From positions 1-49,047 of the forward strand of contig DFBT01000076.1 of NCBI GenBank assembly GCA_002366725.1: a stretch of DNA of 49,047 bases. The letters are read 5' to 3'. Source of the stretch: a candidate division WOR-3 bacterium UBA3073. GTDB lineage: Bacteria; Hydrothermota; UBA3073. A program made the position numbers and the translations under genes. Below are positions 1 to 49,047 of the stretch, one piece after another. The notes under the pieces were generated by a model. That model did not search any database. It had not been told where the DNA came from and saw nothing but the letters and a program-made list of their open reading frames with translations. Numbering within the stretch: the first letter of the stretch is position 1; every line of letters begins with the position of its first letter.

Positions 1-122
1 GACATTTTCATAGCTGACCCCATTAGCACAGCGGGTTCCCCGACTTCAAAGGCATAACCCCCCGTCAATTTAGGATAGTCTTTGTCTATCGTCCCGCCGG
101 TTTGGATAAATGTGATTTTCAT
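1..122 (-). CDS. partial CDS (N-terminus only, continues past window start): asparaginase-family-like protein
   Basis: Not in the ORF track (<60 aa in window). The reverse-strand ATG at 122 gives MKITFIQTGGTIDKDYPKLTGGYAFEVGEPAVLMGSAMKM. TGGTI resembles the asparaginase nucleophile motif. AGAGG lies ~12 nt upstream. Confidence 0.35.
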   Translation of the reverse strand, partial: MKITFIQTGGTIDKDYPKLTGGYAFEVGEPAVLMGSAMKM

Positions 123-284
123 ATGAGCTACAAACCTCTACATTATCAAGGTAACTTGCTCCTTAAGCGGGCTCACGGCTGGTTCATATCCACAAAAGTC
201 CGCTCACAGGTATATACTTCCAATAGCTGACTGCACCGGGGTTAACTATAAGTTGTAAATCCCCGGTAAACCTCACGACCAAAT

Positions 285-313
285 ATTATACCCCAGAATT
301 TCCTTTTTATCAA
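285..313 (-). promoter_or_regulatory. sigma70-type promoter candidate (TTGATA-17-TATAAT)
   Basis: The reverse strand reads TTGATA aaaaggaaattctgggg TATAAT. It lies between the TauE stop (353) and the partial CDS starting at 122. Confidence 0.45.
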
Positions 314-352
314 GTCAAAAATCCCGTGGACAAAGGGGACACTTCGATTGGA

Positions 353-1102
353 TTATTGTTTCTGCAGAAAAATCCTAATGGAGCATAAAATCATAAAAAT
401 CCCAAAAATGGCTTTCAAGGTAACTGAAGGCAATCTATTTGCAACAATAGCCCCAAAAAATGCTCCAACTAATGATGTGGGCATTAAGAATTTTATTGCC
501 TCGGTATTTATGCTATTAAATTTCTTGTGAAACATAGCTCCCGCAAAGGTAGTTGGCAAAATAACCGTTAATGAGGTGGCAATAGCTTCGTGCATTGACA
601 ACCCAAAAAATAGATTTAGCGCTGGAACCATTATTACACCTCCACCTATACCAAATAAAGCAGAGGCTGAACCAACAATCAACCCCAAAATTATTAAAAG
701 AGGATATATATTGATATTTGAAATCGGTTCGGTCGGGATATTTACTATGCCTGTTAGTTTTAATCCCACAAACAAGAGCAGCAAAGCAAATGACCTCCTT
801 AATATTTTACTACTCATCTTTACCATTAATTTCGCACCAAACCTTGAGCCGACAATCGAACCCATAACAACAAATAATACGATGAGGAATTTGATATTGC
901 CACTTTTTATGATATAGTGTGTCACTACTCCAACAAGAGCAGCGGAAACTATCGTCGCCAAAGAAGTACCGATGGTTTTTTTAATTTCATAATCAAATAA
1001 AAGCATCAATGCGGGAACTATAATTACTCCCCCACCAATGCCCAAAGAGGCGCTACAAAATCCTGCGATGATACCCAAGACTAACAAATTAAAATTTTTC
1101 AC
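353..1102 (-). CDS. TauE/SafE (DUF81) family anion exporter membrane protein
   Basis: 249 aa, multi-TM, with duplicated glycine-rich motifs LGIGGGVIIVPAL and FGIGGGVIMVPAL typical of the two-halves TauE/SafE fold. GTG start preceded by AAGGGGA. Confidence 0.85.
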   Translation of the reverse strand: MKNFNLLVLGIIAGFCSASLGIGGGVIIVPALMLLFDYEIKKTIGTSLATIVSAALVGVVTHYIIKSGNIKFLIVLFVVMGSIVGSRFGAKLMVKMSSKILRRSFALLLLFVGLKLTGIVNIPTEPISNINIYPLLIILGLIVGSASALFGIGGGVIMVPALNLFFGLSMHEAIATSLTVILPTTFAGAMFHKKFNSINTEAIKFLMPTSLVGAFFGAIVANRLPSVTLKAIFGIFMILCSIRIFLQKQ

Positions 1103-1167
1103 TCTATCCCCTTCTATAAATAAAGACCCTTCGATATTTCCAAATCCAATATCGATAAGATATTATA

Positions 1168-1183
1168 ACGGCGTAAACGCCGT
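1168..1183 (-). terminator. short perfect hairpin downstream of the PLP-enzyme gene (weak terminator candidate)
   Basis: ACGGCG taaa CGCCGT has a 6-bp stem and 4-nt loop. On the reverse strand it is followed by the T-rich TATAATATCTTAT. There is no clean U-tract. Confidence 0.3.
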
Positions 1184-1284
1184 CACTCCATTAAATTGAG
1201 AGACAGATGCAGAAAGAAAAAAACAATAAAAAAGAGAGAAGTTTATGAGTAAAGGAAGTGGGCTTTGTCCCCGAGCGGGTGCGC

Positions 1285-2379
1285 TCATCTGTCAAGTGGT
1301 TGCACCTCTTCTTCAAAATAACGATGAAGGCATTTGGGCAGCCGCCGATAATCAACTGTCTTTATGACATCTGTGAAATCCCTGGAGTTATAGGTGTTCC
1401 AGAATAGAACTACCTTGCCTTCCAAATGGTGTTTCTCCGCATCATCTATGAGGGCGGCAAATGCCTTCCCCGTATAAGTCCCCTCCAACTTCATCCCCTC
1501 ACTTCTCTCCATGCGGGCAACGGCTTCCATTCCCTCCTCGGTGAAGAGCGCGTATCGCCGTCCAAAAAAGCCGTGTCTGATATCTATATCCCTCCCGGAA
1601 AATTCAAATTTGGAAAAGGACGGGTCACGGGAGTGAAGGAAGGCGTTTGTTTTGTGAAAGAGTTTGACCATTTTTTTTGCGTTGGCAATCTTCTCGTCAA
1701 CCACCCGCACAGAGACCACCCGACTTCTGAGGTCGGCAGCCTTTAGCCCGAGCATCAGCCCCACCGCCGTGCCCATGGTACCCAGAGCTACATAAATGCA
1801 ATCGGGCTCGGGTATTTCCTCCTCCAAGAGCTGTCTTTTTAGTTCGAACGCCGCATTGACAAAACCGGTCACCCCGAGGGGCGAAGAACCACCGGAGGGA
1901 ATGACCAGGGGAAAACATCCCTCTCTCAGCCTATGCCGCAGAAGTTGATAAATGGATCCCAATGCACGGAATTGCATATTACGATAATGGTGAAGTTCTG
2001 CCCCGCAATAATAACTCATAAGGAGATTGCGGTGGACATAGTGAGCATTGGGCTGTGGTTTCAGCATAGAGATACTCTTAAGTCCCACCCGTTGTGCATA
2101 AATGGCAGTGGCGAGGGCGTGATTGGAGCCCGCAGCGCCAAAAGTCAAAACCTCCTTTGCATTGGCGCGCAGCGCACGACCCAGGAGAAACTCCAACTTC
2201 CGTATCTTGTTTCCCCCGTAGACCCCACCACTCAGGCTATCCTGCTTTATATAAAGACGGTCCAGACCAAGATCGCCACCCAATCGATCGAGCTTCTCCA
2301 CGGGAGTGGGAAATTCACCCAGAGAAATATGGGGAAGTCTCTCCCCCAGCAGGGGATAATACCCAAATAATGGAATCAT
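1285..2379 (-). CDS. 1-aminocyclopropane-1-carboxylate deaminase / D-cysteine desulfhydrase family PLP-dependent enzyme
   Basis: GGNKIRKLEFLL motif (PLP-lysine region of this family), and length ~365 aa. The ORF-track start at 2388 is TTG. I prefer the ATG at 2379, which is preceded by GGGAG. Confidence 0.85.
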   Translation of the reverse strand: MIPLFGYYPLLGERLPHISLGEFPTPVEKLDRLGGDLGLDRLYIKQDSLSGGVYGGNKIRKLEFLLGRALRANAKEVLTFGAAGSNHALATAIYAQRVGLKSISMLKPQPNAHYVHRNLLMSYYCGAELHHYRNMQFRALGSIYQLLRHRLREGCFPLVIPSGGSSPLGVTGFVNAAFELKRQLLEEEIPEPDCIYVALGTMGTAVGLMLGLKAADLRSRVVSVRVVDEKIANAKKMVKLFHKTNAFLHSRDPSFSKFEFSGRDIDIRHGFFGRRYALFTEEGMEAVARMERSEGMKLEGTYTGKAFAALIDDAEKHHLEGKVVLFWNTYNSRDFTDVIKTVDYRRLPKCLHRYFEEEVQPLDR

Positions 2380-2472
2380 CTGCGACAAACTCCCATTTAA
2401 TGCTCAATATCCGCCCGTATGGAAAACATTTCGGCAGCTGGAGCTCAAAATTTGCATCCGTCCCAAAAGAGG

Positions 2473-3024
2473 TTACCAGCCAAAATTTAGGGAAAAACCC
2501 ACCAAAACAGGGAAATCACTGAAATCGATAACCTTGATGTTGTCGGTTGTCTTGTTGCTGTAAATGTACTTGCCTTCAACATAGAGCCCTACCTTCCAGA
2601 ATACCTTGATGTTGATTCCACCGACGAGGTCAAACAGGATACCCCTCTCCCTGGCATCGGGGTCCCCGATTTTGGGGACATAGAGTACGCCAACACCGCC
2701 TCCAAGCCAAACATCTGACTTCCACCGTTCTCTAATCACCGGTGCCTTGTAGAGCACATTAGTTACAACTAAGCCGGCTATTTCATAAGGAAAGGTTGGA
2801 TCGGGGGACTTTGTGTAGTACTCGTAGGAAATCGAAATGGCAATGGGACGCTCATCCATCTTGACATCCAGAGCAAGTTGGCCACCACCTACTATTCCAT
2901 CCGAAGCTCGATGGTCACGAAATCCACCCTGACTTAATAATCGCAGTGTAACATCGACGGCTTGAGCATTGGAAAAGGTACCCAGGGTCAGTATGGCAAC
3001 TGCCGCAACAAGAAACTTTTTCAT
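2473..3024 (-). CDS. small outer-membrane beta-barrel protein (OmpW/OmpA-like porin family)
   Basis: Signal peptide MKKFLVAAVAILTLGTFSNAQA, an alternating hydrophobic strand pattern, and an aromatic C-terminus SLNFGW. GGAGG lies 8 nt before the ATG at 3024. Confidence 0.6.
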   Translation of the reverse strand: MKKFLVAAVAILTLGTFSNAQAVDVTLRLLSQGGFRDHRASDGIVGGGQLALDVKMDERPIAISISYEYYTKSPDPTFPYEIAGLVVTNVLYKAPVIRERWKSDVWLGGGVGVLYVPKIGDPDARERGILFDLVGGINIKVFWKVGLYVEGKYIYSNKTTDNIKVIDFSDFPVLVGFSLNFGW

Positions 3025-3070
3025 CTGAAACACCTCCGTCTCTCATCTAAATTTCTTTTTTTATGGGATA

Positions 3071-3128
3071 ACCACGGACTAACACGGAAAAAGATTGATT
3101 CAGTGTAATTCCGTGAGGTTCCGTGGTT
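3071..3128. repeat. imperfect inverted repeat built from CACGGAA units; intergenic repeat family 1
   Basis: The left arm ACCACGGACTAACACGGAA pairs with the right arm TTCCGTGAGGTTCCGTGG. The reverse complement of 3103-3126 matches 11928-11951 at 23 of 24 positions. Confidence 0.7.
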
Positions 3129-3253
3129 GGCTGTTGAAAGAGATTGCTTCGCCGTGTCCCTCGTTTGCACTCGGGACAAGGCTCGCGATGACAGGTGTCC
3201 TCTTCTCTGTCATCACTAAAGTTTAGGACAATCAAAAATTTAAAAAGAAGTAT

Positions 3254-3285
3254 AAAAGCGGGGCCGGGGGAGCCAACCCCGGTGA
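3254..3285 (-). terminator. rho-independent terminator candidate after the 3295-3777 gene
   Basis: The reverse strand reads CACCGGGGTTGGCTCCCCCGGCCCCGCTTTTATACTTCTTTTT: a GC stem (CCGGGG/CCCCGG or CGGGG/CCCCG) followed by T-runs. Confidence 0.45.
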
Positions 3286-3294
3286 CTAACCGGA

Positions 3295-3777
3295 TTATTC
3301 TTTCTCAGCCCATTCTCTCAGGGCAGTTTTAATCTTTTCTTCGATCTTTTTAGCTATTTCTTCCCACTCCCTTTCTTTTTCCTCCTTTTCGGTTTCGTCA
3401 AACCAGGCTTTAACTCCACTGTGCACCCTTTCCTCGATCTTGTTACCGATCTCATCCCAGTCATATCTTTTGTGTCTTCGCCTCGTTCTGTGAATACGAA
3501 TGCCGCCGCCCACCGATATGAACAGTCCTATCAAGAAACCCAAATTGTAAGGCCAACCCGTGTTGTTAACTTCATATAGACCAACTTTACTTGTGAACAG
3601 GCTTACAATAAAGGTAATAACAATAATTATTCCGTGCCATATTCCCGCCCAGAACCCCGCCTTTTGGTCGGGATTGATTACCTGGTCCCAGCGTTCATTG
3701 CCGGGCGCACAACTCAAGCACATTAAAGCCACGACTAAAATGAGCCCCAGCGCCACATATCGTTTGTTCATGGACAT
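3295..3777 (-). CDS. membrane protein of unknown function (possible lipoprotein) with a charged E/K-rich C-terminal tail
   Basis: AGGAGG SD before the ATG at 3777 (the track start at 3831 has no SD). N-terminal hydrophobic signal ending LSC, two further TM segments, then a tail ...EKEEKEREWEEIAKKIEEKIK. No family recognised. Confidence 0.55.
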   Translation of the reverse strand: MSMNKRYVALGLILVVALMCLSCAPGNERWDQVINPDQKAGFWAGIWHGIIIVITFIVSLFTSKVGLYEVNNTGWPYNLGFLIGLFISVGGGIRIHRTRRRHKRYDWDEIGNKIEERVHSGVKAWFDETEKEEKEREWEEIAKKIEEKIKTALREWAEKE

Positions 3778-3999
3778 AATCCCTCCTTTTTTCGGTTGCG
3801 GTATTGTCAAAAATCCAACCACAGAGAGCACAGAGGATTACAGAGTAATAAAGAATCGCATGAGATTTTTGCCCCTCCACCGCCTTGTCGGGAGTAAACA
3901 GGTCTTCTCTTCGCTTGTCTTTTTTATTACATCGTGGCCTGCCACATGCAATATGTTTTTTCTATTCAATGGGGTAAAGTGTGAAACTACCTATCTTGC

Positions 4000-4028
4000 A
4001 TTTTACCACACATTCTATAAAATGTCAA
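4000..4028 (-). promoter_or_regulatory. sigma70-type promoter (TTGACA-17-TAAAAT)
   Basis: The reverse strand reads TTGACA ttttatagaatgtgtgg TAAAAT. It shares a near-identical 30-bp cassette with the promoters at 7477-7505 and 8541-8569. Confidence 0.6.
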
Positions 4029-4062
4029 GTTTTTTTGGGAAGCTCACCGGTAAGTTATTTTA

Positions 4063-4087
4063 TAATCTCAAGATCCGTAGGGACGGG
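4063..4087. repeat. intergenic repeat family 2 (half copy)
   Basis: TAATCTCAAGATCCGTAGGGACGGG matches 17027-17051 (TAATCTCAAGATCCGTATGGACAGG) at 23 of 25 positions in the same orientation. Confidence 0.65.
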
Positions 4088-4172
4088 AACTTAGATGAGA
4101 ATTAAATGAGAATTTTAAAACTCCCCGATAATTCAAACTACTCCCGTTTTAAGCGAATGGTATACGGGTTTT

Positions 4173-4832
4173 TTAACGGTGCCGGGTATGCGTGTTGTAA
4201 ACCGCATCCCAGTACATATATTCGTATCTGCTCGCAGTTATAAATGTCGTCTTTAATTTTTTATATTGAAAATCCTCGCCCGCTTTATCCACGAGCCCCC
4301 TCATTTTCCCAACCAACTTTAGGTAGGATTCTGATAAGTATACTGAAGCCCACTCCGTATATAACCTGTTCCCATTTTCTCTCAATTTATCTCTGTGGAA
4401 CTCAGCAATTTCGGCATAGGACCAGAAACAGGGAAGCACGGATGTAATGGATTCCGCATAAGATTTTAATGAACTCGTTGAGAGGAGAAAACTCGTATAG
4501 GATGTATTCACGGGAATGGGCTCAACATTGACGGCGTCCTCTATCGTACAACCGAGCTTTCCAAGAAACTCTTCGTAACCTTTAAACTCACTCTCCGACT
4601 CGAGATACAATATCTCTATGACCTCTCTCATGGCATCTACAGAGTCCGCCCTGGAAGATATTATACCGAAATTTCTTATGGCAGAGACGAGATAATTGTA
4701 GTCCTGAAGGACATAAAATTTGAATTTGTCCATCGGTAAAGTACCGGCATATAGTTCCACCACAAATGGATGCTCAATTATCCTCTTCCATATGTTGTCT
4801 GCGTCCCTTCTCAGCCTCTCCGAAACCTTCAT
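4173..4832 (-). CDS. tenA: TenA/thiaminase II family aminopyrimidine aminohydrolase
   Basis: HPFVVELYAGTLPMDKFKFYVLQDYNYL near the N-terminus is typical of TenA. Its ATG overlaps the thiD stop (ATGA). Confidence 0.85.
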   Translation of the reverse strand: MKVSERLRRDADNIWKRIIEHPFVVELYAGTLPMDKFKFYVLQDYNYLVSAIRNFGIISSRADSVDAMREVIEILYLESESEFKGYEEFLGKLGCTIEDAVNVEPIPVNTSYTSFLLSTSSLKSYAESITSVLPCFWSYAEIAEFHRDKLRENGNRLYTEWASVYLSESYLKLVGKMRGLVDKAGEDFQYKKLKTTFITASRYEYMYWDAVYNTHTRHR

Positions 4833-6295
4833 GGTTTTCTCCCCCGAATAACTATGTAATCTCCCCTCTCATATCCCTCCACCGGTTCTTCTATTTCGTC
4901 ATTTGTATATCTGGGATGTTTGGTGAGGGTTTGCACATATTTTAAGTCAACGAAACCGGCACCCTCTAACAAATTGGTGACTTCCTCCGTGGACCGCCAA
5001 TGAGTTTCCTTAATAAATTTAAGCGGATAAGGATATTTCGGGGCAGTTTTGGGGTCGTGCTTTCCCCTGAGATAAGCCAGATCGTACATCATCGCATAAG
5101 AACCTTCCCTTGCCAGAAATGAAACGACAATATGTCCACCGTGTTTTAGGATGCGATATGCCTCCCTCACCGCTTTTTCGGGGTTGCCTACATAGCTGAG
5201 AATGGTGCTCAGCAAAGCCGTGTCAAATCTCCCGTCTTCAAAGGGAACTTCTTCTGCGGTTCCGATTTTTACCTTAATCCCCCCCTTTTCCGCCAATTTA
5301 GCCATCTCTTTTGAGGGTTCTACCCCGTACTCAATACCCAACCTCGATGCAAATAATCCACTTCCAACTCCGATACTGACTGAATTCTCGGGGTTGGGTA
5401 AAAAGTGCTTTTCCGCCAAAAGTTCAGATTCAAAAACAACTTTGTTCTTGTCAAACCAACTATCAAAATCCCCGGCGGCTTCCTCAAAAGCGGAAACCTC
5501 AAACGGTCTAATGTTGTGATATAAGGGTCCGTGCCCACCTCCTATGTCGGTCGGCGCATTCCTTATCGCCCTCGTAATGTAATCCTTCGCCACCTTTATC
5601 GCATCGTGAACACCCATTCCCCTGGATAATCCGGCAGTTATCGCCGCTGAAAAAGTGCAGCCCGTTCCGTGCGTATTCTCCGTATCGACCCTCTCCGATT
5701 CGTAAAAATCGAAATCCCTTCCATCGAAGAGAATATCAATCGCCCTTTCTCCCGAAAGGTGACCCCCCTTCAAAAGAACGAATTTTACTCCCCTTTCCCG
5801 GATGAGCCTCGCTGATTTTTTGGCATCCTCGATACCCCCTATTTCTGTGCCGCTGAGTATCTCCGCCTCAAAGACATTCGGGGTTACGAGAAAAGCCACG
5901 GGCAGTAGTTTCTCTGTGAGTGCGCTTTCGGCGTTCTCTCTCAAGAGACGAGCACCACTTTTCGCAACCATAACGGGGTCCACCACCAACTTCTCTATCC
6001 TGTATTTTTTAACCCTGTCCACGACCATCCCTATTATATCCTTATTTGAGACCATTCCAGTCTTTGCCGCATCTGTCCCGATATCTTCCATTATCATATC
6101 GATCTGATCCCCGACAACATCAGGAGGTATATCGCGGATAGAACGCACCCCTAAAGTATTCTGCGATGTGACTGATGTCACCACTGACATTCCGAAGACA
6201 TTAAATGCCTGAAAGGTTTTTAAATCAGCCTGTATACCGGCTCCGCCTCCAGAATCAGAGCCCGCTATAGTTAGGGCTTTGCCTTCGTAATTCAT
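4829..6295 (-). CDS. thiD: bifunctional HMP/HMP-P kinase ThiD fused to a C-terminal class I SAM-dependent methyltransferase domain
   Basis: The N-terminal ~270 aa carry LTIAGSDSGGGAGIQADLKTF and GTGCTFSAAITAGL (ThiD). The C-terminal ~200 aa carry VSIGVGSGLF, FDTALLSTIL and LKHGGHIVVSF (MTase motifs I, II, III). The ATG at 6295 follows GGAGAGGAGGA; the track start at 6310 is TTG. Confidence 0.85.
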   Translation of the reverse strand: MNYEGKALTIAGSDSGGGAGIQADLKTFQAFNVFGMSVVTSVTSQNTLGVRSIRDIPPDVVGDQIDMIMEDIGTDAAKTGMVSNKDIIGMVVDRVKKYRIEKLVVDPVMVAKSGARLLRENAESALTEKLLPVAFLVTPNVFEAEILSGTEIGGIEDAKKSARLIRERGVKFVLLKGGHLSGERAIDILFDGRDFDFYESERVDTENTHGTGCTFSAAITAGLSRGMGVHDAIKVAKDYITRAIRNAPTDIGGGHGPLYHNIRPFEVSAFEEAAGDFDSWFDKNKVVFESELLAEKHFLPNPENSVSIGVGSGLFASRLGIEYGVEPSKEMAKLAEKGGIKVKIGTAEEVPFEDGRFDTALLSTILSYVGNPEKAVREAYRILKHGGHIVVSFLAREGSYAMMYDLAYLRGKHDPKTAPKYPYPLKFIKETHWRSTEEVTNLLEGAGFVDLKYVQTLTKHPRYTNDEIEEPVEGYERGDYIVIRGRKP

Positions 6296-6339
6296 TCCTC
6301 CTCTCCTCAAGACAGAAAAACGCCCGTAAAGAATTAAAT

Positions 6340-7392
6340 CTACGCCACGGTTATCTCCTCGGCAAGATATACATCCTGTATCGCATTAAATATCTCTATT
6401 CCTTCCTCTATTGGCTTTTGGAATGTTTTTCTTCCCGATATGAGCCCCATTCCCCCGGCCCTCTTGTTTATTACCGCCGTTTTCACAACCTGTTGCAAAT
6501 CGCTCTTACCCGAGGGCCCACCGGAATTAATTAATCCGATTCGTCCCATATAACAGTTTGCCACCTGATATCGGGTTAAATCTATCGGGTGGTCCGATGT
6601 TAATCTTTCATATACGAAAGGATGAGTTTTGCCGAATTTCAACGCAATATATCCTCTGTTAGTTGTCGGCTGTTTCTGCTTAACGATGTCAGCCTCTATT
6701 GTAACCCCAAGATGATTTGCCTGCCCCGTCAAATCGGCAGATGTGTGATAATCAACCCCGTTTTTTTTAAATGCCGCATTTCTCAAATAACACCAGAGAA
6801 CGGTGAACATGCCGAGTTCATGCGCCTGCCCAAAGGCCCACGACACCTCTTCTATCTGTCTGCGGGATTCCTGTGAACCAAAATAGACGGTTGCGCCAAC
6901 TCCCACCGCACCCATGTCAAATGCCTGCTGGACCGAGGCAAAAAGCCTCTGGTCATAAGAGTTCGGATAGGAGAGGAGTTCATTGTGGTTTATCTTCAGG
7001 ATGAATGGGACCTTGTGGGCATATTTTCTCGAAACCGCTCCCAATACTCCCAGTGTTGAAGTAACGGCATTACATCCCCCCTCAATGGCGAGTCTCACTA
7101 TATTCTCGGGGTCGAAATATATGGGATTGGGCGCAAAAGAAGCGCCCGCCGAGTGCTCTATGCCCTGATCGACCGGGAGTATGGAAAGGTATCCCGTGCC
7201 CGCCAGTCTTCCGTGATTGAAAACCGTTTGTAAATTTCTCAAGACGGCGTTTCCTCTGTCCGACATACCAAATATCCTGTCCACAAAATCAGGTCCCGGA
7301 AGATGAAGATTATCTTTAGAGATCGTACGACACTCATGCTCCAATAAATATTGAGCTTCTTCACCCAGAATTTCAGCTATTTTTCCCACCAT
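6340..7392 (-). CDS. fbaB: class I fructose-bisphosphate aldolase (FbaB/DhnA type)
   Basis: 350 aa and colinear with E. coli FbaB by eye: [65 protein letters not shown]. Confidence 0.95.
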
Positions 7393-7476
7393 AAGACCTC
7401 CTCCTCATTAAGAATCCTTCGATTTTTACGCCTTAGATAAATTCTTCTCACCATCTGTTACAAACTCAATCTCGTA

Positions 7477-7505
7477 ATTTTACCACCAATTTGACAAAAA
7501 GTCAA
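7477..7505 (-). promoter_or_regulatory. sigma70-type promoter (TTGACT-17-TAAAAT) for fbaB-thiD-tenA
   Basis: The reverse strand reads TTGACT ttttgtcaaattggtgg TAAAAT. An A-rich tract lies upstream (7506-7570). Confidence 0.6.
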
Positions 7506-7579
7506 GAACTTTTTTGACCTTTACCCCTTCCTTTTTACTTTTTCCTTTTTACTTTTACCTTTTTATTTGGCCTTCGGTC

Positions 7580-8452
7580 TTATCTCATTTCCTCTCTCTT
7601 TGATAAGTAGTATATCCCCACAAAAAGTAAGAAAATTCCCATGATTTGCATCGTCGAGAGTAATTCACCCAAAACAAAGAAAGCTAAAATAGCCGCAAAG
7701 AAGGGTGTGGATAACTCGAGAGCGGATACCTGTGCCGCCTTCAAACGTTTCAACCCCTCGTAATATAGAATAGTCCCAGTTCCGGTAGTGACCCCCACCA
7801 AAATTTGATAGATATTTCTAATACCGATTGTGGAAGTTGAAATCAAGTAAATCACAAATACCACAGATGCAAATAAAAATCTGTAGAAGGTAACAACACC
7901 CGCATTCATACCCCTGAGATACTTTCTCATTGCTATGGCGGTTGTTGCCCACGCAATCGTTGCCGATAAAACCAACAGGTCTCCAAAAGTTCCAAGTCGG
8001 AGTGCTGCCAAATTCGCCGGCGTTTTGGTCGTCACAAGTAATCCGGATATTATCATAAAAGAAACTCCCACATAGTCGAACTTTGTCAATCTATCTCCTT
8101 TGAGAACCAAAAACCCGATCAAGATGATGAAAATTGGCTGCATGTGTCCGATCAACACCGCATTAATTACGGGGACCCGTGTTAAAGCAAAAAAATACAT
8201 GAGGTCCGCGAAAATTGTTCCAACTATCGCCACATAGAGCAATGCAGAAAGCTGCTGCCTGTTTATTCTGAGATTTGCTCTGTTGGTCATCGCCGCATAA
8301 GCCAACGCCGTCAGTGTTCCAAAGACCGCCCTTATTGCCGAAGTTTGAAGGAAATCCGAATTTCGATACGATAATTTTGCAAATATGGGTTCTATTGCCC
8401 ACATTATGCTGGCGAATAATACCGATAAAACTCCGATGCGTTTATTATTCAT
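7580..8452 (-). CDS. DMT superfamily (EamA-type) transporter
   Basis: 290 aa with ~10 TM segments in two EamA-like halves. Confidence 0.85.
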   Translation of the reverse strand: MNNKRIGVLSVLFASIMWAIEPIFAKLSYRNSDFLQTSAIRAVFGTLTALAYAAMTNRANLRINRQQLSALLYVAIVGTIFADLMYFFALTRVPVINAVLIGHMQPIFIILIGFLVLKGDRLTKFDYVGVSFMIISGLLVTTKTPANLAALRLGTFGDLLVLSATIAWATTAIAMRKYLRGMNAGVVTFYRFLFASVVFVIYLISTSTIGIRNIYQILVGVTTGTGTILYYEGLKRLKAAQVSALELSTPFFAAILAFFVLGELLSTMQIMGIFLLFVGIYYLSKREEMR

Positions 8453-8481
8453 AAATTATAAGCGCTCACCTCACCCTGAAT

Positions 8482-8530
8482 CTAACAAACTATCTAACTA
8501 ACAAACTAACAAACCAACAAACTATCTAAC
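8482..8530. repeat. low-complexity tandem-like repeat (CTAACAAA-type units) in the transporter leader
   Basis: CTAACAAACTATCTAACTAACAAACTAACAAACCAACAAACTATCTAAC lies between the -10 box (8541) and the start codon (8452). Confidence 0.6.
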
Positions 8531-8540
8531 ATCTGGAATT

Positions 8541-8569
8541 ATTCTACCACCAATTTTATGAAATGTCAA
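8541..8569 (-). promoter_or_regulatory. sigma70-type promoter (TTGACA-17-TAGAAT) for the DMT transporter
   Basis: The reverse strand reads TTGACA tttcataaaattggtgg TAGAAT. Confidence 0.6.
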
Positions 8570-8646
8570 GAAATTTTTCCGGGCACGTTTTGGGAAGCTT
8601 CAAGAAAGGTGTCTTACGGTAAAAAGATGGGTCTCGGGAGGGGAAT

Positions 8647-10766
8647 CTAAAAATACAGCAGATACTTTGCCTTGATTGCCCCGACTTGGTTCTGGAGTTC
8701 AAGTTTTCTCTCGTCGTTTTGTTCCCGATGATCATTTAAGGCAATGTAAAGCCAGCTTTTGGGTAAGAAATTCCAGGAGAAGAGCAACCCCGCGCGGTTA
8801 GATGTTAACTCCGTCTCTCCAAAATATGTCTGGGGTATCTCCATCACAAACTCATTAAAAATCCCCAGATTCATATCTTCAGTTATAGAAAAATCAATTC
8901 TTGGCGTTGCATTAGTTGTAATAGCAATAATTGTATTTAGTGTATCCCACTCAACCCAGTTATTTAATGACAGAGAGAGACGAGTGCGTGGGATTTCATT
9001 ATAAGCGCACCACAACCAGTTGGAACCCTGATAAGCCACAAATTCACGGTCATAATTATAACTATGATTGAAATTACCGCCGAAACTCACATGATAATTT
9101 GCACCGTTGCCCCAGACAGAAAGGTTAATACCGCGGTTGAAATATTCGGTATCTTCCTCGCAACAGGGACCAGCCTGCAGTTGCAAATTAAAACCCCAAT
9201 TATTACGAAAACAAGGATTGACGAATAAAAATCCAACTTTTGACCAGCCATTAACATCACCGGGCTCCCGGGTAAGTGCAACCCCGGGACCCCAAGAAAG
9301 ATTTCTCAGAGCACCCGTTGGATACATTTTAAATGGTCCAACGAACGACAAAATTTTTTTCATTCCCGCCCAGGGTAGATACCCAACATCTTCCACATCA
9401 AATGAATCCTGCACCACCTCGACGCTGCCCACAGCCAGGAAATTTCTGATAAAGCCAAAGTAAACGGACGAAATTGCCCAACCCTTCTTATTGTTTTTAT
9501 CGCTCAGCGCGCCTTGAAGAATGAATTGATTGATGCCAGAGCGGTAAACTCCATCAAGACCAAAGGCAAAATTGTAATCGTCTTTATCTGCCCTCATCCC
9601 GCTAAAGAGCATTCCAACCTCTGAGGTCTCTAACACCCTGCGCTTCACCCTCAGCACTCCAAAGCTCCGACGGGGCTCGGTAGTTAACACCGTATCATCC
9701 TCCAAATACCTTAAGGAATCCGTGTTGGCACCAAACGCCCCAAAATTCCAACTCTCTGCTTTGCTCGTCAGTTTCAGTCCACCGAGAATGGGTACGGACT
9801 CACCATCTATCGACTTACCAACTCCACGGGAGTAGAAGATATTGAGAGGATGATAGAAACCCTTGCCCAGATCGGACATTCGAAAGATATCCTTCCCCTC
9901 GAGGAAGAACGGTCGGCGCTCATCGAGCCATTCCTCGTATTCAGAGAGATTTAGAGTAAATGGGTCGGATTCAATCTGTGCAAAGTCCGGCAACACGGTT
10001 GCATCCAAAGTCGTCTGTGAGGTCAAATCCCATTTAAAATTCAGACTGCCGCTTGGCTTAATCTTTCCCTCTTCTTTTCTCTCTTTATCATATCTCACAA
10101 ACCCCTCAGGATATAGTTCAAAATAATAACCTGTAGATTGAGGATTTATGCCCTTTAATCTTCCATACTTGGATACCATATTATCCTCTATCTGAAGAAC
10201 CTCGGTCCAGTACACAGTCTCCCGATTATTCAAAATATACCGCTCGAAATTTATTCCCCATTCTGTAAGTCCACGCTTATAGCGGATCGACCTGAACGGA
10301 ATCCTTATTTCCACTCCGTAGCAGTCATCATGAATATTTACCGCCCGATACCAGACGCCGTCCCAGGAGTCGTCTGTGGAACGGCCGTCATCGAGAACCA
10401 TCCCATCGTTAAATCTACCACTCGCATAGACGGTGAAATAGTAGGCAGTGGTCTTACCGCCGAAGGGATCCATATATAAGGTCACATAATCCGTATTCCC
10501 CCAAAAACGGCGGCTGGTTTATGGGTTAGTGCGTAGCAGCGAAATGCAACATAGAGATTATCTTTATCCTGGAGCACATAAACCACAGTCTTTTCACCTG
10601 GCAATTTACTTTCATAAGGGGAATGTTGAATAAATCTGTATGCCGAATCTGCAGTTTGCCAGACATCTTCGATAACGCCATCGATCCTCGGTGCGACTTC
10701 GGTAAATCGTATCTCTACTATCTTACCGCCGTTCAAAGAAAGGAGAAAAAATAGTAATAGATTTAT
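8647..10766 (-). pseudogene. CBM9-like + DUF5916-type secreted protein, interrupted by a frameshift and lacking a canonical start
   Basis: ORFs 10482-10736 (IDGVIEDVWQTADS...DNLYVAFRCYA, CBM9-like) and 8647-10485 (..YVTLYMDPFGGKTTAYYFTV.., DUF5916-like) are two parts of one gene in different frames. The switch maps to the C5A5 homopolymer at 10498-10507. The signal-peptide-like INLLLFFLLSL is in frame upstream of the TTG but starts at ATA (10766) just after GGGAGG. Confidence 0.6.
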
Positions 10767-11042
10767 ATGGCCTCCCTTTTATTTAAATTATCGAATTTTT
10801 ATTTGCGGGAAGAAGTTTGGGCAGATTTTTTCGTGCCTTACAATATAATACGAAGTAATTGAGGAAAAGTTTCACTTCGTTCCACGAACTAAAACCTTAT
10901 TTTTCTACCAACTCTGTGTAGGTCTCTCGCGCCTTCCTCTGAACGAGAGACATTATATCGAAGACACAAAGAAGAAAGTAGTCGGAAAATAGAAGATAAC
11001 AAATGCAGAAAAGCCAATTGTTCCGCTTTGCAATCGTTTTCA

Positions 11043-11330
11043 CTATTTCCAATGCCCCGGCACCCAGAACCAGCCTCCTCTTTTCTTTTTCCAGTGTCCA
11101 GGCACCCATGTTGCGTTTTTTTTGGGCCTTTTTTCCCAGTGCCCCGGTAGCCACACCCATGTTCCGTGTTTCCACGCCCAGTGCCCCTGTTTCCACACAT
11201 AATTGGCACCTGGACACGCCGTCTTAACTTCTACCCTGGCAGCCGGTGGTTCCTCCATTACGACAACTGTCCTCGGGGCACAGGAAATGAGAAAGGTCCC
11301 CAGTAGCAGCAAGGCCATAAGCTTTTTCAT
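11043..11330 (-). CDS. small lipoprotein with W-x-P-G-H-W (WXXGXW-type) repeats
   Basis: Signal plus lipobox LISC. Repeats GHWAWKHGTWVWLPGHW...WVPGHW...WFWVPGHWK. GGGGG SD. Confidence 0.7.
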   Translation of the reverse strand: MKKLMALLLLGTFLISCAPRTVVVMEEPPAARVEVKTACPGANYVWKQGHWAWKHGTWVWLPGHWEKRPKKNATWVPGHWKKKRGGWFWVPGHWK

Positions 11331-11358
11331 AAGACCCCCTTTTTCTTCTATCTTCCCA

Positions 11359-11607
11359 TCAACTCTCGCTCGTCGGAGCGACGATTGGCCCCCTGTTCAG
11401 GAGATAGAGTGCCAGTCCGTAGAACCCCGTAAAAACTGTAAGTATAACCCAACCCGCAACATTCGAATTTCTTCTGCCCGCATCCCTGCCCAGAGACACG
11501 AGGAGCAGGACAAAAAGTCCCAAACCGATCAGCCCGAGCAGAACCCAAACAGCGATCAGCCCAACTGATAATATGCCGGGAAAATAATCTAAATCTGGGC
11601 GGTACAT
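11359..11607 (-). CDS. small two-TM membrane protein, unknown function
   Basis: 82 aa, AGGAGG SD 4 nt before the ATG, and two long hydrophobic segments. Confidence 0.55.
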   Translation of the reverse strand: MYRPDLDYFPGILSVGLIAVWVLLGLIGLGLFVLLLVSLGRDAGRRNSNVAGWVILTVFTGFYGLALYLLNRGPIVAPTSES

Positions 11608-11625
11608 TCTGCCTCCTTTCTTATT

Positions 11626-11871
11626 TTAGTCCACTATAATGATGTTCTCCAACCCCTTGCTCTTGCATTTTTTATTAATTATCTCCCTCATATTTTTGAA
11701 TACCTCGCGGTACTTACCGAGTTTTTCAAAGGTCTTGTCGTCTTTTCTCGTTCTGTATTCTCTTTCGTACATCGTGATCTGTGATTTATAAAATAGTGTC
11801 CTCCAGACAAGTTTTTGGATATCTACGGGCAGGGATTCGATCTTATCGGGCGTAAATTCGCTTATCTTCAT
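11626..11871 (-). CDS. hypothetical protein (81 aa)
   Basis: I prefer the ATG at 11871 (MKISEF...), preceded by GGAGAGGAAGAGAG. The track start at 11931 is a GTG inside a repeat element. Confidence 0.45.
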   Translation of the reverse strand: MKISEFTPDKIESLPVDIQKLVWRTLFYKSQITMYEREYRTRKDDKTFEKLGKYREVFKNMREIINKKCKSKGLENIIIVD

Positions 11872-11927
11872 CTCTCTTCCTCTCCAAAGGGGTACAAAAC
11901 AATGTGGTGATTTTTTTCGGCGGCTTA

Positions 11928-11951
11928 CCACGGAACCTCACGGAAATACAC
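11928..11951. repeat. intergenic repeat family 1 (CACGGAA units), second copy
   Basis: CCACGGAACCTCACGGAAATACAC is the reverse complement of 3103-3126 with one mismatch. Further CACGGAA/TCCGTG units extend to ~11985. Confidence 0.7.
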
Positions 11952-11988
11952 GGAATTTAATCTTTCTCTGTGTCGCTCCGTGTTATTC

Positions 11989-12028
11989 CCTGCCTGCCGG
12001 TCCCTACGGACCCGTATGGGCAGGCAGG
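11989..12028 (-). repeat. 10-bp-stem inverted repeat directly downstream of the 12034-12351 gene
   Basis: CCTGCCTGCC (11989-11998) pairs with GGCAGGCAGG (12019-12028) across a 20-nt loop. No U-tract follows on the reverse strand. Confidence 0.55.
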
Positions 12029-12033
12029 CGTGG

Positions 12034-12351
12034 TTATTGGAATTCTTCTATCACGTGGGGGTAGACAACCCCGGAATAGAGTGTATCGGTCTCCTCCCCG
12101 GGAATCCTGGCTTCAATATACAGGAAGACAAAACCATCCCGTGCAGCGAGGGGGGCAAAGAGAAACGGACTGACGGTGATGTAAGTTGCGCTGTCCGGTG
12201 CCCCCCTTGCGAGAGAGACCTCTCGCCCCGTCATTTCCCTCATGATCTCCCTGTACATCCTCTCTGTCTCACTCCTCGTCGGGGTCCCCGACAATGATGT
12301 TCCAACCGTGAGAGAGGTAAACACTATAAGAAACGACAATCTCTTCAACAT
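12034..12351 (-). CDS. small secreted hypothetical protein (105 aa)
   Basis: ATG at 12351 (MLKRLSFLIVFTSLTVGTSLSG, signal-like) preceded by AAGGGA. No family recognised. Confidence 0.45.
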   Translation of the reverse strand: MLKRLSFLIVFTSLTVGTSLSGTPTRSETERMYREIMREMTGREVSLARGAPDSATYITVSPFLFAPLAARDGFVFLYIEARIPGEETDTLYSGVVYPHVIEEFQ

Positions 12352-12654
12352 AATGTTCCCTTGTAGTAAAATCAAACCTGCCTGCCGGCAGGAACCAAAA
12401 TGCAAGAATTAACAGAGGGGGGCGCAGATAAATACGGGGGATAAGTTAGTTGGGTAACCAGAGAAGCGGCTCGTAGAATATCAGCTTATCCGTATATCGA
12501 CATCTGACCCCGTCGAGGCAGGTTTTCCGGTCTGTCGGTATCTTTCCTACTGACCCCCCCGACACAATGCAAATCGCCATGAAATACAGAGAATTAACTA
12601 CAGATGCAGCCGGACAGAATCTTTGAAAATGAATACTTCGGTAGCCGTCGCCAT

Positions 12655-13668
12655 TTACCCCAGAAGTTTCTTCTCAATCCTCTTCAGCCTTTCGTATATC
12701 TCCGGAAGCCGCATGAGAAGGGCGTATGCTTTTTTTGACCTCTTGTGCTCCCTGGCGGGGTAACCGGATATCTCCACTCCATCCTCAACCGACTTTGTCA
12801 CGCCCGATTGGGCACCTATCTTCACCTCATTTCCTATCGTAAGATGGTCAGATATCCCCGCCTGCCCCGCTATAATGACATTCCTTCCTATCTCCGTGGA
12901 ACCAGCTATCCCAACCTGTGCAACAATTACAGAATCCTCACCGATAACAACATTGTGGGCGATGTGAACGAGGTTGTCAATCTTTGTACCCCTGCCTATT
13001 ATCGTATCTCCAAGTGTAGCGCGGTCTATCGTGCTATTTGCACCAATTTCAACATTATCGCCCACCACGACACCTCCAAGATGTGGAATTTTCACCCTCT
13101 TACCCGCCTTCACTATGTATCCGAACCCGTCCGCACCAATTACGCAACCGGGATGTAACACAACTCTATCATTTATCCTCACATTCTCTCGGATGACAAC
13201 ACCCGGGTATATCAAACAATCTTCCCCGATTTGAGAACGCTCTCCCAGATACACCTGCGGGAACAAAACCGCTCCCCTGCCCACCCTGCAACCGGAACAT
13301 ATCACACAGAATGCTCCCACCGATGCGGTTTCATCTATCGCCGCCTGTGGCGACACCTCTGCGAGGGGCGATATGCCTGCAGCGGGAGGTGCCCTCTTGT
13401 AGAGAATATCTGCAAGTTTTATAATTGCAAGGGTGGGTTCATCCACAAAGAGTAGGGTCTTTGTGGTGCTGAGGTTGCTGTTTCTCGGCACGATAATACA
13501 AGAGGCGTCAGTTTTGTTGAGCCATTTTTCATATTTCGGGTGGGATATATAGGTTATATCTCCCTTCCCCGCATCCTCAATCCTCGCAATCCCCGTTATA
13601 TCGATCGAGTTTTCTCCCTTTATCTCGCCCGAAAGGACCTCCGCTATCTTTGTTAATTTCATAGGCAC
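12655..13668 (-). CDS. lpxD: UDP-3-O-acylglucosamine N-acyltransferase
   Basis: 337 aa, N-terminal domain [12 protein letters not shown]...[23 protein letters not shown], then a long left-handed beta-helix of hexapeptide repeats. It lies directly downstream of skp. The start is GTG at 13668 or ATG at 13662. Confidence 0.9.
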
Positions 13669-13698
13669 AGATATAGATTGCCCCCGGATATTGCGGGG

Positions 13699-14667
13699 CT
13701 AATCCTTTTTCATAGAGGGTAGGATCTCCGCTGCCAGGTTCGACACCATGGGTATAATGTCCTCTTCTCTCTCACCACTTGATTTTACCTCGGCGGTCTT
13801 GACTATCTCTTCTTTCTTCATATCTATCACCGATATGCGGACTGTTATTATCTCGCCGGTCTTCTCAACCTCTCCCATTATCATGAAGTCGGCATAGGCA
13901 TATCTTCCAACCGTCTTGACATCCTCCTCTGTCAGTTTGTCTTCGCTGAGGGTCACATTGGCAAGCGTGAAGGCATTGGTTATCTTCGTTGCCCTCACCT
14001 CCTTATAGTTTTCCATTGCAATCAGTGCAGCCCGTAGCTTCTCTTTTATATCCTGTCCGCATCCACAATCCTGTGCCTCCTTGTTCATCTCCTTCAATCT
14101 CAGCACATAGAATTCGATATTCTGAAAGCCAGCAAAAACCTCTTCTTCCTCCTCTACATACTCCTTATTTAGCTCATCCAGTATCTTCTGTGTGAGGTCA
14201 AGGTCATCGTTTGCGTATACCACCCCCATACCGGCAATATCAAATATCATCGTGTAGCCTTCTGATTCCCCGATCTGGTTAATGATTTCGTTAATCTTCT
14301 CAACAAACGGTTGCATTATCTCTCTCTGTTTTGTCTCCGCCTCTCCCCCCGCACCCCAGATTCTTTGAATGAACTCCTGGTACTCTCGCTGTTTTTCTTC
14401 TATGGCTGCCCTCTTTTCCTCCCTCGACTTCTCCGATAGCATAACGGACTGGCTCTCATACTCTTGTATCATCTGCTCTATCTCCTGTTTCAATGTCGTT
14501 GCCTTCTTTTCCCAGTCCTGCAGGGCGGTGTTGATTTCCTGCGTGATCTCTCCACCGCCTCTATAGCCACTCAGTATCCGCTGAGAATCTATATAACCTA
14601 TCTTAGTCTCGGCAGAAAGCGCCAAAGGTATAAGGATGAACGGAACCATTCCCCATTTTTTTAACAT
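13699..14667 (-). CDS. OmpH/Skp-family periplasmic chaperone with an extra ~150-aa C-terminal domain
   Basis: Signal peptide, then the Skp-like KIGYIDSQRIL... coiled-coil region to ~aa 170. After an acidic linker (EEEEE) comes a second domain containing FMIMGEVEKTGEIITVRISVIDMKKEEIV. GAGGAGG SD. Confidence 0.7.
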   Translation of the reverse strand: MLKKWGMVPFILIPLALSAETKIGYIDSQRILSGYRGGGEITQEINTALQDWEKKATTLKQEIEQMIQEYESQSVMLSEKSREEKRAAIEEKQREYQEFIQRIWGAGGEAETKQREIMQPFVEKINEIINQIGESEGYTMIFDIAGMGVVYANDDLDLTQKILDELNKEYVEEEEEVFAGFQNIEFYVLRLKEMNKEAQDCGCGQDIKEKLRAALIAMENYKEVRATKITNAFTLANVTLSEDKLTEEDVKTVGRYAYADFMIMGEVEKTGEIITVRISVIDMKKEEIVKTAEVKSSGEREEDIIPMVSNLAAEILPSMKKD

Positions 14668-14718
14668 AGCATCCTCCTCATTAAGTTGATTTTGATCAAA
14701 AAATACAGAATGTTATTT

Positions 14719-16668
14719 TCAGCTCTCTCCCTCCACCGTTACAAACTTCGTCTCATTTCTCAGTGGAGAGAATGGTTTACCACCACCATCAAAAAACTTG
14801 GTGAAAAATTCTGCATACTGCAGTCTGAGTGTGTGAACATAGGCACCGAGGGCATTTATACCTATGCTGAAGAGATGTCCAAATACAAACACAAGGGGCA
14901 CGAGTACAAACTTCAAGATGGGAATCTGTGCCACCACGCCCACGAGAATATTTATCGCCATGGCAAGCCCCATCGTTACAAGCCCCAACGCCATAAGCCT
15001 CGAGTACGATATTATATCTCCGACCGTACCCATTATACCCTGGTAGAGATTAAAAAGTCCCTTTGCAATTTGGGTAAATAAGTTCCTCGAGGGAACTCCA
15101 GACGCAAATAATACGAGAAGAGCGGCAGCTGCAACGAGAGAAAGAAAGATTAATTTAAATGGCTCGAGTGCCGAAACGAAGGATGCCCCCATGAATAGAA
15201 GCAGAAAAATCCAGAACATATCCCAGGATAACTTGCCGGCAATAGCTTCAAGTATCTTTCCCTGTCTCAACAGTTTTAAAAAACCGACAAAGTATCCCAC
15301 GAGTATCTGGACCACACCCAAACCGAGGGCAAGTATAAAAAACTTTAGGGGTTCATTCATGGGGTCAAAGAGGAGTATTCTCTCCCTGAAGGCGGCAAGC
15401 CCGGGAAGGGTTGATGAGAGCCTCTGAGGAAGGTCTCCAAACCATCCGCCAAGGAGCCCTCCCTCGACAATCGTAAATACACCCCCAACAGTGAGTATCT
15501 TTAGCAGTCTCTTGTCCCCCTTTATTTTCCTCATAAAGACAAGACAGATGATGGTAAATACCAGCCCGTACATCGCATCGGTAAGACAGAGTGCAAAGAA
15601 TACAAAGAAAAATGGGGCTATAAGCGGGGAAGGGTCTATTTCCCTCGAGTTTGGTGTTCCATATAGTTTTGTGAGCGTCTCAAAGGGTCTCACCGGGGAT
15701 CTGTTTTCCAGTTCCACGGGAGGCAGTTCTCCCGCGCGCGGGGGTATATCCTCGACTGTCACGGTGGCAAACTCATCCGCCAATCTCTTCAGTCTCTTTT
15801 TATCTCTTCTCCTTATCCAGCCCTCAATGCATACGGCACGGGGAGTTATAAGCGCTTTGGAGAGGGCTCTCTCCCTCAGACTCGCATTGTAATTCTTCTC
15901 GTAGATAACAAAAATCCTCTCTATATCCCCGGCGATTTCTGCACTCCTCTCAACTATCTCCTCCCCCTGTTTCCCTATCTCCTTAAGTCTACTATGTAAT
16001 CCCTTTATGATATCTTGCGGCTTTCCGGTGAATCCACCAAGCCTCGCGGGCTCAAATCCAATGCCCGCAAGAAAGTTTCGTATCTCATTCCTCACCCCCG
16101 TACCGTAAGCGAATATGCAATAATTACCATCTTTCTCCCTTCGGACAATTTCCACCTCAACGGGCAGTTGGGAAACCTTCTCATCAAAATCGGGAGGTGG
16201 TTTGGGTATAAATCCCACCTCCACGCATACCTGCTTGAATTTCCCCAATTCCTCAATGGGTATATTCAGGGACTCCCAGGGAAGCAACTCTTCGAGCTGT
16301 GTCTCACACTGCGTTTTTTCTCTCTGTAGTTCAGTCCTTTTTCTCTCGATCTCTTTAACCTCCGAAATCGCCTTCTCATATTTTGAAGAGACGGGGGTCT
16401 CCCCGAAAAGTTTCCTGTCAACCACCCTCTTGTTGCCAAAGAGGGCATCGATAAATGACTCCTTCGTATAGGGACGGAGATAGTTTATAACCCTCTCAAG
16501 TGATGCAATCTTCATATTGAGGGCTGTATTCTCTTCCCTCTCGGCTCCACCTTTCTCCCTGATCTCGGTAACATGTAAAATGCCCTCTTCCTGAAGTCTC
16601 GAGAGAAATTTCTCCCTCTCATCCCTGTGAAGGGCGAGAAGCACCTTTTCTACTTGTGCTATAGCCAT
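14719..16668 (-). CDS. ntpI: V/A-type ATPase subunit I (membrane a-subunit)
   Basis: 649 aa, with an N-terminal soluble coiled-coil half and a C-terminal multi-TM half. It contains ISYSRLMALGL, the conserved Arg motif of a/I subunits. Confidence 0.9.
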   Translation of the reverse strand: MAIAQVEKVLLALHRDEREKFLSRLQEEGILHVTEIREKGGAEREENTALNMKIASLERVINYLRPYTKESFIDALFGNKRVVDRKLFGETPVSSKYEKAISEVKEIERKRTELQREKTQCETQLEELLPWESLNIPIEELGKFKQVCVEVGFIPKPPPDFDEKVSQLPVEVEIVRREKDGNYCIFAYGTGVRNEIRNFLAGIGFEPARLGGFTGKPQDIIKGLHSRLKEIGKQGEEIVERSAEIAGDIERIFVIYEKNYNASLRERALSKALITPRAVCIEGWIRRRDKKRLKRLADEFATVTVEDIPPRAGELPPVELENRSPVRPFETLTKLYGTPNSREIDPSPLIAPFFFVFFALCLTDAMYGLVFTIICLVFMRKIKGDKRLLKILTVGGVFTIVEGGLLGGWFGDLPQRLSSTLPGLAAFRERILLFDPMNEPLKFFILALGLGVVQILVGYFVGFLKLLRQGKILEAIAGKLSWDMFWIFLLLFMGASFVSALEPFKLIFLSLVAAAALLVLFASGVPSRNLFTQIAKGLFNLYQGIMGTVGDIISYSRLMALGLVTMGLAMAINILVGVVAQIPILKFVLVPLVFVFGHLFSIGINALGAYVHTLRLQYAEFFTKFFDGGGKPFSPLRNETKFVTVEGES

Positions 16669-16955
16669 AAAATATCCCTTGCCTTCTTACTTCCTTTTTT
16701 GAATCTCTCTTCTATATCCCTTTTTTTCTCCTTCAGGGATTCATCCATTTTTTTGCACGAAATCGCCGCCCTTTTTTTTGCCTTCCCGACCGCCTCTGCC
16801 ATCTTCTCCTCCCTTTGTTTCTCTTTTTTTAAAAATGCTTCTTTTCTTTTATCTTCCGCCCCTTTTACGATCTTCTCTGCCCTCTCTTTTGCCTTTTTTA
16901 CGATCTCTTCTGCCTCCTCTTCCGCCTTTTTTATGCTCTGAATGAGACCCTCCAT
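16659..16955 (-). CDS. V/A-type ATPase small coiled-coil stator subunit (H/G-like)
   Basis: 98 aa, an E/K/A-rich predicted coiled coil, with an AGGAG SD. It overlaps the start of subunit I by 10 nt. Confidence 0.6.
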   Translation of the reverse strand: MEGLIQSIKKAEEEAEEIVKKAKERAEKIVKGAEDKRKEAFLKKEKQREEKMAEAVGKAKKRAAISCKKMDESLKEKKRDIEERFKKGSKKARDILWL

Positions 16956-16999
16956 CTACACTCCTTTCTTTTTTATCTCTTCCCTACGGATCCTTTGGA

Positions 17000-17041
17000 C
17001 GGATCTTGAGATCAATTTCTCTTTTTTAATCTCAAGATCCG
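17000..17041 (-). repeat. 13-bp-stem hairpin in the V-ATPase leader (repeat family 2, full palindromic copy)
   Basis: CGGATCTTGAGAT (17000-17012) pairs with ATCTCAAGATCCG (17029-17041) across a 16-nt loop. It lies between the promoter at 17140-17168 and the ATG at 16955. Confidence 0.65.
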
Positions 17042-17139
17042 TATGGACAGGCATCTCCTACCTGCAAGCGGGCAATCCTTGTTTAAGATGTAAAGTTACA
17101 TTTTGCCGAGATGTCTGTATTTTCATTTAACAATTTTGT

Positions 17140-17168
17140 ATTATAACACCAAATGACTGATTTGTCAA
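17140..17168 (-). promoter_or_regulatory. consensus sigma70 promoter (TTGACA-17-TATAAT) for the V-ATPase/skp/lpxD unit
   Basis: The reverse strand reads TTGACA aatcagtcatttggtgt TATAAT, so both hexamers are perfect. Confidence 0.7.
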
Positions 17169-17186
17169 GAAAAAATTATCGGCACT

Positions 17187-17230
17187 GGTCAGTCACCTTG
17201 GTCGGTCACCCTTTAGGGTGACAAATGTCA
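17187..17230. promoter_or_regulatory. cluster of GGTCAC/GTGAC direct and inverted repeats upstream of the V-ATPase promoter (candidate transcription-factor site)
   Basis: GGTCAGTCACC (17187-17197) and GGTCGGTCACC (17200-17210) are 13 nt apart. A perfect hairpin GTCACCC ttta GGGTGAC lies at 17205-17222, followed by a second TTGACA box on the reverse strand. Confidence 0.4.
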
Positions 17231-17590
17231 AGCAAAAAGTGATTAAAAATTGGTTGAAAACCCCGCAGGACATCAACCCCTTGAAATCGCTAATGAAATT
17301 GACTAAAGATACGAATAAGGTGTCAAGCTTAAAAAATCGAAATTTTTTAGAAACTAACCCGTTCTTGATGCTATAATTTTTGATGGAGGTATTGGGCTTT
17401 ATTAGGATGGTAGAATCCCTGTTCGTGTAGATTATTTGGAAACCGTAAAGCACATATAGTGGGATTTAATGGAGGGTGTATCCTGCAAGTAAATATTGAC
17501 AGAAAGTACTGAATAGTGTGGGGAATAAATAAAAAAAGTACAAGAGGGATGTCTAATGTCAATATCTGACCCTCAATTCTGTGTTAGCAT

Positions 17591-18913
17591 TCAAAAGAAC
17601 TCCTCCATAGATATCAGGTCTTCTATACTCTCGCCTATCTCATCCCTGTGAAACCTCTCTCTTATTACTCCACTGTTCAAATAGTTGTTCAGAGATATTA
17701 GTATCAGTGCCTGGTCGAGGCAGAGATATATTTTCGCAACTGCACCGGTTAGGGGATTCACGGAATCATAAAACCCGTATTCACCATATATGTCGTATGA
17801 TAACAAATTTTTAATGTTTTTGATAACCTTATTGGGGAGTAAATCGAGGGCAAGAAAGGAGGCATAAGGTGTAACTATACCATCTGGATAGCCATCTCTC
17901 TTCTCGCCTATCAAAGAGACTCCGTACTCACGGTAATTGTAATCAGGTGCACAACAGGGGGACATTCCCCAAACAGGATAGCCCTTTTCGCCCAGGCAGT
18001 AATCAATATGGATGGCTGCGGCAAGAGAGTCATTTTTGCCGAGACTATTTCTTGCAAACACTTTCTCGTTTACAAATAGCGCGGGCATCAGGAACTCAAA
18101 TAGACTCCCTCCCCAACTCGGCACAATCCTTATATCCTTATACCTATAATAGCCCTCAAACACGTCAACGCCCAGATAATCTTTTAAACTTCCTTCTACA
18201 TCACTGTTCGGAAGAACCCTGTGTATTCTGAAGTAGTGCTCTTGTGGAACATCACCTTTTCCTATGGCAAGGAAACTCACAGCCCTTGATTCAGTACATA
18301 GCAAGCCATAGTGATATGGAGAGTTCTCTCCTTTTCTAACATCGTATCCATGTCTCATGTGTCCCACACTGTCGTCGTAGAAGAAAGAAAAGTCATGCTG
18401 GTCGATTATACCGGTGCATAAATGGGAGATTTCTGGGTAGGTTTGGCGGGCAATTATGAGACCGATCACAAACCAACTACAGTCCAAAACCGATATAAAA
18501 TCGGTTGAACGTCTGAGTGGGCCAAGGTCATACCAGTTGAAGAGCCATTCACCGAATTTCTCCATTTCCTCAACAGCAGACATTGCCTTTCTTATCCTTG
18601 ATAGAGCTTCTTCTCTTTCTATAAAACCAAGGTCATATGCTGATATTACTGATACAATATACAGCCCTATGTTTGTCGGGGATGTGTAACCACCTATTTC
18701 AACCTCGGGTGAGAGTCTTATGTGGTCAAGCGGTAGGCCAGTCTTCTTGTCCACAATATCCCTGAAATATCCCCATGTATCGTTAGCTATTCTCCTCAGA
18801 AGTTGTATAGAGTCAGATGATATTTCTATTCTAAATACCGTATCTCTTGGAAATCCGATGAGGTCATCGGGAGTGAGGACACTTATGGTCAGGAAGAGTA
18901 ATATACCGTACAT
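17591..18913 (-). CDS. glucoamylase-family / DUF3131-like (alpha/alpha)6 protein, putative beta-glucan-active enzyme
   Basis: 440 aa. GLPLDHIRLSP...GGYTSPTNIGLYIVSVISAYDLGFI and C-terminal YGEYGFYDSVNPLTG...YLCLDQALILISLNNYL resemble the PF10091/PF11329-type families as I recall them. The N-terminus is hydrophobic. Confidence 0.6.
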   Translation of the reverse strand: MYGILLFLTISVLTPDDLIGFPRDTVFRIEISSDSIQLLRRIANDTWGYFRDIVDKKTGLPLDHIRLSPEVEIGGYTSPTNIGLYIVSVISAYDLGFIEREEALSRIRKAMSAVEEMEKFGEWLFNWYDLGPLRRSTDFISVLDCSWFVIGLIIARQTYPEISHLCTGIIDQHDFSFFYDDSVGHMRHGYDVRKGENSPYHYGLLCTESRAVSFLAIGKGDVPQEHYFRIHRVLPNSDVEGSLKDYLGVDVFEGYYRYKDIRIVPSWGGSLFEFLMPALFVNEKVFARNSLGKNDSLAAAIHIDYCLGEKGYPVWGMSPCCAPDYNYREYGVSLIGEKRDGYPDGIVTPYASFLALDLLPNKVIKNIKNLLSYDIYGEYGFYDSVNPLTGAVAKIYLCLDQALILISLNNYLNSGVIRERFHRDEIGESIEDLISMEEFF

Positions 18914-19016
18914 AACTCTTGGTAATAATGAAGTATTAATTCTACATAATACTTTCTTATGGAGTGCAATGACCGTGTCATTGTATGCATCGACCTGGTC
19001 GATGCGCTCAAATGTT

Positions 19017-21734
19017 TTATCTTATCAACACGAGTTTAAAAGTTTCATCCCTCCCCTCCATCTCTAACCGACAGAAGTATATACCCTTCCCTACCTTTCT
19101 GCCATATCTGTCTTCTCCATCCCACTCTATCGTATGAATACCTTTCTCTATAATACCGTTGGGAATTGTTTTCACCAATCTGCCGCAAACATCGTAAACG
19201 GAAACTCTGACACGGCTGTCATTTTGTAGAACGAACCTTATGGTAGTCCTATCCTGGAAAGGATTGGGATAAAATTTGAGGGGTGTGCTTTCAGAAATTG
19301 GTCTCTCCTCTATACCCGTGAAACCTGCCAGTTGCAGAGCATTAGTAACCTCATCATTTTGCATAAATTTACCCCATACCAATTCGCTCAGATAGTTCTC
19401 TATCATAATAACAATGGGACCCTCATCTATACCTATATAATCATTGTCAAACCAGTCGGGTTCCACACTGAGATTGAATGCGTCCTCGAACCCATAAATT
19501 CCAAATAGATCACTCCTGTAATTGTCATACATATACCTGAGTGTCTGATATGAATAGGCCGGAGTGAACGGTGTAGAGCCTCCCGCAGCAGTCGGGGCAA
19601 TAGTTCCATCGTCAAACTGGAAAGGTCCTCTCGCCTGATAGAAGTAAGGAGCAGGCCCATCGCAGGCAGTTAGACCCCAGAGATTTTCGCCGTAACCCTC
19701 AAAACCATCGGGGTTATCAATACAGTATTCCCTGTTAATGAGTGTTGCATTAACAGAGTTATCAAAGTAGTTTGTGTGAGAATCCACCCAATTCCTGAAA
19801 TCTACCCAACAATGGGTGTATTGATATGTGAACAGCGAAGCCGATGCACTCTCCACATCCAGGGTAATACCGTAATAGGTGGAAGGCCCCTGATATGTAC
19901 TTGCCCAGCCAAGCTCAAAGCATTCCGGCGGTATGGGATATGTCGAAGAGCCTATCGCCAGAATGTATGCTATCATTGCCTCATTGTAGCCTGTCAGTCT
20001 CATTCCCAAACCACCGAAACCATAGTTTGGAGACCAATGCCAACTCATGGTATAGAGTGTATCACCCACATCATTCTGGAGCATCCAATCCCATTCGGCA
20101 TTCTCATACAACTGGGTTGCCAGTTGCCTTATCTTAGTCTCTAAGGAGTCTTCTCCGTCAAAGTACTGTCTGCAGGTAAGAGCACCAGCCATAAAATATG
20201 AGGTCTCAACCACATCTGCCCCGTCATCCCTCGGGCTGAATGGGATCACCCCACCCGTTTCCATATCAAGCCAGTGACTGTATATACCATGAAAATTGGG
20301 AACCACATCGTTGTAAAATCGGAGTATATTCATAACCCTCTGCGCACCTTCCTCCCTCTCTATCCATCCTCTCTCACATGCAATGCATATCGCAGTCAGC
20401 CCGAATCCAGTTGCACCTGTGGCACCTGTTATTGTATCGGTCATCCTCTCCTGCATTACTCCACTATTCTGACCCGCACATTCCCAAAAGTAAGAGAACG
20501 CCTTCCTTGCCACCATTTCCAAAAATTCATCCTGATTTAAGGCGATGGGCGTAGCCTCAAATGTATCTGAACCCTCGCTTTCGTTCTCGGATTCGTCAAC
20601 AGCTGTGGCAAAATACCAGTAAGTTTCACCATTGGTTACATCATCATCAACATAATAAGATCGAGAGAGAAGAGAGGTATTCATTTGAGAAAATTCACCT
20701 CCCGGTGTCTCTCTGCGAAACAGATTGTAACCAAGTATATCCAGCTCCGGGTTATCATACCAATCAACTATTAACCTGCTATCCAGTACCTCTACCTGGA
20801 GCCCTGTGGGCGGTGACGGCGCCAGTGTATCTTCCTCTGGTGTTGCCCATACCTCGTCACAGCCCTCACTCGCGTTTCCTCTCGCATCTAGAGCTCTCAC
20901 AACATAATAATATGTCTCCCCATTTTCAAGTTCCCTGTCAATATATCTCGATTGGGAAACAATACTGGCATTTACTCTTTGGTAAGGTCCTCCCTGAGTA
21001 GCAGAGCGATGAACCGTATATCCTATAAGGTCTTCTTCTGTATTATCCTCCCAATCAAGATAAACACACTCATCGCCACCTACTGCAACAAGCCCAACAG
21101 GTGCATCAGGTGGAATTGTGTCCACTTCTCCCCAGATAACCCTTATCTCATCCACCCATATTGTATGCAGGCTATCATCGTCTGTCCCCTGGTTGAATCT
21201 CACGGCCTTCAGTCTGTCTAGGTCGAAATCACCATAAGGTTCGAATGCTGAAAGTGGAACGATAACCCTCTGCCATGTAAGTGTATCAACATCTATACCA
21301 TCAAGGTAATCAGAGAGATTGGCAAGAGAGGAGCTCTGGTTATCAAGATCCTCCAAACCTATCTTTGGTAGTGATGTGCTGTCTAATTCCATTGGTCCAT
21401 TGATGAAGAAGAGTAAGTTACTGTATCCTTCGGCATTGTGGCCTATCCATTCGGGAGAGGCAATGAAAATTCTCCAGTGACCACCTGGGGCAGATCGCCA
21501 CTCAATTGTGCCAGAATGTCTACCAACATAACTGTGTATGCTGTCTATGGGAAGCTTATCATTACCGGGTCCTGCAAGCAGCAGGTAACTTCCGCCTTTA
21601 AAGGTCCCCCAGGAAGCATCATAGTATCCCCAACCTACATAATCATCCTCTGTGAATATCACTATGTCTGGTTCGCTACCAGCAAGAACTACCGGGAATA
21701 TAAATAAAACGAAAATAAAAAAACGCCTTAACAT
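19017..21734 (-). CDS. secreted multidomain glucoamylase-family (GH144-like) enzyme: CBM-like N-domain, 2x Fn3, catalytic domain, T9SS-type CTD
   Basis: - Signal peptide MLRRFFIFVLFIFPVVLAG.
- Two Fn3 modules (..LDWEDNTEEDLIGYTVHRS..GETYYYVVRALD.. and ..VDWYDNPELDILGYNLFRR..GETYWYFATAVD..).
- Catalytic-like region with GFGLTAICIACERGW, YGFEDAFNLS and YIGIDEGPIVIMIENY.
- C-terminus YPNPFQDRTTIRF...VSVYDVCGRLV...GIYFCRL...FKLVLIR. Confidence 0.75.
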   Translation of the reverse strand: MLRRFFIFVLFIFPVVLAGSEPDIVIFTEDDYVGWGYYDASWGTFKGGSYLLLAGPGNDKLPIDSIHSYVGRHSGTIEWRSAPGGHWRIFIASPEWIGHNAEGYSNLLFFINGPMELDSTSLPKIGLEDLDNQSSSLANLSDYLDGIDVDTLTWQRVIVPLSAFEPYGDFDLDRLKAVRFNQGTDDDSLHTIWVDEIRVIWGEVDTIPPDAPVGLVAVGGDECVYLDWEDNTEEDLIGYTVHRSATQGGPYQRVNASIVSQSRYIDRELENGETYYYVVRALDARGNASEGCDEVWATPEEDTLAPSPPTGLQVEVLDSRLIVDWYDNPELDILGYNLFRRETPGGEFSQMNTSLLSRSYYVDDDVTNGETYWYFATAVDESENESEGSDTFEATPIALNQDEFLEMVARKAFSYFWECAGQNSGVMQERMTDTITGATGATGFGLTAICIACERGWIEREEGAQRVMNILRFYNDVVPNFHGIYSHWLDMETGGVIPFSPRDDGADVVETSYFMAGALTCRQYFDGEDSLETKIRQLATQLYENAEWDWMLQNDVGDTLYTMSWHWSPNYGFGGLGMRLTGYNEAMIAYILAIGSSTYPIPPECFELGWASTYQGPSTYYGITLDVESASASLFTYQYTHCWVDFRNWVDSHTNYFDNSVNATLINREYCIDNPDGFEGYGENLWGLTACDGPAPYFYQARGPFQFDDGTIAPTAAGGSTPFTPAYSYQTLRYMYDNYRSDLFGIYGFEDAFNLSVEPDWFDNDYIGIDEGPIVIMIENYLSELVWGKFMQNDEVTNALQLAGFTGIEERPISESTPLKFYPNPFQDRTTIRFVLQNDSRVRVSVYDVCGRLVKTIPNGIIEKGIHTIEWDGEDRYGRKVGKGIYFCRLEMEGRDETFKLVLIR

Positions 21735-21789
21735 AACACCTCCTTACCCAACGATATACAAAAACCACAGAGAATGGAATCGATCATTA

Positions 21790-24156
21790 CTACCCCATCA
21801 CTACAGAAACCTTATGTTCTCTACCATCGCTGAAGGCCGGGACTATACCTGTTTCAACTCTCTCTCCGTCCACGCGAATTTCTTTAATTCCACTGTTTAA
21901 ATGATCCGGGTTTTTGACCTCTATCTCATACACAGCACCCCTGAAGGGTCTCCTCATCCTGAATCCAGTCCATTTTTTGGGTATACATGGGTCGATAAGT
22001 AGACCCTCGTAGGCGGGACGGATTCCAAGTATCCACTCCGTTATGACTCTGAATAGCCAGGCTGCGGAACCCGTATACCATGACCAATTCCCCCTCCCAA
22101 AGTGAGGCGAATCTGGCCCAAAGACATCCCCGGGAAGTACATAAGGCTCGCACAAATAGATATCGGGATTACTCGCACAGTTAATTGGGGAGAGCTTCCT
22201 GTACATCTCATATGCCCTGTCCCCCCTGCCAAGTTTACATTCAGCCATTATAGCCCAGGTTGCGGCGTGGGTATACCTTCCACCGTTCTCTCGCGAACCC
22301 GGTGGATACCTCGTGAGATACCCTATATGCTCATCGGGAGATGAATAGGCTGGGAAGAGGAGAAGTGGACCATACTCTCGGTCGAGCAAATCCTCAACCG
22401 AAGCAATTACTATCTTTTTTCTCTTACCTTCGGCAACTCCGTTTATCACCGCCCAGGTCTGGGCATTCAGGAATATCTTCCCTTCCTTGCAGGTATTGCT
22501 ACCAACTTTAGTCCCGTCGTCTTTTGTCCCCCTTAAATACCATCTACCATCCCATGCGTATCTATTTATACTATCTTTTATCTCCTCTGCCTTCTTTCTA
22601 TAATTCTCGGCAAGTGGTCTGTCACGCATCTCAACTATTTTGGCAAACTCCCGTAGGATGCCGTACACAAAATGTCCTAACCAGATTGACTCTCCCTTCA
22701 TACCCCTTCCCATTCCATTCATACCATCATTCCAGTCTCCGTCTCCAACGAGAGGCAGCCCTCTGGGACTCATTCTCTCAAGCGCCTTATCTATTGCCCT
22801 ACAGCAATGAATATAGAGTGACTCATCTATCTCCTTATCCACATACCTTGCTTTCTCTTCCAGTATACTGAAGCCAGAAGTCTCTTTTAGATAGTTTATA
22901 ACAACATAAGGAAGCCACAAGAGGTCATCTGTCATATTTGTCCTCACACCAACTTCTGAGATATCATGCCACCAGTGATATACGGTTCCATCATAAAATT
23001 GATGGCGTGAATGGAGAAGTATCTGTTTTTTCGTCAAAGAGGGTTTTATGGGAAGAAATACCTGGCTATCCTGAAGTTGATCCCTGAATCCAAACCCACC
23101 CGATTGCTGGTAGTAACCCGCCCTTGCCCAAAGTCTCCCAGAGATTGTCTGATATTTAAGCCAGATATTTGCCAGGATGTTCAGTGAATCATCGGGTGTC
23201 ACTATCCATACCGTATCAAGATACGACCTCCAAAGCTCGCCTAATTCGTCAAATGCACCCTGGGTGCTTCTTTCGTCTTTATATTTATTTATCAAAAAGG
23301 CTGCTTCTTCTCTGTTCTCTGCCACTCCCAGTGTGAATATGATCGTCTCTTCCTTGCCGGGAGGAAGTACAATATCTATTTTTAAACTTGCAATTGGGTC
23401 AACCCATTTCCCTCCTCTATTCCCTATTTTATTTGTTTCAACGGCGATGGGGCTTTTCTCCGAACGATAGATGCCAATGAATGACTCCCTGTCGCAGTCA
23501 AAACCGCTCACCTGCTTACTTGCAGAGTGGAATGCAATATAATCCCAGGGGACACTTCTGTCTCTGCCGGGGACATCCCATAGAGTTGAGGTAGCAAATA
23601 TCGCATCGAGATTTGGGTCAAACGATGTCTCAATAAAAAGTTTGTGAAACTCCTTATGTGTATCCTGGGGAGGCCCCAGTCTCCATTCCAGATATGTAAA
23701 TATAGAAAGTGACCTCGTTCTATTAGAAGTGTTCTTGACCTTCAGCCTCCACAACTCCAAACTCTTATCAGGTGGGGTGAAGAGGAGGAGCTCGGTATCT
23801 ATCCCATAGTTTTTTGAATTTATGAGTGTGTAACCCACGCCGTGTCTGCATTCATACCTCTGGGGATTCTTGCAGACTGGTTTATAAGTTGCAGACCAGA
23901 CCTCGCCAGATTCATTATCTCTTATGTATATAAATTTACCGAGCTCGTCTTTCAAAAGGTCCTCCCTCCACGCCGTAAGTGCATTTAGATTTGAATCCTT
24001 ATACCAGCTGTAACCTCCCCCGGCCTGTGATATCATAAACGAGTACTCCCCGTTGGATATCACATTTATCCAGGGTCGCGGAGTATCGGGTCTTGTTATT
24101 ATGTATTCCCTTCCATCATCTGAAAAATATCCATATTTGTTCTTGAATCTTGCCAT
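21790..24156 (-). CDS. GH94 glycoside phosphorylase (cellobiose/cellodextrin/chitobiose/beta-1,2-oligoglucan phosphorylase family; specificity unresolved)
   Basis: 788 aa and colinear with cellobiose phosphorylases by eye: YGYFSDDGREYIITRPDTPRPWINV, GFGFRDQLQD, GLPLVGDGDWNDGMN (catalytic Asp region), YPPGSRENGGRYTHAATW, NWSWYTGSAAW. No signal peptide. GAGGAG SD. Confidence 0.9.
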   Translation of the reverse strand: MARFKNKYGYFSDDGREYIITRPDTPRPWINVISNGEYSFMISQAGGGYSWYKDSNLNALTAWREDLLKDELGKFIYIRDNESGEVWSATYKPVCKNPQRYECRHGVGYTLINSKNYGIDTELLLFTPPDKSLELWRLKVKNTSNRTRSLSIFTYLEWRLGPPQDTHKEFHKLFIETSFDPNLDAIFATSTLWDVPGRDRSVPWDYIAFHSASKQVSGFDCDRESFIGIYRSEKSPIAVETNKIGNRGGKWVDPIASLKIDIVLPPGKEETIIFTLGVAENREEAAFLINKYKDERSTQGAFDELGELWRSYLDTVWIVTPDDSLNILANIWLKYQTISGRLWARAGYYQQSGGFGFRDQLQDSQVFLPIKPSLTKKQILLHSRHQFYDGTVYHWWHDISEVGVRTNMTDDLLWLPYVVINYLKETSGFSILEEKARYVDKEIDESLYIHCCRAIDKALERMSPRGLPLVGDGDWNDGMNGMGRGMKGESIWLGHFVYGILREFAKIVEMRDRPLAENYRKKAEEIKDSINRYAWDGRWYLRGTKDDGTKVGSNTCKEGKIFLNAQTWAVINGVAEGKRKKIVIASVEDLLDREYGPLLLFPAYSSPDEHIGYLTRYPPGSRENGGRYTHAATWAIMAECKLGRGDRAYEMYRKLSPINCASNPDIYLCEPYVLPGDVFGPDSPHFGRGNWSWYTGSAAWLFRVITEWILGIRPAYEGLLIDPCIPKKWTGFRMRRPFRGAVYEIEVKNPDHLNSGIKEIRVDGERVETGIVPAFSDGREHKVSVVMG

Positions 24157-24157
24157 A

Positions 24158-24979
24158 TCAGCTCCTCATTCCCGTCAAGGCAATACCCTGTATAAAATAT
24201 CTCTGCATAAATACAAAAAGAAGGACAACCGGTGTTGTCACAACAACCGAACCCGCCATCAGGAGATTGTATTTTGTGGCATACTGTCCTGCATTAAGGT
24301 TTGCAAGTGCAACAGGAAGTGTATACATAGATTCGTGGGTCATAATGATAAGCGGCCAGAAAAAGTCATTCCATGTTCCCATAAATGTGAAAATTGCCAG
24401 CGCGGCAATCGCGGGCATACATAGTGGTAGGACAATACTTCTGTATATCCTGAATTCGGAACATCCGTCGATCCTTGCGGCATCAAGGAGTGAATCAGGT
24501 ATTGCTTGCATATACTGACGTAGAAGAAATATCCCAAATGCACTCGCCCCCGCTGGCAGGATTAACCCGAGATAGTTATTCAAAAGTCCAAGTCTCTTTA
24601 ATAAGAGGAACACCGGGATGGTTGTCACCTGTGCGGGCACCATCATTGTCACAAGAAATAAGACAAAGAGCCTCTGCCTGCCCGGAAACCTGAGTTTTGC
24701 AAAGGCATACCCTGAAAGGGAAGACAGAAATAGAACGAGTATTGTAACGGATACCGTGACTATTATACTATTCCTGAGGTGGACGGGAAATGCCATTCTT
24801 TGAAAGAGTTCCAGATAGGAACTGACAGTGGGATCTTCAGGTATCCACCTGGGTGGAAATGTGAATATGTTCTCCTGAGTTTTGAAGGATGAGATTGCCA
24901 TCCATGCAAACGGAGTGAGCGTCGCAATAAATGCAACTATCAGAATGACGTAGATGATAACCCGTCTAAAATCTCTCAT
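24158..24979 (-). CDS. carbohydrate ABC transporter permease (MalG-like)
   Basis: 273 aa, 6 TM, EAA-loop region LLDAARIDGCSEFRIYRSIVLPL. Confidence 0.9.
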   Translation of the reverse strand: MRDFRRVIIYVILIVAFIATLTPFAWMAISSFKTQENIFTFPPRWIPEDPTVSSYLELFQRMAFPVHLRNSIIVTVSVTILVLFLSSLSGYAFAKLRFPGRQRLFVLFLVTMMVPAQVTTIPVFLLLKRLGLLNNYLGLILPAGASAFGIFLLRQYMQAIPDSLLDAARIDGCSEFRIYRSIVLPLCMPAIAALAIFTFMGTWNDFFWPLIIMTHESMYTLPVALANLNAGQYATKYNLLMAGSVVVTTPVVLLFVFMQRYFIQGIALTGMRS

Positions 24980-24980
24980 A

Positions 24981-25850
24981 CTAATACTCCACAGTGTGTC
25001 TTATAAATCTCAACTGGAAGAGGCTGAATATGAAAATTATAAAAAACAGAACGTAGGCTATGGCAGATGCATATCCAAATCTGAAGAACTTAAATCCATT
25101 CTTATATAGATACAACACAATAGAAAGGGTGCTGTTTACGGGACCACCCTGGTTAGTCATAACATACGGCTCGGCAAATAACTGAAAATAACCTATGGTA
25201 GTTATGATACACACAAAAACCGTGGTGGGTTTTAACAAAGGGAGGGTTACATGAATAAAACTTCTAAAACTGTCTGCACCATCTACGGTGGCAGCCTCAT
25301 AGAAACGTCTCGGTATCGACTGCAGCCCGGCAAGAAATATCACCATACTGTATCCGAAGTTCCTCCATGTTGCCATCAGGATTATCGATGGCATCGCCCA
25401 CCTTGGGTCACCGAGCCAGTTTGGAGAAGATATTTTAAAAAGTTCAAAAAACCACTTTATTACCCCATATTGTGGATTGTAAAGCCAACGCCAGACCACC
25501 CCACAGGCAACGAGATTCGTCACCACGGGCAGGAAGAAGCCTGTCCTGAATAAGGTCTTTAACTTCACAAGACTGCTGTTTAAGAGGATTGCCGCCACAA
25601 GGCCAGAAAGAACAGAAAGCGGCATACCAACAAAGGTAAAATAAAGGGTGTTTTTCAGCGAACGCAAGAAGAGGGGGTCTCCTGCAAGTTCCACATAATT
25701 TCTAAATCCTACAAAGGATGCACCCCCGAGTCCCCAATCAGTAAGACTGGTGAAAAAAGCCACAATTATGGGTATGAAGCAGAAGACGAAGAAGAGCAAC
25801 AGACTGGGTGCTATAAAAAGAAAGGGAATACTATATCTCTTTATACTCAT
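24981..25850 (-). CDS. carbohydrate ABC transporter permease (MalF-like)
   Basis: 289 aa, 6 TM, EAA-loop region YEAATVDGADSFRSFIHVTLPLLKP. Its start overlaps the SBP stop (ATGA). Confidence 0.9.
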   Translation of the reverse strand: MSIKRYSIPFLFIAPSLLLFFVFCFIPIIVAFFTSLTDWGLGGASFVGFRNYVELAGDPLFLRSLKNTLYFTFVGMPLSVLSGLVAAILLNSSLVKLKTLFRTGFFLPVVTNLVACGVVWRWLYNPQYGVIKWFFELFKISSPNWLGDPRWAMPSIILMATWRNFGYSMVIFLAGLQSIPRRFYEAATVDGADSFRSFIHVTLPLLKPTTVFVCIITTIGYFQLFAEPYVMTNQGGPVNSTLSIVLYLYKNGFKFFRFGYASAIAYVLFFIIFIFSLFQLRFIRHTVEY

Positions 25851-27076
25851 CTTCTTGAAAGAATTTTCTTTACATCCCTCTGTAGAAACTCTAATGCCTC
25901 ATCCATACTCCTCTTTTTGTATATAACCTCCTCAAGATAGACCTCCATCTTATCTCTTATCTCTTCCCATTCGGGGATTGGAGGAGATGGCCTTGCATCC
26001 TCAAGTTGTTTTCCAAAGGCGGTGATTATGGGCACATTCAAGACATCTTGATCCCATGCCGCCTTTACAGCGGGAAGGTCGCCTGTAAGTTCAAACCATC
26101 TCGTCTGATTCTCTGTCCTTGACATATACTCAATAAACCTCCATGCTGCTTCTTTATTATTTGAGTTTTTAAAGATTGAGAGGTTGCACCCACCTATAAA
26201 GGATGTTCCGGTCTCCTTCTTTGGGAGAGTCGCGACTGCCCATCTTCCGTCAATCTCTGGGACCTGCTTGCTTAATAGCTCAATCATCCAGGGTCCACTT
26301 ATAAACATCGGCAGGAATCCAATTTTGAAGGCATGAAAAAGATCTATATCAGCAGTCCCTCCTAAGGGGGCAAGTCCCTCATCAAAAAAACTGTAGTAAA
26401 ACTCAAATGCCTCCCTTATCTTTGGGTCGTCAAAAGTAGGGTTGGTATAGTCGGGGGAAAGTATGTCTCCACCTGCCTGCCAGATAAATATAAGGAGAAT
26501 GAATGCATCGCTTGTGGGCAAGTTTATAGCATATCTCTCGGGAATTCCATCCCCATTAGTATCTCTTACAAGGCCGTGGCATAAGTACTTCATCTCCTCC
26601 CAGGAAGACGGTGGATGGTCGTAACCTACCTCCTTTAGTATATCCTTCCTGTAGAAGAGAACCCTTGTATCCACATACCAAGGTATACCATAGATGCTGC
26701 TGCCTATTATGTTTGTTCTCCAGGAGCCTTCAAAGAAGTTTCCCTCCTTTACCACATCTGACCCCTCTACATATCTGTCAAGGGAAGCGAGCGCATTCAT
26801 AGATGCAAATTCGGGAATCCAGGTTGTGCCCAGTTGACAGATGTCTGGTGTTGTGCCCCCTATAACAGAGGTCAAAAGCTTCATGTGTGCATCAGACCAC
26901 GGTATAGACTGGATTCTAATGGATATATCGGGATTTTCTTTCTCAAATAAGGCAATCACATCTTTTATCTTCTCCCCCTCAGCACCCATAACCCATATGG
27001 TCAATTTATCCCCATCTTTACCCTTGCAACCAGCCAGGGCAAAAAACACTATCAAAATCCACATATTATGTTTCAT
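25847..27076 (-). CDS. sugar ABC transporter substrate-binding lipoprotein (solute-binding family 1)
   Basis: I prefer the ATG at 27076 (MKHNMWILIVFFALAGCKG), which has a perfect LAGC lipobox. The length and W/Y-rich pattern are typical of oligosaccharide SBPs. Confidence 0.85.
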   Translation of the reverse strand: MKHNMWILIVFFALAGCKGKDGDKLTIWVMGAEGEKIKDVIALFEKENPDISIRIQSIPWSDAHMKLLTSVIGGTTPDICQLGTTWIPEFASMNALASLDRYVEGSDVVKEGNFFEGSWRTNIIGSSIYGIPWYVDTRVLFYRKDILKEVGYDHPPSSWEEMKYLCHGLVRDTNGDGIPERYAINLPTSDAFILLIFIWQAGGDILSPDYTNPTFDDPKIREAFEFYYSFFDEGLAPLGGTADIDLFHAFKIGFLPMFISGPWMIELLSKQVPEIDGRWAVATLPKKETGTSFIGGCNLSIFKNSNNKEAAWRFIEYMSRTENQTRWFELTGDLPAVKAAWDQDVLNVPIITAFGKQLEDARPSPPIPEWEEIRDKMEVYLEEVIYKKRSMDEALEFLQRDVKKILSRR

Positions 27077-27092
27077 ATCTTTCCTTTTCTTT

Positions 27093-27121
27093 TTATATAC
27101 AAGGAACTCCGACCTTCGCAA
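27093..27121 (-). promoter_or_regulatory. candidate internal promoter for the ABC/GH94 sub-operon (TTGCGA-17-ATATAA with TGn)
   Basis: The reverse strand reads TTGCGA aggtcggagttccttgt ATATAA, 17 nt before the SBP start codon. Confidence 0.35.
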
Positions 27122-27222
27122 GGAGAAGGATAAATAAGCTAATCTAATTGCCAACTATCACGAAAAATCAGTCTGACCAGTAATTTATTGCTAATTTAAT
27201 ATTGCTATTATGTACAATTCAC

Positions 27223-28236
27223 TTAAAATTCAAATGAGAGAGACAACCTCTTTGCATTCTGTAGTCTGCCAAAATCCGCATAGGCAACGTCCAGTTTCAC
27301 TGCATAACTTCCAAAACGATGCCTTATGCCGCCTCCAAGAGTGAGTCCCCCTTCGCTATCCTTTAGAAAGAGAGACGAATATCCTGCACGCAGTGAAATC
27401 CTCTTATGGAAGATGTACTCGATACCCAGGTCTATGCTCTCTGTATTATCATTTGGGTGTTTTGCATCGATCGCCAATGTGAGAGTATTACTCTCGTTCC
27501 CTATAACATCCAAAGATATCCCCACCCTGAACATAAGAGGCAGTGACCACCTATCAGTGTGTAAGTCAGCAATTATTCTATCATTATCCCCGAAAAAGTC
27601 GGGGTTGAAATCGTAATATACCAGAATATCCCTTCCGCTGTACCCAATCTTCCCTCCAAAATTTAATATGCTCATACCTATCTTCATATCGTTGAAATCT
27701 GTCTCAAATAGCGTCCCCACATCCACCGCAAAGGTTGATGCACTCATATGCCATATCCTCTGATTTATATACTTCAGGTTAATTCCCACAGAGAATCTGT
27801 CTGTCAGACACCTTGCATAAGACAGTCCAAGAGCAAGGTCTCCTGCAGCAAACATCTCCCCAGTTCCTTCTGAATTTTCTACCGTTCTTACCTTCATCTC
27901 AGGCATTGATAGGGAAGTGACACCCACACCGATATTTCCCCAGCGTGGTGTACAGATGATCACGCCCGCGAAGTCAAAACGCAAACCTGCCAGCCAGCTT
28001 GTATGAATAACTACTGCCTCATTCTTGCTCAATCTCGATACACCGGCTGGATTCCAGTATATAGCAGTTGCATCGTCAGCCACAGCTACAAATGCACCGC
28101 CCATACCAACTGCCCTGGCACCCACGCCTATCTTCAAGAACTGCGCAGCGGTCGTCCCCACCTTAGAAACACCGAACTGTGAGTAGAGAAAGCCAGGCAC
28201 AAATAACAGCACGAGATATGCAAAAAATTTCTTCAT
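27223..28236 (-). CDS. PorV/PorQ-like (FadL-superfamily) outer-membrane beta-barrel, copy 1
   Basis: ATG at 28236 overlaps the stop of the upstream 1080-aa gene (ATGA). Signal MKKFFAYLVLLFVPGFLYSQ. Motif GTTAAQFLKIGVGARAVGMGGAFVAVADDATAIYWNPAG. C-terminus SLSFEF. The track's N-terminal extension to 28344 is an artefact. Confidence 0.7.
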   Translation of the reverse strand: MKKFFAYLVLLFVPGFLYSQFGVSKVGTTAAQFLKIGVGARAVGMGGAFVAVADDATAIYWNPAGVSRLSKNEAVVIHTSWLAGLRFDFAGVIICTPRWGNIGVGVTSLSMPEMKVRTVENSEGTGEMFAAGDLALGLSYARCLTDRFSVGINLKYINQRIWHMSASTFAVDVGTLFETDFNDMKIGMSILNFGGKIGYSGRDILVYYDFNPDFFGDNDRIIADLHTDRWSLPLMFRVGISLDVIGNESNTLTLAIDAKHPNDNTESIDLGIEYIFHKRISLRAGYSSLFLKDSEGGLTLGGGIRHRFGSYAVKLDVAYADFGRLQNAKRLSLSFEF

Positions 28237-31200
28237 TTTATAATGGCAAATCTGCCAATCTTTTCGCCTATGCCAGGCGCGTCTACGTGATATATGTATA
28301 TACCAGGCGCTATATCCATACCGTCTTTTGAGACAAGGCCCCATGGTTCTTCCCCATTGTCTATAAACGAGTCGTGTTCTATCACTTTTACAAGCTCACC
28401 CGATACAGTGTATATACGTATAGTAGCTCTTTGAGGAAGATGAATGAAGTATATCCTTCGTTCGCCCCTCCCCGATGCAAGGATCCTCCGTGGTTCCCAT
28501 TCTGCGGCTGCGCAGTAGGGATTAGGCACCACCGCAATTCTATCCAGGTCACTCCGGGCAAGGGCTTCTTCAATATAAGCTGAATTCGTCTTAATATCGA
28601 ATACATCTCCACTTCTGAAAGGCATATCAATTGCTATATATGCCCAATCACCTCTGATCGGATTTACTGTTGAGTCGACACCCGGTTCAAAGAATTTTAC
28701 CCTCCATGCCCTCTCCCAGTGATCGTCCACCCAAAGCCATATATCTATGTAATCTCCGGCATTTAGCAGGCTGTCTACCTCGCCCGGCGGTTCCCAGAGA
28801 TAGTATCTGACCTTTTGACTATCTATAACATCCCATACCGTGAAGTTCGTAGGATACTGTGGATTGGAGTAGAGGTAAGATGTATCTATACCGAAGGTGT
28901 CAATCCTTATCTCGTAACTTGTAGGAAAACCGGGGCGTCTATAAGGAGAACTGTACAACTGGTCAACATTTATGAGTAGATTACAATCTCCTTCTACCCA
29001 ACCTGTTAGGGAATCATTCCAGGCAACGGTGTCGTCCCTGACCTGCAATCTCATTCCATCGGATACTGGATTGAAGTCCTCTCCCTCTACATAAGTGGAA
29101 GTGAAAAGCAGTGAATCGCCACCAAGGTCATAGAATGAATATATCGTTGTATCCTGGTGAGTTGTGTCATCGAATACAATCCTGTAAGCGTTCTCCTTCA
29201 CCAGGAGTGGATCCATGACATCTATCCATATATCTCCTGTCCCATGCCCTTTTGTATGTTCTATATCTACCTGCGCATTCTTATATCCTGCTGCCGGTGA
29301 ACGCGGTGTAGCCACCACTGTATTTTTATCGAGTGTAACATTCCCCACAACATCCATCTTGATAACCTTTGTACATTCTGATGGGAGCATGCCGGCCTCT
29401 GCCCATCCTCTGTCATACGATACTACTGCGTAATAGTATGTCTGCCCATTTTTCACATCGTAATCGGCATATGAGTGCTTTAATCCAGTGTTATCACCCA
29501 TATAGTATTGAACACCGTTAACGTCTATCGGGAAAAATCCAGACACATCATTTTTAATATCGAACTGTGCAAGTGGGTCATATAGAACGGGGTTGCCCTG
29601 TCCGTCTGTGATGGTATAGCAGTCGTTGAATGCAGGGTCTGTGCTCCTGTATATTCTGTAACCCTCAAAGTCTCTCCATCCATATGCTCCAGGCTCACAA
29701 CCGATAGAATCGGCAAATACATCCTCTGAGTATTCCGCCGCATCGTCCCAGTAGAGGGTAACTTTACCATCTCCTGCAACTGCCCGTAGCTCAGGCTTGT
29801 CCGGAGGTCTTGCAAAGTTATAATTTGCATTATATATCTTTTGCACTACCTCTACATTTCTCCTTAAGTCCTCGAGGTCGTTTCCGAATACGAGAGCAAG
29901 TGAAAATCTCTCAGTCTTTCCAGGGGGTAATGGGAAAGGCCCGGAACCGTAGAGGAATGCAGTATTGCCAGGATACTGCTCTCCAATGTCAAAGTGATAG
30001 TATGCAATCCTTTCCCATATAACGTCATCGAATCGATATTCAACGCCATGTCCAATGTAGAAACGGTCAAAGGCTGTGAGGCCTATCTGGTCGGATTCGT
30101 CCTTGTCGGTCTCATCAAAGTGCGGTTCACCAGGTGATGGTATGCCGTCTCCTTCTCCCCGGTCACCGGTCCCGGGGACACCATCTGCACCAACATCATC
30201 TGTCTCCCGATTCCAGTCAGAGTCGTTGTCTATCCCGTCATCCCTTGCTTCATCTATTAAAAGATTATTTAGACCTCCTCCAGTAATCCAATCCTTATAT
30301 TTAAGACCGGTGTGTATATCCTCATTTTCATCTATAAGCCCATTAAGGTTATCATCCATACCATTCCAGTCAATCTCGACCAACACCTCGTCTGGCATTA
30401 TCCTATCTAAGATTCCACGGTGCTGTATAACAAGACCTGTATCAGGCATAGATACAACACTACGCTTATATGTATCGTAATCTATTAATACACACTGTTC
30501 TCCTGCTGAAAAACTTCCGGGAAGGGAGACACCAGCGTCAATTACAGGCCCAGGACAATCTCTACCGTCACCATCGTCGTCTATCCCGTTGTATGGATTA
30601 CCGGGACTTTCGAGAAACGCATAACCCGCATATCCTGTTTCCCAACCACCCTGTCCGGTACCATCTGGGTCCCAGGAATATGTTATATCCATCTCGGTGT
30701 CGTAGAAGGCATTGTCATCGTTTGAATCATCCGGTCCGCCAACACCACAGTCTACATACATACCAAATGCAACCTCGTCATAGTGTGTAGTTGATATATT
30801 AGTTATATCATAGTGCCAGAATATCAGGTCTTCTGCCAGAACATTGGACCACTGGAATCCCCTTACCTCGACCCTCATTCCAAGTCCACCCCTTGAGGAG
30901 TCATACATATCACAGTAGAACTTCTCACGGAATGCTGCTCCGTGATCACAATAGTCATCCATAACAAAGTAACTCTCCTGGTCTGCGTTCGTTCTCTTAC
31001 CAAAATATCCGTTCCAACTGCCAGGCCAACCAGGGTCGTCGGGCTCGTTCATTTTGTCAGGCCAGGAAGCTGGCCATGAATCAGGGTCATCACTCATCGC
31101 AATCTTGTCCTCATATGGGTTTGAATAACCAGAAATAGGTTGCCATCCATATTCAACACCTGTTATGGGGTCTTCCTCGTAGTGTTCCCGATAGCCTGCC

Positions 31201-31475
31201 TCAACTATATGTATAGTATCACCCTCCGAGAGTACCACCTCCGCTGCAACTATTGGTGTTATACCGTCCATATAAGAATGATCAGTTCCCCTTGGCCAGA
31301 CCCCTGATGGGTGTTTTCTCCACCAGGCGACCTCTCCAAAATTCCAGAAGAGGGTCTCCACAAGATTGCCGTTGTGAAGTCCCCGTTTTCTATATTTCCT
31401 GTCACCATGCTCTTCAACAGAGGGCACATCGAGCGCCATCAAAATACCTATTATGATAAGTATTAGCCTATTCAT
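28233..31475 (-). CDS. ~1080-aa secreted protein of unknown function with acidic Ca-loop clusters, an Fn3-like module and a divergent C-terminal sorting-like domain (paralog A)
   Basis: - I prefer the ATG at 31475 (MNRLILIIIGILMAL), with GGAG upstream; the track start at 31547 is TTG.
- Acidic clusters GIDDDGDGRD, DDNLNGLIDENED and DDGIDNDSDWNRETDDVGADGVPGTGDRGEGDGIPSPGEPHFDETDKDESDQ.
- Fn3-like PPDKPELRAVAGDGKVTLYWDD...FEGYRIYRS.
- C-terminus VVPNPY...IRIYTVSGELV...GIYIYHV...GRFAIIK. Confidence 0.8.
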   Translation of the reverse strand: MNRLILIIIGILMALDVPSVEEHGDRKYRKRGLHNGNLVETLFWNFGEVAWWRKHPSGVWPRGTDHSYMDGITPIVAAEVVLSEGDTIHIVEAGYREHYEEDPITGVEYGWQPISGYSNPYEDKIAMSDDPDSWPASWPDKMNEPDDPGWPGSWNGYFGKRTNADQESYFVMDDYCDHGAAFREKFYCDMYDSSRGGLGMRVEVRGFQWSNVLAEDLIFWHYDITNISTTHYDEVAFGMYVDCGVGGPDDSNDDNAFYDTEMDITYSWDPDGTGQGGWETGYAGYAFLESPGNPYNGIDDDGDGRDCPGPVIDAGVSLPGSFSAGEQCVLIDYDTYKRSVVSMPDTGLVIQHRGILDRIMPDEVLVEIDWNGMDDNLNGLIDENEDIHTGLKYKDWITGGGLNNLLIDEARDDGIDNDSDWNRETDDVGADGVPGTGDRGEGDGIPSPGEPHFDETDKDESDQIGLTAFDRFYIGHGVEYRFDDVIWERIAYYHFDIGEQYPGNTAFLYGSGPFPLPPGKTERFSLALVFGNDLEDLRRNVEVVQKIYNANYNFARPPDKPELRAVAGDGKVTLYWDDAAEYSEDVFADSIGCEPGAYGWRDFEGYRIYRSTDPAFNDCYTITDGQGNPVLYDPLAQFDIKNDVSGFFPIDVNGVQYYMGDNTGLKHSYADYDVKNGQTYYYAVVSYDRGWAEAGMLPSECTKVIKMDVVGNVTLDKNTVVATPRSPAAGYKNAQVDIEHTKGHGTGDIWIDVMDPLLVKENAYRIVFDDTTHQDTTIYSFYDLGGDSLLFTSTYVEGEDFNPVSDGMRLQVRDDTVAWNDSLTGWVEGDCNLLINVDQLYSSPYRRPGFPTSYEIRIDTFGIDTSYLYSNPQYPTNFTVWDVIDSQKVRYYLWEPPGEVDSLLNAGDYIDIWLWVDDHWERAWRVKFFEPGVDSTVNPIRGDWAYIAIDMPFRSGDVFDIKTNSAYIEEALARSDLDRIAVVPNPYCAAAEWEPRRILASGRGERRIYFIHLPQRATIRIYTVSGELVKVIEHDSFIDNGEEPWGLVSKDGMDIAPGIYIYHVDAPGIGEKIGRFAIIK

Positions 31476-31543
31476 AAAGAGGGCTCCAACATTTGTAGTG
31501 CCAAATATATTTGCATCCCGCCAAGACGGGATGCCTACATAAT

Positions 31544-34198
31544 TCAAAATCTACATGATAGACCTATCTCTACCTTCCTCGGTTCAGAATAGAACTCAGG
31601 TCTGTTCAGAAAATCCTCCAATGTATTTGGACCCTTAACCTCGCTTGTATAATGTGGAATAAGTGAATAGCTTGCCCTTCCTGTGTCGAGATAAACATCC
31701 TCTTCGTTCTTTCTATCGAAGAGATTGTTAACCAAAAGGTTTATTGAAAATATCCCATTAAACAGAGTAAAATCTCTGTGTGCCTTAAGGTCAAATGAAT
31801 AAGTTTCGGGCTTTCTCTCACTGTTCTCAAAGCCAAGGCGTATATTCTGGTATTCAGAGGTATATGGAAACCCACTACCATATCTTCCTATAATCGAGAT
31901 ACCTCCTATATCAGGTTTACCAATATTTAAGGTAAAATTAATAGTATGCGTCTGATCCCAATCTAAAGGCACAACCTGTATCTCACTTTCTCTTGGTGGC
32001 TCACTCTGCTGGTCATAAAATATCGCGTTTGGATCTGAGGCATTTCCTTCCGCTACCTGATAGGTATAGTCGAGGTAAGTAGTGATAAAACCAATAGGCC
32101 GGGTCTTGAGTGAAACAGTAACACCCCTGACATTCCCGTAATCACGATTTACATACCTTGCATATCTATCACCCATTATATAAAGCTCATATATGGCAGT
32201 TCCTACAAGGTTTCTTATATCCTTATAATATGCAGTTAAATCCACTCCAACTAAATCGCCAAACTGTTGCTGGATTCCATACTCATATATGGTCGTCTTC
32301 TGGGGTTCCAGGTCAGCATTGCCCATAAGTGACTTGAGTTCCCCTCCCATCACCTCAAACTCTGGGTTATGATAGAGATACTGAAAAGGAGGAATCTGGA
32401 AGAAATGACCATAGGAAAAGTGAAGAACACCCCTCTCTGTTATTGGGAATGCTATTCCAAGTCGAGGACTTATCTGATGTTTTACACTTGCCTCCCTGTA
32501 CCACACATCCCTCTGCCAGTAAGAGTTGTTCGGGTCCCTTGGGTCGAGTGGAACTATACCGTCGGGGTAAAAATAGTCGTACCTGAATCCTGCGTTTACT
32601 ATCAAATTATTAAACTCCATCTTGTCCTGGATGTAAAAAGCAGCCTCTATAGGGTCGTGTGTGTATCTATTATGTCTCGTTGAGGAGATAGGATAGGGTC
32701 TGGGCTTCCAATCAGTGGTCTCGTCCAGTTGCAACTCAAATTCTTCTAAAGAAAGGGCGTGTCTCCTTGCCTCCAGTCCGCATTTAACCTGATGAGTTCC
32801 AGTTATCTGGGAAGTGATATCAAAATTCCCTGATACGCTTTTTGAAACCCGGTAGTAGTGGTTCATATCACACCCACCTGTATAGAATGCATATGCATTT
32901 CGATTCAATCTTCTGGGATCAACATATCTTTTGTCGAGCGTATCCTCATACACATAGGACTTATAATCTTTTGCACTACTAGCTAACCTCACATTAAAGA
33001 AGGTTCTTGCACCGACAGCCTGCGTGAATGTGAGAAGGTGCATACAGGATTTCTCATACTCTGTAGGGGCTCCATCAGGATCATATTTGAAGAGATGCCA
33101 GTAGGTTCTTTTTTTAAGGTTACCCAACATAAATCCGTATCTGAGTTTTGAGTTGGGGAGGATTTGATATGAAAGGTTGCCGTAAAAAAATTTCTTTTCT
33201 TCTGGATTCATCGGGACGTAACTACTGTCACCCGTGGTCTCAACATACCACTCTGATGGGTCCCCTGACTCAAATTTTGAGGAGTCAGATGGATTGAATA
33301 TTCTCTTGCTATATAACCATCCTCCATTTTTATATAGCCTCGTAGATAAGAAAAAATTTATTCTTTCACCTATTGGTCCGCTTAGGGTTGCCTCTACATT
33401 ATGGTTGCTCAAAGGTTCAAAATGGTGAATATGCTGGAATGTCTCCTCGTGGGTTGAGATGTAATCTCCCGTCCATGTTGATATTTCACCAGAGGGGTTT
33501 CTCCCTCCCTCTTTTGTTACAATGTTAACTACACCCGACATAGCCTTACCGTACTCAGCATTGAATGTCCCACTCACTACCTTCATCTCCTGCACAATGC
33601 TGTTCTCTACCTCCATCATCATCTCTCCAGAGAATGGATCGGTGACAGATACGCCATCTATCATATATACAATCTCGTCAGACCTACCACCCCTGATGTG
33701 GATTTCACCACCACTTCCAACAGTCACTCCTGCCTGTAGTTTTAGAAGATCTTTAAAGCTACCAACGGGCATCTCTTTTATATCCTCGGAACCTAATGTG
33801 GCCTCCGATGAGGTGAGGTCCATTTGTATCAGGGATTTTTCTGCCACAACCGTGATGCCTTCGCCTTCGATAATGGTGGGTTTCAATTTGAAGTCGAGCC
33901 CTGTAGTGAGGTCTGACGACACTTTAACATCCATCACTTGCCTGGCCTCGTATCCTATCATAGATGCCGTGATGGAATACTCACCCGGAGGGACATTCAG
34001 AATGATATAGTTGCCATCAATATCTGTGGCAGCACCCAGCCTGGTGTTTTCTATCACCACATTTACTCCAGACAGCGGTTCGTGTGACTGAAGATCGGTA
34101 ATCCTACCCACTACCTTTCCTGTGACCCCCGCCGAGAGTGTGCTATATAAAGCTATTTGCAGTAGAAATACACCCTTTATGATGGATGAGCCACTCAT
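31544..34198 (-). CDS. TonB-dependent receptor with N-terminal carboxypeptidase-regulatory-like domain, copy 1
   Basis: 884 aa. GKVVGRITD...GVNVVIENTRLGAATDIDGNYIILNVPPGEYSITASMIGY (CarboxypepD_reg-like). TonB-box-like GITVVAEK. Plug IHIRGGRSDEIVYMIDGVSVTDP. Long barrel ending GLSCRF. Confidence 0.85.
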   Translation of the reverse strand: MSGSSIIKGVFLLQIALYSTLSAGVTGKVVGRITDLQSHEPLSGVNVVIENTRLGAATDIDGNYIILNVPPGEYSITASMIGYEARQVMDVKVSSDLTTGLDFKLKPTIIEGEGITVVAEKSLIQMDLTSSEATLGSEDIKEMPVGSFKDLLKLQAGVTVGSGGEIHIRGGRSDEIVYMIDGVSVTDPFSGEMMMEVENSIVQEMKVVSGTFNAEYGKAMSGVVNIVTKEGGRNPSGEISTWTGDYISTHEETFQHIHHFEPLSNHNVEATLSGPIGERINFFLSTRLYKNGGWLYSKRIFNPSDSSKFESGDPSEWYVETTGDSSYVPMNPEEKKFFYGNLSYQILPNSKLRYGFMLGNLKKRTYWHLFKYDPDGAPTEYEKSCMHLLTFTQAVGARTFFNVRLASSAKDYKSYVYEDTLDKRYVDPRRLNRNAYAFYTGGCDMNHYYRVSKSVSGNFDITSQITGTHQVKCGLEARRHALSLEEFELQLDETTDWKPRPYPISSTRHNRYTHDPIEAAFYIQDKMEFNNLIVNAGFRYDYFYPDGIVPLDPRDPNNSYWQRDVWYREASVKHQISPRLGIAFPITERGVLHFSYGHFFQIPPFQYLYHNPEFEVMGGELKSLMGNADLEPQKTTIYEYGIQQQFGDLVGVDLTAYYKDIRNLVGTAIYELYIMGDRYARYVNRDYGNVRGVTVSLKTRPIGFITTYLDYTYQVAEGNASDPNAIFYDQQSEPPRESEIQVVPLDWDQTHTINFTLNIGKPDIGGISIIGRYGSGFPYTSEYQNIRLGFENSERKPETYSFDLKAHRDFTLFNGIFSINLLVNNLFDRKNEEDVYLDTGRASYSLIPHYTSEVKGPNTLEDFLNRPEFYSEPRKVEIGLSCRF

Positions 34199-34228
34199 TT
34201 TTTATGGCGGGTTCTCCCTTAATGTATG

Positions 34229-36052
34229 CTATCTTACAAGCAACATCCTGCGTGTTTCGCTAAACCCCTCAGCCTTTATACGATAAAAATAAACACCATT
34301 GGCAACCTTCATGTTACCATCCGTGGTGCCATCCCAGTAGACTGTGTGAATTCCTGCTTCCACATTACCTTCTACCAGTGTCTTTACTACCTGCCCCGTC
34401 AGGCTGTAGACCTTGAGCACAGTATGTGTTTTTCTTGGGAGTTCGTATCTTATTGCGGTCGTCCTGCTGAAGGGATTAGGATAGTTCTGACGGAGCATAC
34501 ATACCTTTGGCCCGGATTCATCTTCCGCTATACCCACTTCTGGTGATAGATATACCTGTCTGTACATATAGTATTTATCGAAGTTTATATCAGCCCACTC
34601 GCATCCCCACCAGGACTTTACATAATCGGAGGTATGCTCATCGAATACATCCCAGGATGAATGGTCCATATCCCATATAACCGGGGCCATCCACACTGAA
34701 TCACCATCCACATATCCCCACATATCTGTATGCAGAACAAGTTCAAGAGAGTAGCCGTGGTCTGGGCCGCATCCGCCAGTATCGGCATGTGTTACAGTTC
34801 CAGGAGGTTCATAGGATTTTCCCTCTACTGCACCACTTGGCACAGATGCACTCAACTCAAGCTTGGCAGTATCCCCAACCACATTGCCGAAGTACATAAG
34901 TTTTACCTCGTGCCTCTCCCCGGGACCTGGTATAACCCAGGGGTCCCTCATCCACAGGAAGAGACCGTCCGCCTCCCAGCCCGGTCCCCACTCACACACA
35001 GAGGAGTCATCCGATACGATCCCAAGGTAAAGGTCTGTACCATCGTGCAGGAATTTGATCGTTGCAGTGCTTGGATCATCCCATTCGTTTAGTGTATCAC
35101 CCCACTGCATCCAATACCAACCAGTCGCTCCCTGACTACCCTTGCCGATGGTCATTGCGGTAGCGTTTTCCCATACATCTTCACTGAGTTGACCGTCTAT
35201 AGTAATACCCTTATCCTCTGGTATCTGGTAGGCATCTACAGTTGTTAGGTCACCGAGTAATAGACACCTCAATTCAGTTCCCCACTCACTCCCCCACCAG
35301 CTCTTGAAATAGTCACAGAGGTCGGGATCGGGAGCTGTCGCATGCTCCGGGACATAAAAGTCCATATCGAATATCATCATAGAGAGCCATACGGAATCAT
35401 ACGGTTCATAAGTGGGATCGAGTATATCAAGGTGAATCACCATCTCAAGTGTATAACCAGAGTCAGGTGCTGTGTTGTCGTTTGTTATAGTACCGGGGAA
35501 TTCGTAGGATGCCCCTTCACCGGAACCTTCAGGACCGTTCATCTCAAATCGAGCGGAGTCACCAACCCCTTCGTTTACATAGAAGAGTTTATACTCAAAT
35601 AGTGCACCACTTTCCCTCATCTTGACCTTCATAAAGAGGCCATCGCCTTCCCATCCGGGGAAACGCTTGCAGACTGATTCGTCGTCCGATTGGAGAGCTA
35701 TATACAGGTCTGTCCCATGATGGAGGAATTTAACAATCGCGGTGGATGTATCAGTGTAACCATCATTCCCATCACCGTTTGCGTCCGGCACTATGTCGCT
35801 TGGTGGATATTCCCAGTTTGTGACTCCAAAGCCAGCATCAACTGGGGTATAGCCGGGTCCGAAGCCCAGATCAAAGAAGTGTCTATCCCAATGGAGCGTA
35901 TCACCCAAATCGAGTCTTCCATCTATCGTTAACTCCTCTGCGGGGTCTCTGCTCATTACCTGCATAGATTGAGGGTCCATATGCCCAACACCAGTGGCTA
36001 TCTGGGCAATCAGAAGAACGGCGCTGCCCACAATTATCCACTTATTCTTCAT
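34229..36052 (-). CDS. secreted protein with two tandem CBM9/DOMON-like modules and a T9SS type-A-like CTD
   Basis: ATG at 36052 follows AAGGAGGTG. There is an internal duplication: ..KFLHHGTDLYIALQSDDESVC..GWEGDGLF..DYFKSWWGSEWG versus ..KFLHDGTDLYLGIVSDDSSVC..GWEADGLF..DYVKSWWGCEWA. C-terminus NYPNPFSRTTAIRYELP...VYSLTGQVV...GVYFYRI...RMLLVR. Confidence 0.75.
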   Translation of the reverse strand: MKNKWIIVGSAVLLIAQIATGVGHMDPQSMQVMSRDPAEELTIDGRLDLGDTLHWDRHFFDLGFGPGYTPVDAGFGVTNWEYPPSDIVPDANGDGNDGYTDTSTAIVKFLHHGTDLYIALQSDDESVCKRFPGWEGDGLFMKVKMRESGALFEYKLFYVNEGVGDSARFEMNGPEGSGEGASYEFPGTITNDNTAPDSGYTLEMVIHLDILDPTYEPYDSVWLSMMIFDMDFYVPEHATAPDPDLCDYFKSWWGSEWGTELRCLLLGDLTTVDAYQIPEDKGITIDGQLSEDVWENATAMTIGKGSQGATGWYWMQWGDTLNEWDDPSTATIKFLHDGTDLYLGIVSDDSSVCEWGPGWEADGLFLWMRDPWVIPGPGERHEVKLMYFGNVVGDTAKLELSASVPSGAVEGKSYEPPGTVTHADTGGCGPDHGYSLELVLHTDMWGYVDGDSVWMAPVIWDMDHSSWDVFDEHTSDYVKSWWGCEWADINFDKYYMYRQVYLSPEVGIAEDESGPKVCMLRQNYPNPFSRTTAIRYELPRKTHTVLKVYSLTGQVVKTLVEGNVEAGIHTVYWDGTTDGNMKVANGVYFYRIKAEGFSETRRMLLVR

Positions 36053-36155
36053 GCCTTTCACCTCCTTTCAAAAATTTCTCTACGGGGATTCAGGAGATCG
36101 TACCTGCTCTTTAACCCCTGTTTCACGCAAGACACTTCAGGAGAACCCGCCATTA

Positions 36156-37151
36156 TCAACAACCACAGGACTTCCTTATAACAAGTCCTGTCTTAAGTAT
36201 GTTTTTTCTTCTTGTACTCTTACCTTTCAACATACCAGTAATACTTTCAACTGCCATAGCACCGAGTTCATACATTGGTAGATGAACGGTCGTCAGGGGA
36301 GGAGTAACAAGCCTTGCAAGTTCTATATCGTCAAATCCAATGATTGCCATATCCTTTGGAATCGAAAGACCTCTTTTCTTGACCGCCTCCATTGCTCCAA
36401 TAGCCATGGGATCGTTGGCTGCAAATACAGCATCTGGCGGTTGGACAAGGTCAAGAAGTATATGCATGGCACTTTCTCCTCCCTCCCATTGGAAGTTACC
36501 ATCTACTATATACTCTGGATTTAGTTTTATGTTGTAATCCTTAAGCGCTGACTTGTATCCGGCAAGTCTTTGGAATGCGTCATAATTATCAAGGGGACCT
36601 CTTATCGTTGCAATCCTTTTGTATCCATGTTTTATAAGATGTACAACCGCCTGATAGGCACCTTGCAAATCATCTATTACTACATATTTGCAATTAGTAT
36701 ATTTAATTTTTTTACATAAAACAACAATTGGAAAACTACTCCTGTGAAATTCCATCAAGAAGTCATCACCCAGTGTGGGGTCCATAAGGATTAGACCATC
36801 TACCCTTCCCTCGCCCAGAAGCCTGAAGGACAACTCCTCATCACTTCGATGACTGTGAAATGTGGAAACAAGGAGATGGAAATTCTGCCTTACAGCCGCC
36901 TCATCGGCACCCCTGATTACCTGAGAAAAGAAACCATCTGCGATTTCGGGAAGTATAAGCCCGATGGTATGAGTTCTGCCGAGAGTTAATCCCCTTGCTA
37001 TGGCACTTGGCACATACCCTAACTCCTTTATCACCTCATAAACCCTTTCCCTTGTATCCTGCCTTACCTTCGGATTCCCGTTGATTACACGGGAAACGGT
37101 GGTTATAGATACCCCTGCCCTCTCTGCGACCTCTTTTATTGTCCCCGGCAT
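36156..37151 (-). CDS. LacI/GalR-family transcriptional regulator
   Basis: HTH region IKEVAERAGVSITTVSRVINGNPKVRQDTRERVYEVIKELGYVPSAIARGL, then a periplasmic-binding-protein-like sugar-binding domain. ATG at 37151 follows AAGGAG; the track start at 37199 is TTG. Confidence 0.9.
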   Translation of the reverse strand: MPGTIKEVAERAGVSITTVSRVINGNPKVRQDTRERVYEVIKELGYVPSAIARGLTLGRTHTIGLILPEIADGFFSQVIRGADEAAVRQNFHLLVSTFHSHRSDEELSFRLLGEGRVDGLILMDPTLGDDFLMEFHRSSFPIVVLCKKIKYTNCKYVVIDDLQGAYQAVVHLIKHGYKRIATIRGPLDNYDAFQRLAGYKSALKDYNIKLNPEYIVDGNFQWEGGESAMHILLDLVQPPDAVFAANDPMAIGAMEAVKKRGLSIPKDMAIIGFDDIELARLVTPPLTTVHLPMYELGAMAVESITGMLKGKSTRRKNILKTGLVIRKSCGC

Positions 37152-37165
37152 TCTTTCTCTCCTTG

Positions 37166-37179
37166 TGGAATCGGTTTCA
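37166..37179. promoter_or_regulatory. LacI-family operator candidate O1 (cre-like pseudo-palindrome)
   Basis: The plus strand reads TGGAATCGGTTTCA, with one mismatch to TGWAANCGNTNWCA. It sits in the lacI-like 5' UTR, 15 nt upstream of the ATG. Confidence 0.5.
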
Positions 37180-37209
37180 TAAAATATAGTTCTAGTCAAC
37201 TATTCTTGA

Positions 37210-37223
37210 TGAAATCGGTTTCA
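37210..37223. promoter_or_regulatory. LacI-family operator candidate O2 (cre-like pseudo-palindrome)
   Basis: TGAAATCGGTTTCA fits TGWAANCGNTNWCA exactly. The 16-mer ATGAAATCGGTTTCAT has arms ATGAAA/TTTCAT. It lies 4 nt downstream of the -10 box, so it overlaps the predicted TSS. Confidence 0.55.
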
Positions 37224-37227
37224 TTAT

Positions 37228-37256
37228 ATTATATTATAATAATTTGATTTTGTCAA
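37228..37256 (-). promoter_or_regulatory. sigma70-type promoter (TTGACA-17-TATAAT) of the LacI-family gene
   Basis: The reverse strand reads TTGACA aaatcaaattattataa TATAAT. Confidence 0.55.
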
Positions 37257-37435
37257 GGAAAAAATGTTTTTATGAATTTTTTTTTTGCTTTTTTCGATTT
37301 CATCCCTTTTAAAAACTATTTTAAAATGGGGAATTTTGTGGTATGATGGGTGGGAGAAAGGGTGAATCAAAGAGATAGGGAAAAGGTATTACCGACGCAT
37401 TTTGCAGTGACAAGAGAATTCGTGGTCATATGATA

Positions 37436-40400
37436 CTATCTTATGAGCAGTATCTTTTCTGTGTCCTTTGATTCTCCTCTACCCAACCTTAGAAAGTACA
37501 CACCGTTTGATAGGCGCCTGCCGCTGGAATCCTTACCATCCCATAAGACCTTATATCTACCCGCTTGCTTCTCTTCATTGACCAGGGTTCTTATAAGTTG
37601 TCCTGAAATATTGTATATCTTGAGTGTGGTTAGTATAGAGCTCCTGCCAGTTAGGAAATAATCGATAGCTACTGATTTATTGAACGGGTTCGGGCTGCTT
37701 TGCAAGAGCAGGCATCGATTTATGCTATCTAAAATATCCTCTTCCTCAACGGCGAAAAGGGCGGCAGCAAAGATAATCGGACCACCCGCACCATAGATCT
37801 CCTGACCAATTTGTCCCGACTTTTCCCAACCCTGCCTTAAGTCCTCAAGTGGGACATACATAGATGGAACATTTACTGCACCGTATATGGTGGTCTCTGT
37901 CCAAACTGCCTCTTCAGGTAAAAAAGGTGCCAGAGAATATCGCATAACTGCTGGGGTGTAATCAATAAATCCGCCAATTAAATTATTGAAATACTCCGGA
38001 ATGAGTCCTGAAGTGAGGTTTACATACTCATTTAAATATTCCCAGACCTCATACTGTTCCTTCATCGTGATAACCCCTGCCTCTTGCATGGGACTCATTC
38101 CAAAAAAAGTAAGATAATCTGAAGCGTATCCATAATCACACTCCCAGAGCCAGCAGGCTCTCATTATATTTGCGAGGGGCATATAGCTCATCCTCAAATA
38201 ATCACTGTTGCCTGTGATTTGATATAATCTGGCACAGGCTACCGCACAGGCAGCTGTCATCTGTAACTCATACGCGAGGTTGAAACCTTTCCCAACAATA
38301 TGCTGAATGGACGCCTCTGCTTCGTCAAGATAGAGTTGTTCTTCCTTAAGGTCGTAACATTCCAGCATAAGATAAGCATACCCTCCAGCTACATCTGGCT
38401 CTGAACCGGATAATGCATTGTTGGTGTTGTAATCAAAGAAGACCGGGAATTCATAATTAACATTGTGCGCAAAGTCAATAATCGTTGGAATAGATAGAAA
38501 GAGCAGCAAGTCAGCCATATCACTTCCCATTTTGTCCAGTTTTGCAAGACCAATGGCAAGTTCCATCGTATACCAGCTATCTCCTCTCGTTATACCCTCA
38601 TTAGGATAGTCATTTACAATTGTTTGGTGTGTGGTATTATAAAAATAGGGCAGGATTTGCTCCAGACCATCATCTATAGAAGTTACATCACCATATATCT
38701 CCTCATATTTTTCAATTGCTACAAGCACATCCAATTGCGCAATCAATTCGGCAGAGTCAAAACGGGGGATATTGACATATGCCCTCAAAAAATCAACACC
38801 GTTAACCGCCACCCAGCATCTTGCATCAAGGAGATCGTTCAACTCATAAGATGCCACCTCTTGCCAATTGGTTTCTATAATATCGGGTTTATAAATATGT
38901 TCATAAATTTTTGACAATGAGAAAATGAATCTCTCTGCTATCTCTACCTCAGAGGTGGGCATACCGGGGATTATATAGATATATGTGTCTACAATATCAA
39001 AATTCGTTCCCGCTGGAATAATTGTTGGTGGACCAATAGGCCTTTTATAACCAATACTTCCTCCGGAGGCATCCACTACATATTCGGGTGCCCATCCTGC
39101 TTTAAGCGTGAAGTAATCATTGAGTGTAGAAAAATCCTCGAAGTAGAAGATTGAACTGTTGAGGGTGTCTTCGTAGAGGTAGCAGATGCCGGAGGCGAAT
39201 CTTGCTTGTTTTGTATATCTGGTTATACCACCTGTTGTTAGACATCCGTTGACTCTGTCGTAAAACCAAAGGTCCCTCGGATTATCGATTATCACCGCAG
39301 ACTGATTAGTTGATATATTTGCCTGCCAATTTATCAATCCGGGACTATCTCTATACACCGTGAAGAGAATAGTAAAATCAGCCCAATCTCTTGTACAAAG
39401 AATTGTTATCAAAATTTCATCCTCGGTCTCTGTCGCCGATATATCCTGCACATATTCAGGTTTCATAAGATCGAATAGAGCACCGTGAACAACCCTCGTT
39501 GCCAGTGCCTTCGAGGGTTCTAAAGTGGGATATATAAATATATATCCATCTGTTTCAGTCTTGTCGTATTCAATCGTGTAATCACCCATAGTTATGTGGA
39601 AATGGGTGCTATCCCAGGAGTCGAGAGTCACGGTTTCTTCTCCCGGAGGAGTGTGAATATTACAGATTACCTGAGGGTTTTCACCCTCCACTCCATCAGG
39701 GTCTTCATATGTGACCCTAACATCGTAATCTGTATCAGGGATGAGTCCAATAATAGTTCTTTGAAAGGAAGAATCCACCCTATACATATATCCGTCGTCG
39801 ATCCAACAGGTGACAACCGAGGGCTTATGCTCAAGAATTGCAGTCCCGTTAAGATTTGCATCACCAGAATAGGGTGCTATGACTTTTATTATGTTGGGTC
39901 CCTCTGCCTCTGCAGTGATCGTGCCCGCTGTCATCTTAATATGAGGAAGGAGGATATTGGTTATATACTTTGGGTTTTCACCAACAACTCCATCGGGGTC
40001 GAAATATGTTACCCTTGCGTCGTATTCAAGGCCGGGAGAGAGATCTGTTATCGTCTGTTTATATAAAAAGGGTTGTTTTTCCATAGTAACCTCTGGTTCC
40101 CATTCACTCTCATCTGATAGTTTATAACTCAAGGTTGCATATCCGTCATTGTCTGTATCTCCGGTGTAAGTGGCTTCAACAGTTATTGAATTATATGTGT
40201 GGGTTTCTGAGACTGTCCCCGTAATAGTTTGAGGCTCAGACGAAAGTTTAATATAAAGTTTTGGACGGTAATTGACAACATTATATTCGCTCGATGCAAA
40301 ATCCAGTATCCCACCAGCTAAAGAAACTACCGGCTCACGCAAGACAAACCCAAAATTGCTGTCGGGATAAACCATCCAGTGTTGGCACATATCAGTCAAA

Positions 40401-40975
40401 GTCCAGGAGTGCCATGTATTGGTCGAAGTGCTTGTGTAGAAGCTTTTAACCTCTTCAGGCGTCCCTTCTCTGTCATCGGGCACGCCGTTACAACCAGCTA
40501 CTGCCCAGGGAACACTATCAAGGATGGCATAATTCCAGTTGCATTCCCCCAAGACTGCTGGTTGACCATCATAGCCGCCGGGGTCGTTACCACTTCCTTC
40601 TCCCCAAGCTCGATTGAGACGGTAAACACCCAGCTCCTTGGTATCTGTCTGGGGTGTTCTCCTCTGTGTGAAGTAGAGGTAAACCCAGGCAGAGTCGATC
40701 TCTGTCCCGGATGGAATGGATGAGAGATCGAACCTTACAAGGGCGTGCTTTGCATCCACCTCTCCGCCGTTCCCTGTGGCCTCGAACATATCCTCACCGC
40801 CCGTATTCCAGTCGGGTTTATCGATGAAGATATGTGCATCTGTACATCCATAGTATCCATCCACACCCTGCTGGAATGTAAAGATCTCCTGTGCAAGAGA
40901 GTTGCCTTCTATTGAAATGAAGCCAAGGCAGAGCAAGATAATAACAATTAAAAAGTTTCGGCGATTATAAAACAT
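37436..40975 (-). CDS. ~1180-aa secreted protein: DNRLRE-like N-domain, two Fn3-like modules, large uncharacterised helical domain, T9SS type-A-like CTD
   Basis: - I prefer the start at 40975 (MFYNRRNFLIVIILLCLGFISIEGNSLA, a good signal peptide). The ATG at 41017 is also possible, and neither has a strong SD.
- DNRLRE-like region CTDAHIFIDKPDWNTGG...KHALVRFDLSSIPSGTEIDSAWVYLY.
- Duplicated modules ending YDARVTYFDPDGVVGENP and YDVRVTYEDPDGVEGENP.
- C-terminus SSPNPFNKSVAIDYF...IYNISGQLI...GVYFLRL...KILLIR. Confidence 0.7.
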   Translation of the reverse strand: MFYNRRNFLIVIILLCLGFISIEGNSLAQEIFTFQQGVDGYYGCTDAHIFIDKPDWNTGGEDMFEATGNGGEVDAKHALVRFDLSSIPSGTEIDSAWVYLYFTQRRTPQTDTKELGVYRLNRAWGEGSGNDPGGYDGQPAVLGECNWNYAILDSVPWAVAGCNGVPDDREGTPEEVKSFYTSTSTNTWHSWTLTDMCQHWMVYPDSNFGFVLREPVVSLAGGILDFASSEYNVVNYRPKLYIKLSSEPQTITGTVSETHTYNSITVEATYTGDTDNDGYATLSYKLSDESEWEPEVTMEKQPFLYKQTITDLSPGLEYDARVTYFDPDGVVGENPKYITNILLPHIKMTAGTITAEAEGPNIIKVIAPYSGDANLNGTAILEHKPSVVTCWIDDGYMYRVDSSFQRTIIGLIPDTDYDVRVTYEDPDGVEGENPQVICNIHTPPGEETVTLDSWDSTHFHITMGDYTIEYDKTETDGYIFIYPTLEPSKALATRVVHGALFDLMKPEYVQDISATETEDEILITILCTRDWADFTILFTVYRDSPGLINWQANISTNQSAVIIDNPRDLWFYDRVNGCLTTGGITRYTKQARFASGICYLYEDTLNSSIFYFEDFSTLNDYFTLKAGWAPEYVVDASGGSIGYKRPIGPPTIIPAGTNFDIVDTYIYIIPGMPTSEVEIAERFIFSLSKIYEHIYKPDIIETNWQEVASYELNDLLDARCWVAVNGVDFLRAYVNIPRFDSAELIAQLDVLVAIEKYEEIYGDVTSIDDGLEQILPYFYNTTHQTIVNDYPNEGITRGDSWYTMELAIGLAKLDKMGSDMADLLLFLSIPTIIDFAHNVNYEFPVFFDYNTNNALSGSEPDVAGGYAYLMLECYDLKEEQLYLDEAEASIQHIVGKGFNLAYELQMTAACAVACARLYQITGNSDYLRMSYMPLANIMRACWLWECDYGYASDYLTFFGMSPMQEAGVITMKEQYEVWEYLNEYVNLTSGLIPEYFNNLIGGFIDYTPAVMRYSLAPFLPEEAVWTETTIYGAVNVPSMYVPLEDLRQGWEKSGQIGQEIYGAGGPIIFAAALFAVEEEDILDSINRCLLLQSSPNPFNKSVAIDYFLTGRSSILTTLKIYNISGQLIRTLVNEEKQAGRYKVLWDGKDSSGRRLSNGVYFLRLGRGESKDTEKILLIR

Positions 40976-41140
40976 TTGACACCAAAAATACAGTAAAATA
41001 AAAATATCAAAATTCATTCATGGGTAGGTCATCCCGCTATCGGAGGGGTCTCATACAATCTTTCTCGAAGGGGAAAGACTTAAAATCTGTCCCCACAGAG
41101 GGGGTAAAAAAATGGAAGACTGGAACTTGTGCTTACAGAA

Positions 41141-41172
41141 CGGAAACGCTGAGAGTGTTATAGTCGTTTCCG
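41141..41172 (-). terminator. hairpin 17 nt downstream of PorV-like copy 2 (weak terminator candidate)
   Basis: CGGAAACG (41141-41148) pairs with CGTTTCCG (41165-41172) across a 16-nt loop. It is followed on the reverse strand by TTCTGT only. Confidence 0.35.
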
Positions 41173-41188
41173 GGGATTCGATGATTAA

Positions 41189-42211
41189 TCAGAACTCTAT
41201 TCCCACAGAAATCCTGTGGGTACCACCGAGTCTGTCAAAATTTGCAAAGGCATAGTCTACTTTGAATAAAACCACTCCACCTATATTACCGCGTATACCC
41301 GAACCAAATGTAAGTCCCTCTTCGCTGTCCCGCTTCAATAATGAACTGTAGCCGCCCCTTAAGTACAATAAGTCATTAAAACCATACTCTATTCCCAAGT
41401 TCAGATACTCTGTGTTATCATTTGGATGAACGGCGTCTGTGGCAATAGTTAGACGATTGGTTCTGTTCTTCAGAACATCCATCGCTATCCCAGCCCTGAA
41501 GGCTAAAGGCAACGGCCATTTGTCTGTAACCAGATTGGCTTCAGTCAGTTCATTGTTGCCCATTATTGTTGGATCGATATCATGATACACCATAACATCT
41601 CTCCCGGATAACATCATATCCATGCCAAAATTTGATATGGTCATTCCAATCTTCATATCGTTGAAGTGGGTAATAAATAAAGTCCCGAAATCGACCGCAA
41701 AACTTGAGGCAGTCATATGCCAGACTTTCTCCTGAATGTATTTGGTATTGAAACCAATCGAGAACCTATCGGTCAGATTCCTTGCGTAAGACAGTCCAAG
41801 TGCCATACTGCCAACCGAAAACATCTCCCCGGTTCCTTCTGGTTCATCAACCGTTCTCACAACCATATCTGCAGTATTTAAAGAAGTTAGACTCATTCCG
41901 ATGACGCCATAATCACCCATATAGAATATACCACCTACAAAATCAAAGTTTATGTCAGCCAGCCATTCTATATGGGTAACCGTCATTTCGTTCCTATTCA
42001 ACCTCGATAGTCCTGCTGGATTCCAGTATATAGCAGTGGCGTCATCAGCTACAGCAGCAAAGGCTCCTCCCATACCCATTGCTCGTGAGCCAACCTCGAT
42101 CTCTAAGAAAGGAGCAGCGGTTGTCCCTACCGCAGAGACATTGCGGACAAATTGACTGTAGGATTGACCGACTGTTACAAACACAAGTAGAAAAATAAAA
42201 GTAGTTCTCAT
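41189..42211 (-). CDS. PorV/PorQ-like (FadL-superfamily) outer-membrane beta-barrel, copy 2
   Basis: ATG at 42211 follows GGAGGAGG, 14 nt after the upstream stop. Signal MRTTFIFLLVFVTVGQSYSQ. Motif GTTAAPFLEIEVGSRAMGMGGAFAAVADDATAIYWNPAG. C-terminus SVGIEF. The track's 119-aa N-terminal extension overlaps the upstream gene and is an artefact. Confidence 0.7.
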   Translation of the reverse strand: MRTTFIFLLVFVTVGQSYSQFVRNVSAVGTTAAPFLEIEVGSRAMGMGGAFAAVADDATAIYWNPAGLSRLNRNEMTVTHIEWLADINFDFVGGIFYMGDYGVIGMSLTSLNTADMVVRTVDEPEGTGEMFSVGSMALGLSYARNLTDRFSIGFNTKYIQEKVWHMTASSFAVDFGTLFITHFNDMKIGMTISNFGMDMMLSGRDVMVYHDIDPTIMGNNELTEANLVTDKWPLPLAFRAGIAMDVLKNRTNRLTIATDAVHPNDNTEYLNLGIEYGFNDLLYLRGGYSSLLKRDSEEGLTFGSGIRGNIGGVVLFKVDYAFANFDRLGGTHRISVGIEF

Positions 42212-42225
42212 TACACCTCCTCCTT

Positions 42226-45200
42226 TTATTTTATCACGGCGAACTTGCCAATTTTCTCGCCAATTCCAGGGGCGTCTATGTGATATATATAGAGTCCATA
42301 GGAAATATCCATACCGTCCTTGGATACCAAATTCCATGACTCTGCACCATCCTTCATTGTGCTCTCGTGTTCTATTTTCTTTACCAGATTGCCCCTCACA
42401 GTGTATATGCGAATAGTGCATTTTTGTGGCAGATGTATAAAATCTATCTTTCTTTCTCCTCTGCCAAATTGATAAACATTGGGGGACTCCCAGGAGGCTG
42501 CAACTACATAGGGATTCGGCACCACAGCTATCCTGTCCAGTTCTGCTTTGGCCTTCTCCTTGCTGCAAAACTCTGCTTTGACCACAAATTCGAATACATC
42601 ACCATCCAGCGTATCTCCTTCGGCATCCAACCACTCACCTCTGAAAGGCTTTGTTGTTCGGAGACAGTAAATATCTCCCGGTTGAGGTGGAATGGGGTCC
42701 TCAAGGAAGGTGGTATCAACAACAATGCTGTCATCACCAATATAGGTTGTATCATAAATAGCAGGAGGGCCTGACAGGCGGAGTTCCCATGTTGTTCTAT
42801 AATTAACCACTGAACTGGGATCTTCTACGAGAATAATGACTGCATCCCCCATTGTATACAGAGAGTCTCCATCCTTATCGTCAAAGAGGAATGGCCATTC
42901 CAGACTATCGCCCGTAACATTCCAGATTGAGAAGTTTGTTGGTATTGCCTTATACGACCCAAACAGGGCTATAGAGGTAGAGACGATAGTATCGGAGAAG
43001 ATGAGTTTCATATCAGCGGGATAAAGTGTATTCAGGTTAAAAATTGGATTGGTCTCGCTGGAGAACATTGGGTTAAATCCGACTTCGATTTCGTGGTTGT
43101 TCTGCTTGACAAGCCAGCCAGATAGGGAATCGACAAAGACCGCTGTAGTATCATTGTGGAAATAAACCACCAGTCCATCAAAAAGAGGACTCTCGTCATC
43201 AACGCCACTCACATTCATACCGGTCACCAGTGTCTCTGGTGGTGAAGAAGGGTCATCAGGTAAGGTATCTCCTATAATTGTATAACCAGGAGCCTTGTCA
43301 AGATGCAAAAATGATGTATCGCTGAAAATAACCTTATAATATGCACCATCTTTTACAGACTCTGGAGCGATAAATCCTACTTCGATACTACCTGTTCCTG
43401 GACCCCTGTGTATAATTTCCCCTTCCACAACAGGGGGTGAATAACCAGCAGCAGGGGCATTTGGCGTTACAACAGCAGTATTTACATCCGTCATAGTTAC
43501 ACCCCTTTCATCAATAAATAATGTGGAAGTGCATTCAGTTGGGGCAATACCAATAGGATAACCATCTTCATCGAATAAAACATTCCCAAGGGAATCACGA
43601 GCAATAAATCCCCGATCGTAGGATACAATGGCATAATAATAGGTCTGACCATTATTTACACTCGAATCTACAAATGTGTGTCGCAGTCCTGTATCATCTC
43701 CAAGATTAAAACCTGCTCCATAGACATCAATTAAATGGGGACCTTTTAGTCCATTTTTTAAATCAAATTGTGCGAGGGGTTTTCGAAAAGTTGGATTACC
43801 ATAAGCATCCGTTATTATTCTTGCTTCCAAAAAACTTGGTTCAGTTGAGCGGTAAATTCTATATCCCTCAAAATCATATTCCTGGAGATATCTATCATAT
43901 GAATACTCTGCCCTATCGTCCCAGGAGAGTGTGACCTTTCCATCCCCAGGGATTGCAGTAAGACGAGGCTTGTCTGGTGGTCTTGAAAAATTGTAGTTTG
44001 CATTGTATATTGCTTGAACAGTCTTTGTATTTCTTCTTAAATCGTCCAAATCTTCTCCAAATAGTAGCGCAATGGAAAATCTTTGTGTTTCTCCTGGATG
44101 CAGCGGAAATGTTCCTGATGCGAACCACATCGCAAGATTTACACCTATAAGTTGTTGCTCTTCTGTAGGGGGTACCAATTGGGATAGGAGTTGCCAGACC
44201 GCTTCTTCTTCACTTGGTTTATGCCCCACCTCATGTACCATAAAGATCTTGAATCCGGTTAAGCCAATCTGGTCTGATTCATCTTTATCGGTCTGGTCAA
44301 AATTCGGCTCTCCTAGAGTAGGTATACCATCACCCTCACCTTCATCAGGGCCAAAATAGCCCTCATCTGTAGGTCCGATACCATCTGCTCCAAGGTCGTC
44401 GTTCAGTGGCTCACCGGGGTCCCATACTCCATTCTCATTTCTATCAGTGAATGCATGCCAATCACCGTCCTCATCACCAGACCAGTGCCAACGTACAAAA
44501 GGTACTCCACTTGCTCGAGCTTCTTCATCCAATGCTCCATCCTCCCTGTAGTAACCACAAGAACCATATACCCACCCTCCGGGCCCACTCTCCCTCGTTT
44601 CATCGGTCAACCCGTCATTATCGTTATCTATACCATCCCAGGGATTCCCTGGACTCTCTAAGAAGGCAAATCCTGCTACTCCAGCCTTACCACCCCACTG
44701 ACTTTCGTTGTTGATAGCCCATGCATATGCAAGGTCTATATCTGTATCGTAGCTGCCGCAATCATCACTTCCACCTGGACTAGGCATGGACTGACCCACT
44801 CCCCAGTCTATATAAGACGCAAAGAGAACCTTCTCATAGTCATATGTGCCCTCATTGGTGATTGCAAAATGCCAGAAGATACAATCCTCTGCCAGGACAT
44901 GCGACCATTGAAATCCCCTCACGGCAACCGCCAATCCAAGACCTCGCCGGGTGGTATCGGTAGGATCCGGATAAAAATTCCATCTGGTATCGTAGTCATC
45001 GTCCACCACATAGTAGGTCTCCAAGTCTGCGTTTTTTACACCCTTACCAAAATAGCCATTCCAATATCCTGCCCACTCTGGCTTGTCTGGCCATCGGACT
45101 GGCCAGGATTCGGGGTCATCACTCATTGCCGGGGAATCCTGATAATAGTTGCAATAGCCCGGAAGAGGCCACCAGCCCAAAGGATATCCGTCCTCATCCC

Positions 45201-45531
45201 TATCCACATCCTCCCGATAGTTCACCTCTAAAGGGTGTATAGTATCGCCGTCCTCATCCACGCACTCTGCTTGGACAACAGTTGCTACCCCATCCACATA
45301 GAGATGCCCACTTCCTTTGGGCCATTCTCCAGAATATGGAGTAGCATATTTTGCTATCTCTCCATGATTAAAAAATATTGTTCTTACAAGGTTGCCATCC
45401 ATTATTCCACTTTTATCCCAAAACCTATCGCCTGTGTGAGGAGCAGGATCACGCGGTTGGGCATAGAGAGAGGTAGCCTGCATGAGGAGTGGAATTACCG
45501 AAATTAACAAGATTGTTTTTTTGTTCCTCAT
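42226..45531 (-). CDS. ~1100-aa secreted protein of unknown function with acidic Ca-loop clusters, Fn3-like module and divergent C-terminal sorting-like domain (paralog B)
   Basis: Signal MRNKKTILLISVIPLLMQATSLYAQP, with GGAGA SD. It is colinear with 28233-31475: GIDNDNDGLTDE, GEGDGIPTLGEPNFDQTDKDESDQIGLT, PPDKPRLTAIPGDGKVTLSWDD...FEGYRIYRS. C-terminus VVPNPY...IRIYTVRGNLV...GLYIYHI...GKFAVIK. Confidence 0.8.
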   Translation of the reverse strand: MRNKKTILLISVIPLLMQATSLYAQPRDPAPHTGDRFWDKSGIMDGNLVRTIFFNHGEIAKYATPYSGEWPKGSGHLYVDGVATVVQAECVDEDGDTIHPLEVNYREDVDRDEDGYPLGWWPLPGYCNYYQDSPAMSDDPESWPVRWPDKPEWAGYWNGYFGKGVKNADLETYYVVDDDYDTRWNFYPDPTDTTRRGLGLAVAVRGFQWSHVLAEDCIFWHFAITNEGTYDYEKVLFASYIDWGVGQSMPSPGGSDDCGSYDTDIDLAYAWAINNESQWGGKAGVAGFAFLESPGNPWDGIDNDNDGLTDETRESGPGGWVYGSCGYYREDGALDEEARASGVPFVRWHWSGDEDGDWHAFTDRNENGVWDPGEPLNDDLGADGIGPTDEGYFGPDEGEGDGIPTLGEPNFDQTDKDESDQIGLTGFKIFMVHEVGHKPSEEEAVWQLLSQLVPPTEEQQLIGVNLAMWFASGTFPLHPGETQRFSIALLFGEDLDDLRRNTKTVQAIYNANYNFSRPPDKPRLTAIPGDGKVTLSWDDRAEYSYDRYLQEYDFEGYRIYRSTEPSFLEARIITDAYGNPTFRKPLAQFDLKNGLKGPHLIDVYGAGFNLGDDTGLRHTFVDSSVNNGQTYYYAIVSYDRGFIARDSLGNVLFDEDGYPIGIAPTECTSTLFIDERGVTMTDVNTAVVTPNAPAAGYSPPVVEGEIIHRGPGTGSIEVGFIAPESVKDGAYYKVIFSDTSFLHLDKAPGYTIIGDTLPDDPSSPPETLVTGMNVSGVDDESPLFDGLVVYFHNDTTAVFVDSLSGWLVKQNNHEIEVGFNPMFSSETNPIFNLNTLYPADMKLIFSDTIVSTSIALFGSYKAIPTNFSIWNVTGDSLEWPFLFDDKDGDSLYTMGDAVIILVEDPSSVVNYRTTWELRLSGPPAIYDTTYIGDDSIVVDTTFLEDPIPPQPGDIYCLRTTKPFRGEWLDAEGDTLDGDVFEFVVKAEFCSKEKAKAELDRIAVVPNPYVVAASWESPNVYQFGRGERKIDFIHLPQKCTIRIYTVRGNLVKKIEHESTMKDGAESWNLVSKDGMDISYGLYIYHIDAPGIGEKIGKFAVIK

Positions 45532-45569
45532 TTTATCTCCCGTGCTAAACTACTTTACTGGGAAAAATG

Positions 45570-48287
45570 TTAAAGATCTACAGAAAATCCCAGGATTACA
45601 TGTCTCGGTGCGCAGTAAAAATCAGGTCTTATAAGATATTCTTCTAATGTGTTGATACCACGTACTACGCCGGGACTTGAAATTAGTGTATAACCAGCCC
45701 TGCCCGTGTCTGTATAGACATTCACCTCGTTCATTATATCAAACAGGTTATATACCTTAAGAAATAGGGAGAAATTCGATCCTATTAGTTTAAGATTGTA
45801 GTACGCTCTTAAATCAACATTATACTGAGGGGGTTTCCTTTCGCTATTTTCACGGGCGATGCGAATTCCTTCATGGGATGGTGTGTAGGGAAGTCCGGTC
45901 CCATATCTTCCTATAAGGCTAACTCCCCAAAACTGTGAATAGCCTATAGTTACAGCGCCGTTAAGGGTATGCATCTGATCCCAATCTAAAGGCACCAAGA
46001 ATTTTTCAGGTTCACGGTTTGCCAGGACATCCCAGAATACGGCATTGGGGTCTGATGCATTTCCTTTGGCAATTTGATAGGTATAGTCAAGCGAGGCGTA
46101 CAAGTATTGAGAATATCTACCCTCCAATGCAACAGTTATACCCCGCACATTACCATAGTCCCTGTTAATATATTGTGCATACTTACTTCCTATATAGGTT
46201 TCGTAAATCCTAATTCCCAAAAGATTCCTGATGTTCTTGAAGAAACCAGTCACATCAAGAGATATATTATCGCTCAATTGCTGCTGCAGGCCTATTTCAT
46301 ATATAACTGTTTTTTGGGGTTCCAGATCAGCATTCCCCATCCTGCTTGTAAGTCCAGCAGCATATACTTCGAATTCAGGATCAGTATATATATATTCAAA
46401 TGGAGGAATCTGGAAAAAGTGACCATACGAACCATGTAAAACCCCCCTATCGGTTATGGGATATGCTATTCCAATTCGAGGACTTATCTGGATCCTTGGC
46501 TCTACATCTTCAAACCATGGTTCACCTGTTACTCTTATAGGATTTCCCGGGTCATATGGATTAAGTGTATCTGGGTGTAAAGCATCTTTAGGATTGGGGT
46601 CACGGGGGTCAGTGGGAATTTTCCAATAGGGGTCGAAATAATCAAATCTAACACCGATATTGGCAATCATATTTTTAACCTCAATTTTATCCTGAATATA
46701 GGCGGCGACTTCAAATGGGTAGTTCGTGTACTTATTATGATTGGTGTAATTGATGGGAGGGATATAGGGTTCGAATGGGTGAATCTCCCTTCCTACCTCA
46801 TCCTTCTTGGGCACAATTTCAAACTCGTGAAGGAATAATTTATGTTTCCTCAGCTCTACACCCAGTTTTATCTGATGAGTATTGGTTACCTGGCTTGTGA
46901 TATCAAACTTTCCTATATATGATGTGGTATTTCTGCAAAAATACCGCATCTGGGTACCTCCAGTGCGGAATGCATAGTTACTTGCGTCTTGTAATCGTTC
47001 TGGATCAACATATCTTTTATCAAGAGAATCCTTATAAATGTATTGTCTGTAATCGTGAAAAGAATTTGCAAATTTAAGCTCAAAGAAGGTTTTTGAATTT
47101 ATGACATGATTCCAGTTGAATATATTTGAATAACCCCTATCGTATCGATTATAGTCACCGTCAGGGTTGTATTTAAAGGTATGGTCGTATGCGCGAAAAT
47201 CTCGGCTTTTCCACATCAGGTTGTAACTGAATCTGTCCCCGGGAGAAAGTCGGTAGGTAAATTTCCCATAAAGAGAATTCTTTAGAGTGGGGGCCATAGG
47301 CACCATTGAACTATCACCAGTTGCTCCTATGTACCACTCATCTGGATTGTCTTTTGAGAAATCACAGGAGTCAGAGGCGTTAAAAATTCTCTTACCAAAT
47401 AAGTATCCCTCGTTGTAATATCTCCTTGCTGTAGCATAAAAGGAAAGCTTCTTGCCAAAGATAGGGAAAGGACCACCAAGGGTGGTCTCAATATTGTAGG
47501 TGCTAAATGGATTTATGTGATCTATGTTCATATAGGTTTCAGTATGATTGCTGACATAATCCCCTGTATAAGTAGTGATGCGACCTGACAATTTATTGCC
47601 TCCCTCCCTTGTAACAATATTAACAACTCCCGACATCGCCTGTCCATATTCAGCATTAAAGGTCCCACTTATTACCTGTAATTCCTGGATGACACTGTTC
47701 TCAACATCTACTGCTGCCTCATGAGAGAAGGGATCGGTAATAGAGATGCCGTCAAGCATATACACCACTTCAGAACTCCTACCTCCACGAATGTGTCCCT
47801 CTACTACACCGGCCTGTAGATTAACCAAGTCTTGGAATCCCTCTACGGGCAATGCGTCTATCCTTTCGGCATCAACTACTGCACGGGTAGAAGTTAGGTC
47901 CATTTGAATGAGTTCTCTTTCAGCAACGACAGTGATACCTTCTGCTTCTATAACCGTCGGGTTGGGAGCGAAATCCATGGTGGTGGTAAAATCGACTGCA
48001 ACCTTTATATTTGTTATCTTTACCTCCTGATACCCCATCATTTTCGCAGTCACGGCGTATGTTCCTGGAGGAACATTTAATATCACATAGAAGCCATCAA
48101 GGTCGGAGGCATCACCCAGGGTGGTTTCTTCTACGATGATATTGGCAAAGGGCAGTGCTTCACCGGTCTGGGCATCGGTGACCCTACCGGCTAATTTCCC
48201 CGATGTGCCGGCCCATAAACAGGTGATGCCAGACAGAAGGCATACAATTAAAGAGAAAAACCTGATAAACCTACTTTTACTCTTCAC
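45570..48287 (-). CDS. TonB-dependent receptor with N-terminal carboxypeptidase-regulatory-like domain, copy 2
   Basis: I prefer the GTG at 48287 (VKSKSRFIRFFSLIVCLLSG), preceded by AAGGGGG. The track start at 48332 lies inside a hairpin. GKLAGRVTDAQTGEALPFANIIVEETTLGDASDLDGFYVILNVPPGTYAVTAKMMGY. TonB-box-like GITVVAER. Plug HIRGGRSSEVVYMLDGISITDP. Confidence 0.85.
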   Translation of the reverse strand: MKSKSRFIRFFSLIVCLLSGITCLWAGTSGKLAGRVTDAQTGEALPFANIIVEETTLGDASDLDGFYVILNVPPGTYAVTAKMMGYQEVKITNIKVAVDFTTTMDFAPNPTVIEAEGITVVAERELIQMDLTSTRAVVDAERIDALPVEGFQDLVNLQAGVVEGHIRGGRSSEVVYMLDGISITDPFSHEAAVDVENSVIQELQVISGTFNAEYGQAMSGVVNIVTREGGNKLSGRITTYTGDYVSNHTETYMNIDHINPFSTYNIETTLGGPFPIFGKKLSFYATARRYYNEGYLFGKRIFNASDSCDFSKDNPDEWYIGATGDSSMVPMAPTLKNSLYGKFTYRLSPGDRFSYNLMWKSRDFRAYDHTFKYNPDGDYNRYDRGYSNIFNWNHVINSKTFFELKFANSFHDYRQYIYKDSLDKRYVDPERLQDASNYAFRTGGTQMRYFCRNTTSYIGKFDITSQVTNTHQIKLGVELRKHKLFLHEFEIVPKKDEVGREIHPFEPYIPPINYTNHNKYTNYPFEVAAYIQDKIEVKNMIANIGVRFDYFDPYWKIPTDPRDPNPKDALHPDTLNPYDPGNPIRVTGEPWFEDVEPRIQISPRIGIAYPITDRGVLHGSYGHFFQIPPFEYIYTDPEFEVYAAGLTSRMGNADLEPQKTVIYEIGLQQQLSDNISLDVTGFFKNIRNLLGIRIYETYIGSKYAQYINRDYGNVRGITVALEGRYSQYLYASLDYTYQIAKGNASDPNAVFWDVLANREPEKFLVPLDWDQMHTLNGAVTIGYSQFWGVSLIGRYGTGLPYTPSHEGIRIARENSERKPPQYNVDLRAYYNLKLIGSNFSLFLKVYNLFDIMNEVNVYTDTGRAGYTLISSPGVVRGINTLEEYLIRPDFYCAPRHVILGFSVDL

Positions 48288-48302
48288 TTTTACCCCCTTG
48301 CT

Positions 48303-48333
48303 ATTGCGGGGAGGGGTAACCCCTCCCCGCAAT
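48303..48333 (-). other. 14-bp GC-rich perfect hairpin between the CBM-like gene and TBDR copy 2
   Basis: ATTGCGGGGAGGGG taa CCCCTCCCCGCAAT. On the reverse strand it lies 11 nt after the stop at 48345 and 15 nt before the TBDR GTG at 48287. No U-tract follows. Confidence 0.6.
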
Positions 48334-48344
48334 ATTGTCCTCTA

Positions 48345-49047
48345 CTATCTCAGGATTAGCATCTTCTGTGTGCTCTGGAAATCATCGGTGGTCAGACGAT
48401 AGAAGTATATCCCATTCGCAACCCTGTTGCCATTCTCTGTTCTACCATCCCACCTTATGGTATAAAGACCAGCCATGTGTTTCTCGTCTACGAGAGTTAT
48501 AACCTTTCTCCCAAGAATATCATATATCGCCAGATTAGCATACGTATCCTTCGGTAGTTGATACCTTATGTTGGTCTCATGGACAAATGGATTGGGATAG
48601 TTCTGTAACAGTCTGGAGGATGCAATTTCATGGCCGTCTTCTTCTTCAATACCAACAACAACTGTAACATCTCTAATTTCGAAGTCGTCGTAATATACTG
48701 TTCCGGTGGGGAATGATGTGAATCTTGCCCTCATGGATACTCCGGCGGCATCCGAAGGAGACATCGCTACAACCTCATACTTTCTCCAATCCTCTGTTGA
48801 GTCGACCTGATCCATATAGAAGAAATTATCACCCAACCAGTTCCACGCATTATCGATTGGTGTACCGTGGAAGCCGACAGTAAAACCAATTCTATCGTCG
48901 TCTCTAATCTGACACCAGTTGCCTGGTAGATAGTGAGGATCGGTGTTGACATCGACCTTCTTCACCCATACAGAAAACAGGTACAGTTGATTTGGCTCGC
49001 AGGGATAGGGTATGGTGTAAAAGACGATCTCATCAGGCAGCGTATCT
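48345..49047 (-). CDS. partial CDS (N-terminus outside window): secreted carbohydrate-binding-module-like protein with T9SS type-A-like CTD
   Basis: The reading frame stays open from 48965 to the window edge (...DTLPDEIVFYTIPYPCEPNQLYLFSVWVKKVDV...). The jelly-roll-like region ends GTVYYDDFEI. C-terminus NYPNPFVHETNIRYQLP...IYDILGRKV...GIYFYRL...KMLILR. Confidence 0.7.
   Translation of the reverse strand, partial: DTLPDEIVFYTIPYPCEPNQLYLFSVWVKKVDVNTDPHYLPGNWCQIRDDDRIGFTVGFHGTPIDNAWNWLGDNFFYMDQVDSTEDWRKYEVVAMSPSDAAGVSMRARFTSFPTGTVYYDDFEIRDVTVVVGIEEEDGHEIASSRLLQNYPNPFVHETNIRYQLPKDTYANLAIYDILGRKVITLVDEKHMAGLYTIRWDGRTENGNRVANGIYFYRLTTDDFQSTQKMLILR

What the first reader, a model, noticed from the sequence alone, without database searches (positions are those of the whole stretch)
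27223..48332. Duplicated triad: TonB-dependent receptor / ~1100-aa unknown protein / PorV-like barrel, a SusD-less, T9SS-linked outer-membrane module
Two paralogous, colinear gene sets are present.
- Set 1: TBDR 31544-34198, large protein 28233-31475, PorV-like barrel 27223-28236.
- Set 2: TBDR 45570-48287, large protein 42226-45531, PorV-like barrel 41189-42211.

Each set is immediately preceded by a gene for a secreted carbohydrate-binding-like protein with a T9SS-type CTD (34229-36052, and 48345 to the window edge).

The members align along their full length by eye. Examples are GEGDGIPSPGEPHFDETDKDESDQIGLT vs GEGDGIPTLGEPNFDQTDKDESDQIGLT, and TGEMFAAGDLALGLSYARCLTDRFS vs TGEMFSVGSMALGLSYARNLTDRFS. 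The DNA is clearly diverged, so this is old paralogy rather than an assembly duplication.

In Bacteroidota PULs a SusC-type TBDR is paired with a SusD lipoprotein. Here there is no SusD-like gene. The slot after the TBDR is filled by a giant protein of unknown function plus its own FadL/PorV-type barrel. I do not know of a characterised system with this architecture.
Basis: partly seen in the sequence, partly recalled or inferred. Interest (0 to 1): 0.85.

Follow-up and report, generated by a model that had tools for sequence, protein, structure and literature searches.

The report
T9SS-anchored partner for sugar-uptake transporters
The window holds two old copies of a three-gene outer-membrane set: a TonB-dependent transporter, a ~1,100-residue unannotated secreted protein with its own kind of type IX secretion tail, and a PorV/PorQ-type barrel. 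The set is conserved in order across many bacterial phyla inside sugar-utilisation loci, and it probably does the job that SusC/SusD does in Bacteroides, but nobody has characterised it.

Summary
**Observation: confirmed.** Two colinear minus-strand triads exist at the stated coordinates. The paralogs share 51% (TBDR), 41% (large protein, "BIG") and 58% (PorV-like) identity.

**What the parts are**
- The barrels are PorV/PorQ-family members, but not PorV, PorQ or PorV2 equivalogs.
- The TBDRs have CarboxypepD_reg, Plug and barrel domains, but are not SusC-family.
- BIG has no Pfam, NCBIfam or PDB sequence match. It belongs to a large family (1,315 50%-identity clusters at E ≤ 1e-30).
- BIG is not a lipoprotein. 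It ends in a discrete, unusually conserved variant of the T9SS type A C-terminal domain (CTD).

**Synteny**
- TBDR→BIG→PorV-like is kept in essentially all 80 loci seeded from BIG, and in 5 of 5 loci seeded from the barrel. The taxa include WOR-3/Stahlbacteria, Calditrichota, Ignavibacteria, Marinimicrobia, KSB1, Gemmatimonadota and Rhodothermales.
- The usual context is a LacI regulator, a T9SS CBM4/9 protein, T9SS CAZymes and an ABC importer.
- Paralog subfamilies track substrate. BIG1 orthologs sit with GH94 and GH144 (β-1,2-glucan). BIG2-like loci are rich in GH130.

**Best explanation (inferred)**
- BIG is exported by the T9SS and held on its cognate PorV/Q barrel through its retained CTD.
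- There it works with the TBDR as the glycan-capture and import unit of a SusD-less PUL.

The same gene order, by annotation, appears as "hypothetical" genes in two published Rhodothermus marinus PUL descriptions. I found no functional study.

The parts
48345..49047 (-). Upstream cassette member of set 2: a T9SS type A CTD protein, cut by the window edge. Its homologs elsewhere carry 1-3 CBM_4_9-containing repeats.
   Evidence: - The frame is open to the window edge.
- Por_Secre_tail/TIGR04183 hits.
- Body plus CTD are homologous to the gene just upstream of the TBDR in 56 of 59 loci.
- CBM_4_9 in 17 of 41 homologs and a CTD in 39 of 41.
48304..48332 (-). 13-bp perfect hairpin (TTGCGGGGAGGGG-TTAC-CCCCTCCCCGCAA) between the upstream CTD gene and TBDR2, with no T-run after it.
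   Evidence: Read directly from the sequence. Its function was not tested.
45570..48287 (-). TBDR2: TonB-dependent transporter with signal peptide, CarboxypepD_reg N-domain, Plug and β-barrel.
   Evidence: - Pfam PF13715/PF13620, PF07715, PF00593, all above cut-off.
- SusC/RagA TIGR04056 scores only 29 bits against a cut-off of 368.
- 51% identical to TBDR1.
42226..45531 (-). BIG2: 1101-aa secreted protein of an unannotated family. It has an SPI-type signal peptide (…LYA/QP), a conserved N-terminal ~750 aa, a variable β-sandwich region and a variant T9SS CTD.
   Evidence: - No Pfam, NCBIfam or PDB hit.
- More than 4000 homologs.
- First AF2 model.
42229..42540 (-). Variant T9SS CTD of BIG2 (last 104 aa): PNPY motif, a ~20-aa insertion (AASWE…GRGER), then a 7-strand Ig-like sandwich ending in KFAVIK.
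   Evidence: - hhalign against the window's ordinary type A CTDs: probability 91.6%, E 8e-7.
- A dedicated HMM separates this class cleanly from ordinary CTDs.
- It is the most conserved part of BIG.
41189..42211 (-). PorV/PorQ-family outer-membrane barrel of set 2 (340 aa).
   Evidence: - NF033709: 224.7 bits (cut-off 90).
- Below the cut-offs of PorV, PorQ and PorV2.
- PF19572 hit.
- The only PDB sequence hit is PorV, 6h3i.
37436..41017 (-). 1193-aa T9SS cargo: DNRLRE domain, tandem β domains, a large unannotated domain and a type A CTD. Probably the secreted enzyme or binding protein of the set-2 locus.
   Evidence: - NF033679 DNRLRE and TIGR04183 hits.
- No PDB sequence homolog.
36156..37199 (-). 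LacI-family regulator, with a perfect σ70-consensus promoter-like site at 37228-37256.
   Evidence: - Pfam LacI plus Peripla_BP domains.
- Promoter scan.
- A LacI gene lies two or three genes upstream of the TBDR in 37 of the related loci (23 loci two genes upstream, 14 three genes upstream).
34229..36061 (-). 610-aa T9SS type A CTD protein immediately upstream of TBDR1. Its body is unannotated; I read it as internally duplicated from the translation, but ran no repeat test.
   Evidence: - CTD hits only.
- Similar to the upstream proteins of other loci only through the CTD.
31544..34198 (-). TBDR1: TonB-dependent transporter with the same architecture as TBDR2.
   Evidence: - Pfam hits.
- TIGR04056 scores 70 bits against a cut-off of 368.
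31513..31534 (-). 9-bp GC-rich hairpin with an A/T-rich tail, in the 68-nt TBDR1-BIG1 spacer.
   Evidence: Best terminator-like site in the scan. Its function was not tested.
28233..31475 (-). BIG1: 1080-aa paralog of BIG2. The variant CTD is encoded at 28236-28547.
   Evidence: - BLASTP against BIG2.
- AF2 model with pLDDT 86.2 and pTM 0.78.
- Foldseek gives no global match.
- Orthologs in 3 of 3 checked genomes sit next to GH94 and GH144 genes.
27223..28236 (-). PorV/PorQ-family barrel of set 1 (337 aa). Its start codon overlaps the BIG1 stop by 4 nt.
   Evidence: NF033709: 230.6 bits. 58% identical to the set-2 barrel.
24158..27154 (-). ABC sugar importer: a solute-binding protein (25847-27154) and two permeases (24981-25850, 24158-24979).
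   Evidence: - Pfam SBP_bac_1 and BPD_transp_1.
- The same SBP-permease-permease trio follows the barrel in most related loci.
17591..24156 (-). CAZymes of the set-1 locus: a GH94 phosphorylase (21790-24156), a GH144-type β-1,2-glucanase with CBM30, fn3 and a T9SS CTD (19017-21734), and a second PF10091/DUF3131 protein (17591-18913).
   Evidence: - Pfam hits.
- Best PDB matches are the GH94 region of cyclic β-1,2-glucan synthase and cellobiose phosphorylase, and BDI_3064 and endo-β-1,2-glucanase.

Best explanation
Each triad is the outer-membrane uptake unit of a SusD-less polysaccharide-utilisation locus.

**Shown**
- The TBDR is a plug-containing TonB-dependent transporter.
- The barrel is a PorV/PorQ-family protein.
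- BIG is a Sec-exported, non-lipoprotein, all-β multidomain protein. It ends in a discrete and very conserved variant of the T9SS type A C-terminal domain.
- The three genes are inherited and duplicated as one unit across many phyla.
- The unit sits between a LacI regulator plus T9SS-secreted CBM or CAZyme genes and an ABC sugar importer plus cytoplasmic phosphorylases.
- Paralog subfamilies track the CAZyme set of the locus.

**Inferred mechanism**
1. BIG crosses the outer membrane through the T9SS.
2. Its CTD is not exchanged for a lipid anchor. It stays bound to the cognate PorV/Q-type barrel, which holds BIG on the cell surface. This would mirror PorU on PorV, PorZ on PorQ, and type B cargo on PorP-like carriers.
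3. The conserved N-terminal ~750 residues of BIG associate with the co-evolving TBDR.
4. The variable β-sandwich region contributes substrate-specific contacts.
5. Oligosaccharides are released at the surface by the T9SS-secreted enzymes (for set 1, a GH144 β-1,2-glucanase). The BIG/TBDR pair captures them and imports them using TonB energy.
6. The ABC system then takes them across the inner membrane, and they are phosphorolysed (GH94).

In short, this is a T9SS-assembled functional analog of SusC/SusD.
For: **Domains**
- TBDR: CarboxypepD_reg, Plug and barrel.
- Barrel: NF033709 at 230 and 225 bits against a cut-off of 90.

**BIG is exported but not lipidated**
- SPI-type signal peptides.
- A lipobox-like motif in only 2 of 118 family members.

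**CTD**
- hhalign against the window's ordinary type A CTDs gives 91.6% probability, E 8e-7.
- The AF2 model shows a 7-strand C-terminal sandwich.
- A CTD-variant HMM is bimodal: 90 ORFs score 120 bits or more, none score 40-120, and ordinary CTDs score below 40.
- In 59 loci, mean pairwise identity is 66% for the BIG CTD, 55% for whole BIG and 45% for the ordinary CTD of the neighbouring gene.
- In L082 and L085, a second protein lacking the BIG N-domain carries the same CTD and lies between BIG and the barrel.

**Unit inheritance**
- Synteny in 80 of 80 loci where the contig allows, apart from L075.
- 5 of 5 loci seeded from the barrel.
- Mantel r: TBDR-BIG 0.96, BIG-barrel 0.88, TBDR-barrel 0.89. 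The neighbouring gene's CTD gives 0.34-0.40.
- Tandem triads also occur in L084.

**PUL context**
-.
- Subfamily tracks substrate. BIG1 orthologs sit with GH94 plus GH144 in 3 of 3 loci. BIG2-like loci show GH130 in 18 of 95 sampled flanking genes.

**Precedent for anchoring on PorV/Q and cognate carriers**
- PMC12365241, PMC9143113 and PMC12618676.
- Foldseek's best hits include PorZ (5m11, E 1.3e-7) and PorU (6za2).
Against: - No physical interaction was tested.
- BIG does not pass the type A CTD models (TIGR04183/PF18962) at E ≤ 0.01.
- The Foldseek matches have very low TM-scores (about 0.1). They may reflect only generic Ig/FN3 and CTD sandwiches.
- The most conserved part of BIG is shared between loci for different glycans, so a direct glycan-binding role for it is unproven.
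- A separate CBM4/9 protein already exists in the cassette and could be the binding protein.
- The mirror-tree correlation is partly shared phylogeny, and its control was a short CTD.
- No T9SS core genes lie in the window.
- No expression or proteomic data were found.
Confidence: 0.52

Rival explanations
1. BIG is a secreted or surface-attached enzyme (a new CAZyme or other hydrolase). The PorV-like barrel is merely its dedicated T9SS shuttle. The TBDR imports the products without forming a complex with BIG.
For: - The N-terminal core has many invariant Asp, Glu, Trp, Arg and His residues.
- Foldseek gives high-probability local matches to the β-supersandwich regions of glycoside hydrolases and phosphorylases: 9ju0, 8ic6, 4zle, 8rf9.
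- BIG sits among CAZymes.
Against: - The conserved core is shared by loci for unrelated glycans, namely GH144/GH94 versus GH130. That is unusual for a substrate-specific enzyme.
- The matched parts of those enzymes are non-catalytic sandwich domains, and TM-scores are below 0.2.
- Many invariant acidic residues lie in DxDxDG-type loops that look like Ca2+ sites (inference).
- The TBDR-BIG distance correlation of 0.96 and fixed adjacency point to a physical partnership.
Confidence: 0.17
2. BIG is a surface adhesin or cell-to-substrate attachment protein, like SprB/RemA with their SprF-type partners. It is held by its own barrel. Its linkage to the TBDR is only co-regulation within the locus.
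For: - It is a large all-β, FN3/Ig-rich T9SS cargo with Ca-binding-like loops.
- There is precedent for cargo genes lying next to genes for their carrier barrels.
Against: - The order TBDR-BIG-barrel is invariant and tightly spaced or overlapping.
- The TBDR and BIG trees are almost identical (r 0.96).
- Adhesins are usually repetitive and fast-evolving, whereas the BIG N-terminal region is about 65-75% conserved across phyla.
Confidence: 0.15
3. The PorV-like barrel is a FadL-type diffusion channel for a small or hydrophobic substrate. BIG is not a T9SS cargo, and its C-terminal domain is just an Ig-like module.
For: - Weak sub-threshold Toluene_X hits: 19 and 27 bits against a cut-off of 29.7.
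- BIG fails the type A CTD HMMs.
Against: - The match to the PorV/PorQ family model is strong, and the only PDB sequence hit is PorV.
- Profile similarity of the BIG tail to genuine CTDs, including the PNP[YF] motif and the terminal K/R.
- The same tail occurs on a second protein placed next to the barrel.
- The loci are full of other T9SS cargo.
Confidence: 0.06
4. The triad is an outer-membrane biogenesis or secretion device (for example a TBDR-like exporter with a chaperone platform) rather than an importer.
For: - SurA/PPIase-like genes often accompany it.
- FadL-like BamG is an attachment platform in the Bacteroidota BAM complex.
Against: - Copies are multiple and substrate-specific per genome, and are embedded in catabolic loci with importers and regulators.
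- The Plug plus barrel architecture is that of an importer.
- BamG model scores are negligible (15-16 bits against a cut-off of 250).
Confidence: 0.04

Closest known systems
SusC/SusD (RagA/RagB) pairs of Bacteroidota polysaccharide utilisation loci
   Same: - A TonB-dependent transporter with an N-terminal carboxypeptidase-regulatory-like domain.
- It is always followed by a co-evolving gene for a surface protein.
- The pair is present in many substrate-specific paralogous copies inside regulated CAZyme loci.
   Different: - The TBDR is far below the SusC/RagA model cut-off (70 and 29 bits against 368).
- The partner is twice the size of SusD (my recollection of SusD's size, not measured here), all-β rather than the TPR/α fold reported for SusD family members (abstract of PMC2954216), and not a lipoprotein.
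- It carries a T9SS CTD, and a third gene (a PorV/Q barrel) is obligatory.
- Inner-membrane uptake is by an ABC system under LacI control.
T9SS attachment-complex pairs PorU-PorV and PorZ-PorQ (Porphyromonas gingivalis)
   Same: - Surface proteins are anchored by binding a PorV/PorQ-family barrel (PMC12365241). That PorU and PorZ are themselves T9SS-exported and keep their CTDs is from my own knowledge, not checked here.
- The barrels here belong to that family.
- PorZ and PorU are among the best Foldseek hits.
   Different: - The barrels fail the PorV, PorQ and PorV2 equivalog cut-offs.
- They are encoded next to their presumed cargo, in several copies per genome, inside catabolic loci.
- The cargo is unrelated to the PorU sortase or to PorZ in its N-terminal domains.
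Type B CTD cargo with cognate PorP/SprF-like carriers (F. johnsoniae, P. gingivalis)
   Same: A cargo gene lies next to the gene for its own outer-membrane β-barrel carrier or anchor. A dedicated CTD class is matched to that carrier (PMC9143113, PMC12618676).
   Different: - The CTD here derives from type A, not type B. There was no TIGR04131-type hit.
- The barrel is PorV/Q-family rather than PorP/SprF-family.
- The pair is welded to a TBDR.
Non-SusD surface-lipoprotein lids of TonB-dependent transporters (for example BtuB-BtuG, and the 'many families of lids' in Bacteroides)
   Same: The concept of a TBDT working with an adjacent, family-specific surface-exposed partner (listed).
   Different: Those partners are lipoproteins exported by the lipoprotein route. 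Here the partner has no lipobox and appears to use the T9SS plus a barrel anchor.
Rhodothermus marinus alginate PUL (tonB-hypA-hypB-hypC) and xylan locus (Rmar_1070-1073)
   Same: [quoted passage not shown] It follows LacI and CBM4-containing T9SS enzymes.
   Different: - The authors left the genes as hypothetical.

Membership tests
PorV/PorQ family (NCBIfam NF033709; Pfam PF19572) | Full-length match to the family HMM above the curated cut-off | tested here: met
   230.6 and 224.7 bits against a cut-off of 90, covering model positions 1-326. PF19572 scores 49.9 and 43.2 bits against a cut-off of 27.
T9SS PorV proper (NF033710), PorQ proper (NF033711), PorV2 (NF052325) | Score above the equivalog cut-off | tested here: not met
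   - PorV: 94.8 and 74.3 bits against 250.
- PorQ: 100.3 and 91.7 bits against 220.
- PorV2: 92.0 and 92.7 bits against 325.
FadL/OMPP1/TodX hydrophobic-substrate channels (PF03349) | Match above the Pfam gathering score | tested here: not met
   19.0 and 27.2 bits against a cut-off of 29.7. Only a ~30-50-residue N-terminal stretch matches.
TonB-dependent transporter | Plug domain plus TonB-dependent β-barrel | tested here: met
   PF07715 scores 42.2 and 27.4 bits (cut-off 23.9). PF00593 scores 81.5 and 99.3 bits (cut-off 27).
TonB-dependent transporter | TonB box upstream of the plug | tested here: inconclusive
   Both paralogs have a conserved EGITVVAE motif before the plug. It was identified by eye only; there was no model or experiment.
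SusC/RagA family (TIGR04056) | Full-length match above cut-off | tested here: not met
   70.2 and 29.4 bits against a cut-off of 368. Only the N-terminal ~200 residues match.
Canonical Bacteroidota PUL | An adjacent SusC-like and SusD-like gene pair | tested here: not met
   No SusD/RagB domain was found in any ORF of 150 aa or more in the window. None was found in the called genes of loci L081-L088.
T9SS type A CTD (TIGR04183 / PF18962) | C-terminal ~75-aa domain matching the family HMM | tested here: inconclusive
   - BIG1 and BIG2 give no hit at E ≤ 0.01.
- Profile-profile comparison to the window's genuine CTDs gives 91.6% probability, E 8e-7.
- The PNPY motif and terminal Lys are present.
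- A partial homolog is annotated as type A by NCBI.
T9SS type A CTD | T9SS-dependent export, with CTD cleavage or attachment by PorU | not testable with these tools
   This needs secretion assays or proteomics in a cultured carrier such as R. marinus, C. abyssi or M. roseus.
T9SS type B CTD / PorP-SprF carrier pairs | A type B CTD on the cargo and a PorP/SprF-family barrel next to it | tested here: not met
   No type B CTD family or PorP/SprF family appeared in the NCBIfam or Pfam scans of BIG or the barrels.
BamG (Bacteroidota BAM-associated FadL-like barrel, NF053685) | Match above the equivalog cut-off | tested here: not met
   15.5 and 16.0 bits against a cut-off of 250.

The most novel reading that the evidence does not exclude
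**Core claim.** The triad is a lipoprotein-independent counterpart of the SusCD machine.
- A dedicated third class of T9SS C-terminal domain is permanently docked in its own PorV/PorQ-type barrel.
- This tethers a ~1,100-residue protein, for which no similar solved structure was found, over or beside a TonB-dependent transporter.
- The resulting three-protein outer-membrane complex would be the standard glycan-import unit of PUL-like loci in a range of FCB-group and neighbouring lineages: the source records name Ignavibacteria, Calditrichota, Marinimicrobia, KSB1, WOR-3, Gemmatimonadota and Rhodothermales.

**Consequences if true.**
- It would add a new CTD/carrier pair to T9SS biology.
- It would add a new architecture to TBDT-mediated nutrient uptake.
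- It would give a marker for finding PULs outside Bacteroidia.
Probability: 0.4. Interest if true: 0.85.

Novelty: new variant of a known kind. Interest (0 to 1): 0.76.

Why it matters
**PUL prediction outside Bacteroidia.** It currently fails because it keys on SusC/SusD pairs. A TBDR-BIG-PorV/Q signature would mark glycan-uptake loci in abundant but poorly understood degraders: Ignavibacteria, Calditrichota, Marinimicrobia, KSB1, WOR-3 and Gemmatimonadota. Paralog subfamilies appear to report the substrate class.

**T9SS biology.** It suggests that PorV/PorQ-type barrels are used as cargo-specific permanent anchors far beyond the single attachment complex. It also suggests that a distinct CTD class specifies this fate.

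**Transporter biology.** It offers a TBDT partner built on a completely different export and anchoring route from surface lipoproteins.

**Annotation and testability.** The BIG family is large (over 1,300 50%-identity clusters) and has no domain annotation at all. The question is directly testable in cultured organisms: Caldithrix abyssi, where the triad was confirmed here; Melioribacter roseus, where a MAG assigned to that species carries it; and Rhodothermus marinus, which has published loci with the same annotated gene order and defined substrates (alginate, xylan).

Tried and rejected
**Searches that found nothing for BIG**
- Pfam, NCBIfam, PDB phmmer and a PDB profile search.

**Structure**
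- The first AF2 model used 20 sequences and was poor (pLDDT 67). Its Foldseek hits were generic FN3 chains.
- The second model used 118 sequences and is good (pLDDT 86). Foldseek still gave only local, low-TM matches, so the fold of the N-terminal core remains unassigned.
- I could not split the model into domains for separate searches.

**Reverse synteny test**
- A census by scanning metagenome contigs with a PorV-like alignment failed with a tool error, and that consumed the cap.
- I replaced it with five look-ups seeded from PorV-like homologs.

**Other negative or inconclusive checks**
- Multimer prediction (a fused chain) is not possible with the permitted inputs. The adjacent genes are in different frames, so no window reference can span both.
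- Promoter-like sites are not more frequent than in shuffles (38 against 46 ± 7). No operon boundaries are claimed from them.
- Rfam and tRNA scans of the window were empty.
- Literature searches (10 of 10 used) found no functional study. They found only the two R. marinus locus descriptions.
- I could not retrieve the R. marinus proteins to test homology to BIG.

**Rejected readings**
- The FadL-channel reading was considered and rejected on model scores.
- The reading of the TBDR as a trans-envelope signalling receptor has no support: no signalling-type N-terminal extension was detected, and the N-domain is CarboxypepD_reg.

Full report
**1. Observation**

All genes of the region lie on the minus strand.
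- Set 1: TBDR 31544-34198, BIG1 28233-31475, PorV-like barrel 27223-28236.
- Set 2: TBDR 45570-48287, BIG2 42226-45531, PorV-like barrel 41189-42211.

Pairwise BLASTP shows full-length paralogy:
- TBDR pair: 51% identity.
- BIG pair: 41% identity with many indels.
- Barrel pair: 58% identity.

The genes are tightly packed: BIG1 and barrel 1 overlap by 4 nt, and BIG2 and barrel 2 are 14 nt apart. The protein-level divergence rules out an assembly duplicate.

**2. The three families**

*TBDR.*
- Both have a signal peptide, a CarboxypepD_reg N-domain, a Plug and a TonB-dependent barrel, all above the Pfam cut-offs.
- They match the SusC/RagA model only over the first ~200 residues and fall far below its cut-off.

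*Barrel.*
- Both are clear PorV/PorQ-family members: NF033709 scores 231 and 225 bits against a cut-off of 90.
- They fail the equivalog models for PorV, PorQ, PorV2 and BamG.
- They fall below the FadL/Toluene_X gathering score.
- Their only PDB sequence relative is PorV.

*BIG.*
- No Pfam or NCBIfam family matches.
- No PDB relative was found by sequence or by profile.
- More than 4,000 homologs were found for each paralog. [quoted passage not shown]
- A full profile scan of 1.84 billion cluster representatives found 1,315 clusters at E ≤ 1e-30 and 4,678 at E ≤ 1e-10.

**3. Anatomy of BIG**

- It has an SPI-type signal peptide, often …A/Q. Only 2 of 118 members have a lipobox-like motif, so it is not a lipoprotein.
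- Conservation along a 118-sequence alignment, in BIG1 numbering:
  - a conserved core at ~31-300 and ~421-750;
  - a lineage-specific insertion at ~301-420;
  - a variable region at ~750-960;
  - a very conserved C-terminal ~110 residues.
- With the deep alignment, AF2 gives a confident model (pLDDT 86.2, pTM 0.78). It is almost all β, with an FN3-like module ('FEGYRIYRS…GQTYYYAVVSYD'), further β-sandwiches and a 7-strand C-terminal sandwich.
- Foldseek against the PDB gives no global match; TM-scores are about 0.2 or less. The best local hits are PorZ (5m11, E 1.3e-7), PorU (6za2), FN3/Ig chains, and the β-supersandwich regions of dextran dextrinase and of GH94-type enzymes. These are leads, not assignments.

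**4. The C-terminal domain is a discrete CTD variant**

- The last 104 residues begin with VVPNPY, carry a ~20-residue insertion (AASWE…GRGER) and end in …GKFAVIK.
- Profile-profile comparison with the window's four ordinary type A CTDs gives 91.6% probability, E 8e-7.
- An HMM of the variant was run over all ORFs of 85 loci plus the window. The result is bimodal: 90 ORFs score 120 bits or more, none score between 40 and 120, and ordinary CTDs score below 40.
- In the same 59 loci, mean pairwise identity is 66% for the BIG tail, 55% for whole BIG and 45% for the ordinary CTD of the neighbouring gene. Such constraint fits a permanent protein-protein contact better than a transient export signal.
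- In two loci (L082 from a Gemmatimonadota genome, and L085), a second protein lacks the BIG N-terminal core but carries FN3, a variable region and the same tail. It sits between BIG and the barrel. The tail, not the N-domain, is therefore what goes with the barrel.

**5. Synteny**

The best 80 come from MAGs labelled Stahlbacteria, Calditrichia, Ignavibacteria/Melioribacteraceae, Neomarinimicrobiota, Rhodothermales and others.
- In every one where the contig reaches far enough, a TBDR lies directly upstream and a PorV-like barrel downstream on the same strand.
  - L075 is the one exception, an orphan BIG among CAZymes.
  - Eight loci have one extra gene between BIG and the barrel.
  - L045 has two tandem BIG genes.
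- The reverse test seeded from barrel homologs gave the same order in 5 of 5 loci. These include the cultured Caldithrix abyssi and a 5-Mb Gemmatimonadota chromosome. BLAST confirmed that the unannotated middle gene is BIG.
- L084 carries two triads in tandem, like the window.
- Distance matrices over 59 loci correlate at r = 0.96 (TBDR-BIG), 0.88 (BIG-barrel) and 0.89 (TBDR-barrel). The neighbouring gene's CTD gives 0.34-0.40.
- The three genes are therefore inherited and duplicated as one unit.

**6. Context**

*In the window.*
- Set 1 is followed by an ABC sugar-binding protein and two permeases, then a GH94 phosphorylase, a GH144-type endo-β-1,2-glucanase with CBM30, fn3 and a T9SS CTD, and a second PF10091 protein.
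- A LacI regulator and two further T9SS cargo genes lie between the sets.

*Across the related loci.* The recurrent order is:
1. LacI.
2. A T9SS type A protein with CBM_4_9 repeats. It is homologous to the window gene at 48345 to the edge in 56 of 59 loci; CBM_4_9 was detected in 17 of 41 and a CTD in 39 of 41.
3. TBDR, then BIG, then the barrel.
4. Often a SurA/PPIase-like protein, or a PKD + Laminin_G_3 T9SS protein.
5. A solute-binding protein and two permeases.

*Subfamily follows substrate.*
- Three BIG1 orthologs from independent assemblies all sit in LacI - CTD protein - TBDR - BIG - barrel - GH94 - GH144(CBM30) loci.
- The BIG2-like loci are enriched in GH130, GH2, GH5/GH9 and MGH1-like genes.

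This is how SusC/SusD pairs behave in Bacteroidota PULs.

**7. Mechanism**

*Shown.* Domain identities, the export signal, the absence of a lipobox, the CTD variant, unit inheritance, the PUL-like context and the link between subfamily and substrate.

*Inferred.*
- BIG is a T9SS cargo whose tail remains bound to the cognate PorV/Q-type barrel, which anchors it at the surface.
- The precedents are PorU on PorV and PorZ on PorQ, and type B cargo on cognate carriers (PMC12365241; PMC9143113 and PMC12618676).
- BIG's conserved core docks on the co-evolving TBDR, and the variable sandwiches give substrate specificity.
- Oligosaccharides made by the T9SS-secreted enzymes are captured and imported by the TBDR. 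The ABC system then takes them up, and they are phosphorolysed.
- I put about 0.5 on this composite. The glycan-import role of the cassette is more likely (~0.8). The CTD-barrel pairing sits at ~0.65. The lid or capture role of BIG is the least certain.

*Rivals.*
- BIG as a new enzyme (0.17).
- BIG as an adhesin only co-regulated with the TBDR (0.15).
- The barrel as a FadL-like channel, with BIG not a T9SS cargo (0.06).
- A biogenesis or export device (0.04).

**8. Comparison with what is known**

- It works like SusC/SusD but is not a member. The TBDR fails the SusC model, there is no SusD, the partner is not a lipoprotein, and a third gene is obligatory.
- It resembles the PorU-PorV and PorZ-PorQ pairs, and the type B CTD/PorP-like pairs, in the logic of anchoring. 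It differs from them in CTD class, in barrel subfamily, and in being fused to a nutrient transporter.
- Literature searches (10 of 10 used) found no functional description.
- Two Rhodothermus marinus papers show the same annotated order with the genes left as 'hypothetical':
  - the alginate PUL: TonB-dependent receptor - T9SS type A sorting domain protein - PorV/PorQ family protein - hypothetical (PMC9530828);
  - the xylan locus: LacI - GH43/CBM6 - CBM4-CBM4-GH10 - TBDR Rmar_1070 - hypotheticals Rmar_1071-1073, next to a canonical SusC/SusD pair (PMC6987092).
- I could not test whether those proteins are BIG homologs. A Rhodothermales MAG (L080) does carry a full triad.

**9. Verdict**

- The module is an uncharacterised, widespread variant of known kinds of system (TBDT-based glycan import; T9SS cargo anchored on a carrier barrel). 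It also contains a large protein family without any annotation.
- Novelty: new variant of a known kind.
- Interest: 0.76.

Noticed in passing
L082:7002-8957 and L085:5519-7960: These are second, shorter BIG-family proteins (651 and 813 aa). They lack the N-terminal core but keep FN3, a variable region (Laminin_G_3 in L085) and the same variant CTD. Each is inserted between BIG and the PorV-like barrel, in GH130-containing loci.
   Followed up: partly
Related loci, e.g. L007:14177-16084, L002:7092-8918, L063:7950-9491, L034:13234-14619: A SurA-like or PPIase (Rotamase) protein is often encoded right after the barrel, or between BIG and the barrel. It appeared in 14 of 95 sampled flanking genes. 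It may be a dedicated periplasmic chaperone for the cassette. Neither window triad has one.
   Followed up: partly
Related loci, e.g. L021:13255-16422, L006:14344-17484, L025:12692-15832, L001:9514-12660, L075:4174-7311: A recurrent ~1,050-aa T9SS type A cargo with PKD/Big_9 and Laminin_G_3 (ConA-like lectin) domains accompanies many triads.
   Followed up: no
window 48304-48332 and 31513-31534: Two strong hairpins lie in intergenic spacers of the cassettes. One is a 13-bp perfect stem between the upstream CTD gene and TBDR2. The other is a 9-bp GC-rich stem in the TBDR1-BIG1 spacer. They may be processing, stability or attenuation elements that set the stoichiometry.
   Followed up: no
window 37228-37256 (minus strand): A perfect σ70 consensus (TTGACA-17-TATAAT, 12 of 12) lies just upstream of the LacI gene. 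It is the only perfect match in the 20 kb scanned.
   Followed up: no
window 37436-41017: A 1193-aa T9SS cargo with an N-terminal DNRLRE domain and two repeated β modules. It also has a ~600-aa C-terminal region with no Pfam family and no PDB sequence homolog. It is probably the enzyme of the set-2 locus and is itself uncharacterised.
   Followed up: partly
window 10486-12654: A 2.1-kb stretch has no ORF longer than 123 aa. It lies downstream of the OmpH(Skp)-LpxD genes, where fabZ/lpxA-type genes might be expected. Rfam and tRNA scans found nothing. It does encode a small lipoprotein-like peptide with repeated 'GHW' motifs.
   Followed up: partly
L084 (two triads: 1832-9200 and 12854 to the locus end) and L045 (tandem BIG genes at 6702-9947 and 9869-13192): Tandem duplication of the whole triad, or of BIG alone, recurs in other genomes. 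The window's duplication is therefore a general habit of the family.
   Followed up: partly
L075:9881-13135: An orphan BIG gene in a Melioribacter-like MAG. It is flanked by GH2, GH94-superfamily-like and Laminin_G_3/CTD genes, with no adjacent TBDR or PorV-like barrel. It is the only clear exception to the synteny.
   Followed up: partly
L087:21305-23102: A TonB-ExbD-ExbD-ExbB gene set lies a few kb from a BIG1-type triad. This fits TonB energisation of the cassette's transporter.
   Followed up: no
Literature: PMC9530828 Fig. 2 and PMC6987092 Table 1: Published Rhodothermus marinus alginate and xylan loci list the same order by annotation (TBDR, a CTD-bearing hypothetical, a PorV/PorQ-family or hypothetical protein). 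In the xylan locus this sits side by side with a canonical SusC/SusD pair. The two architectures can therefore co-exist in one organism.
   Followed up: partly

Follow-up and report, generated by a model that had tools for sequence, protein, structure and literature searches.

The systems that most resemble the locus described here are the SusC/SusD (RagA/RagB) pairs of Bacteroidota, together with their surface glycan-binding proteins; there, the gene of a TonB-dependent transporter with a CarboxypepD_reg-type N-terminal domain directly precedes that of a large exported protein, its partner. The polysaccharide utilisation loci of Bacteroidota also occur as multiple paralogous cassettes per genome, each with its own catabolic set and regulator. 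[quoted passage not shown] PorZ keeps its C-terminal domain, which is bound to PorQ, and shielding by cognate PorV-like barrels was proposed to spare such domains from cleavage; this retained-domain anchoring model is already published for PorZ-PorQ (PMC10202324). Non-SusD lids have been proposed in Bacteroides (Price, Deutschbauer and Arkin, bioRxiv 2023), each an unrelated protein encoded beside a non-SusC transporter and proposed to lie on its outer face. The present locus resembles these systems, and also differs from them.

The window is a stretch of 49,047 nt (positions 1 to 49,047) of contig DFBT01000076.1 (assembly GCA_002366725.1) of the candidate division WOR-3 bacterium UBA3073 (Hydrothermota). 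The earlier note had reported two paralogous large proteins, and both minus-strand ORFs are present: protein A (28233..31475, 1080 aa), the focus of this study, which was analysed through its translation, AF2 model and conservation profile, and its paralogue B (42226..45531, 1101 aa), which is 41% identical to A in an end-to-end alignment. The ORF of A extends to a TTG at 31547, with the ATG at 31475, the choice of the earlier note, as an alternative start; the ATG was preferred because the signal peptide is then like that of the homologues (MNRLILIIIGILMAL..) and because the interval from 31547 to 31475 contains a stable hairpin. Protein A comprises a signal peptide (residues ~1-21), an N-terminal beta core (25-295 and 466-560) with an acidic insert (296-465), an Fn3-like module (561-721), a variable double beta-sandwich (722-968) and a T9SS-type C-terminal domain (969-1080). 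The AF2 model of A has a pLDDT of 74.9, and the predicted models are almost all beta. Neither whole protein matched Pfam or NCBIfam, the separate protein segments had no Pfam match at E<=5, and the PDB, searched by sequence and profile with A and B, gave no substantial match, in agreement with the earlier observation that no hydrolase, lyase or peptidase domain is recognisable. Many homologues were found outside the source genome, which makes this a real family and not a lineage-specific oddity. The family is very large (1,575 clusters at 50% identity with E<=1e-30) and unnamed, and no earlier description of this ~1100-residue family was found in the literature.

Proteins A and B are each encoded within a tight three-gene cassette in the order TonB-dependent receptor, large protein, PorV/PorQ-family barrel, which the earlier note had missed. 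The receptor of cassette A (31544..34198, minus strand, 884 aa; PF00593, PF13715 and PF07715) has a CarboxypepD_reg N-terminal domain, a Plug and a beta-barrel. Its assignment to the SusC family was rejected, as it scored 70 bits to the SusC/RagA model TIGR04056 against a cutoff of 368, and in this the transporter differs from SusC. The receptor of cassette B (45570..48332, minus strand, 920-aa ORF) is 51% identical to it. The outer-membrane barrels of cassette A (27223..28236, minus strand) and cassette B (41189..42211, minus strand, 340 aa in the public gene call) are 58% identical, and matched NF033709 PorV_fam with 230 and 223 bits, respectively (cutoff 90); whereas both fell under the PorV, PorQ and PorV2 equivalog cutoffs, so that, unlike in the known pairs, only the general family model is passed. 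In cassette A the stop codon of the large gene and the ATG of the barrel gene overlap (ATGA), a translational coupling comparable to known T9SS cargo-barrel pairs. In cassette B the barrel starts 14 nt past the stop codon, after an AGGAGG (Shine-Dalgarno) motif.

The synteny was assessed at 80 loci of species-representative genomes; these bear at least eight different lineage labels, among them Neomarinimicrobiota, Calditrichota, Ignavibacteria, KSB1 and Rhodothermales. The receptor is directly upstream of the large gene in 74 of the 75 assessable loci, and the PorV-like barrel directly downstream in 69/74. The complete ordered triad was found in 64 of 69 loci, and four of the five exceptions retain all three genes; the triad was also seen in loci retrieved by exact protein look-up. 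A gene of this family nearly always has a TonB-dependent transporter gene on one side and a PorV-like barrel gene on the other, and this near-invariant cassette is the main clue to the function of the large protein. Coupling to a TonB-dependent transporter sets the large protein and its barrel apart from every known cargo-barrel pair. Conserved synteny would equally be expected if the three proteins act in sequence without contact. In the two loci with permuted gene order, a SurA-like gene follows in place of catabolic genes.

The large proteins have Sec signal peptides, and a lipobox was matched in just 1 of 35 sequences. Unlike SusD, they are all-beta, run to ~1100 residues, do not match SusD in Pfam and lack a lipoprotein signal. 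The C-terminal domain of A (residues 969-1080 and stop codon; 28233..28571, minus strand) is family-specific; it starts with VVPNPY, ends with FAIIK, and contains a conserved insertion of ~20 residues (AAxWEPxRxxxSGRGERxIxFIHLP). It is 66% identical between A and B, and its mean column identity is 70%. Comparison by hhalign with four canonical T9SS C-terminal domains of the window gave a probability of 95.9% (E 5.7e-9), over only the last ~57 columns of the domain. Weak matches were obtained to CHU_C (13/16 members), FlgD_ig (8/16) and Por_Secre_tail (4/16), and the domain is below the curated threshold of every T9SS sorting-domain model; these low scores and the insertion distinguish it from the known pairs. 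The C-terminal end is predicted as a beta-sandwich, with Foldseek matches that include PorZ and PorU. Judged from these comparisons, it is a divergent yet highly conserved T9SS-type sorting domain, a character that had escaped the earlier note. The C-terminal domain (median identity 57%) and the barrel (47%) are the slowest-evolving parts of the cassette. The T9SS-type tail and the protein's own PorV-like barrel have no counterpart in SusC/SusD; the Bacteroides non-SusD lids are lipoproteins, whereas the large protein would be secreted via the T9SS and has a barrel of its own.

The catabolic and uptake genes downstream of cassette A (17591..27154, minus strand, assigned by Pfam) encode an ABC sugar-binding protein (25847-27154), two permeases (24158-25850), a GH94 phosphorylase (21790-24156), a T9SS-tailed PF10091 'glycoamylase' that also has CBM30 (19017-21734), and another PF10091 protein (17591-18913). 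This gene set also flanks cross-phylum homologues of A. Between the two cassettes (34229..41017, minus strand, Pfam/NCBIfam), 34229-36061 encodes a 610-aa protein whose T9SS tail is its only recognisable domain, 36156-37199 a LacI-family regulator, and 37436-41017 a T9SS-tailed DNRLRE-domain protein of 1193 aa; in GH94-type loci, the 610-aa protein and the regulator are again found upstream of the receptor. The LacI regulator, GH94, PF10091 proteins and ABC importer are comparable to the regulator and catabolic set of a Bacteroidota locus, and several paralogous cassettes occur per genome, each adjoining different catabolic genes. All loci scoring >1050 bits to A have GH94 or its companion 610-aa T9SS protein, the latter being taken where the flank ends before the GH94 position (L016, L061); B-like loci have the ABC importer and lack GH94. 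Other subfamilies adjoin amylase, GH16+malectin, GH10, GHL10 or starch-binding modules, and, unlike SusC/SusD loci, some adjoin GlpD-like, GDPD and PhoD genes in organophosphate-type loci. Subfamily identity tracks the neighbouring catabolic genes. No SusD-family gene was found in seven distinct annotated loci, and susCD genes were reported to be scarce in the CAZyme clusters of Ignavibacteriales (PMC10576277). Melioribacter roseus has a sus operon (PMC3534657); some lineages carrying the family therefore also have SusC/D, and the cassette is not simply a SusD replacement.

The variable region (residues 722-968 of A; 28572..29312, minus strand) consists of two confidently predicted beta-sandwiches (most 10-residue blocks have a pLDDT of ~90 or more, range 81-94), and is the fastest-evolving part of the protein. 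Its poor conservation had been noticed before and is confirmed: A and B share 27% identity in it, compared with 49-56% over the N-terminal regions and the Fn3-like module, and its median identity across 64 loci is 27%, where the N-terminal core has 47% and the C-terminal domain 57%. Hypervariability between close relatives was not borne out, since P0002, the sole 81-82%-identical relative in the alignment, has 74% identity in the variable region and 86% in the N-terminal core. The earlier note had also proposed a ligand-binding surface. The tracking of catabolic genes by subfamilies fits, without proving, a specificity-determining surface of this kind; whereas the term 'glycan-binding' is too narrow for the whole family, because some subfamilies are found in organophosphate-type loci. 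The earlier interpretation is partly supported, and the variable region is a candidate specificity determinant.

The best explanation, with a probability of roughly 0.6, is that the large protein is a T9SS-exported, surface-held substrate-capture partner of the adjacent TonB-dependent transporter, in mostly SusD-lacking bacteria. It is best read as functionally analogous to SusD and to the glycan-binding surface proteins of Bacteroidota loci, without being homologous to them. The existence and domain architecture of the family, its near-invariant cassette, its T9SS-type C-terminal domain and the match between subfamilies and neighbouring genes are shown here, whereas we infer that the protein lies at the surface, is kept on the barrel, touches the transporter and binds a ligand, in the following way. 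The protein, with a plain signal peptide and not as a lipoprotein, would cross the inner membrane via Sec, and the T9SS would carry it over the outer membrane by means of the divergent C-terminal domain. This domain would remain uncleaved and stay on the dedicated PorV/PorQ-like barrel encoded downstream, so that the protein is held at the surface; PorZ on PorQ and type-B cargo on PorP/SprF-like barrels are precedents. Beside its transporter, it would catch the substrate and pass it on. The N-terminal beta-supersandwich and the acidic insert, probably stabilised by Ca2+, would form a constant scaffold, and specificity would come from the fast-evolving double beta-sandwich. Cassette A would serve a locus of the beta-glucan type, with the GH94 phosphorylase, the glucanase-like PF10091 proteins and the ABC importer for sugars, and cassette B a second locus with other T9SS-tailed proteins.

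It is unlikely that the large protein instead serves the transporter-barrel complex as a structural lid or as an assembly factor, with no substrate binding of its own, such as a cap gating the transporter, or a scaffold docking the T9SS-secreted enzymes of the locus via Ca2+-dependent dockerin-like acidic loops. The acidic insert of A (residues 296-465; 30081..30590, minus strand) has D-x-D-x-D-G-type loops and the invariant TDKDESDQIGLT island; its D+E content is 25%, and D+N+G 39%. It is mostly of low confidence in the AF2 model (pLDDT <50 at residues 300-318, 377-412 and 437-462), had no Pfam match at E<=5, and is a putative Ca2+-binding or interaction region. Every motif string quoted in the earlier note is present: RGFQWSNVLAEDLIFWHYDITN in A and its counterpart RGFQWSHVLAEDCIFWHFAITN in B in the conserved N-terminal region, the acidic loops GIDDDGDGRD, DDGIDNDSDW and GADGVPGTGDRGEGDGIP in A, the near-invariant island (GEPHFDETDKDESDQIGLT in A, GEPNFDQTDKDESDQIGLT in B), and GDGKVTLYWDD...FEGYRIYRST in A with a counterpart in B. 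The motifs exceed what chance would give: in the 35-sequence alignment, T456, D457, E460, S461, D462, Q463, I464, G465 and L466 of the island are all invariant, as are many acidic and glycine positions (D427, G429, D431, G432, D438, G440 and E441). The constancy of the N-terminal core and acidic loops across subfamilies, and the near-invariant pairing with the transporter, would suit a lid or assembly factor. Moreover, non-SusD lids were proposed for other TonB-dependent transporters (bioRxiv 10.1101/2023.03.17.533168), and in the BamG-BamH structure a PorV-like barrel holds a surface protein in an outer-membrane complex (PMC12578637). However, such a role leaves unexplained the ~250 residues that evolve fast and in step with the locus content. 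The dockerin and thrombospondin models gave no match, so the thrombospondin-type-3 or dockerin-like label given earlier is a motif resemblance, and no cohesin-like partner was identified. The 'Fn3' label of residues 561-721 likewise reflects motif resemblance and the predicted fold, and no model confirmed it.

Substrate capture is also favoured over a surface enzyme of an unrecognised class (glycanase, lyase or esterase), a rather improbable role in which a metal-dependent active site is formed by the N-terminal core and the acidic island, and the transporter merely imports the products. In these two regions, the most conserved part of the protein, the numerous invariant residues (D, E, S, H and W) could form an unrecognised active site, and T9SS-secreted enzymes abound in the neighbouring loci. 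The N-terminal fold also resembles a domain of glycoside hydrolases and phosphorylases. In Foldseek, this core matches dextran dextrinase and the GH116, GH94 and GH149 enzymes solely in their non-catalytic supersandwich (E from 2e-5 to 1e-2, with a probability of up to 1.0 and a query-normalised TM-score of ~0.3). The best match is 9ju0 (E 2e-5, probability 1.0), followed by 5o0s, 8ho7, 3rrs, 1v7v and 6hq8; these matches are low in TM-score and come from an N-terminal-only model of modest quality (pLDDT 60.7). Unlike those enzymes, the large protein lacks the catalytic (alpha/alpha)6 barrel, and its core has no sequence-level relationship to them. No catalytic family model matches, and dedicated enzymes are already encoded in the loci. 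The conserved core is common to subfamilies adjoining beta-glucan, alpha-glucan, xylan and organophosphate genes, which argues against one substrate-specific chemistry.

It is very improbable that the large protein acts as an adhesin, as an S-layer-like surface protein or as an accessory component of the T9SS, with an incidental or regulatory linkage to the transporter, because the transporter is directly upstream in 74/75 loci and paralogous cassettes beside differing catabolic genes are a pattern of nutrient uptake and not of machinery or adhesins, although the protein is a multi-beta-sandwich with Fn3-like matches and its T9SS-type tail and cognate PorV-like barrel recall the gliding adhesins with SprF-like barrels (PMC10202324). 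The structure prediction and Foldseek search that the earlier note had suggested matched the N-terminal core to the GH94/GH116-type supersandwich; for the whole chain the top match was PorZ, in favour of an adhesin or T9SS component, though with a TM-score of only 0.10.

Almost all genes of the window lie on the minus strand, including those encoding the two large paralogous proteins, A (28233-31475, 1080 residues) and B (42226-45531, 1101 residues), which align from end to end with 41% identity. The open reading frame of A spans 28233-31547, with a TTG at its upstream end; the ATG at 31475 chosen in the earlier note is the better start, since the protein then begins with MNRLILIIIGILMAL.. and its signal peptide aligns with those of the homologues. 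Every motif quoted in that note is present in the translated paralogues, and the island described there as nearly invariant is borne out: T456, D457 and E460-L466, together with the D and G positions of the acidic loops, are invariant in a 35-sequence alignment (A1). The reported lack of a recognisable catalytic signature also holds, with no Pfam or NCBIfam match for either protein at E<=0.01, and no Pfam match at E<=5 when both proteins were cut into segments; the single exception in these searches was a match of the C-terminus of B to PorU (13.8 bits). A profile search of the PDB with the family gave no match; the sole PDB match of the single-sequence search, 3f9u (22 bits), was spurious.

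The supposition that A and B represent a family, and not an oddity of one lineage, was sustained. At least 4,482 relatives were found by a word-indexed search, among which none has a functional name or a precomputed Pfam domain; the name of one partial entry (P0118) refers to nothing but a T9SS sorting domain. A profile search of 1.84 billion cluster representatives returned 9,273 sequences at E<=1e-3, 4,943 at E<=1e-10 and 1,575 at E<=1e-30. In contigs sampled at one genome per species, at least 554 loci encode a family member, and 80 of these were kept for synteny analysis. They carry the labels Neomarinimicrobiota, Calditrichota, Ignavibacteria/Melioribacteraceae, KSB1, Kryptonium, Rhodothermales, Eisenbacteria, Stahlbacteria and various 'Bacteroidota' MAG labels; the family also occurs in MAGs with the labels Ignavibacterium album and Caldithrix sp. 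The window itself corresponds to contig NOZQ01000051.1 of assembly GCA_002245405.1. Several genomes have more than one of the three-gene cassettes described below, with two in the window, two in a 3.0-Mb contig (P0082, P0150) and two in the chromosome OZ245730.1.

Both genes stand in the middle of a three-gene cassette on the minus strand, composed of a TonB-dependent receptor, the big protein and a barrel of the PorV/PorQ family (cassette A: receptor 31544-34198, barrel 27223-28236; cassette B: receptor 45570-48332, barrel 41189-42211). The ORFs of the 80 loci were searched with three proteins of the window: receptor, big protein and barrel. The receptor gene was located immediately upstream on the same strand in 74 of 75 assessable loci. 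The barrel gene followed directly in 69 of 74 and stood at another place in the locus in a further four, and the complete ordered triad was found in 64 of 69. Of the five exceptions, two loci (L044 and L048) have the barrel gene between those of the receptor and the big protein, one has a split gene, one has an inserted gene, and one lacks a barrel in the available 1.4 kb. In both L044 and L048, the next gene encodes a SurA-like PPIase and catabolic genes do not follow. Loci obtained by exact protein look-up showed the same gene arrangement, and no SusD-family gene was present in them. At the junction in cassette A, the TGA of the big gene is overlapped by the ATG of the barrel gene (ATGA); the junction in cassette B is a 14-nt spacer with an AGGAGG motif inside. 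The divergence of the three cassette proteins is correlated (Spearman 0.5-0.6); this was set aside as evidence of contact, because co-inheritance alone predicts it.

Between the TTG at 31547 and the start of A at 31475 lies a stable hairpin (31513-31534, minus strand) in the spacer that follows the receptor gene. It is terminator-like, with a 9-bp stem containing six G-C pairs and an A/T-rich tail, and the 71-nt spacer folds at -23.3 kcal/mol (z = -2.5). As a possible attenuator, it might limit read-through from the receptor gene. Only 2 of 75 related loci have a perfect stem of at least 8 bp behind this gene, and the hairpin was therefore taken as a local feature and dropped as a trait of the family.

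Both receptors contain a CarboxypepD_reg N-terminal domain, a Plug domain and generic TonB-dependent receptor barrel domains. They could not be classified as SusC/RagA transporters, as their TIGR04056 scores (70 and 29 bits) were far below the cutoff of 368 and covered only the N-terminal ~205 positions. The barrels passed the PorV_fam model NF033709 (230 bits for A and 223 for B; cutoff 90) and also matched the Pfam PorV model; both missed the cutoffs of the PorV, PorQ and PorV2 equivalog models. The big protein is not a member of the SusD/RagB family either: the Pfam SusD_RagB and SusD-like models were unmatched, A and B lack a lipobox, and the AF2 models are almost wholly β-strand, whereas SusD/RagB proteins have an α-helical TPR-like fold. 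The only feature shared with SusD is the position of the gene directly downstream of a TonB-dependent transporter (74/75), which indicates an analogy to SusD and not membership.

The domain layout of A was derived from the full-length AF2 model (pLDDT 74.9, pTM 0.66) and the conservation profile. A signal peptide (residues ~1-21) is followed by an N-terminal β core (25-295 and 466-560), which is interrupted by an acidic insert (296-465); after these come an Fn3-like sandwich (561-721), a variable region of two β-sandwiches (722-968) and a C-terminal β-sandwich (969-1080). The variable region was predicted with a pLDDT of ~90 or more in most 10-residue blocks; model confidence was mostly low in the acidic insert, which contains an optional small β subdomain gapped in 40-60% of the sequences. 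The [DN]x[DN]x[DN]G loops, two in A and three in B, have acidic positions that are invariant throughout the family and are putative Ca2+ sites. The label thrombospondin type 3 or dockerin, suggested for them earlier, gained no support, as the inserts of A and B alone gave no match to TSP_3 or Dockerin_1 at E<=5.

No structural match explained the whole protein: Foldseek with the whole chain returned generic Fn3/Ig-like strings together with PorZ and PorU, and no query-normalised TM-score exceeded 0.17. The N-terminal half obtained no useful assignment in this way, and so residues 22-562 were modelled separately. The best match of this model (541 residues, pLDDT 60.7, below that of the full-length model) was the dextran dextrinase 9ju0 (E 2e-5, probability 1.0, query-normalised TM-score 0.31), followed by GH116, GH94 phosphorylases and GH149. 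These structures share an N-terminal β-supersandwich, which the predicted N-terminal core of A may resemble; the assignment is provisional owing to the lower confidence of the model. Both models are almost wholly β, and thus the (α/α)6 catalytic barrel has no counterpart in A. An enzyme of the GH94, GH116, GH149 or GH15-like type was rejected: only the accessory β domain was matched, the helical domain is absent in both models, and no family HMM matched.

The C-terminal domain is the best-conserved part of the big protein, with 70% mean column identity. It starts with VVPNPY, similar to T9SS sorting domains, ends with FAIIK, and contains a family-specific insertion of ~20 residues (AAxWEPxRxxxSGRGERxIxFIHLP). 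The isolated domains reached no curated threshold for T9SS sorting domains (TIGR04183, TIGR04131/CHU_C); weaker matches below threshold were obtained to CHU_C in 13 of 16 members (best E 0.0018), FlgD_ig in 8 (0.0014) and Por_Secre_tail in 4 (0.02). Profile comparison by hhalign with the four canonical T9SS tails of the window gave a probability of 95.9% (E 5.7e-9), with the alignment confined to the last ~57 columns. The predicted β-sandwich of residues 981-1078 has a pLDDT of ~90, and PorZ and PorU are among the Foldseek matches of the whole chain. The signal peptides are of the Sec type, and a lipobox pattern occurs in 1 of the 35 aligned members, which is neither A nor B; apart from the T9SS tail, no route to the cell surface is thus visible. 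No T9SS core genes (SprA/Sov, PorKLMN) are located in the window; as four other proteins encoded there have canonical T9SS tails, the source organism very probably has a T9SS. The signal peptides of most members in A1 end in ..AQ, so that cleavage would expose an N-terminal glutamine. This recalls the 'Q-rule' that is reported for Bacteroidetes substrates of signal peptidase I (PMC5837995).

Sequence divergence is unevenly distributed along the cassette. Between A and B, the identity is 51% for the receptor, 41% for the whole big protein and 58% for the barrel; the medians against the proteins of cassette A over 64 complete cassettes are 41%, 39% and 47%, respectively. Within the big protein, the N-terminal core (53% and 49% for its two segments; median 47%), the Fn3-like module (55%) and the C-terminal domain (66%; median 57%) are much better conserved than residues 722-968 (27%; median 27%), which corroborates the poorly conserved stretch noticed before the C-terminal domain. 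Conservation in the cassette is highest in the C-terminal domain and the barrel, which lends indirect support to the proposed retention of this domain on the barrel.

The neighbouring genes change with the family member. Among loci whose protein scores above 1050 bits to A, GH94 is present in every one across organism labels, except L016 and L061, where the flanks end early and show only the homologue of a 610-residue T9SS protein. The GH94 loci usually also hold a PF10091 protein (PF10091 is the 'glycoamylase' Pfam family), a LacI regulator and a homologue of the 610-residue protein. In the window, the region 17591-24156 (minus strand) encodes a GH94 phosphorylase and two PF10091 proteins, one of which has CBM30, Fn3 and a T9SS tail; directly upstream, the same gene run includes an ABC sugar importer (24158-27154). 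This GH94/PF10091/ABC set recurs across phyla beside A-type cassettes, and cassette A belongs to a β-glucan-type locus. Judging by the GH94 and PF10091/GH144 enzymes, its substrate is probably β-1,2-glucan, and loci of this kind probably serve β-1,2-glucan or sophoro-oligosaccharides. The 610-residue protein (34229-36061, minus strand) has a canonical T9SS tail and a body without a recognisable domain (scan at E<=5). Loci of the GH94/PF10091 type with several organism labels repeatedly encode a homologue just upstream of the receptor, and the protein may be a further uncharacterised component of this locus type.

GH94 is missing from the loci of B-like proteins, in which an ABC importer comes next. 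Directly downstream of cassette B is a gene for a 1193-residue protein (37436-41017, minus strand) with an N-terminal DNRLRE domain (NF033679, 76 bits), a T9SS tail and a faint CBM96 match in public records. Other members adjoin GH13/GH57 amylase and CBM20, or GH16 with malectin, GH10, GHL10 and starch-binding CBM20/48/53 proteins with T9SS tails. In L088-L090 (P0270, P0150, P0376), GlpD-like FAD dehydrogenases adjoin the cassette, and one locus or another contains GDPD (glycerophosphodiesterase), PhoD, a phosphodiesterase, an MFS transporter and LTD/Laminin_G T9SS proteins. This suggests that the subfamily serves the uptake of organophosphate or phosphodiester compounds, not glycans.

We propose, with a probability of roughly 60%, that the big protein is exported by the T9SS, held on its cognate PorV-like barrel next to its transporter, and captures the substrate there. 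Everything in this proposal past the three genes being encoded together is inferred, from the SusC/SusD-like pattern and from the precedents of PorZ-PorQ, PorU-PorV and the BAM complex for a protein held by a barrel. By analogy, the retained C-terminal domain would stay uncleaved and bound to the barrel. The constant N-terminal core with the acidic insert might act as a scaffold or interface, and the variable β-sandwiches might be the specificity element. The part of the proposal that makes the big protein a surface partner of the transporter deserves greater confidence than the whole; that the variable region binds the ligand deserves less.

A non-binding lid, or a scaffold on which enzymes dock, is an unlikely description of the big protein. 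That it represents a new kind of surface enzyme is quite unlikely: the same conserved core occurs beside chemically unrelated pathways and a catalytic domain is absent, both of which weaken this explanation. An adhesin or a component of the secretion machinery is highly improbable in view of the transporter linkage and the paralogue pattern. Going beyond the substrate-capturing surface partner, we tentatively consider that the cassette could be a distinct machine for uptake across the outer membrane that is widespread in the FCB superphylum. In this machine, the T9SS instead of lipoprotein export would mount the capture subunit, and the barrel would be a permanent structural subunit stapling it to the transporter. 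Such a stable three-protein complex would be an independently evolved analogue of the SusCD utilisome, and the acidic loops could also dock the T9SS-secreted enzymes of the locus.

The cassette combines features of two known kinds of system. Like SusC/SusD, it pairs a transporter with an exported partner, is multiplied within genomes and has diversified together with adjacent catabolic genes. Like PorZ-PorQ, PorU-PorV and SprB-SprF, it has a barrel of the PorV/PorQ/PorP family as the partner, and as in such cargo-barrel pairs the genes are adjacent and co-inherited. PorQ holds PorZ, whose C-terminal domain is retained, and PorV holds PorU; cognate PorV-like barrels were proposed to shield such domains from cleavage (PMC10202324). 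In the BAM complex of Bacteroidota, a PorV-like barrel holds a surface protein inside an outer-membrane complex (PMC12578637). The xylan locus Rmar_1070-1072 of Rhodothermus marinus consists of a receptor, a hypothetical protein with a Por tail and another hypothetical protein (PMC6987092); compared by description only, it resembles the cassette in layout and is a candidate relative. When a Rhodothermales member served as the query, all entries returned were unnamed or 'hypothetical', and none was labelled R. marinus. Neither the cassette nor the family was found described in the full-text literature searched, whose coverage leaves out most subscription journals, so that a prior description may exist. 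As proposed, the cassette would be an uptake system of transporter and partner that works on the principle of T9SS cargo and cognate barrel, built around a large protein family missing from the model libraries.

The SusC/SusD pair is the mark by which polysaccharide utilisation loci are identified and listed in catalogues. Lineages such as Ignavibacteria, Kapabacteria, Calditrichota and Marinimicrobia have many secreted CAZymes and few or no susCD genes, which are scarce in the CAZyme clusters of Ignavibacteriales and absent in Kapabacteria (PMC10576277); product uptake in these CAZyme-rich groups is therefore puzzling. The cassette could fill this gap in Ignavibacteriales and Kapabacteria. 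It occurs in hundreds of species genomes, beside GH94 and PF10091, GH16, GH10, amylase or organophosphate genes, and would provide a sequence marker to find and delimit such loci in these phyla. A very large 'hypothetical' family absent from Pfam would thereby gain a proposed role, and a new use is suggested for PorV-like barrels, namely mounting the partner of a transporter on the cell surface.

Two further genes of the window, both on the minus strand, are unusual. The gene at 4829-6310 encodes an apparent fusion of a phosphomethylpyrimidine kinase (ThiD-like, PF08543) and a class I methyltransferase, and adjoins a TenA/THI-4 gene; an Rfam scan over the window found no family, the TPP riboswitch included. 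The 649-residue ORF at 14719-16668 matches the 116-kDa subunit family of V-type ATPases with its C-terminal ~90 residues (E 1e-13), and adjoins the OmpH and LpxD genes, an odd neighbourhood for such a match.

Follow-up and report, generated by a model that had tools for sequence, protein, structure and literature searches.

A variant type-A-derived C-terminal tail pairs with a PorV/PorQ-family barrel gene in candidate nutrient-capture modules of a WOR-3 bacterium and other FCB-group lineages

Among the closest described relatives of the locus analyzed here are the PorZ-PorQ and PorU-PorV pairs of Porphyromonas gingivalis, in which a retained Ig-like CTD of the large surface protein binds a 14-strand barrel of the PorV/PorQ family; PorU and PorZ are the two CTD proteins reported with retained CTDs, and are anchored on PorV and PorQ, respectively (PMC10202324, PMC12365241). 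Ordinary type-A cargo, recognized by the models TIGR04183 and PF18962 and served by a general PorV, has its tail cleaved and swapped for a lipopolysaccharide anchor. Type-B cargo of Flavobacterium johnsoniae and P. gingivalis carries a non-type-A tail, and the gene for its dedicated PorP/SprF-like carrier lies directly downstream; this cargo has a cognate carrier barrel and is anchored on it instead of on lipopolysaccharide (PMC12618676; Gorasia 2022, PMC9143113, as cited in PMC12365241). In the SusC/SusD and RagAB systems of Bacteroidota, a TonB-dependent barrel with a CarboxypepD_reg-type domain adjoins a surface-protein gene amid genes for GH enzymes, binding proteins and regulators. Almost all work on T9SS signals and carriers has dealt with just two tail classes and two species of Bacteroidota.

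We analyzed a 49,047-nt stretch of DNA from the candidate division WOR-3 bacterium UBA3073 (contig DFBT01000076.1; the whole stretch is referred to as the window). It contains two copies of a three-gene module, A and B, with all of their genes on the minus strand:

45570-48332, minus strand: module B gene 1, TonB-dependent-transporter-like barrel (920-aa ORF from TTG; the true start is possibly further in)
42226-45531, minus strand: module B gene 2, large protein of an uncharacterised family (1101 aa, all-beta multidomain)
41189-42202, minus strand: module B gene 3, PorV/PorQ-family outer-membrane barrel (337 aa; starts 23 nt after the gene 2 stop)
31544-34198, minus strand: module A gene 1, TonB-dependent-transporter-like barrel (884 aa; 53% identity to its module B counterpart)
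28233-31547, minus strand: module A gene 2, large-protein paralog (1104-aa ORF from TTG; likely start Met25, at window position 31475)
27223-28236, minus strand: module A gene 3, PorV/PorQ-family barrel (its ATG overlaps the gene 2 stop, ATGA at 28233-28236)

This three-gene module has apparently not been described before: no account of it was found in Pfam, NCBIfam or the literature searched, including the Melioribacter and Caldithrix genome papers.

An earlier note on this DNA had proposed that two distinct classes of C-terminal tail are present, a classical type-A tail on four proteins and a variant tail on the two large proteins. The features concerned are as follows:

42229-42540, minus strand: variant tail of paralog B (residues 998-1101 of the 1101-aa ORF 42226-45531)
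42448-42507, minus strand: insert of tail B (residues 1009-1028, VVAASWESPNVYQFGRGERK; between strands 1 and 2)
28236-28547, minus strand: variant tail of paralog A (last 104 residues of the 1104-aa ORF 28233-31547)
19017-19316, minus strand: classical type-A tail of the 905-aa GH144-like enzyme 19017-21734 (TIGR04183 43.0 bits)
34229-36061, minus strand: protein with a classical type-A tail, directly upstream of the module A transporter gene (TIGR04183 44.3 bits)
37436-37735, minus strand: classical type-A tail of the 1193-aa protein 37436-41017 (TIGR04183 33.9 bits, PF13860 46.4 bits)
48345-49047, minus strand: protein with a classical type-A tail, directly upstream of the module B transporter gene and running off the window (TIGR04183 51.2 bits)

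We scored all six C-termini against TIGR04183, TIGR04131 and PF13860. The four proteins said to carry classical tails do so, with TIGR04183 scores of 33.9-51.2 bits that all exceed the cutoff of 23; all four tails also pass PF13860 and PF18962, and all four end in R. The variant tails reached 14.0 bits (B) and 17.4 bits (A) on TIGR04183, over model positions 11-60 of 72 only, and neither matched PF13860, PF18962 or TIGR04131 at E<=10. As the proposal of a separate tail had implied, none of the variants scored as an ordinary type-A tail, neither the window pair nor 31 diverse tails of the family, among which the best TIGR04183 E value was 4.3e-4. The type-B model PF13585 gave 16.1 bits for tail B against a cutoff of 27 and no match for tail A, and with TIGR04131 unmatched as well, the possibility that the variant is a type-B CTD was ruled out. 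Reading of the ORF translations recovered the reported motifs in both paralogs (LDRIAVVPNPY, GRGER.I.FIHLP, IRIYTV.G.LVK.IEH and GIGEKIG.FA.IK, with a final K). The two variant tails are 70% identical, as against 49% for the whole large proteins.

The variant tail differs from type-A CTDs in falling below every curated cutoff, in having a barrel partner of its own, in its end pattern ...GKFA[VI][IV]K, of which the C-terminal Lys is near-invariant, and in an insert of ~20 aa (W-E...G-R-G-E-R) after PNPY that is missing from the classical window tails. Within the insert of tail B, the family alignment shows W1014, E1015, G1023, R1024 and G1025 to be invariant and R1027 near-invariant. The two kinds of tail nonetheless have a homologous core, with hhalign aligning the variant to the classical window tails over 54 core columns (96% probability, E 4.8e-9), and they share the position at the extreme C-terminus, the motifs PNP[FY] and G-x-Y, and a basic last residue. 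The AF2 model of tail B is a seven-strand sandwich, and AF2, Foldseek and hhalign together identify in the variant the seven-strand Ig-like beta-sandwich at the extreme C-terminus that is characteristic of type A; this fold, like the lack of a TIGR04131 match, sets it apart from type-B CTDs. The claim of two tail classes thus holds insofar as the variant fails the curated models, but it represents a subtype derived from the type-A fold and not an unrelated class.

Comparison of the tail model with the PDB by Foldseek gave as best matches the PorZ CTD (5m11; E 8.5e-5, TMq 0.68) and the PorU CTD (6za2). Both CTDs were also matched at the sequence level in a profile search against PDB sequences, in which the top matches were designed WD-repeat proteins that we judged spurious; with the tail as a single query sequence, PDB sequences gave no match. 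The classical window tails score better on the PorU model (E 1.8e-13 to 2.8e-8), and likeness to PorU and PorZ is not specific to the variant.

The porU and porV genes are adjacent to each other, as are genes 2 and 3 of the module. A divergent PorU or PorZ was nevertheless ruled out as the identity of the large protein: the profile match is confined to the tail (PorU NF033707 13.8 bits against a cutoff of 420 and PorZ NF052228 11.8 against 260, over the last ~70 residues only), the full model has TM<0.1 to both 6za2 and 5m11, and the protein differs from PorU and PorZ in having neither a peptidase C25 domain nor a propeller. Neither large protein had a Pfam match at E<=0.1, and no NCBIfam match of the module B protein reached a curated cutoff. 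The family, which currently lacks a Pfam or NCBIfam model, comprises more than 4000 homologue clusters, and each source name shown is 'hypothetical protein'. The AF2 model of paralog B is all-beta (pLDDT 84.4, pTM 0.73), and full-length Foldseek comparison returned domain-level matches only, to FN3 arrays and to the GH94/GH116-type N-terminal beta-supersandwich. A Sec signal peptide is present; a lipobox was found in 0 of 117 homologues. A SusD-like identity was ruled out on the basis of the absent Pfam match, the all-beta model and the absent lipobox.

Conservation is distributed unevenly along the large protein. Residues 51-700 are conserved, residues 701-1000 are variable (33.5% identity between the paralogs as against 49% overall), and the tail is the most conserved block. 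In 98% of genome pairs the tail has changed less than the body, compared to 54% for the neighbours with classical tails; these figures are indicative only, the control setting global against local identities. The tail stood at the very C-terminal end in all 150 matches listed, and of the best 149 cluster representatives with the tail, ~136 share the same body or are C-terminal fragments of it; the exceptions among these 149 are very short fragments, or proteins of 2200-2400 aa with 12-15 repeats of the Ig core only. These data rule out a modular signal carried by diverse cargo. The variant tail is confined to one protein family and is not a general sorting class.

The gene 3 products are members of the PorV/PorQ family over their full length, matching NF033709 at positions 1-326 of 326 with 224.7 bits (module B) and 230.6 bits (module A) against a cutoff of 90. 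They are not orthologues of PorV, PorQ or PorV2, since their scores are below the equivalog cutoffs: for modules B and A, respectively, 74 and 95 bits against 250 for PorV (NF033710), 91 and 100 against 220 for PorQ (NF033711), and 93 and 92 against 325 for PorV2 (NF052325). The Pfam PorV model PF19572 gave 43 bits on the module B barrel, of which the sole solved relative is F. johnsoniae PorV (6h3i_F, E 3e-7). No PorP_SprF match was obtained for either downstream barrel in Pfam or NCBIfam at E<=0.1.

Within the window, it had been claimed, only the variant-tail genes precede a PorV-like gene. The NF033709 scores of the genes downstream of both paralogs (225 and 231 bits) bear this out; the genes after the four classical-tail genes are a GH144-like gene, a TonB-dependent-type barrel gene, a LacI gene and a second TonB-dependent-type barrel gene. 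The pairing extends to variant-tail genes elsewhere. In genome loci picked by the large protein, a PorV/PorQ-family gene lies directly downstream in 67 of the 69 loci with enough flank. Metagenome loci were picked by the barrel, with an alignment of 10 barrel sequences as query, and here the tail was found directly upstream in 63 of 67, the other 4 having it at 1.4-3.5 kb. The two genes are closely spaced (median ~13 nt), and 7 of 48 related loci show the 4-nt overlap seen in module A. In one locus (L049), neither a barrel gene nor a transporter gene adjoins that for the large protein. The earlier comparison with the pairing of type-B CTDs and PorP/SprF genes is therefore apt, because the variant tails neither score as ordinary type-A tails nor lack PorV-like neighbours, and linkage was found in both directions. 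The module differs from the type-B arrangement, however, in that the partner belongs to the PorV/PorQ family and not to PorP/SprF, and in that the tail is limited to one cargo family. The pair is sharply delimited by sequence, fold and two-way gene linkage, and constitutes a third tail-barrel pair, represented by thousands of protein clusters in the FCB group. The module occurs in Ignavibacteria, Rhodothermales, Calditrichota, Marinimicrobia, Fibrobacteraceae, KSB1, WOR-3 and related lineages, and all taxa found belong to the FCB group. It is multicopy, with two copies in the window, two in another locus (L046), and two loci (L012 and L039) that lie on one contig.

The features of the tail and its partner suggest how the large protein might be held at the cell surface. 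We propose that it would be exported by Sec, having a signal peptide and no lipid anchor, and then presumably by a T9SS, and that its tail would be kept and not exchanged for a lipopolysaccharide anchor as in ordinary type-A cargo. The kept tail would then serve as a permanent dock between the protein and its cognate PorV/PorQ-family barrel, the product of the next gene downstream, with the conserved insert, disordered alone, as the partner-specific contact. Retention and docking are favored because the PorZ and PorU CTDs, both reported to be retained on barrels, are the solved structures that the tail most resembles, and the module partner belongs to the same barrel family. Docking is further favored because the gene pairing is two-way, the spacing is tight, the tail is slow-evolving, and the insert is near-invariant yet predicted to be disordered (pLDDT<50 at residues 1009-1011 and 1015-1022 of the full-length AF2 model, and disorder at residues 13-19 of the tail-only model).

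The same gene pairing would fit equally well if the barrel acted as a shuttle only, that is, if the tail were a divergent type-A signal needing its own PorV-like shuttle, and a sortase then cleaved it so that the protein was released or lipopolysaccharide-anchored. Cognate shuttles are known for type-B CTDs (PMC12618676), and the variant tail has a core homologous by hhalign to cleaved type-A CTDs and keeps PNPY, G-x-Y and the terminal K. It would be unexpected, however, for a disposable signal to be the best-conserved part of the protein and to evolve more slowly than the body. Two further points are likewise suggestive of retention over cleavage: a helix (residues 991-1000) is predicted in the AF2 model to abut the first tail strand with no obvious flexible linker, and the nearest solved folds are those of two retained CTDs. 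We consider a shuttle-only role unlikely. The variant tail also provides a natural case in which to test why some CTDs are retained and others cleaved.

Gene 1 is a component of the module that the earlier note had not recorded: a TonB-dependent-transporter-like gene lies directly upstream of the large-protein gene in 68 of 69 loci. By Pfam, both window proteins have the domains CarboxypepD_reg, Plug and TonB_dep_Rec_b-barrel, and for generic TonB-dependent transporters (TBDTs) all scores are above cutoff (27 and 42 bits on PF07715, 99 and 82 bits on PF00593). The module B protein has a TonB-box-like GITVVAE between its N-terminal domain and the plug; only its plug region matches solved TBDTs, and it is very divergent. 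From this domain content we assume that the gene 1 product probably acts in transport. Scores on the SusC/RagA model TIGR04056 were 29.2 bits (module B) and 70.2 bits against a cutoff of 368, and covered only the N-terminal ~200 residues. Membership of the module in the SusC/SusD class was ruled out by these scores and by the absence of SusD features from the large protein. Although the module resembles SusC/SusD loci in gene context, its transporter fails TIGR04056, the partner is all-beta and not of the helical SusD fold, it is not a lipoprotein, and a third gene, that for the barrel, is obligatory.

In Proteobacteria, genes for a TonB-dependent receptor, a surface lipoprotein and a Slam translocator occur clustered, and the module has the same trio of transporter, surface protein and dedicated barrel. 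Unlike the Slam clusters, its surface protein has no lipobox and its barrel is of the PorV/PorQ family, with no DUF560 match in Pfam or NCBIfam. Could the module still be a Slam-like unit that works independently of T9SS, with surface delivery or retention of the large protein falling to the PorV-like barrel itself, possibly aided by the transporter-like barrel? Such a unit would agree with the strict one-to-one pairing, the conserved trio, and the restriction of the tail to one family, and neither the window nor the ~19-kb loci showed any T9SS core gene (sprA/sov, porK-N, porU); it is from the four type-A tails that we infer a T9SS. Yet the barrel belongs over its full length to a family known as T9SS carriers, the tail shares homology with T9SS CTDs, genes with classical T9SS tails surround every module, and all taxa found are from the FCB group, in which T9SS occurs (PMC12421860). 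We regard independence from T9SS as quite improbable.

The surroundings of the modules, in the window and in the related loci, are those of sugar utilisation, with genes for LacI, sugar ABC and SSF transporters, GH94, GH3 and GH144-like enzymes, and CBM proteins with type-A tails; the GH144-like enzyme 19017-21734 itself also carries PF10091, CBM30 and fn3. Rfam and tRNA scans of the window gave no match. In 45 of 61 related loci the gene immediately upstream of the transporter gene encodes a protein with a type-A tail, a frequent fourth member of the cassette. Homologues of the 34229-36061 protein and the 48345-49047 protein occupy the same positions in one locus (L040) and in three loci (L022, L045 and L055), respectively. 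The module differs from PorZ-PorQ and PorU-PorV in this setting, in being multicopy, and in its transporter gene.

Permanent docking, combined with this context, leads to a fuller proposal, to which we assign about an even chance: that each module is one outer-membrane nutrient-capture unit at the cell surface. The conserved N-terminal half of the docked large protein would work with the adjacent TonB-dependent transporter, and its variable C-terminal body would set substrate specificity for glycans freed by the type-A-tailed enzymes and binding proteins encoded nearby. In function the large protein would resemble SusD and surface glycan-binding proteins, but with no lipid anchor. More tentatively, and with somewhat less confidence, we suggest that there is a third T9SS tail-carrier combination in addition to type A/PorV and type B/PorP-SprF, in which a type-A-derived tail with a partner-specific insert would permanently tether a non-lipidated protein of ~1100 aa to its own barrel and, together with the transporter, form a widespread SusD-free glycan-capture complex. 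The lineages that carry the module seem, on our assumption, to have few SusD-type lipoproteins. If the proposal is correct, it would show how such seemingly SusD-poor lineages place a substrate-capturing protein beside their transporters, and the module would serve as an annotation marker for polysaccharide-utilisation loci outside Bacteroidia.

A role other than nutrient uptake has a precedent in BamG, a FadL/PorV-like barrel of the Bacteroidota BAM complex that binds a surface protein, BamH, via extracellular loops (PMC12578637). The module barrel matches BamG weakly (E 0.0045-0.007), and PPIase-like genes often follow the barrel gene in the related loci, as might be expected if the trio formed a structural, adhesive or outer-membrane-biogenesis complex near which the sugar genes were incidental. 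We consider such a complex highly improbable in view of the several copies per genome or contig, the variable body region, and the recurrence of LacI, GH, CBM and sugar-transporter neighbours. Substrate-specific loci fit better than a housekeeping machine because the modules are present in multiple copies, vary in the body of the large protein, and recur among sugar genes.

Every long ORF in the window is encoded on the minus strand. We scored the C-termini of six encoded proteins against the T9SS C-terminal domain (CTD) models TIGR04183 (type A) and TIGR04131 (type B) and against PF13860. Classical and variant tails separated clearly, confirming the observation of the earlier note that two tail classes occur in one locus. 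Four classical tails passed TIGR04183 (43.0, 44.3, 33.9 and 51.2 bits; cutoff 23) and also passed PF13860 and PF18962. The tails of two paralogous large proteins of ~1100 aa fell below the TIGR04183 cutoff (14.0 and 17.4 bits), aligning with model positions 11–60 of 72 only, and searches of both with PF13860, PF18962 and TIGR04131 gave no match. These variant tails, whose translations agree with the sequences originally quoted, are located as follows:

42229–42540, minus strand: variant tail of paralog B, last 104 codons of the 1101-aa ORF 42226–45531
28236–28547, minus strand: variant tail of paralog A, last 104 codons of the 1104-aa ORF 28233–31547

The two tails are 70% identical, the whole proteins 49%. 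When a profile built from 31 diverse tails of the family was aligned with the four classical window tails, the probability was 96% (E 4.8e-9, 54 core columns); the variant tail is thus a derived form of the type-A/FlgD-Ig fold and not an unrelated class. The AlphaFold model of the tail alone (pLDDT 77) has seven strands, the number described for type-A CTDs (PMC12618676). Its best match among solved folds was the PorZ CTD (5m11; E 8.5e-5, TMq 0.68, 26% identity), followed by the PorU CTD (6za2), and chains of these two entries were the only plausible matches of the tail in a sequence search against the PDB. CTDs in general resemble the PorU and PorZ models, and the variant tail is not peculiar in this; the PorU model was matched more strongly by the classical window tails than by the variant tails. 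In the variant tail, strand 1 (VVPNPY) and strand 2 are separated by an insert of ~20 residues; within it W, E and G-R-G are invariant and one R is near-invariant, and it is predicted to be disordered in both AlphaFold models (full-length and tail alone). The tail ends in the motif ...GKFA[VI][IV]K, with Lys as the final residue in 76 of 76 tails from genome loci and in 119 of 120 database homologues.

The genes directly after both paralogs encode full-length members of the PorV/PorQ family (NF033709, 225 and 231 bits; cutoff 90). None follows the four classical-tail genes, which bears out the earlier reading that in the window a PorV-like gene accompanies only variant tails. The module barrel scores below the orthologue cutoffs of PorV, PorQ and PorV2, gave no PorP/SprF match in Pfam and NCBIfam scans, and has F. 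johnsoniae PorV (6h3i_F, E 3e-7) as its only solved relative. The gene upstream of the large protein encodes CarboxypepD_reg, Plug and TonB-dependent barrel domains, with a TonB-box-like GITVVAE before the plug; this transporter-like protein fails the SusC/RagA model and has no close relative among solved transporters.

Gene linkage was determined in both directions. With the large protein alone as query, 80 genome loci were fetched. A PorV-like gene starts within 600 nt downstream on the same strand in 67 of the 69 loci with at least 1.2 kb of downstream sequence, and a homologue of the window's TonB-dependent-type barrel ends within 600 nt upstream in 68 of the 69 with at least 2.8 kb upstream. 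There were two exceptions. In locus L022 a type-A-tail gene is inserted between the large-protein and barrel genes. In locus L049 (7968–11225), the one true orphan, a full-length family member with a variant tail has neither a transporter nor a barrel gene next to it; its neighbors are a type-A-tail gene, a gene of 828 aa and an ABC ATPase gene, and any barrel partner must come from another locus. With the PorV-like protein alone as query (80 metagenome loci), a variant tail ends within 700 nt upstream in 63 of the 67 loci with enough upstream sequence, and in the other four the large protein lies 1.4–3.5 kb upstream with one gene between. The predicted pairing of variant tail and PorV-like gene therefore holds beyond the window. 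The unit is a gene trio, the transporter gene being as conserved as the barrel gene. The large-gene stop and barrel-gene start are separated by a median of ~13 nt, and in 7 of 48 related loci, as well as in module A of the window (28233–28236; paralog A stop, PorV-like start), they overlap as ATGA, suggesting translational coupling. Several modules may occur together: two in the window, two in tandem in L046, and those of L012 and L039 on one contig.

Additional genes were observed beside some trios. In 14 loci (for example L011:8139–9653) the PorV-like gene is followed by a gene for a 480–620-aa protein with a PPIC-type PPIase domain, a candidate periplasmic chaperone for the module. In two further related loci (L100:918–2315 and L118:4526–5935) a ~465-aa gene lies between the large-protein and barrel genes and overlaps both.

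A tail-only profile searched against 1.84 billion cluster representatives matched 7846 proteins at E<=1e-3 and 3019 at E<=1e-10, and the match lay at the extreme C-terminus in all of the best 150. Among the best 149 tail-bearing sequences, ~136 have the same upstream body or are C-terminal fragments of the large protein; the remainder are very short fragments or three proteins repeating the Ig core only. This distribution rules out a modular signal on diverse cargo and indicates that, unlike type-A and type-B CTDs, which diverse cargo share, the variant tail is a C-terminal domain dedicated to a single family. The three repeat proteins (P0139, P0151 and P0181; 2200–2400 aa) carry 12–15 tandem Ig-core copies (profile positions ~32–102) without the large-protein body, and seem to be unrelated proteins sharing the same fold.

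The 1101-aa large protein itself had no Pfam match at E<=0.1 and no NCBIfam match near cutoff. Its homologues form more than 4000 clusters at 90% identity; among the matches listed, all are named 'hypothetical protein' and none has a precomputed Pfam domain. The closest relatives (70–91% identity) are from WOR-3/Stahlbacteria, and the family also occurs in KSB1, Calditrichota, Ignavibacteria, Rhodothermales, Marinimicrobia, Fibrobacteraceae, Krumholzibacteriia, Eisenbacteria and Kryptoniota. The full-length model is confident (pLDDT 84.4, pTM 0.73) and nearly all beta. Foldseek found domain-level likeness only, to FN3 arrays and to the N-terminal beta-supersandwich of GH94, GH116, ExoMA2 and dextran dextrinase, and matched no catalytic domain. 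Conservation is high over residues 51–700, lowest over 701–1000 and highest in the tail block 1001–1050. A lipobox was found in 0 of 117 full-length homologues; their signal peptides are typically cleaved ahead of Gln, and the usual ending in the family (window 45460–45531; homologues P0002–P0120) is ...A|Q(P/R)(R/E)PDPN. This agrees with the 'Q-rule', an N-terminal Gln after signal peptidase I, described for Bacteroidetes (PMC5837995), though many carriers belong to other FCB phyla.

The window from 17.5 to 49 kb is a sugar-utilisation locus, with two GH144-like genes (PF10091), a GH94 phosphorylase, a sugar ABC transporter, a LacI regulator and the two trios; the combination of PF10091, GH94, transporter and LacI genes points to a beta-glucan such as beta-1,2-glucan as the likely substrate. 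These genes around the trios lie at 17591–27154 and 36156–37199; one of the PF10091 genes also encodes CBM30, fn3 and a type-A tail, and the ABC transporter comprises three genes. Recurring neighbors in the 80 genome loci are LacI regulators, sugar-binding proteins and permeases, SSF symporters, GH94, GH3, and CBM4_9 or CBM9 proteins with classical type-A tails. A type-A-tail gene lies immediately upstream of the transporter gene in 45 of 61 related loci and in both window modules (34229–36061 and 48345–49047), indicating that the conserved cassette often has four genes and both kinds of tail. Two such upstream genes tested in related loci encode CBM4_9 or CBM9, and homologues of the window's two occupy the same position in other loci. 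The gene next downstream of the module B barrel encodes a 1193-aa protein (37436–41017) whose only Pfam match is its type-A tail.

PorU and PorZ retain their CTDs, with PorV and PorQ as their respective anchors (PMC10202324; PMC12365241). Type-B cargo is likewise anchored, on cognate PorP/SprF-like carriers whose genes lie immediately downstream (PMC12618676; PMC9143113, as cited in PMC12365241). By analogy, we propose that the large protein would be exported by Sec and then translocated by the T9SS, that its uncleaved variant tail would keep it docked on its own PorV/PorQ-like barrel, with the conserved insert, disordered in the monomer models, as the putative cognate contact, and that, once docked, the protein would capture substrate for the adjacent transporter. 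We infer every step, from T9SS dependence and tail retention to docking and co-operation with the transporter, and hold the whole model about equally likely to be right or wrong. It is supported by two-way linkage, tight gene coupling and restriction of the tail to one family, and by slow evolution of the tail, which changes least within the large protein (slower than the body in 98% of genome pairs versus 54% for classical-tail neighbors, a rough control). The lack of a lipid anchor, the variable body region and the sugar-utilisation context also support it. Of the alternatives, we consider it unlikely that the barrel is a dedicated shuttle only, with the tail cleaved afterwards. A T9SS-independent, Slam-like delivery unit appears distinctly improbable, and we give very little weight to a structural or biogenesis complex like BamG-BamH (PMC12578637), unrelated to nutrient uptake.

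Curated family models left the large protein and its tail unmatched (none in Pfam; weak NCBIfam scores far below cutoff), and the trio appears to be undescribed in the openly available full texts searched and in two genome papers. The trio is of the same kind as the cognate CTD-carrier pairs of the T9SS, but is unusual in its obligatory link to a TonB-dependent transporter.

Elsewhere in the window, ~2.1 kb (10486–12654) has no ORF above 125 aa and no Rfam or tRNA match, and contains only small ORFs such as 11043–11330, with a lipoprotein-like leader and Trp-rich repeats. The adjoining 12655–16668 encodes LpxD (12655–13668), a 322-aa OmpH/Skp-domain protein (13699–14667) and, preceding these two genes, a 649-aa ORF (14719–16668) whose sole Pfam match is a weak C-terminal V_ATPase_I.
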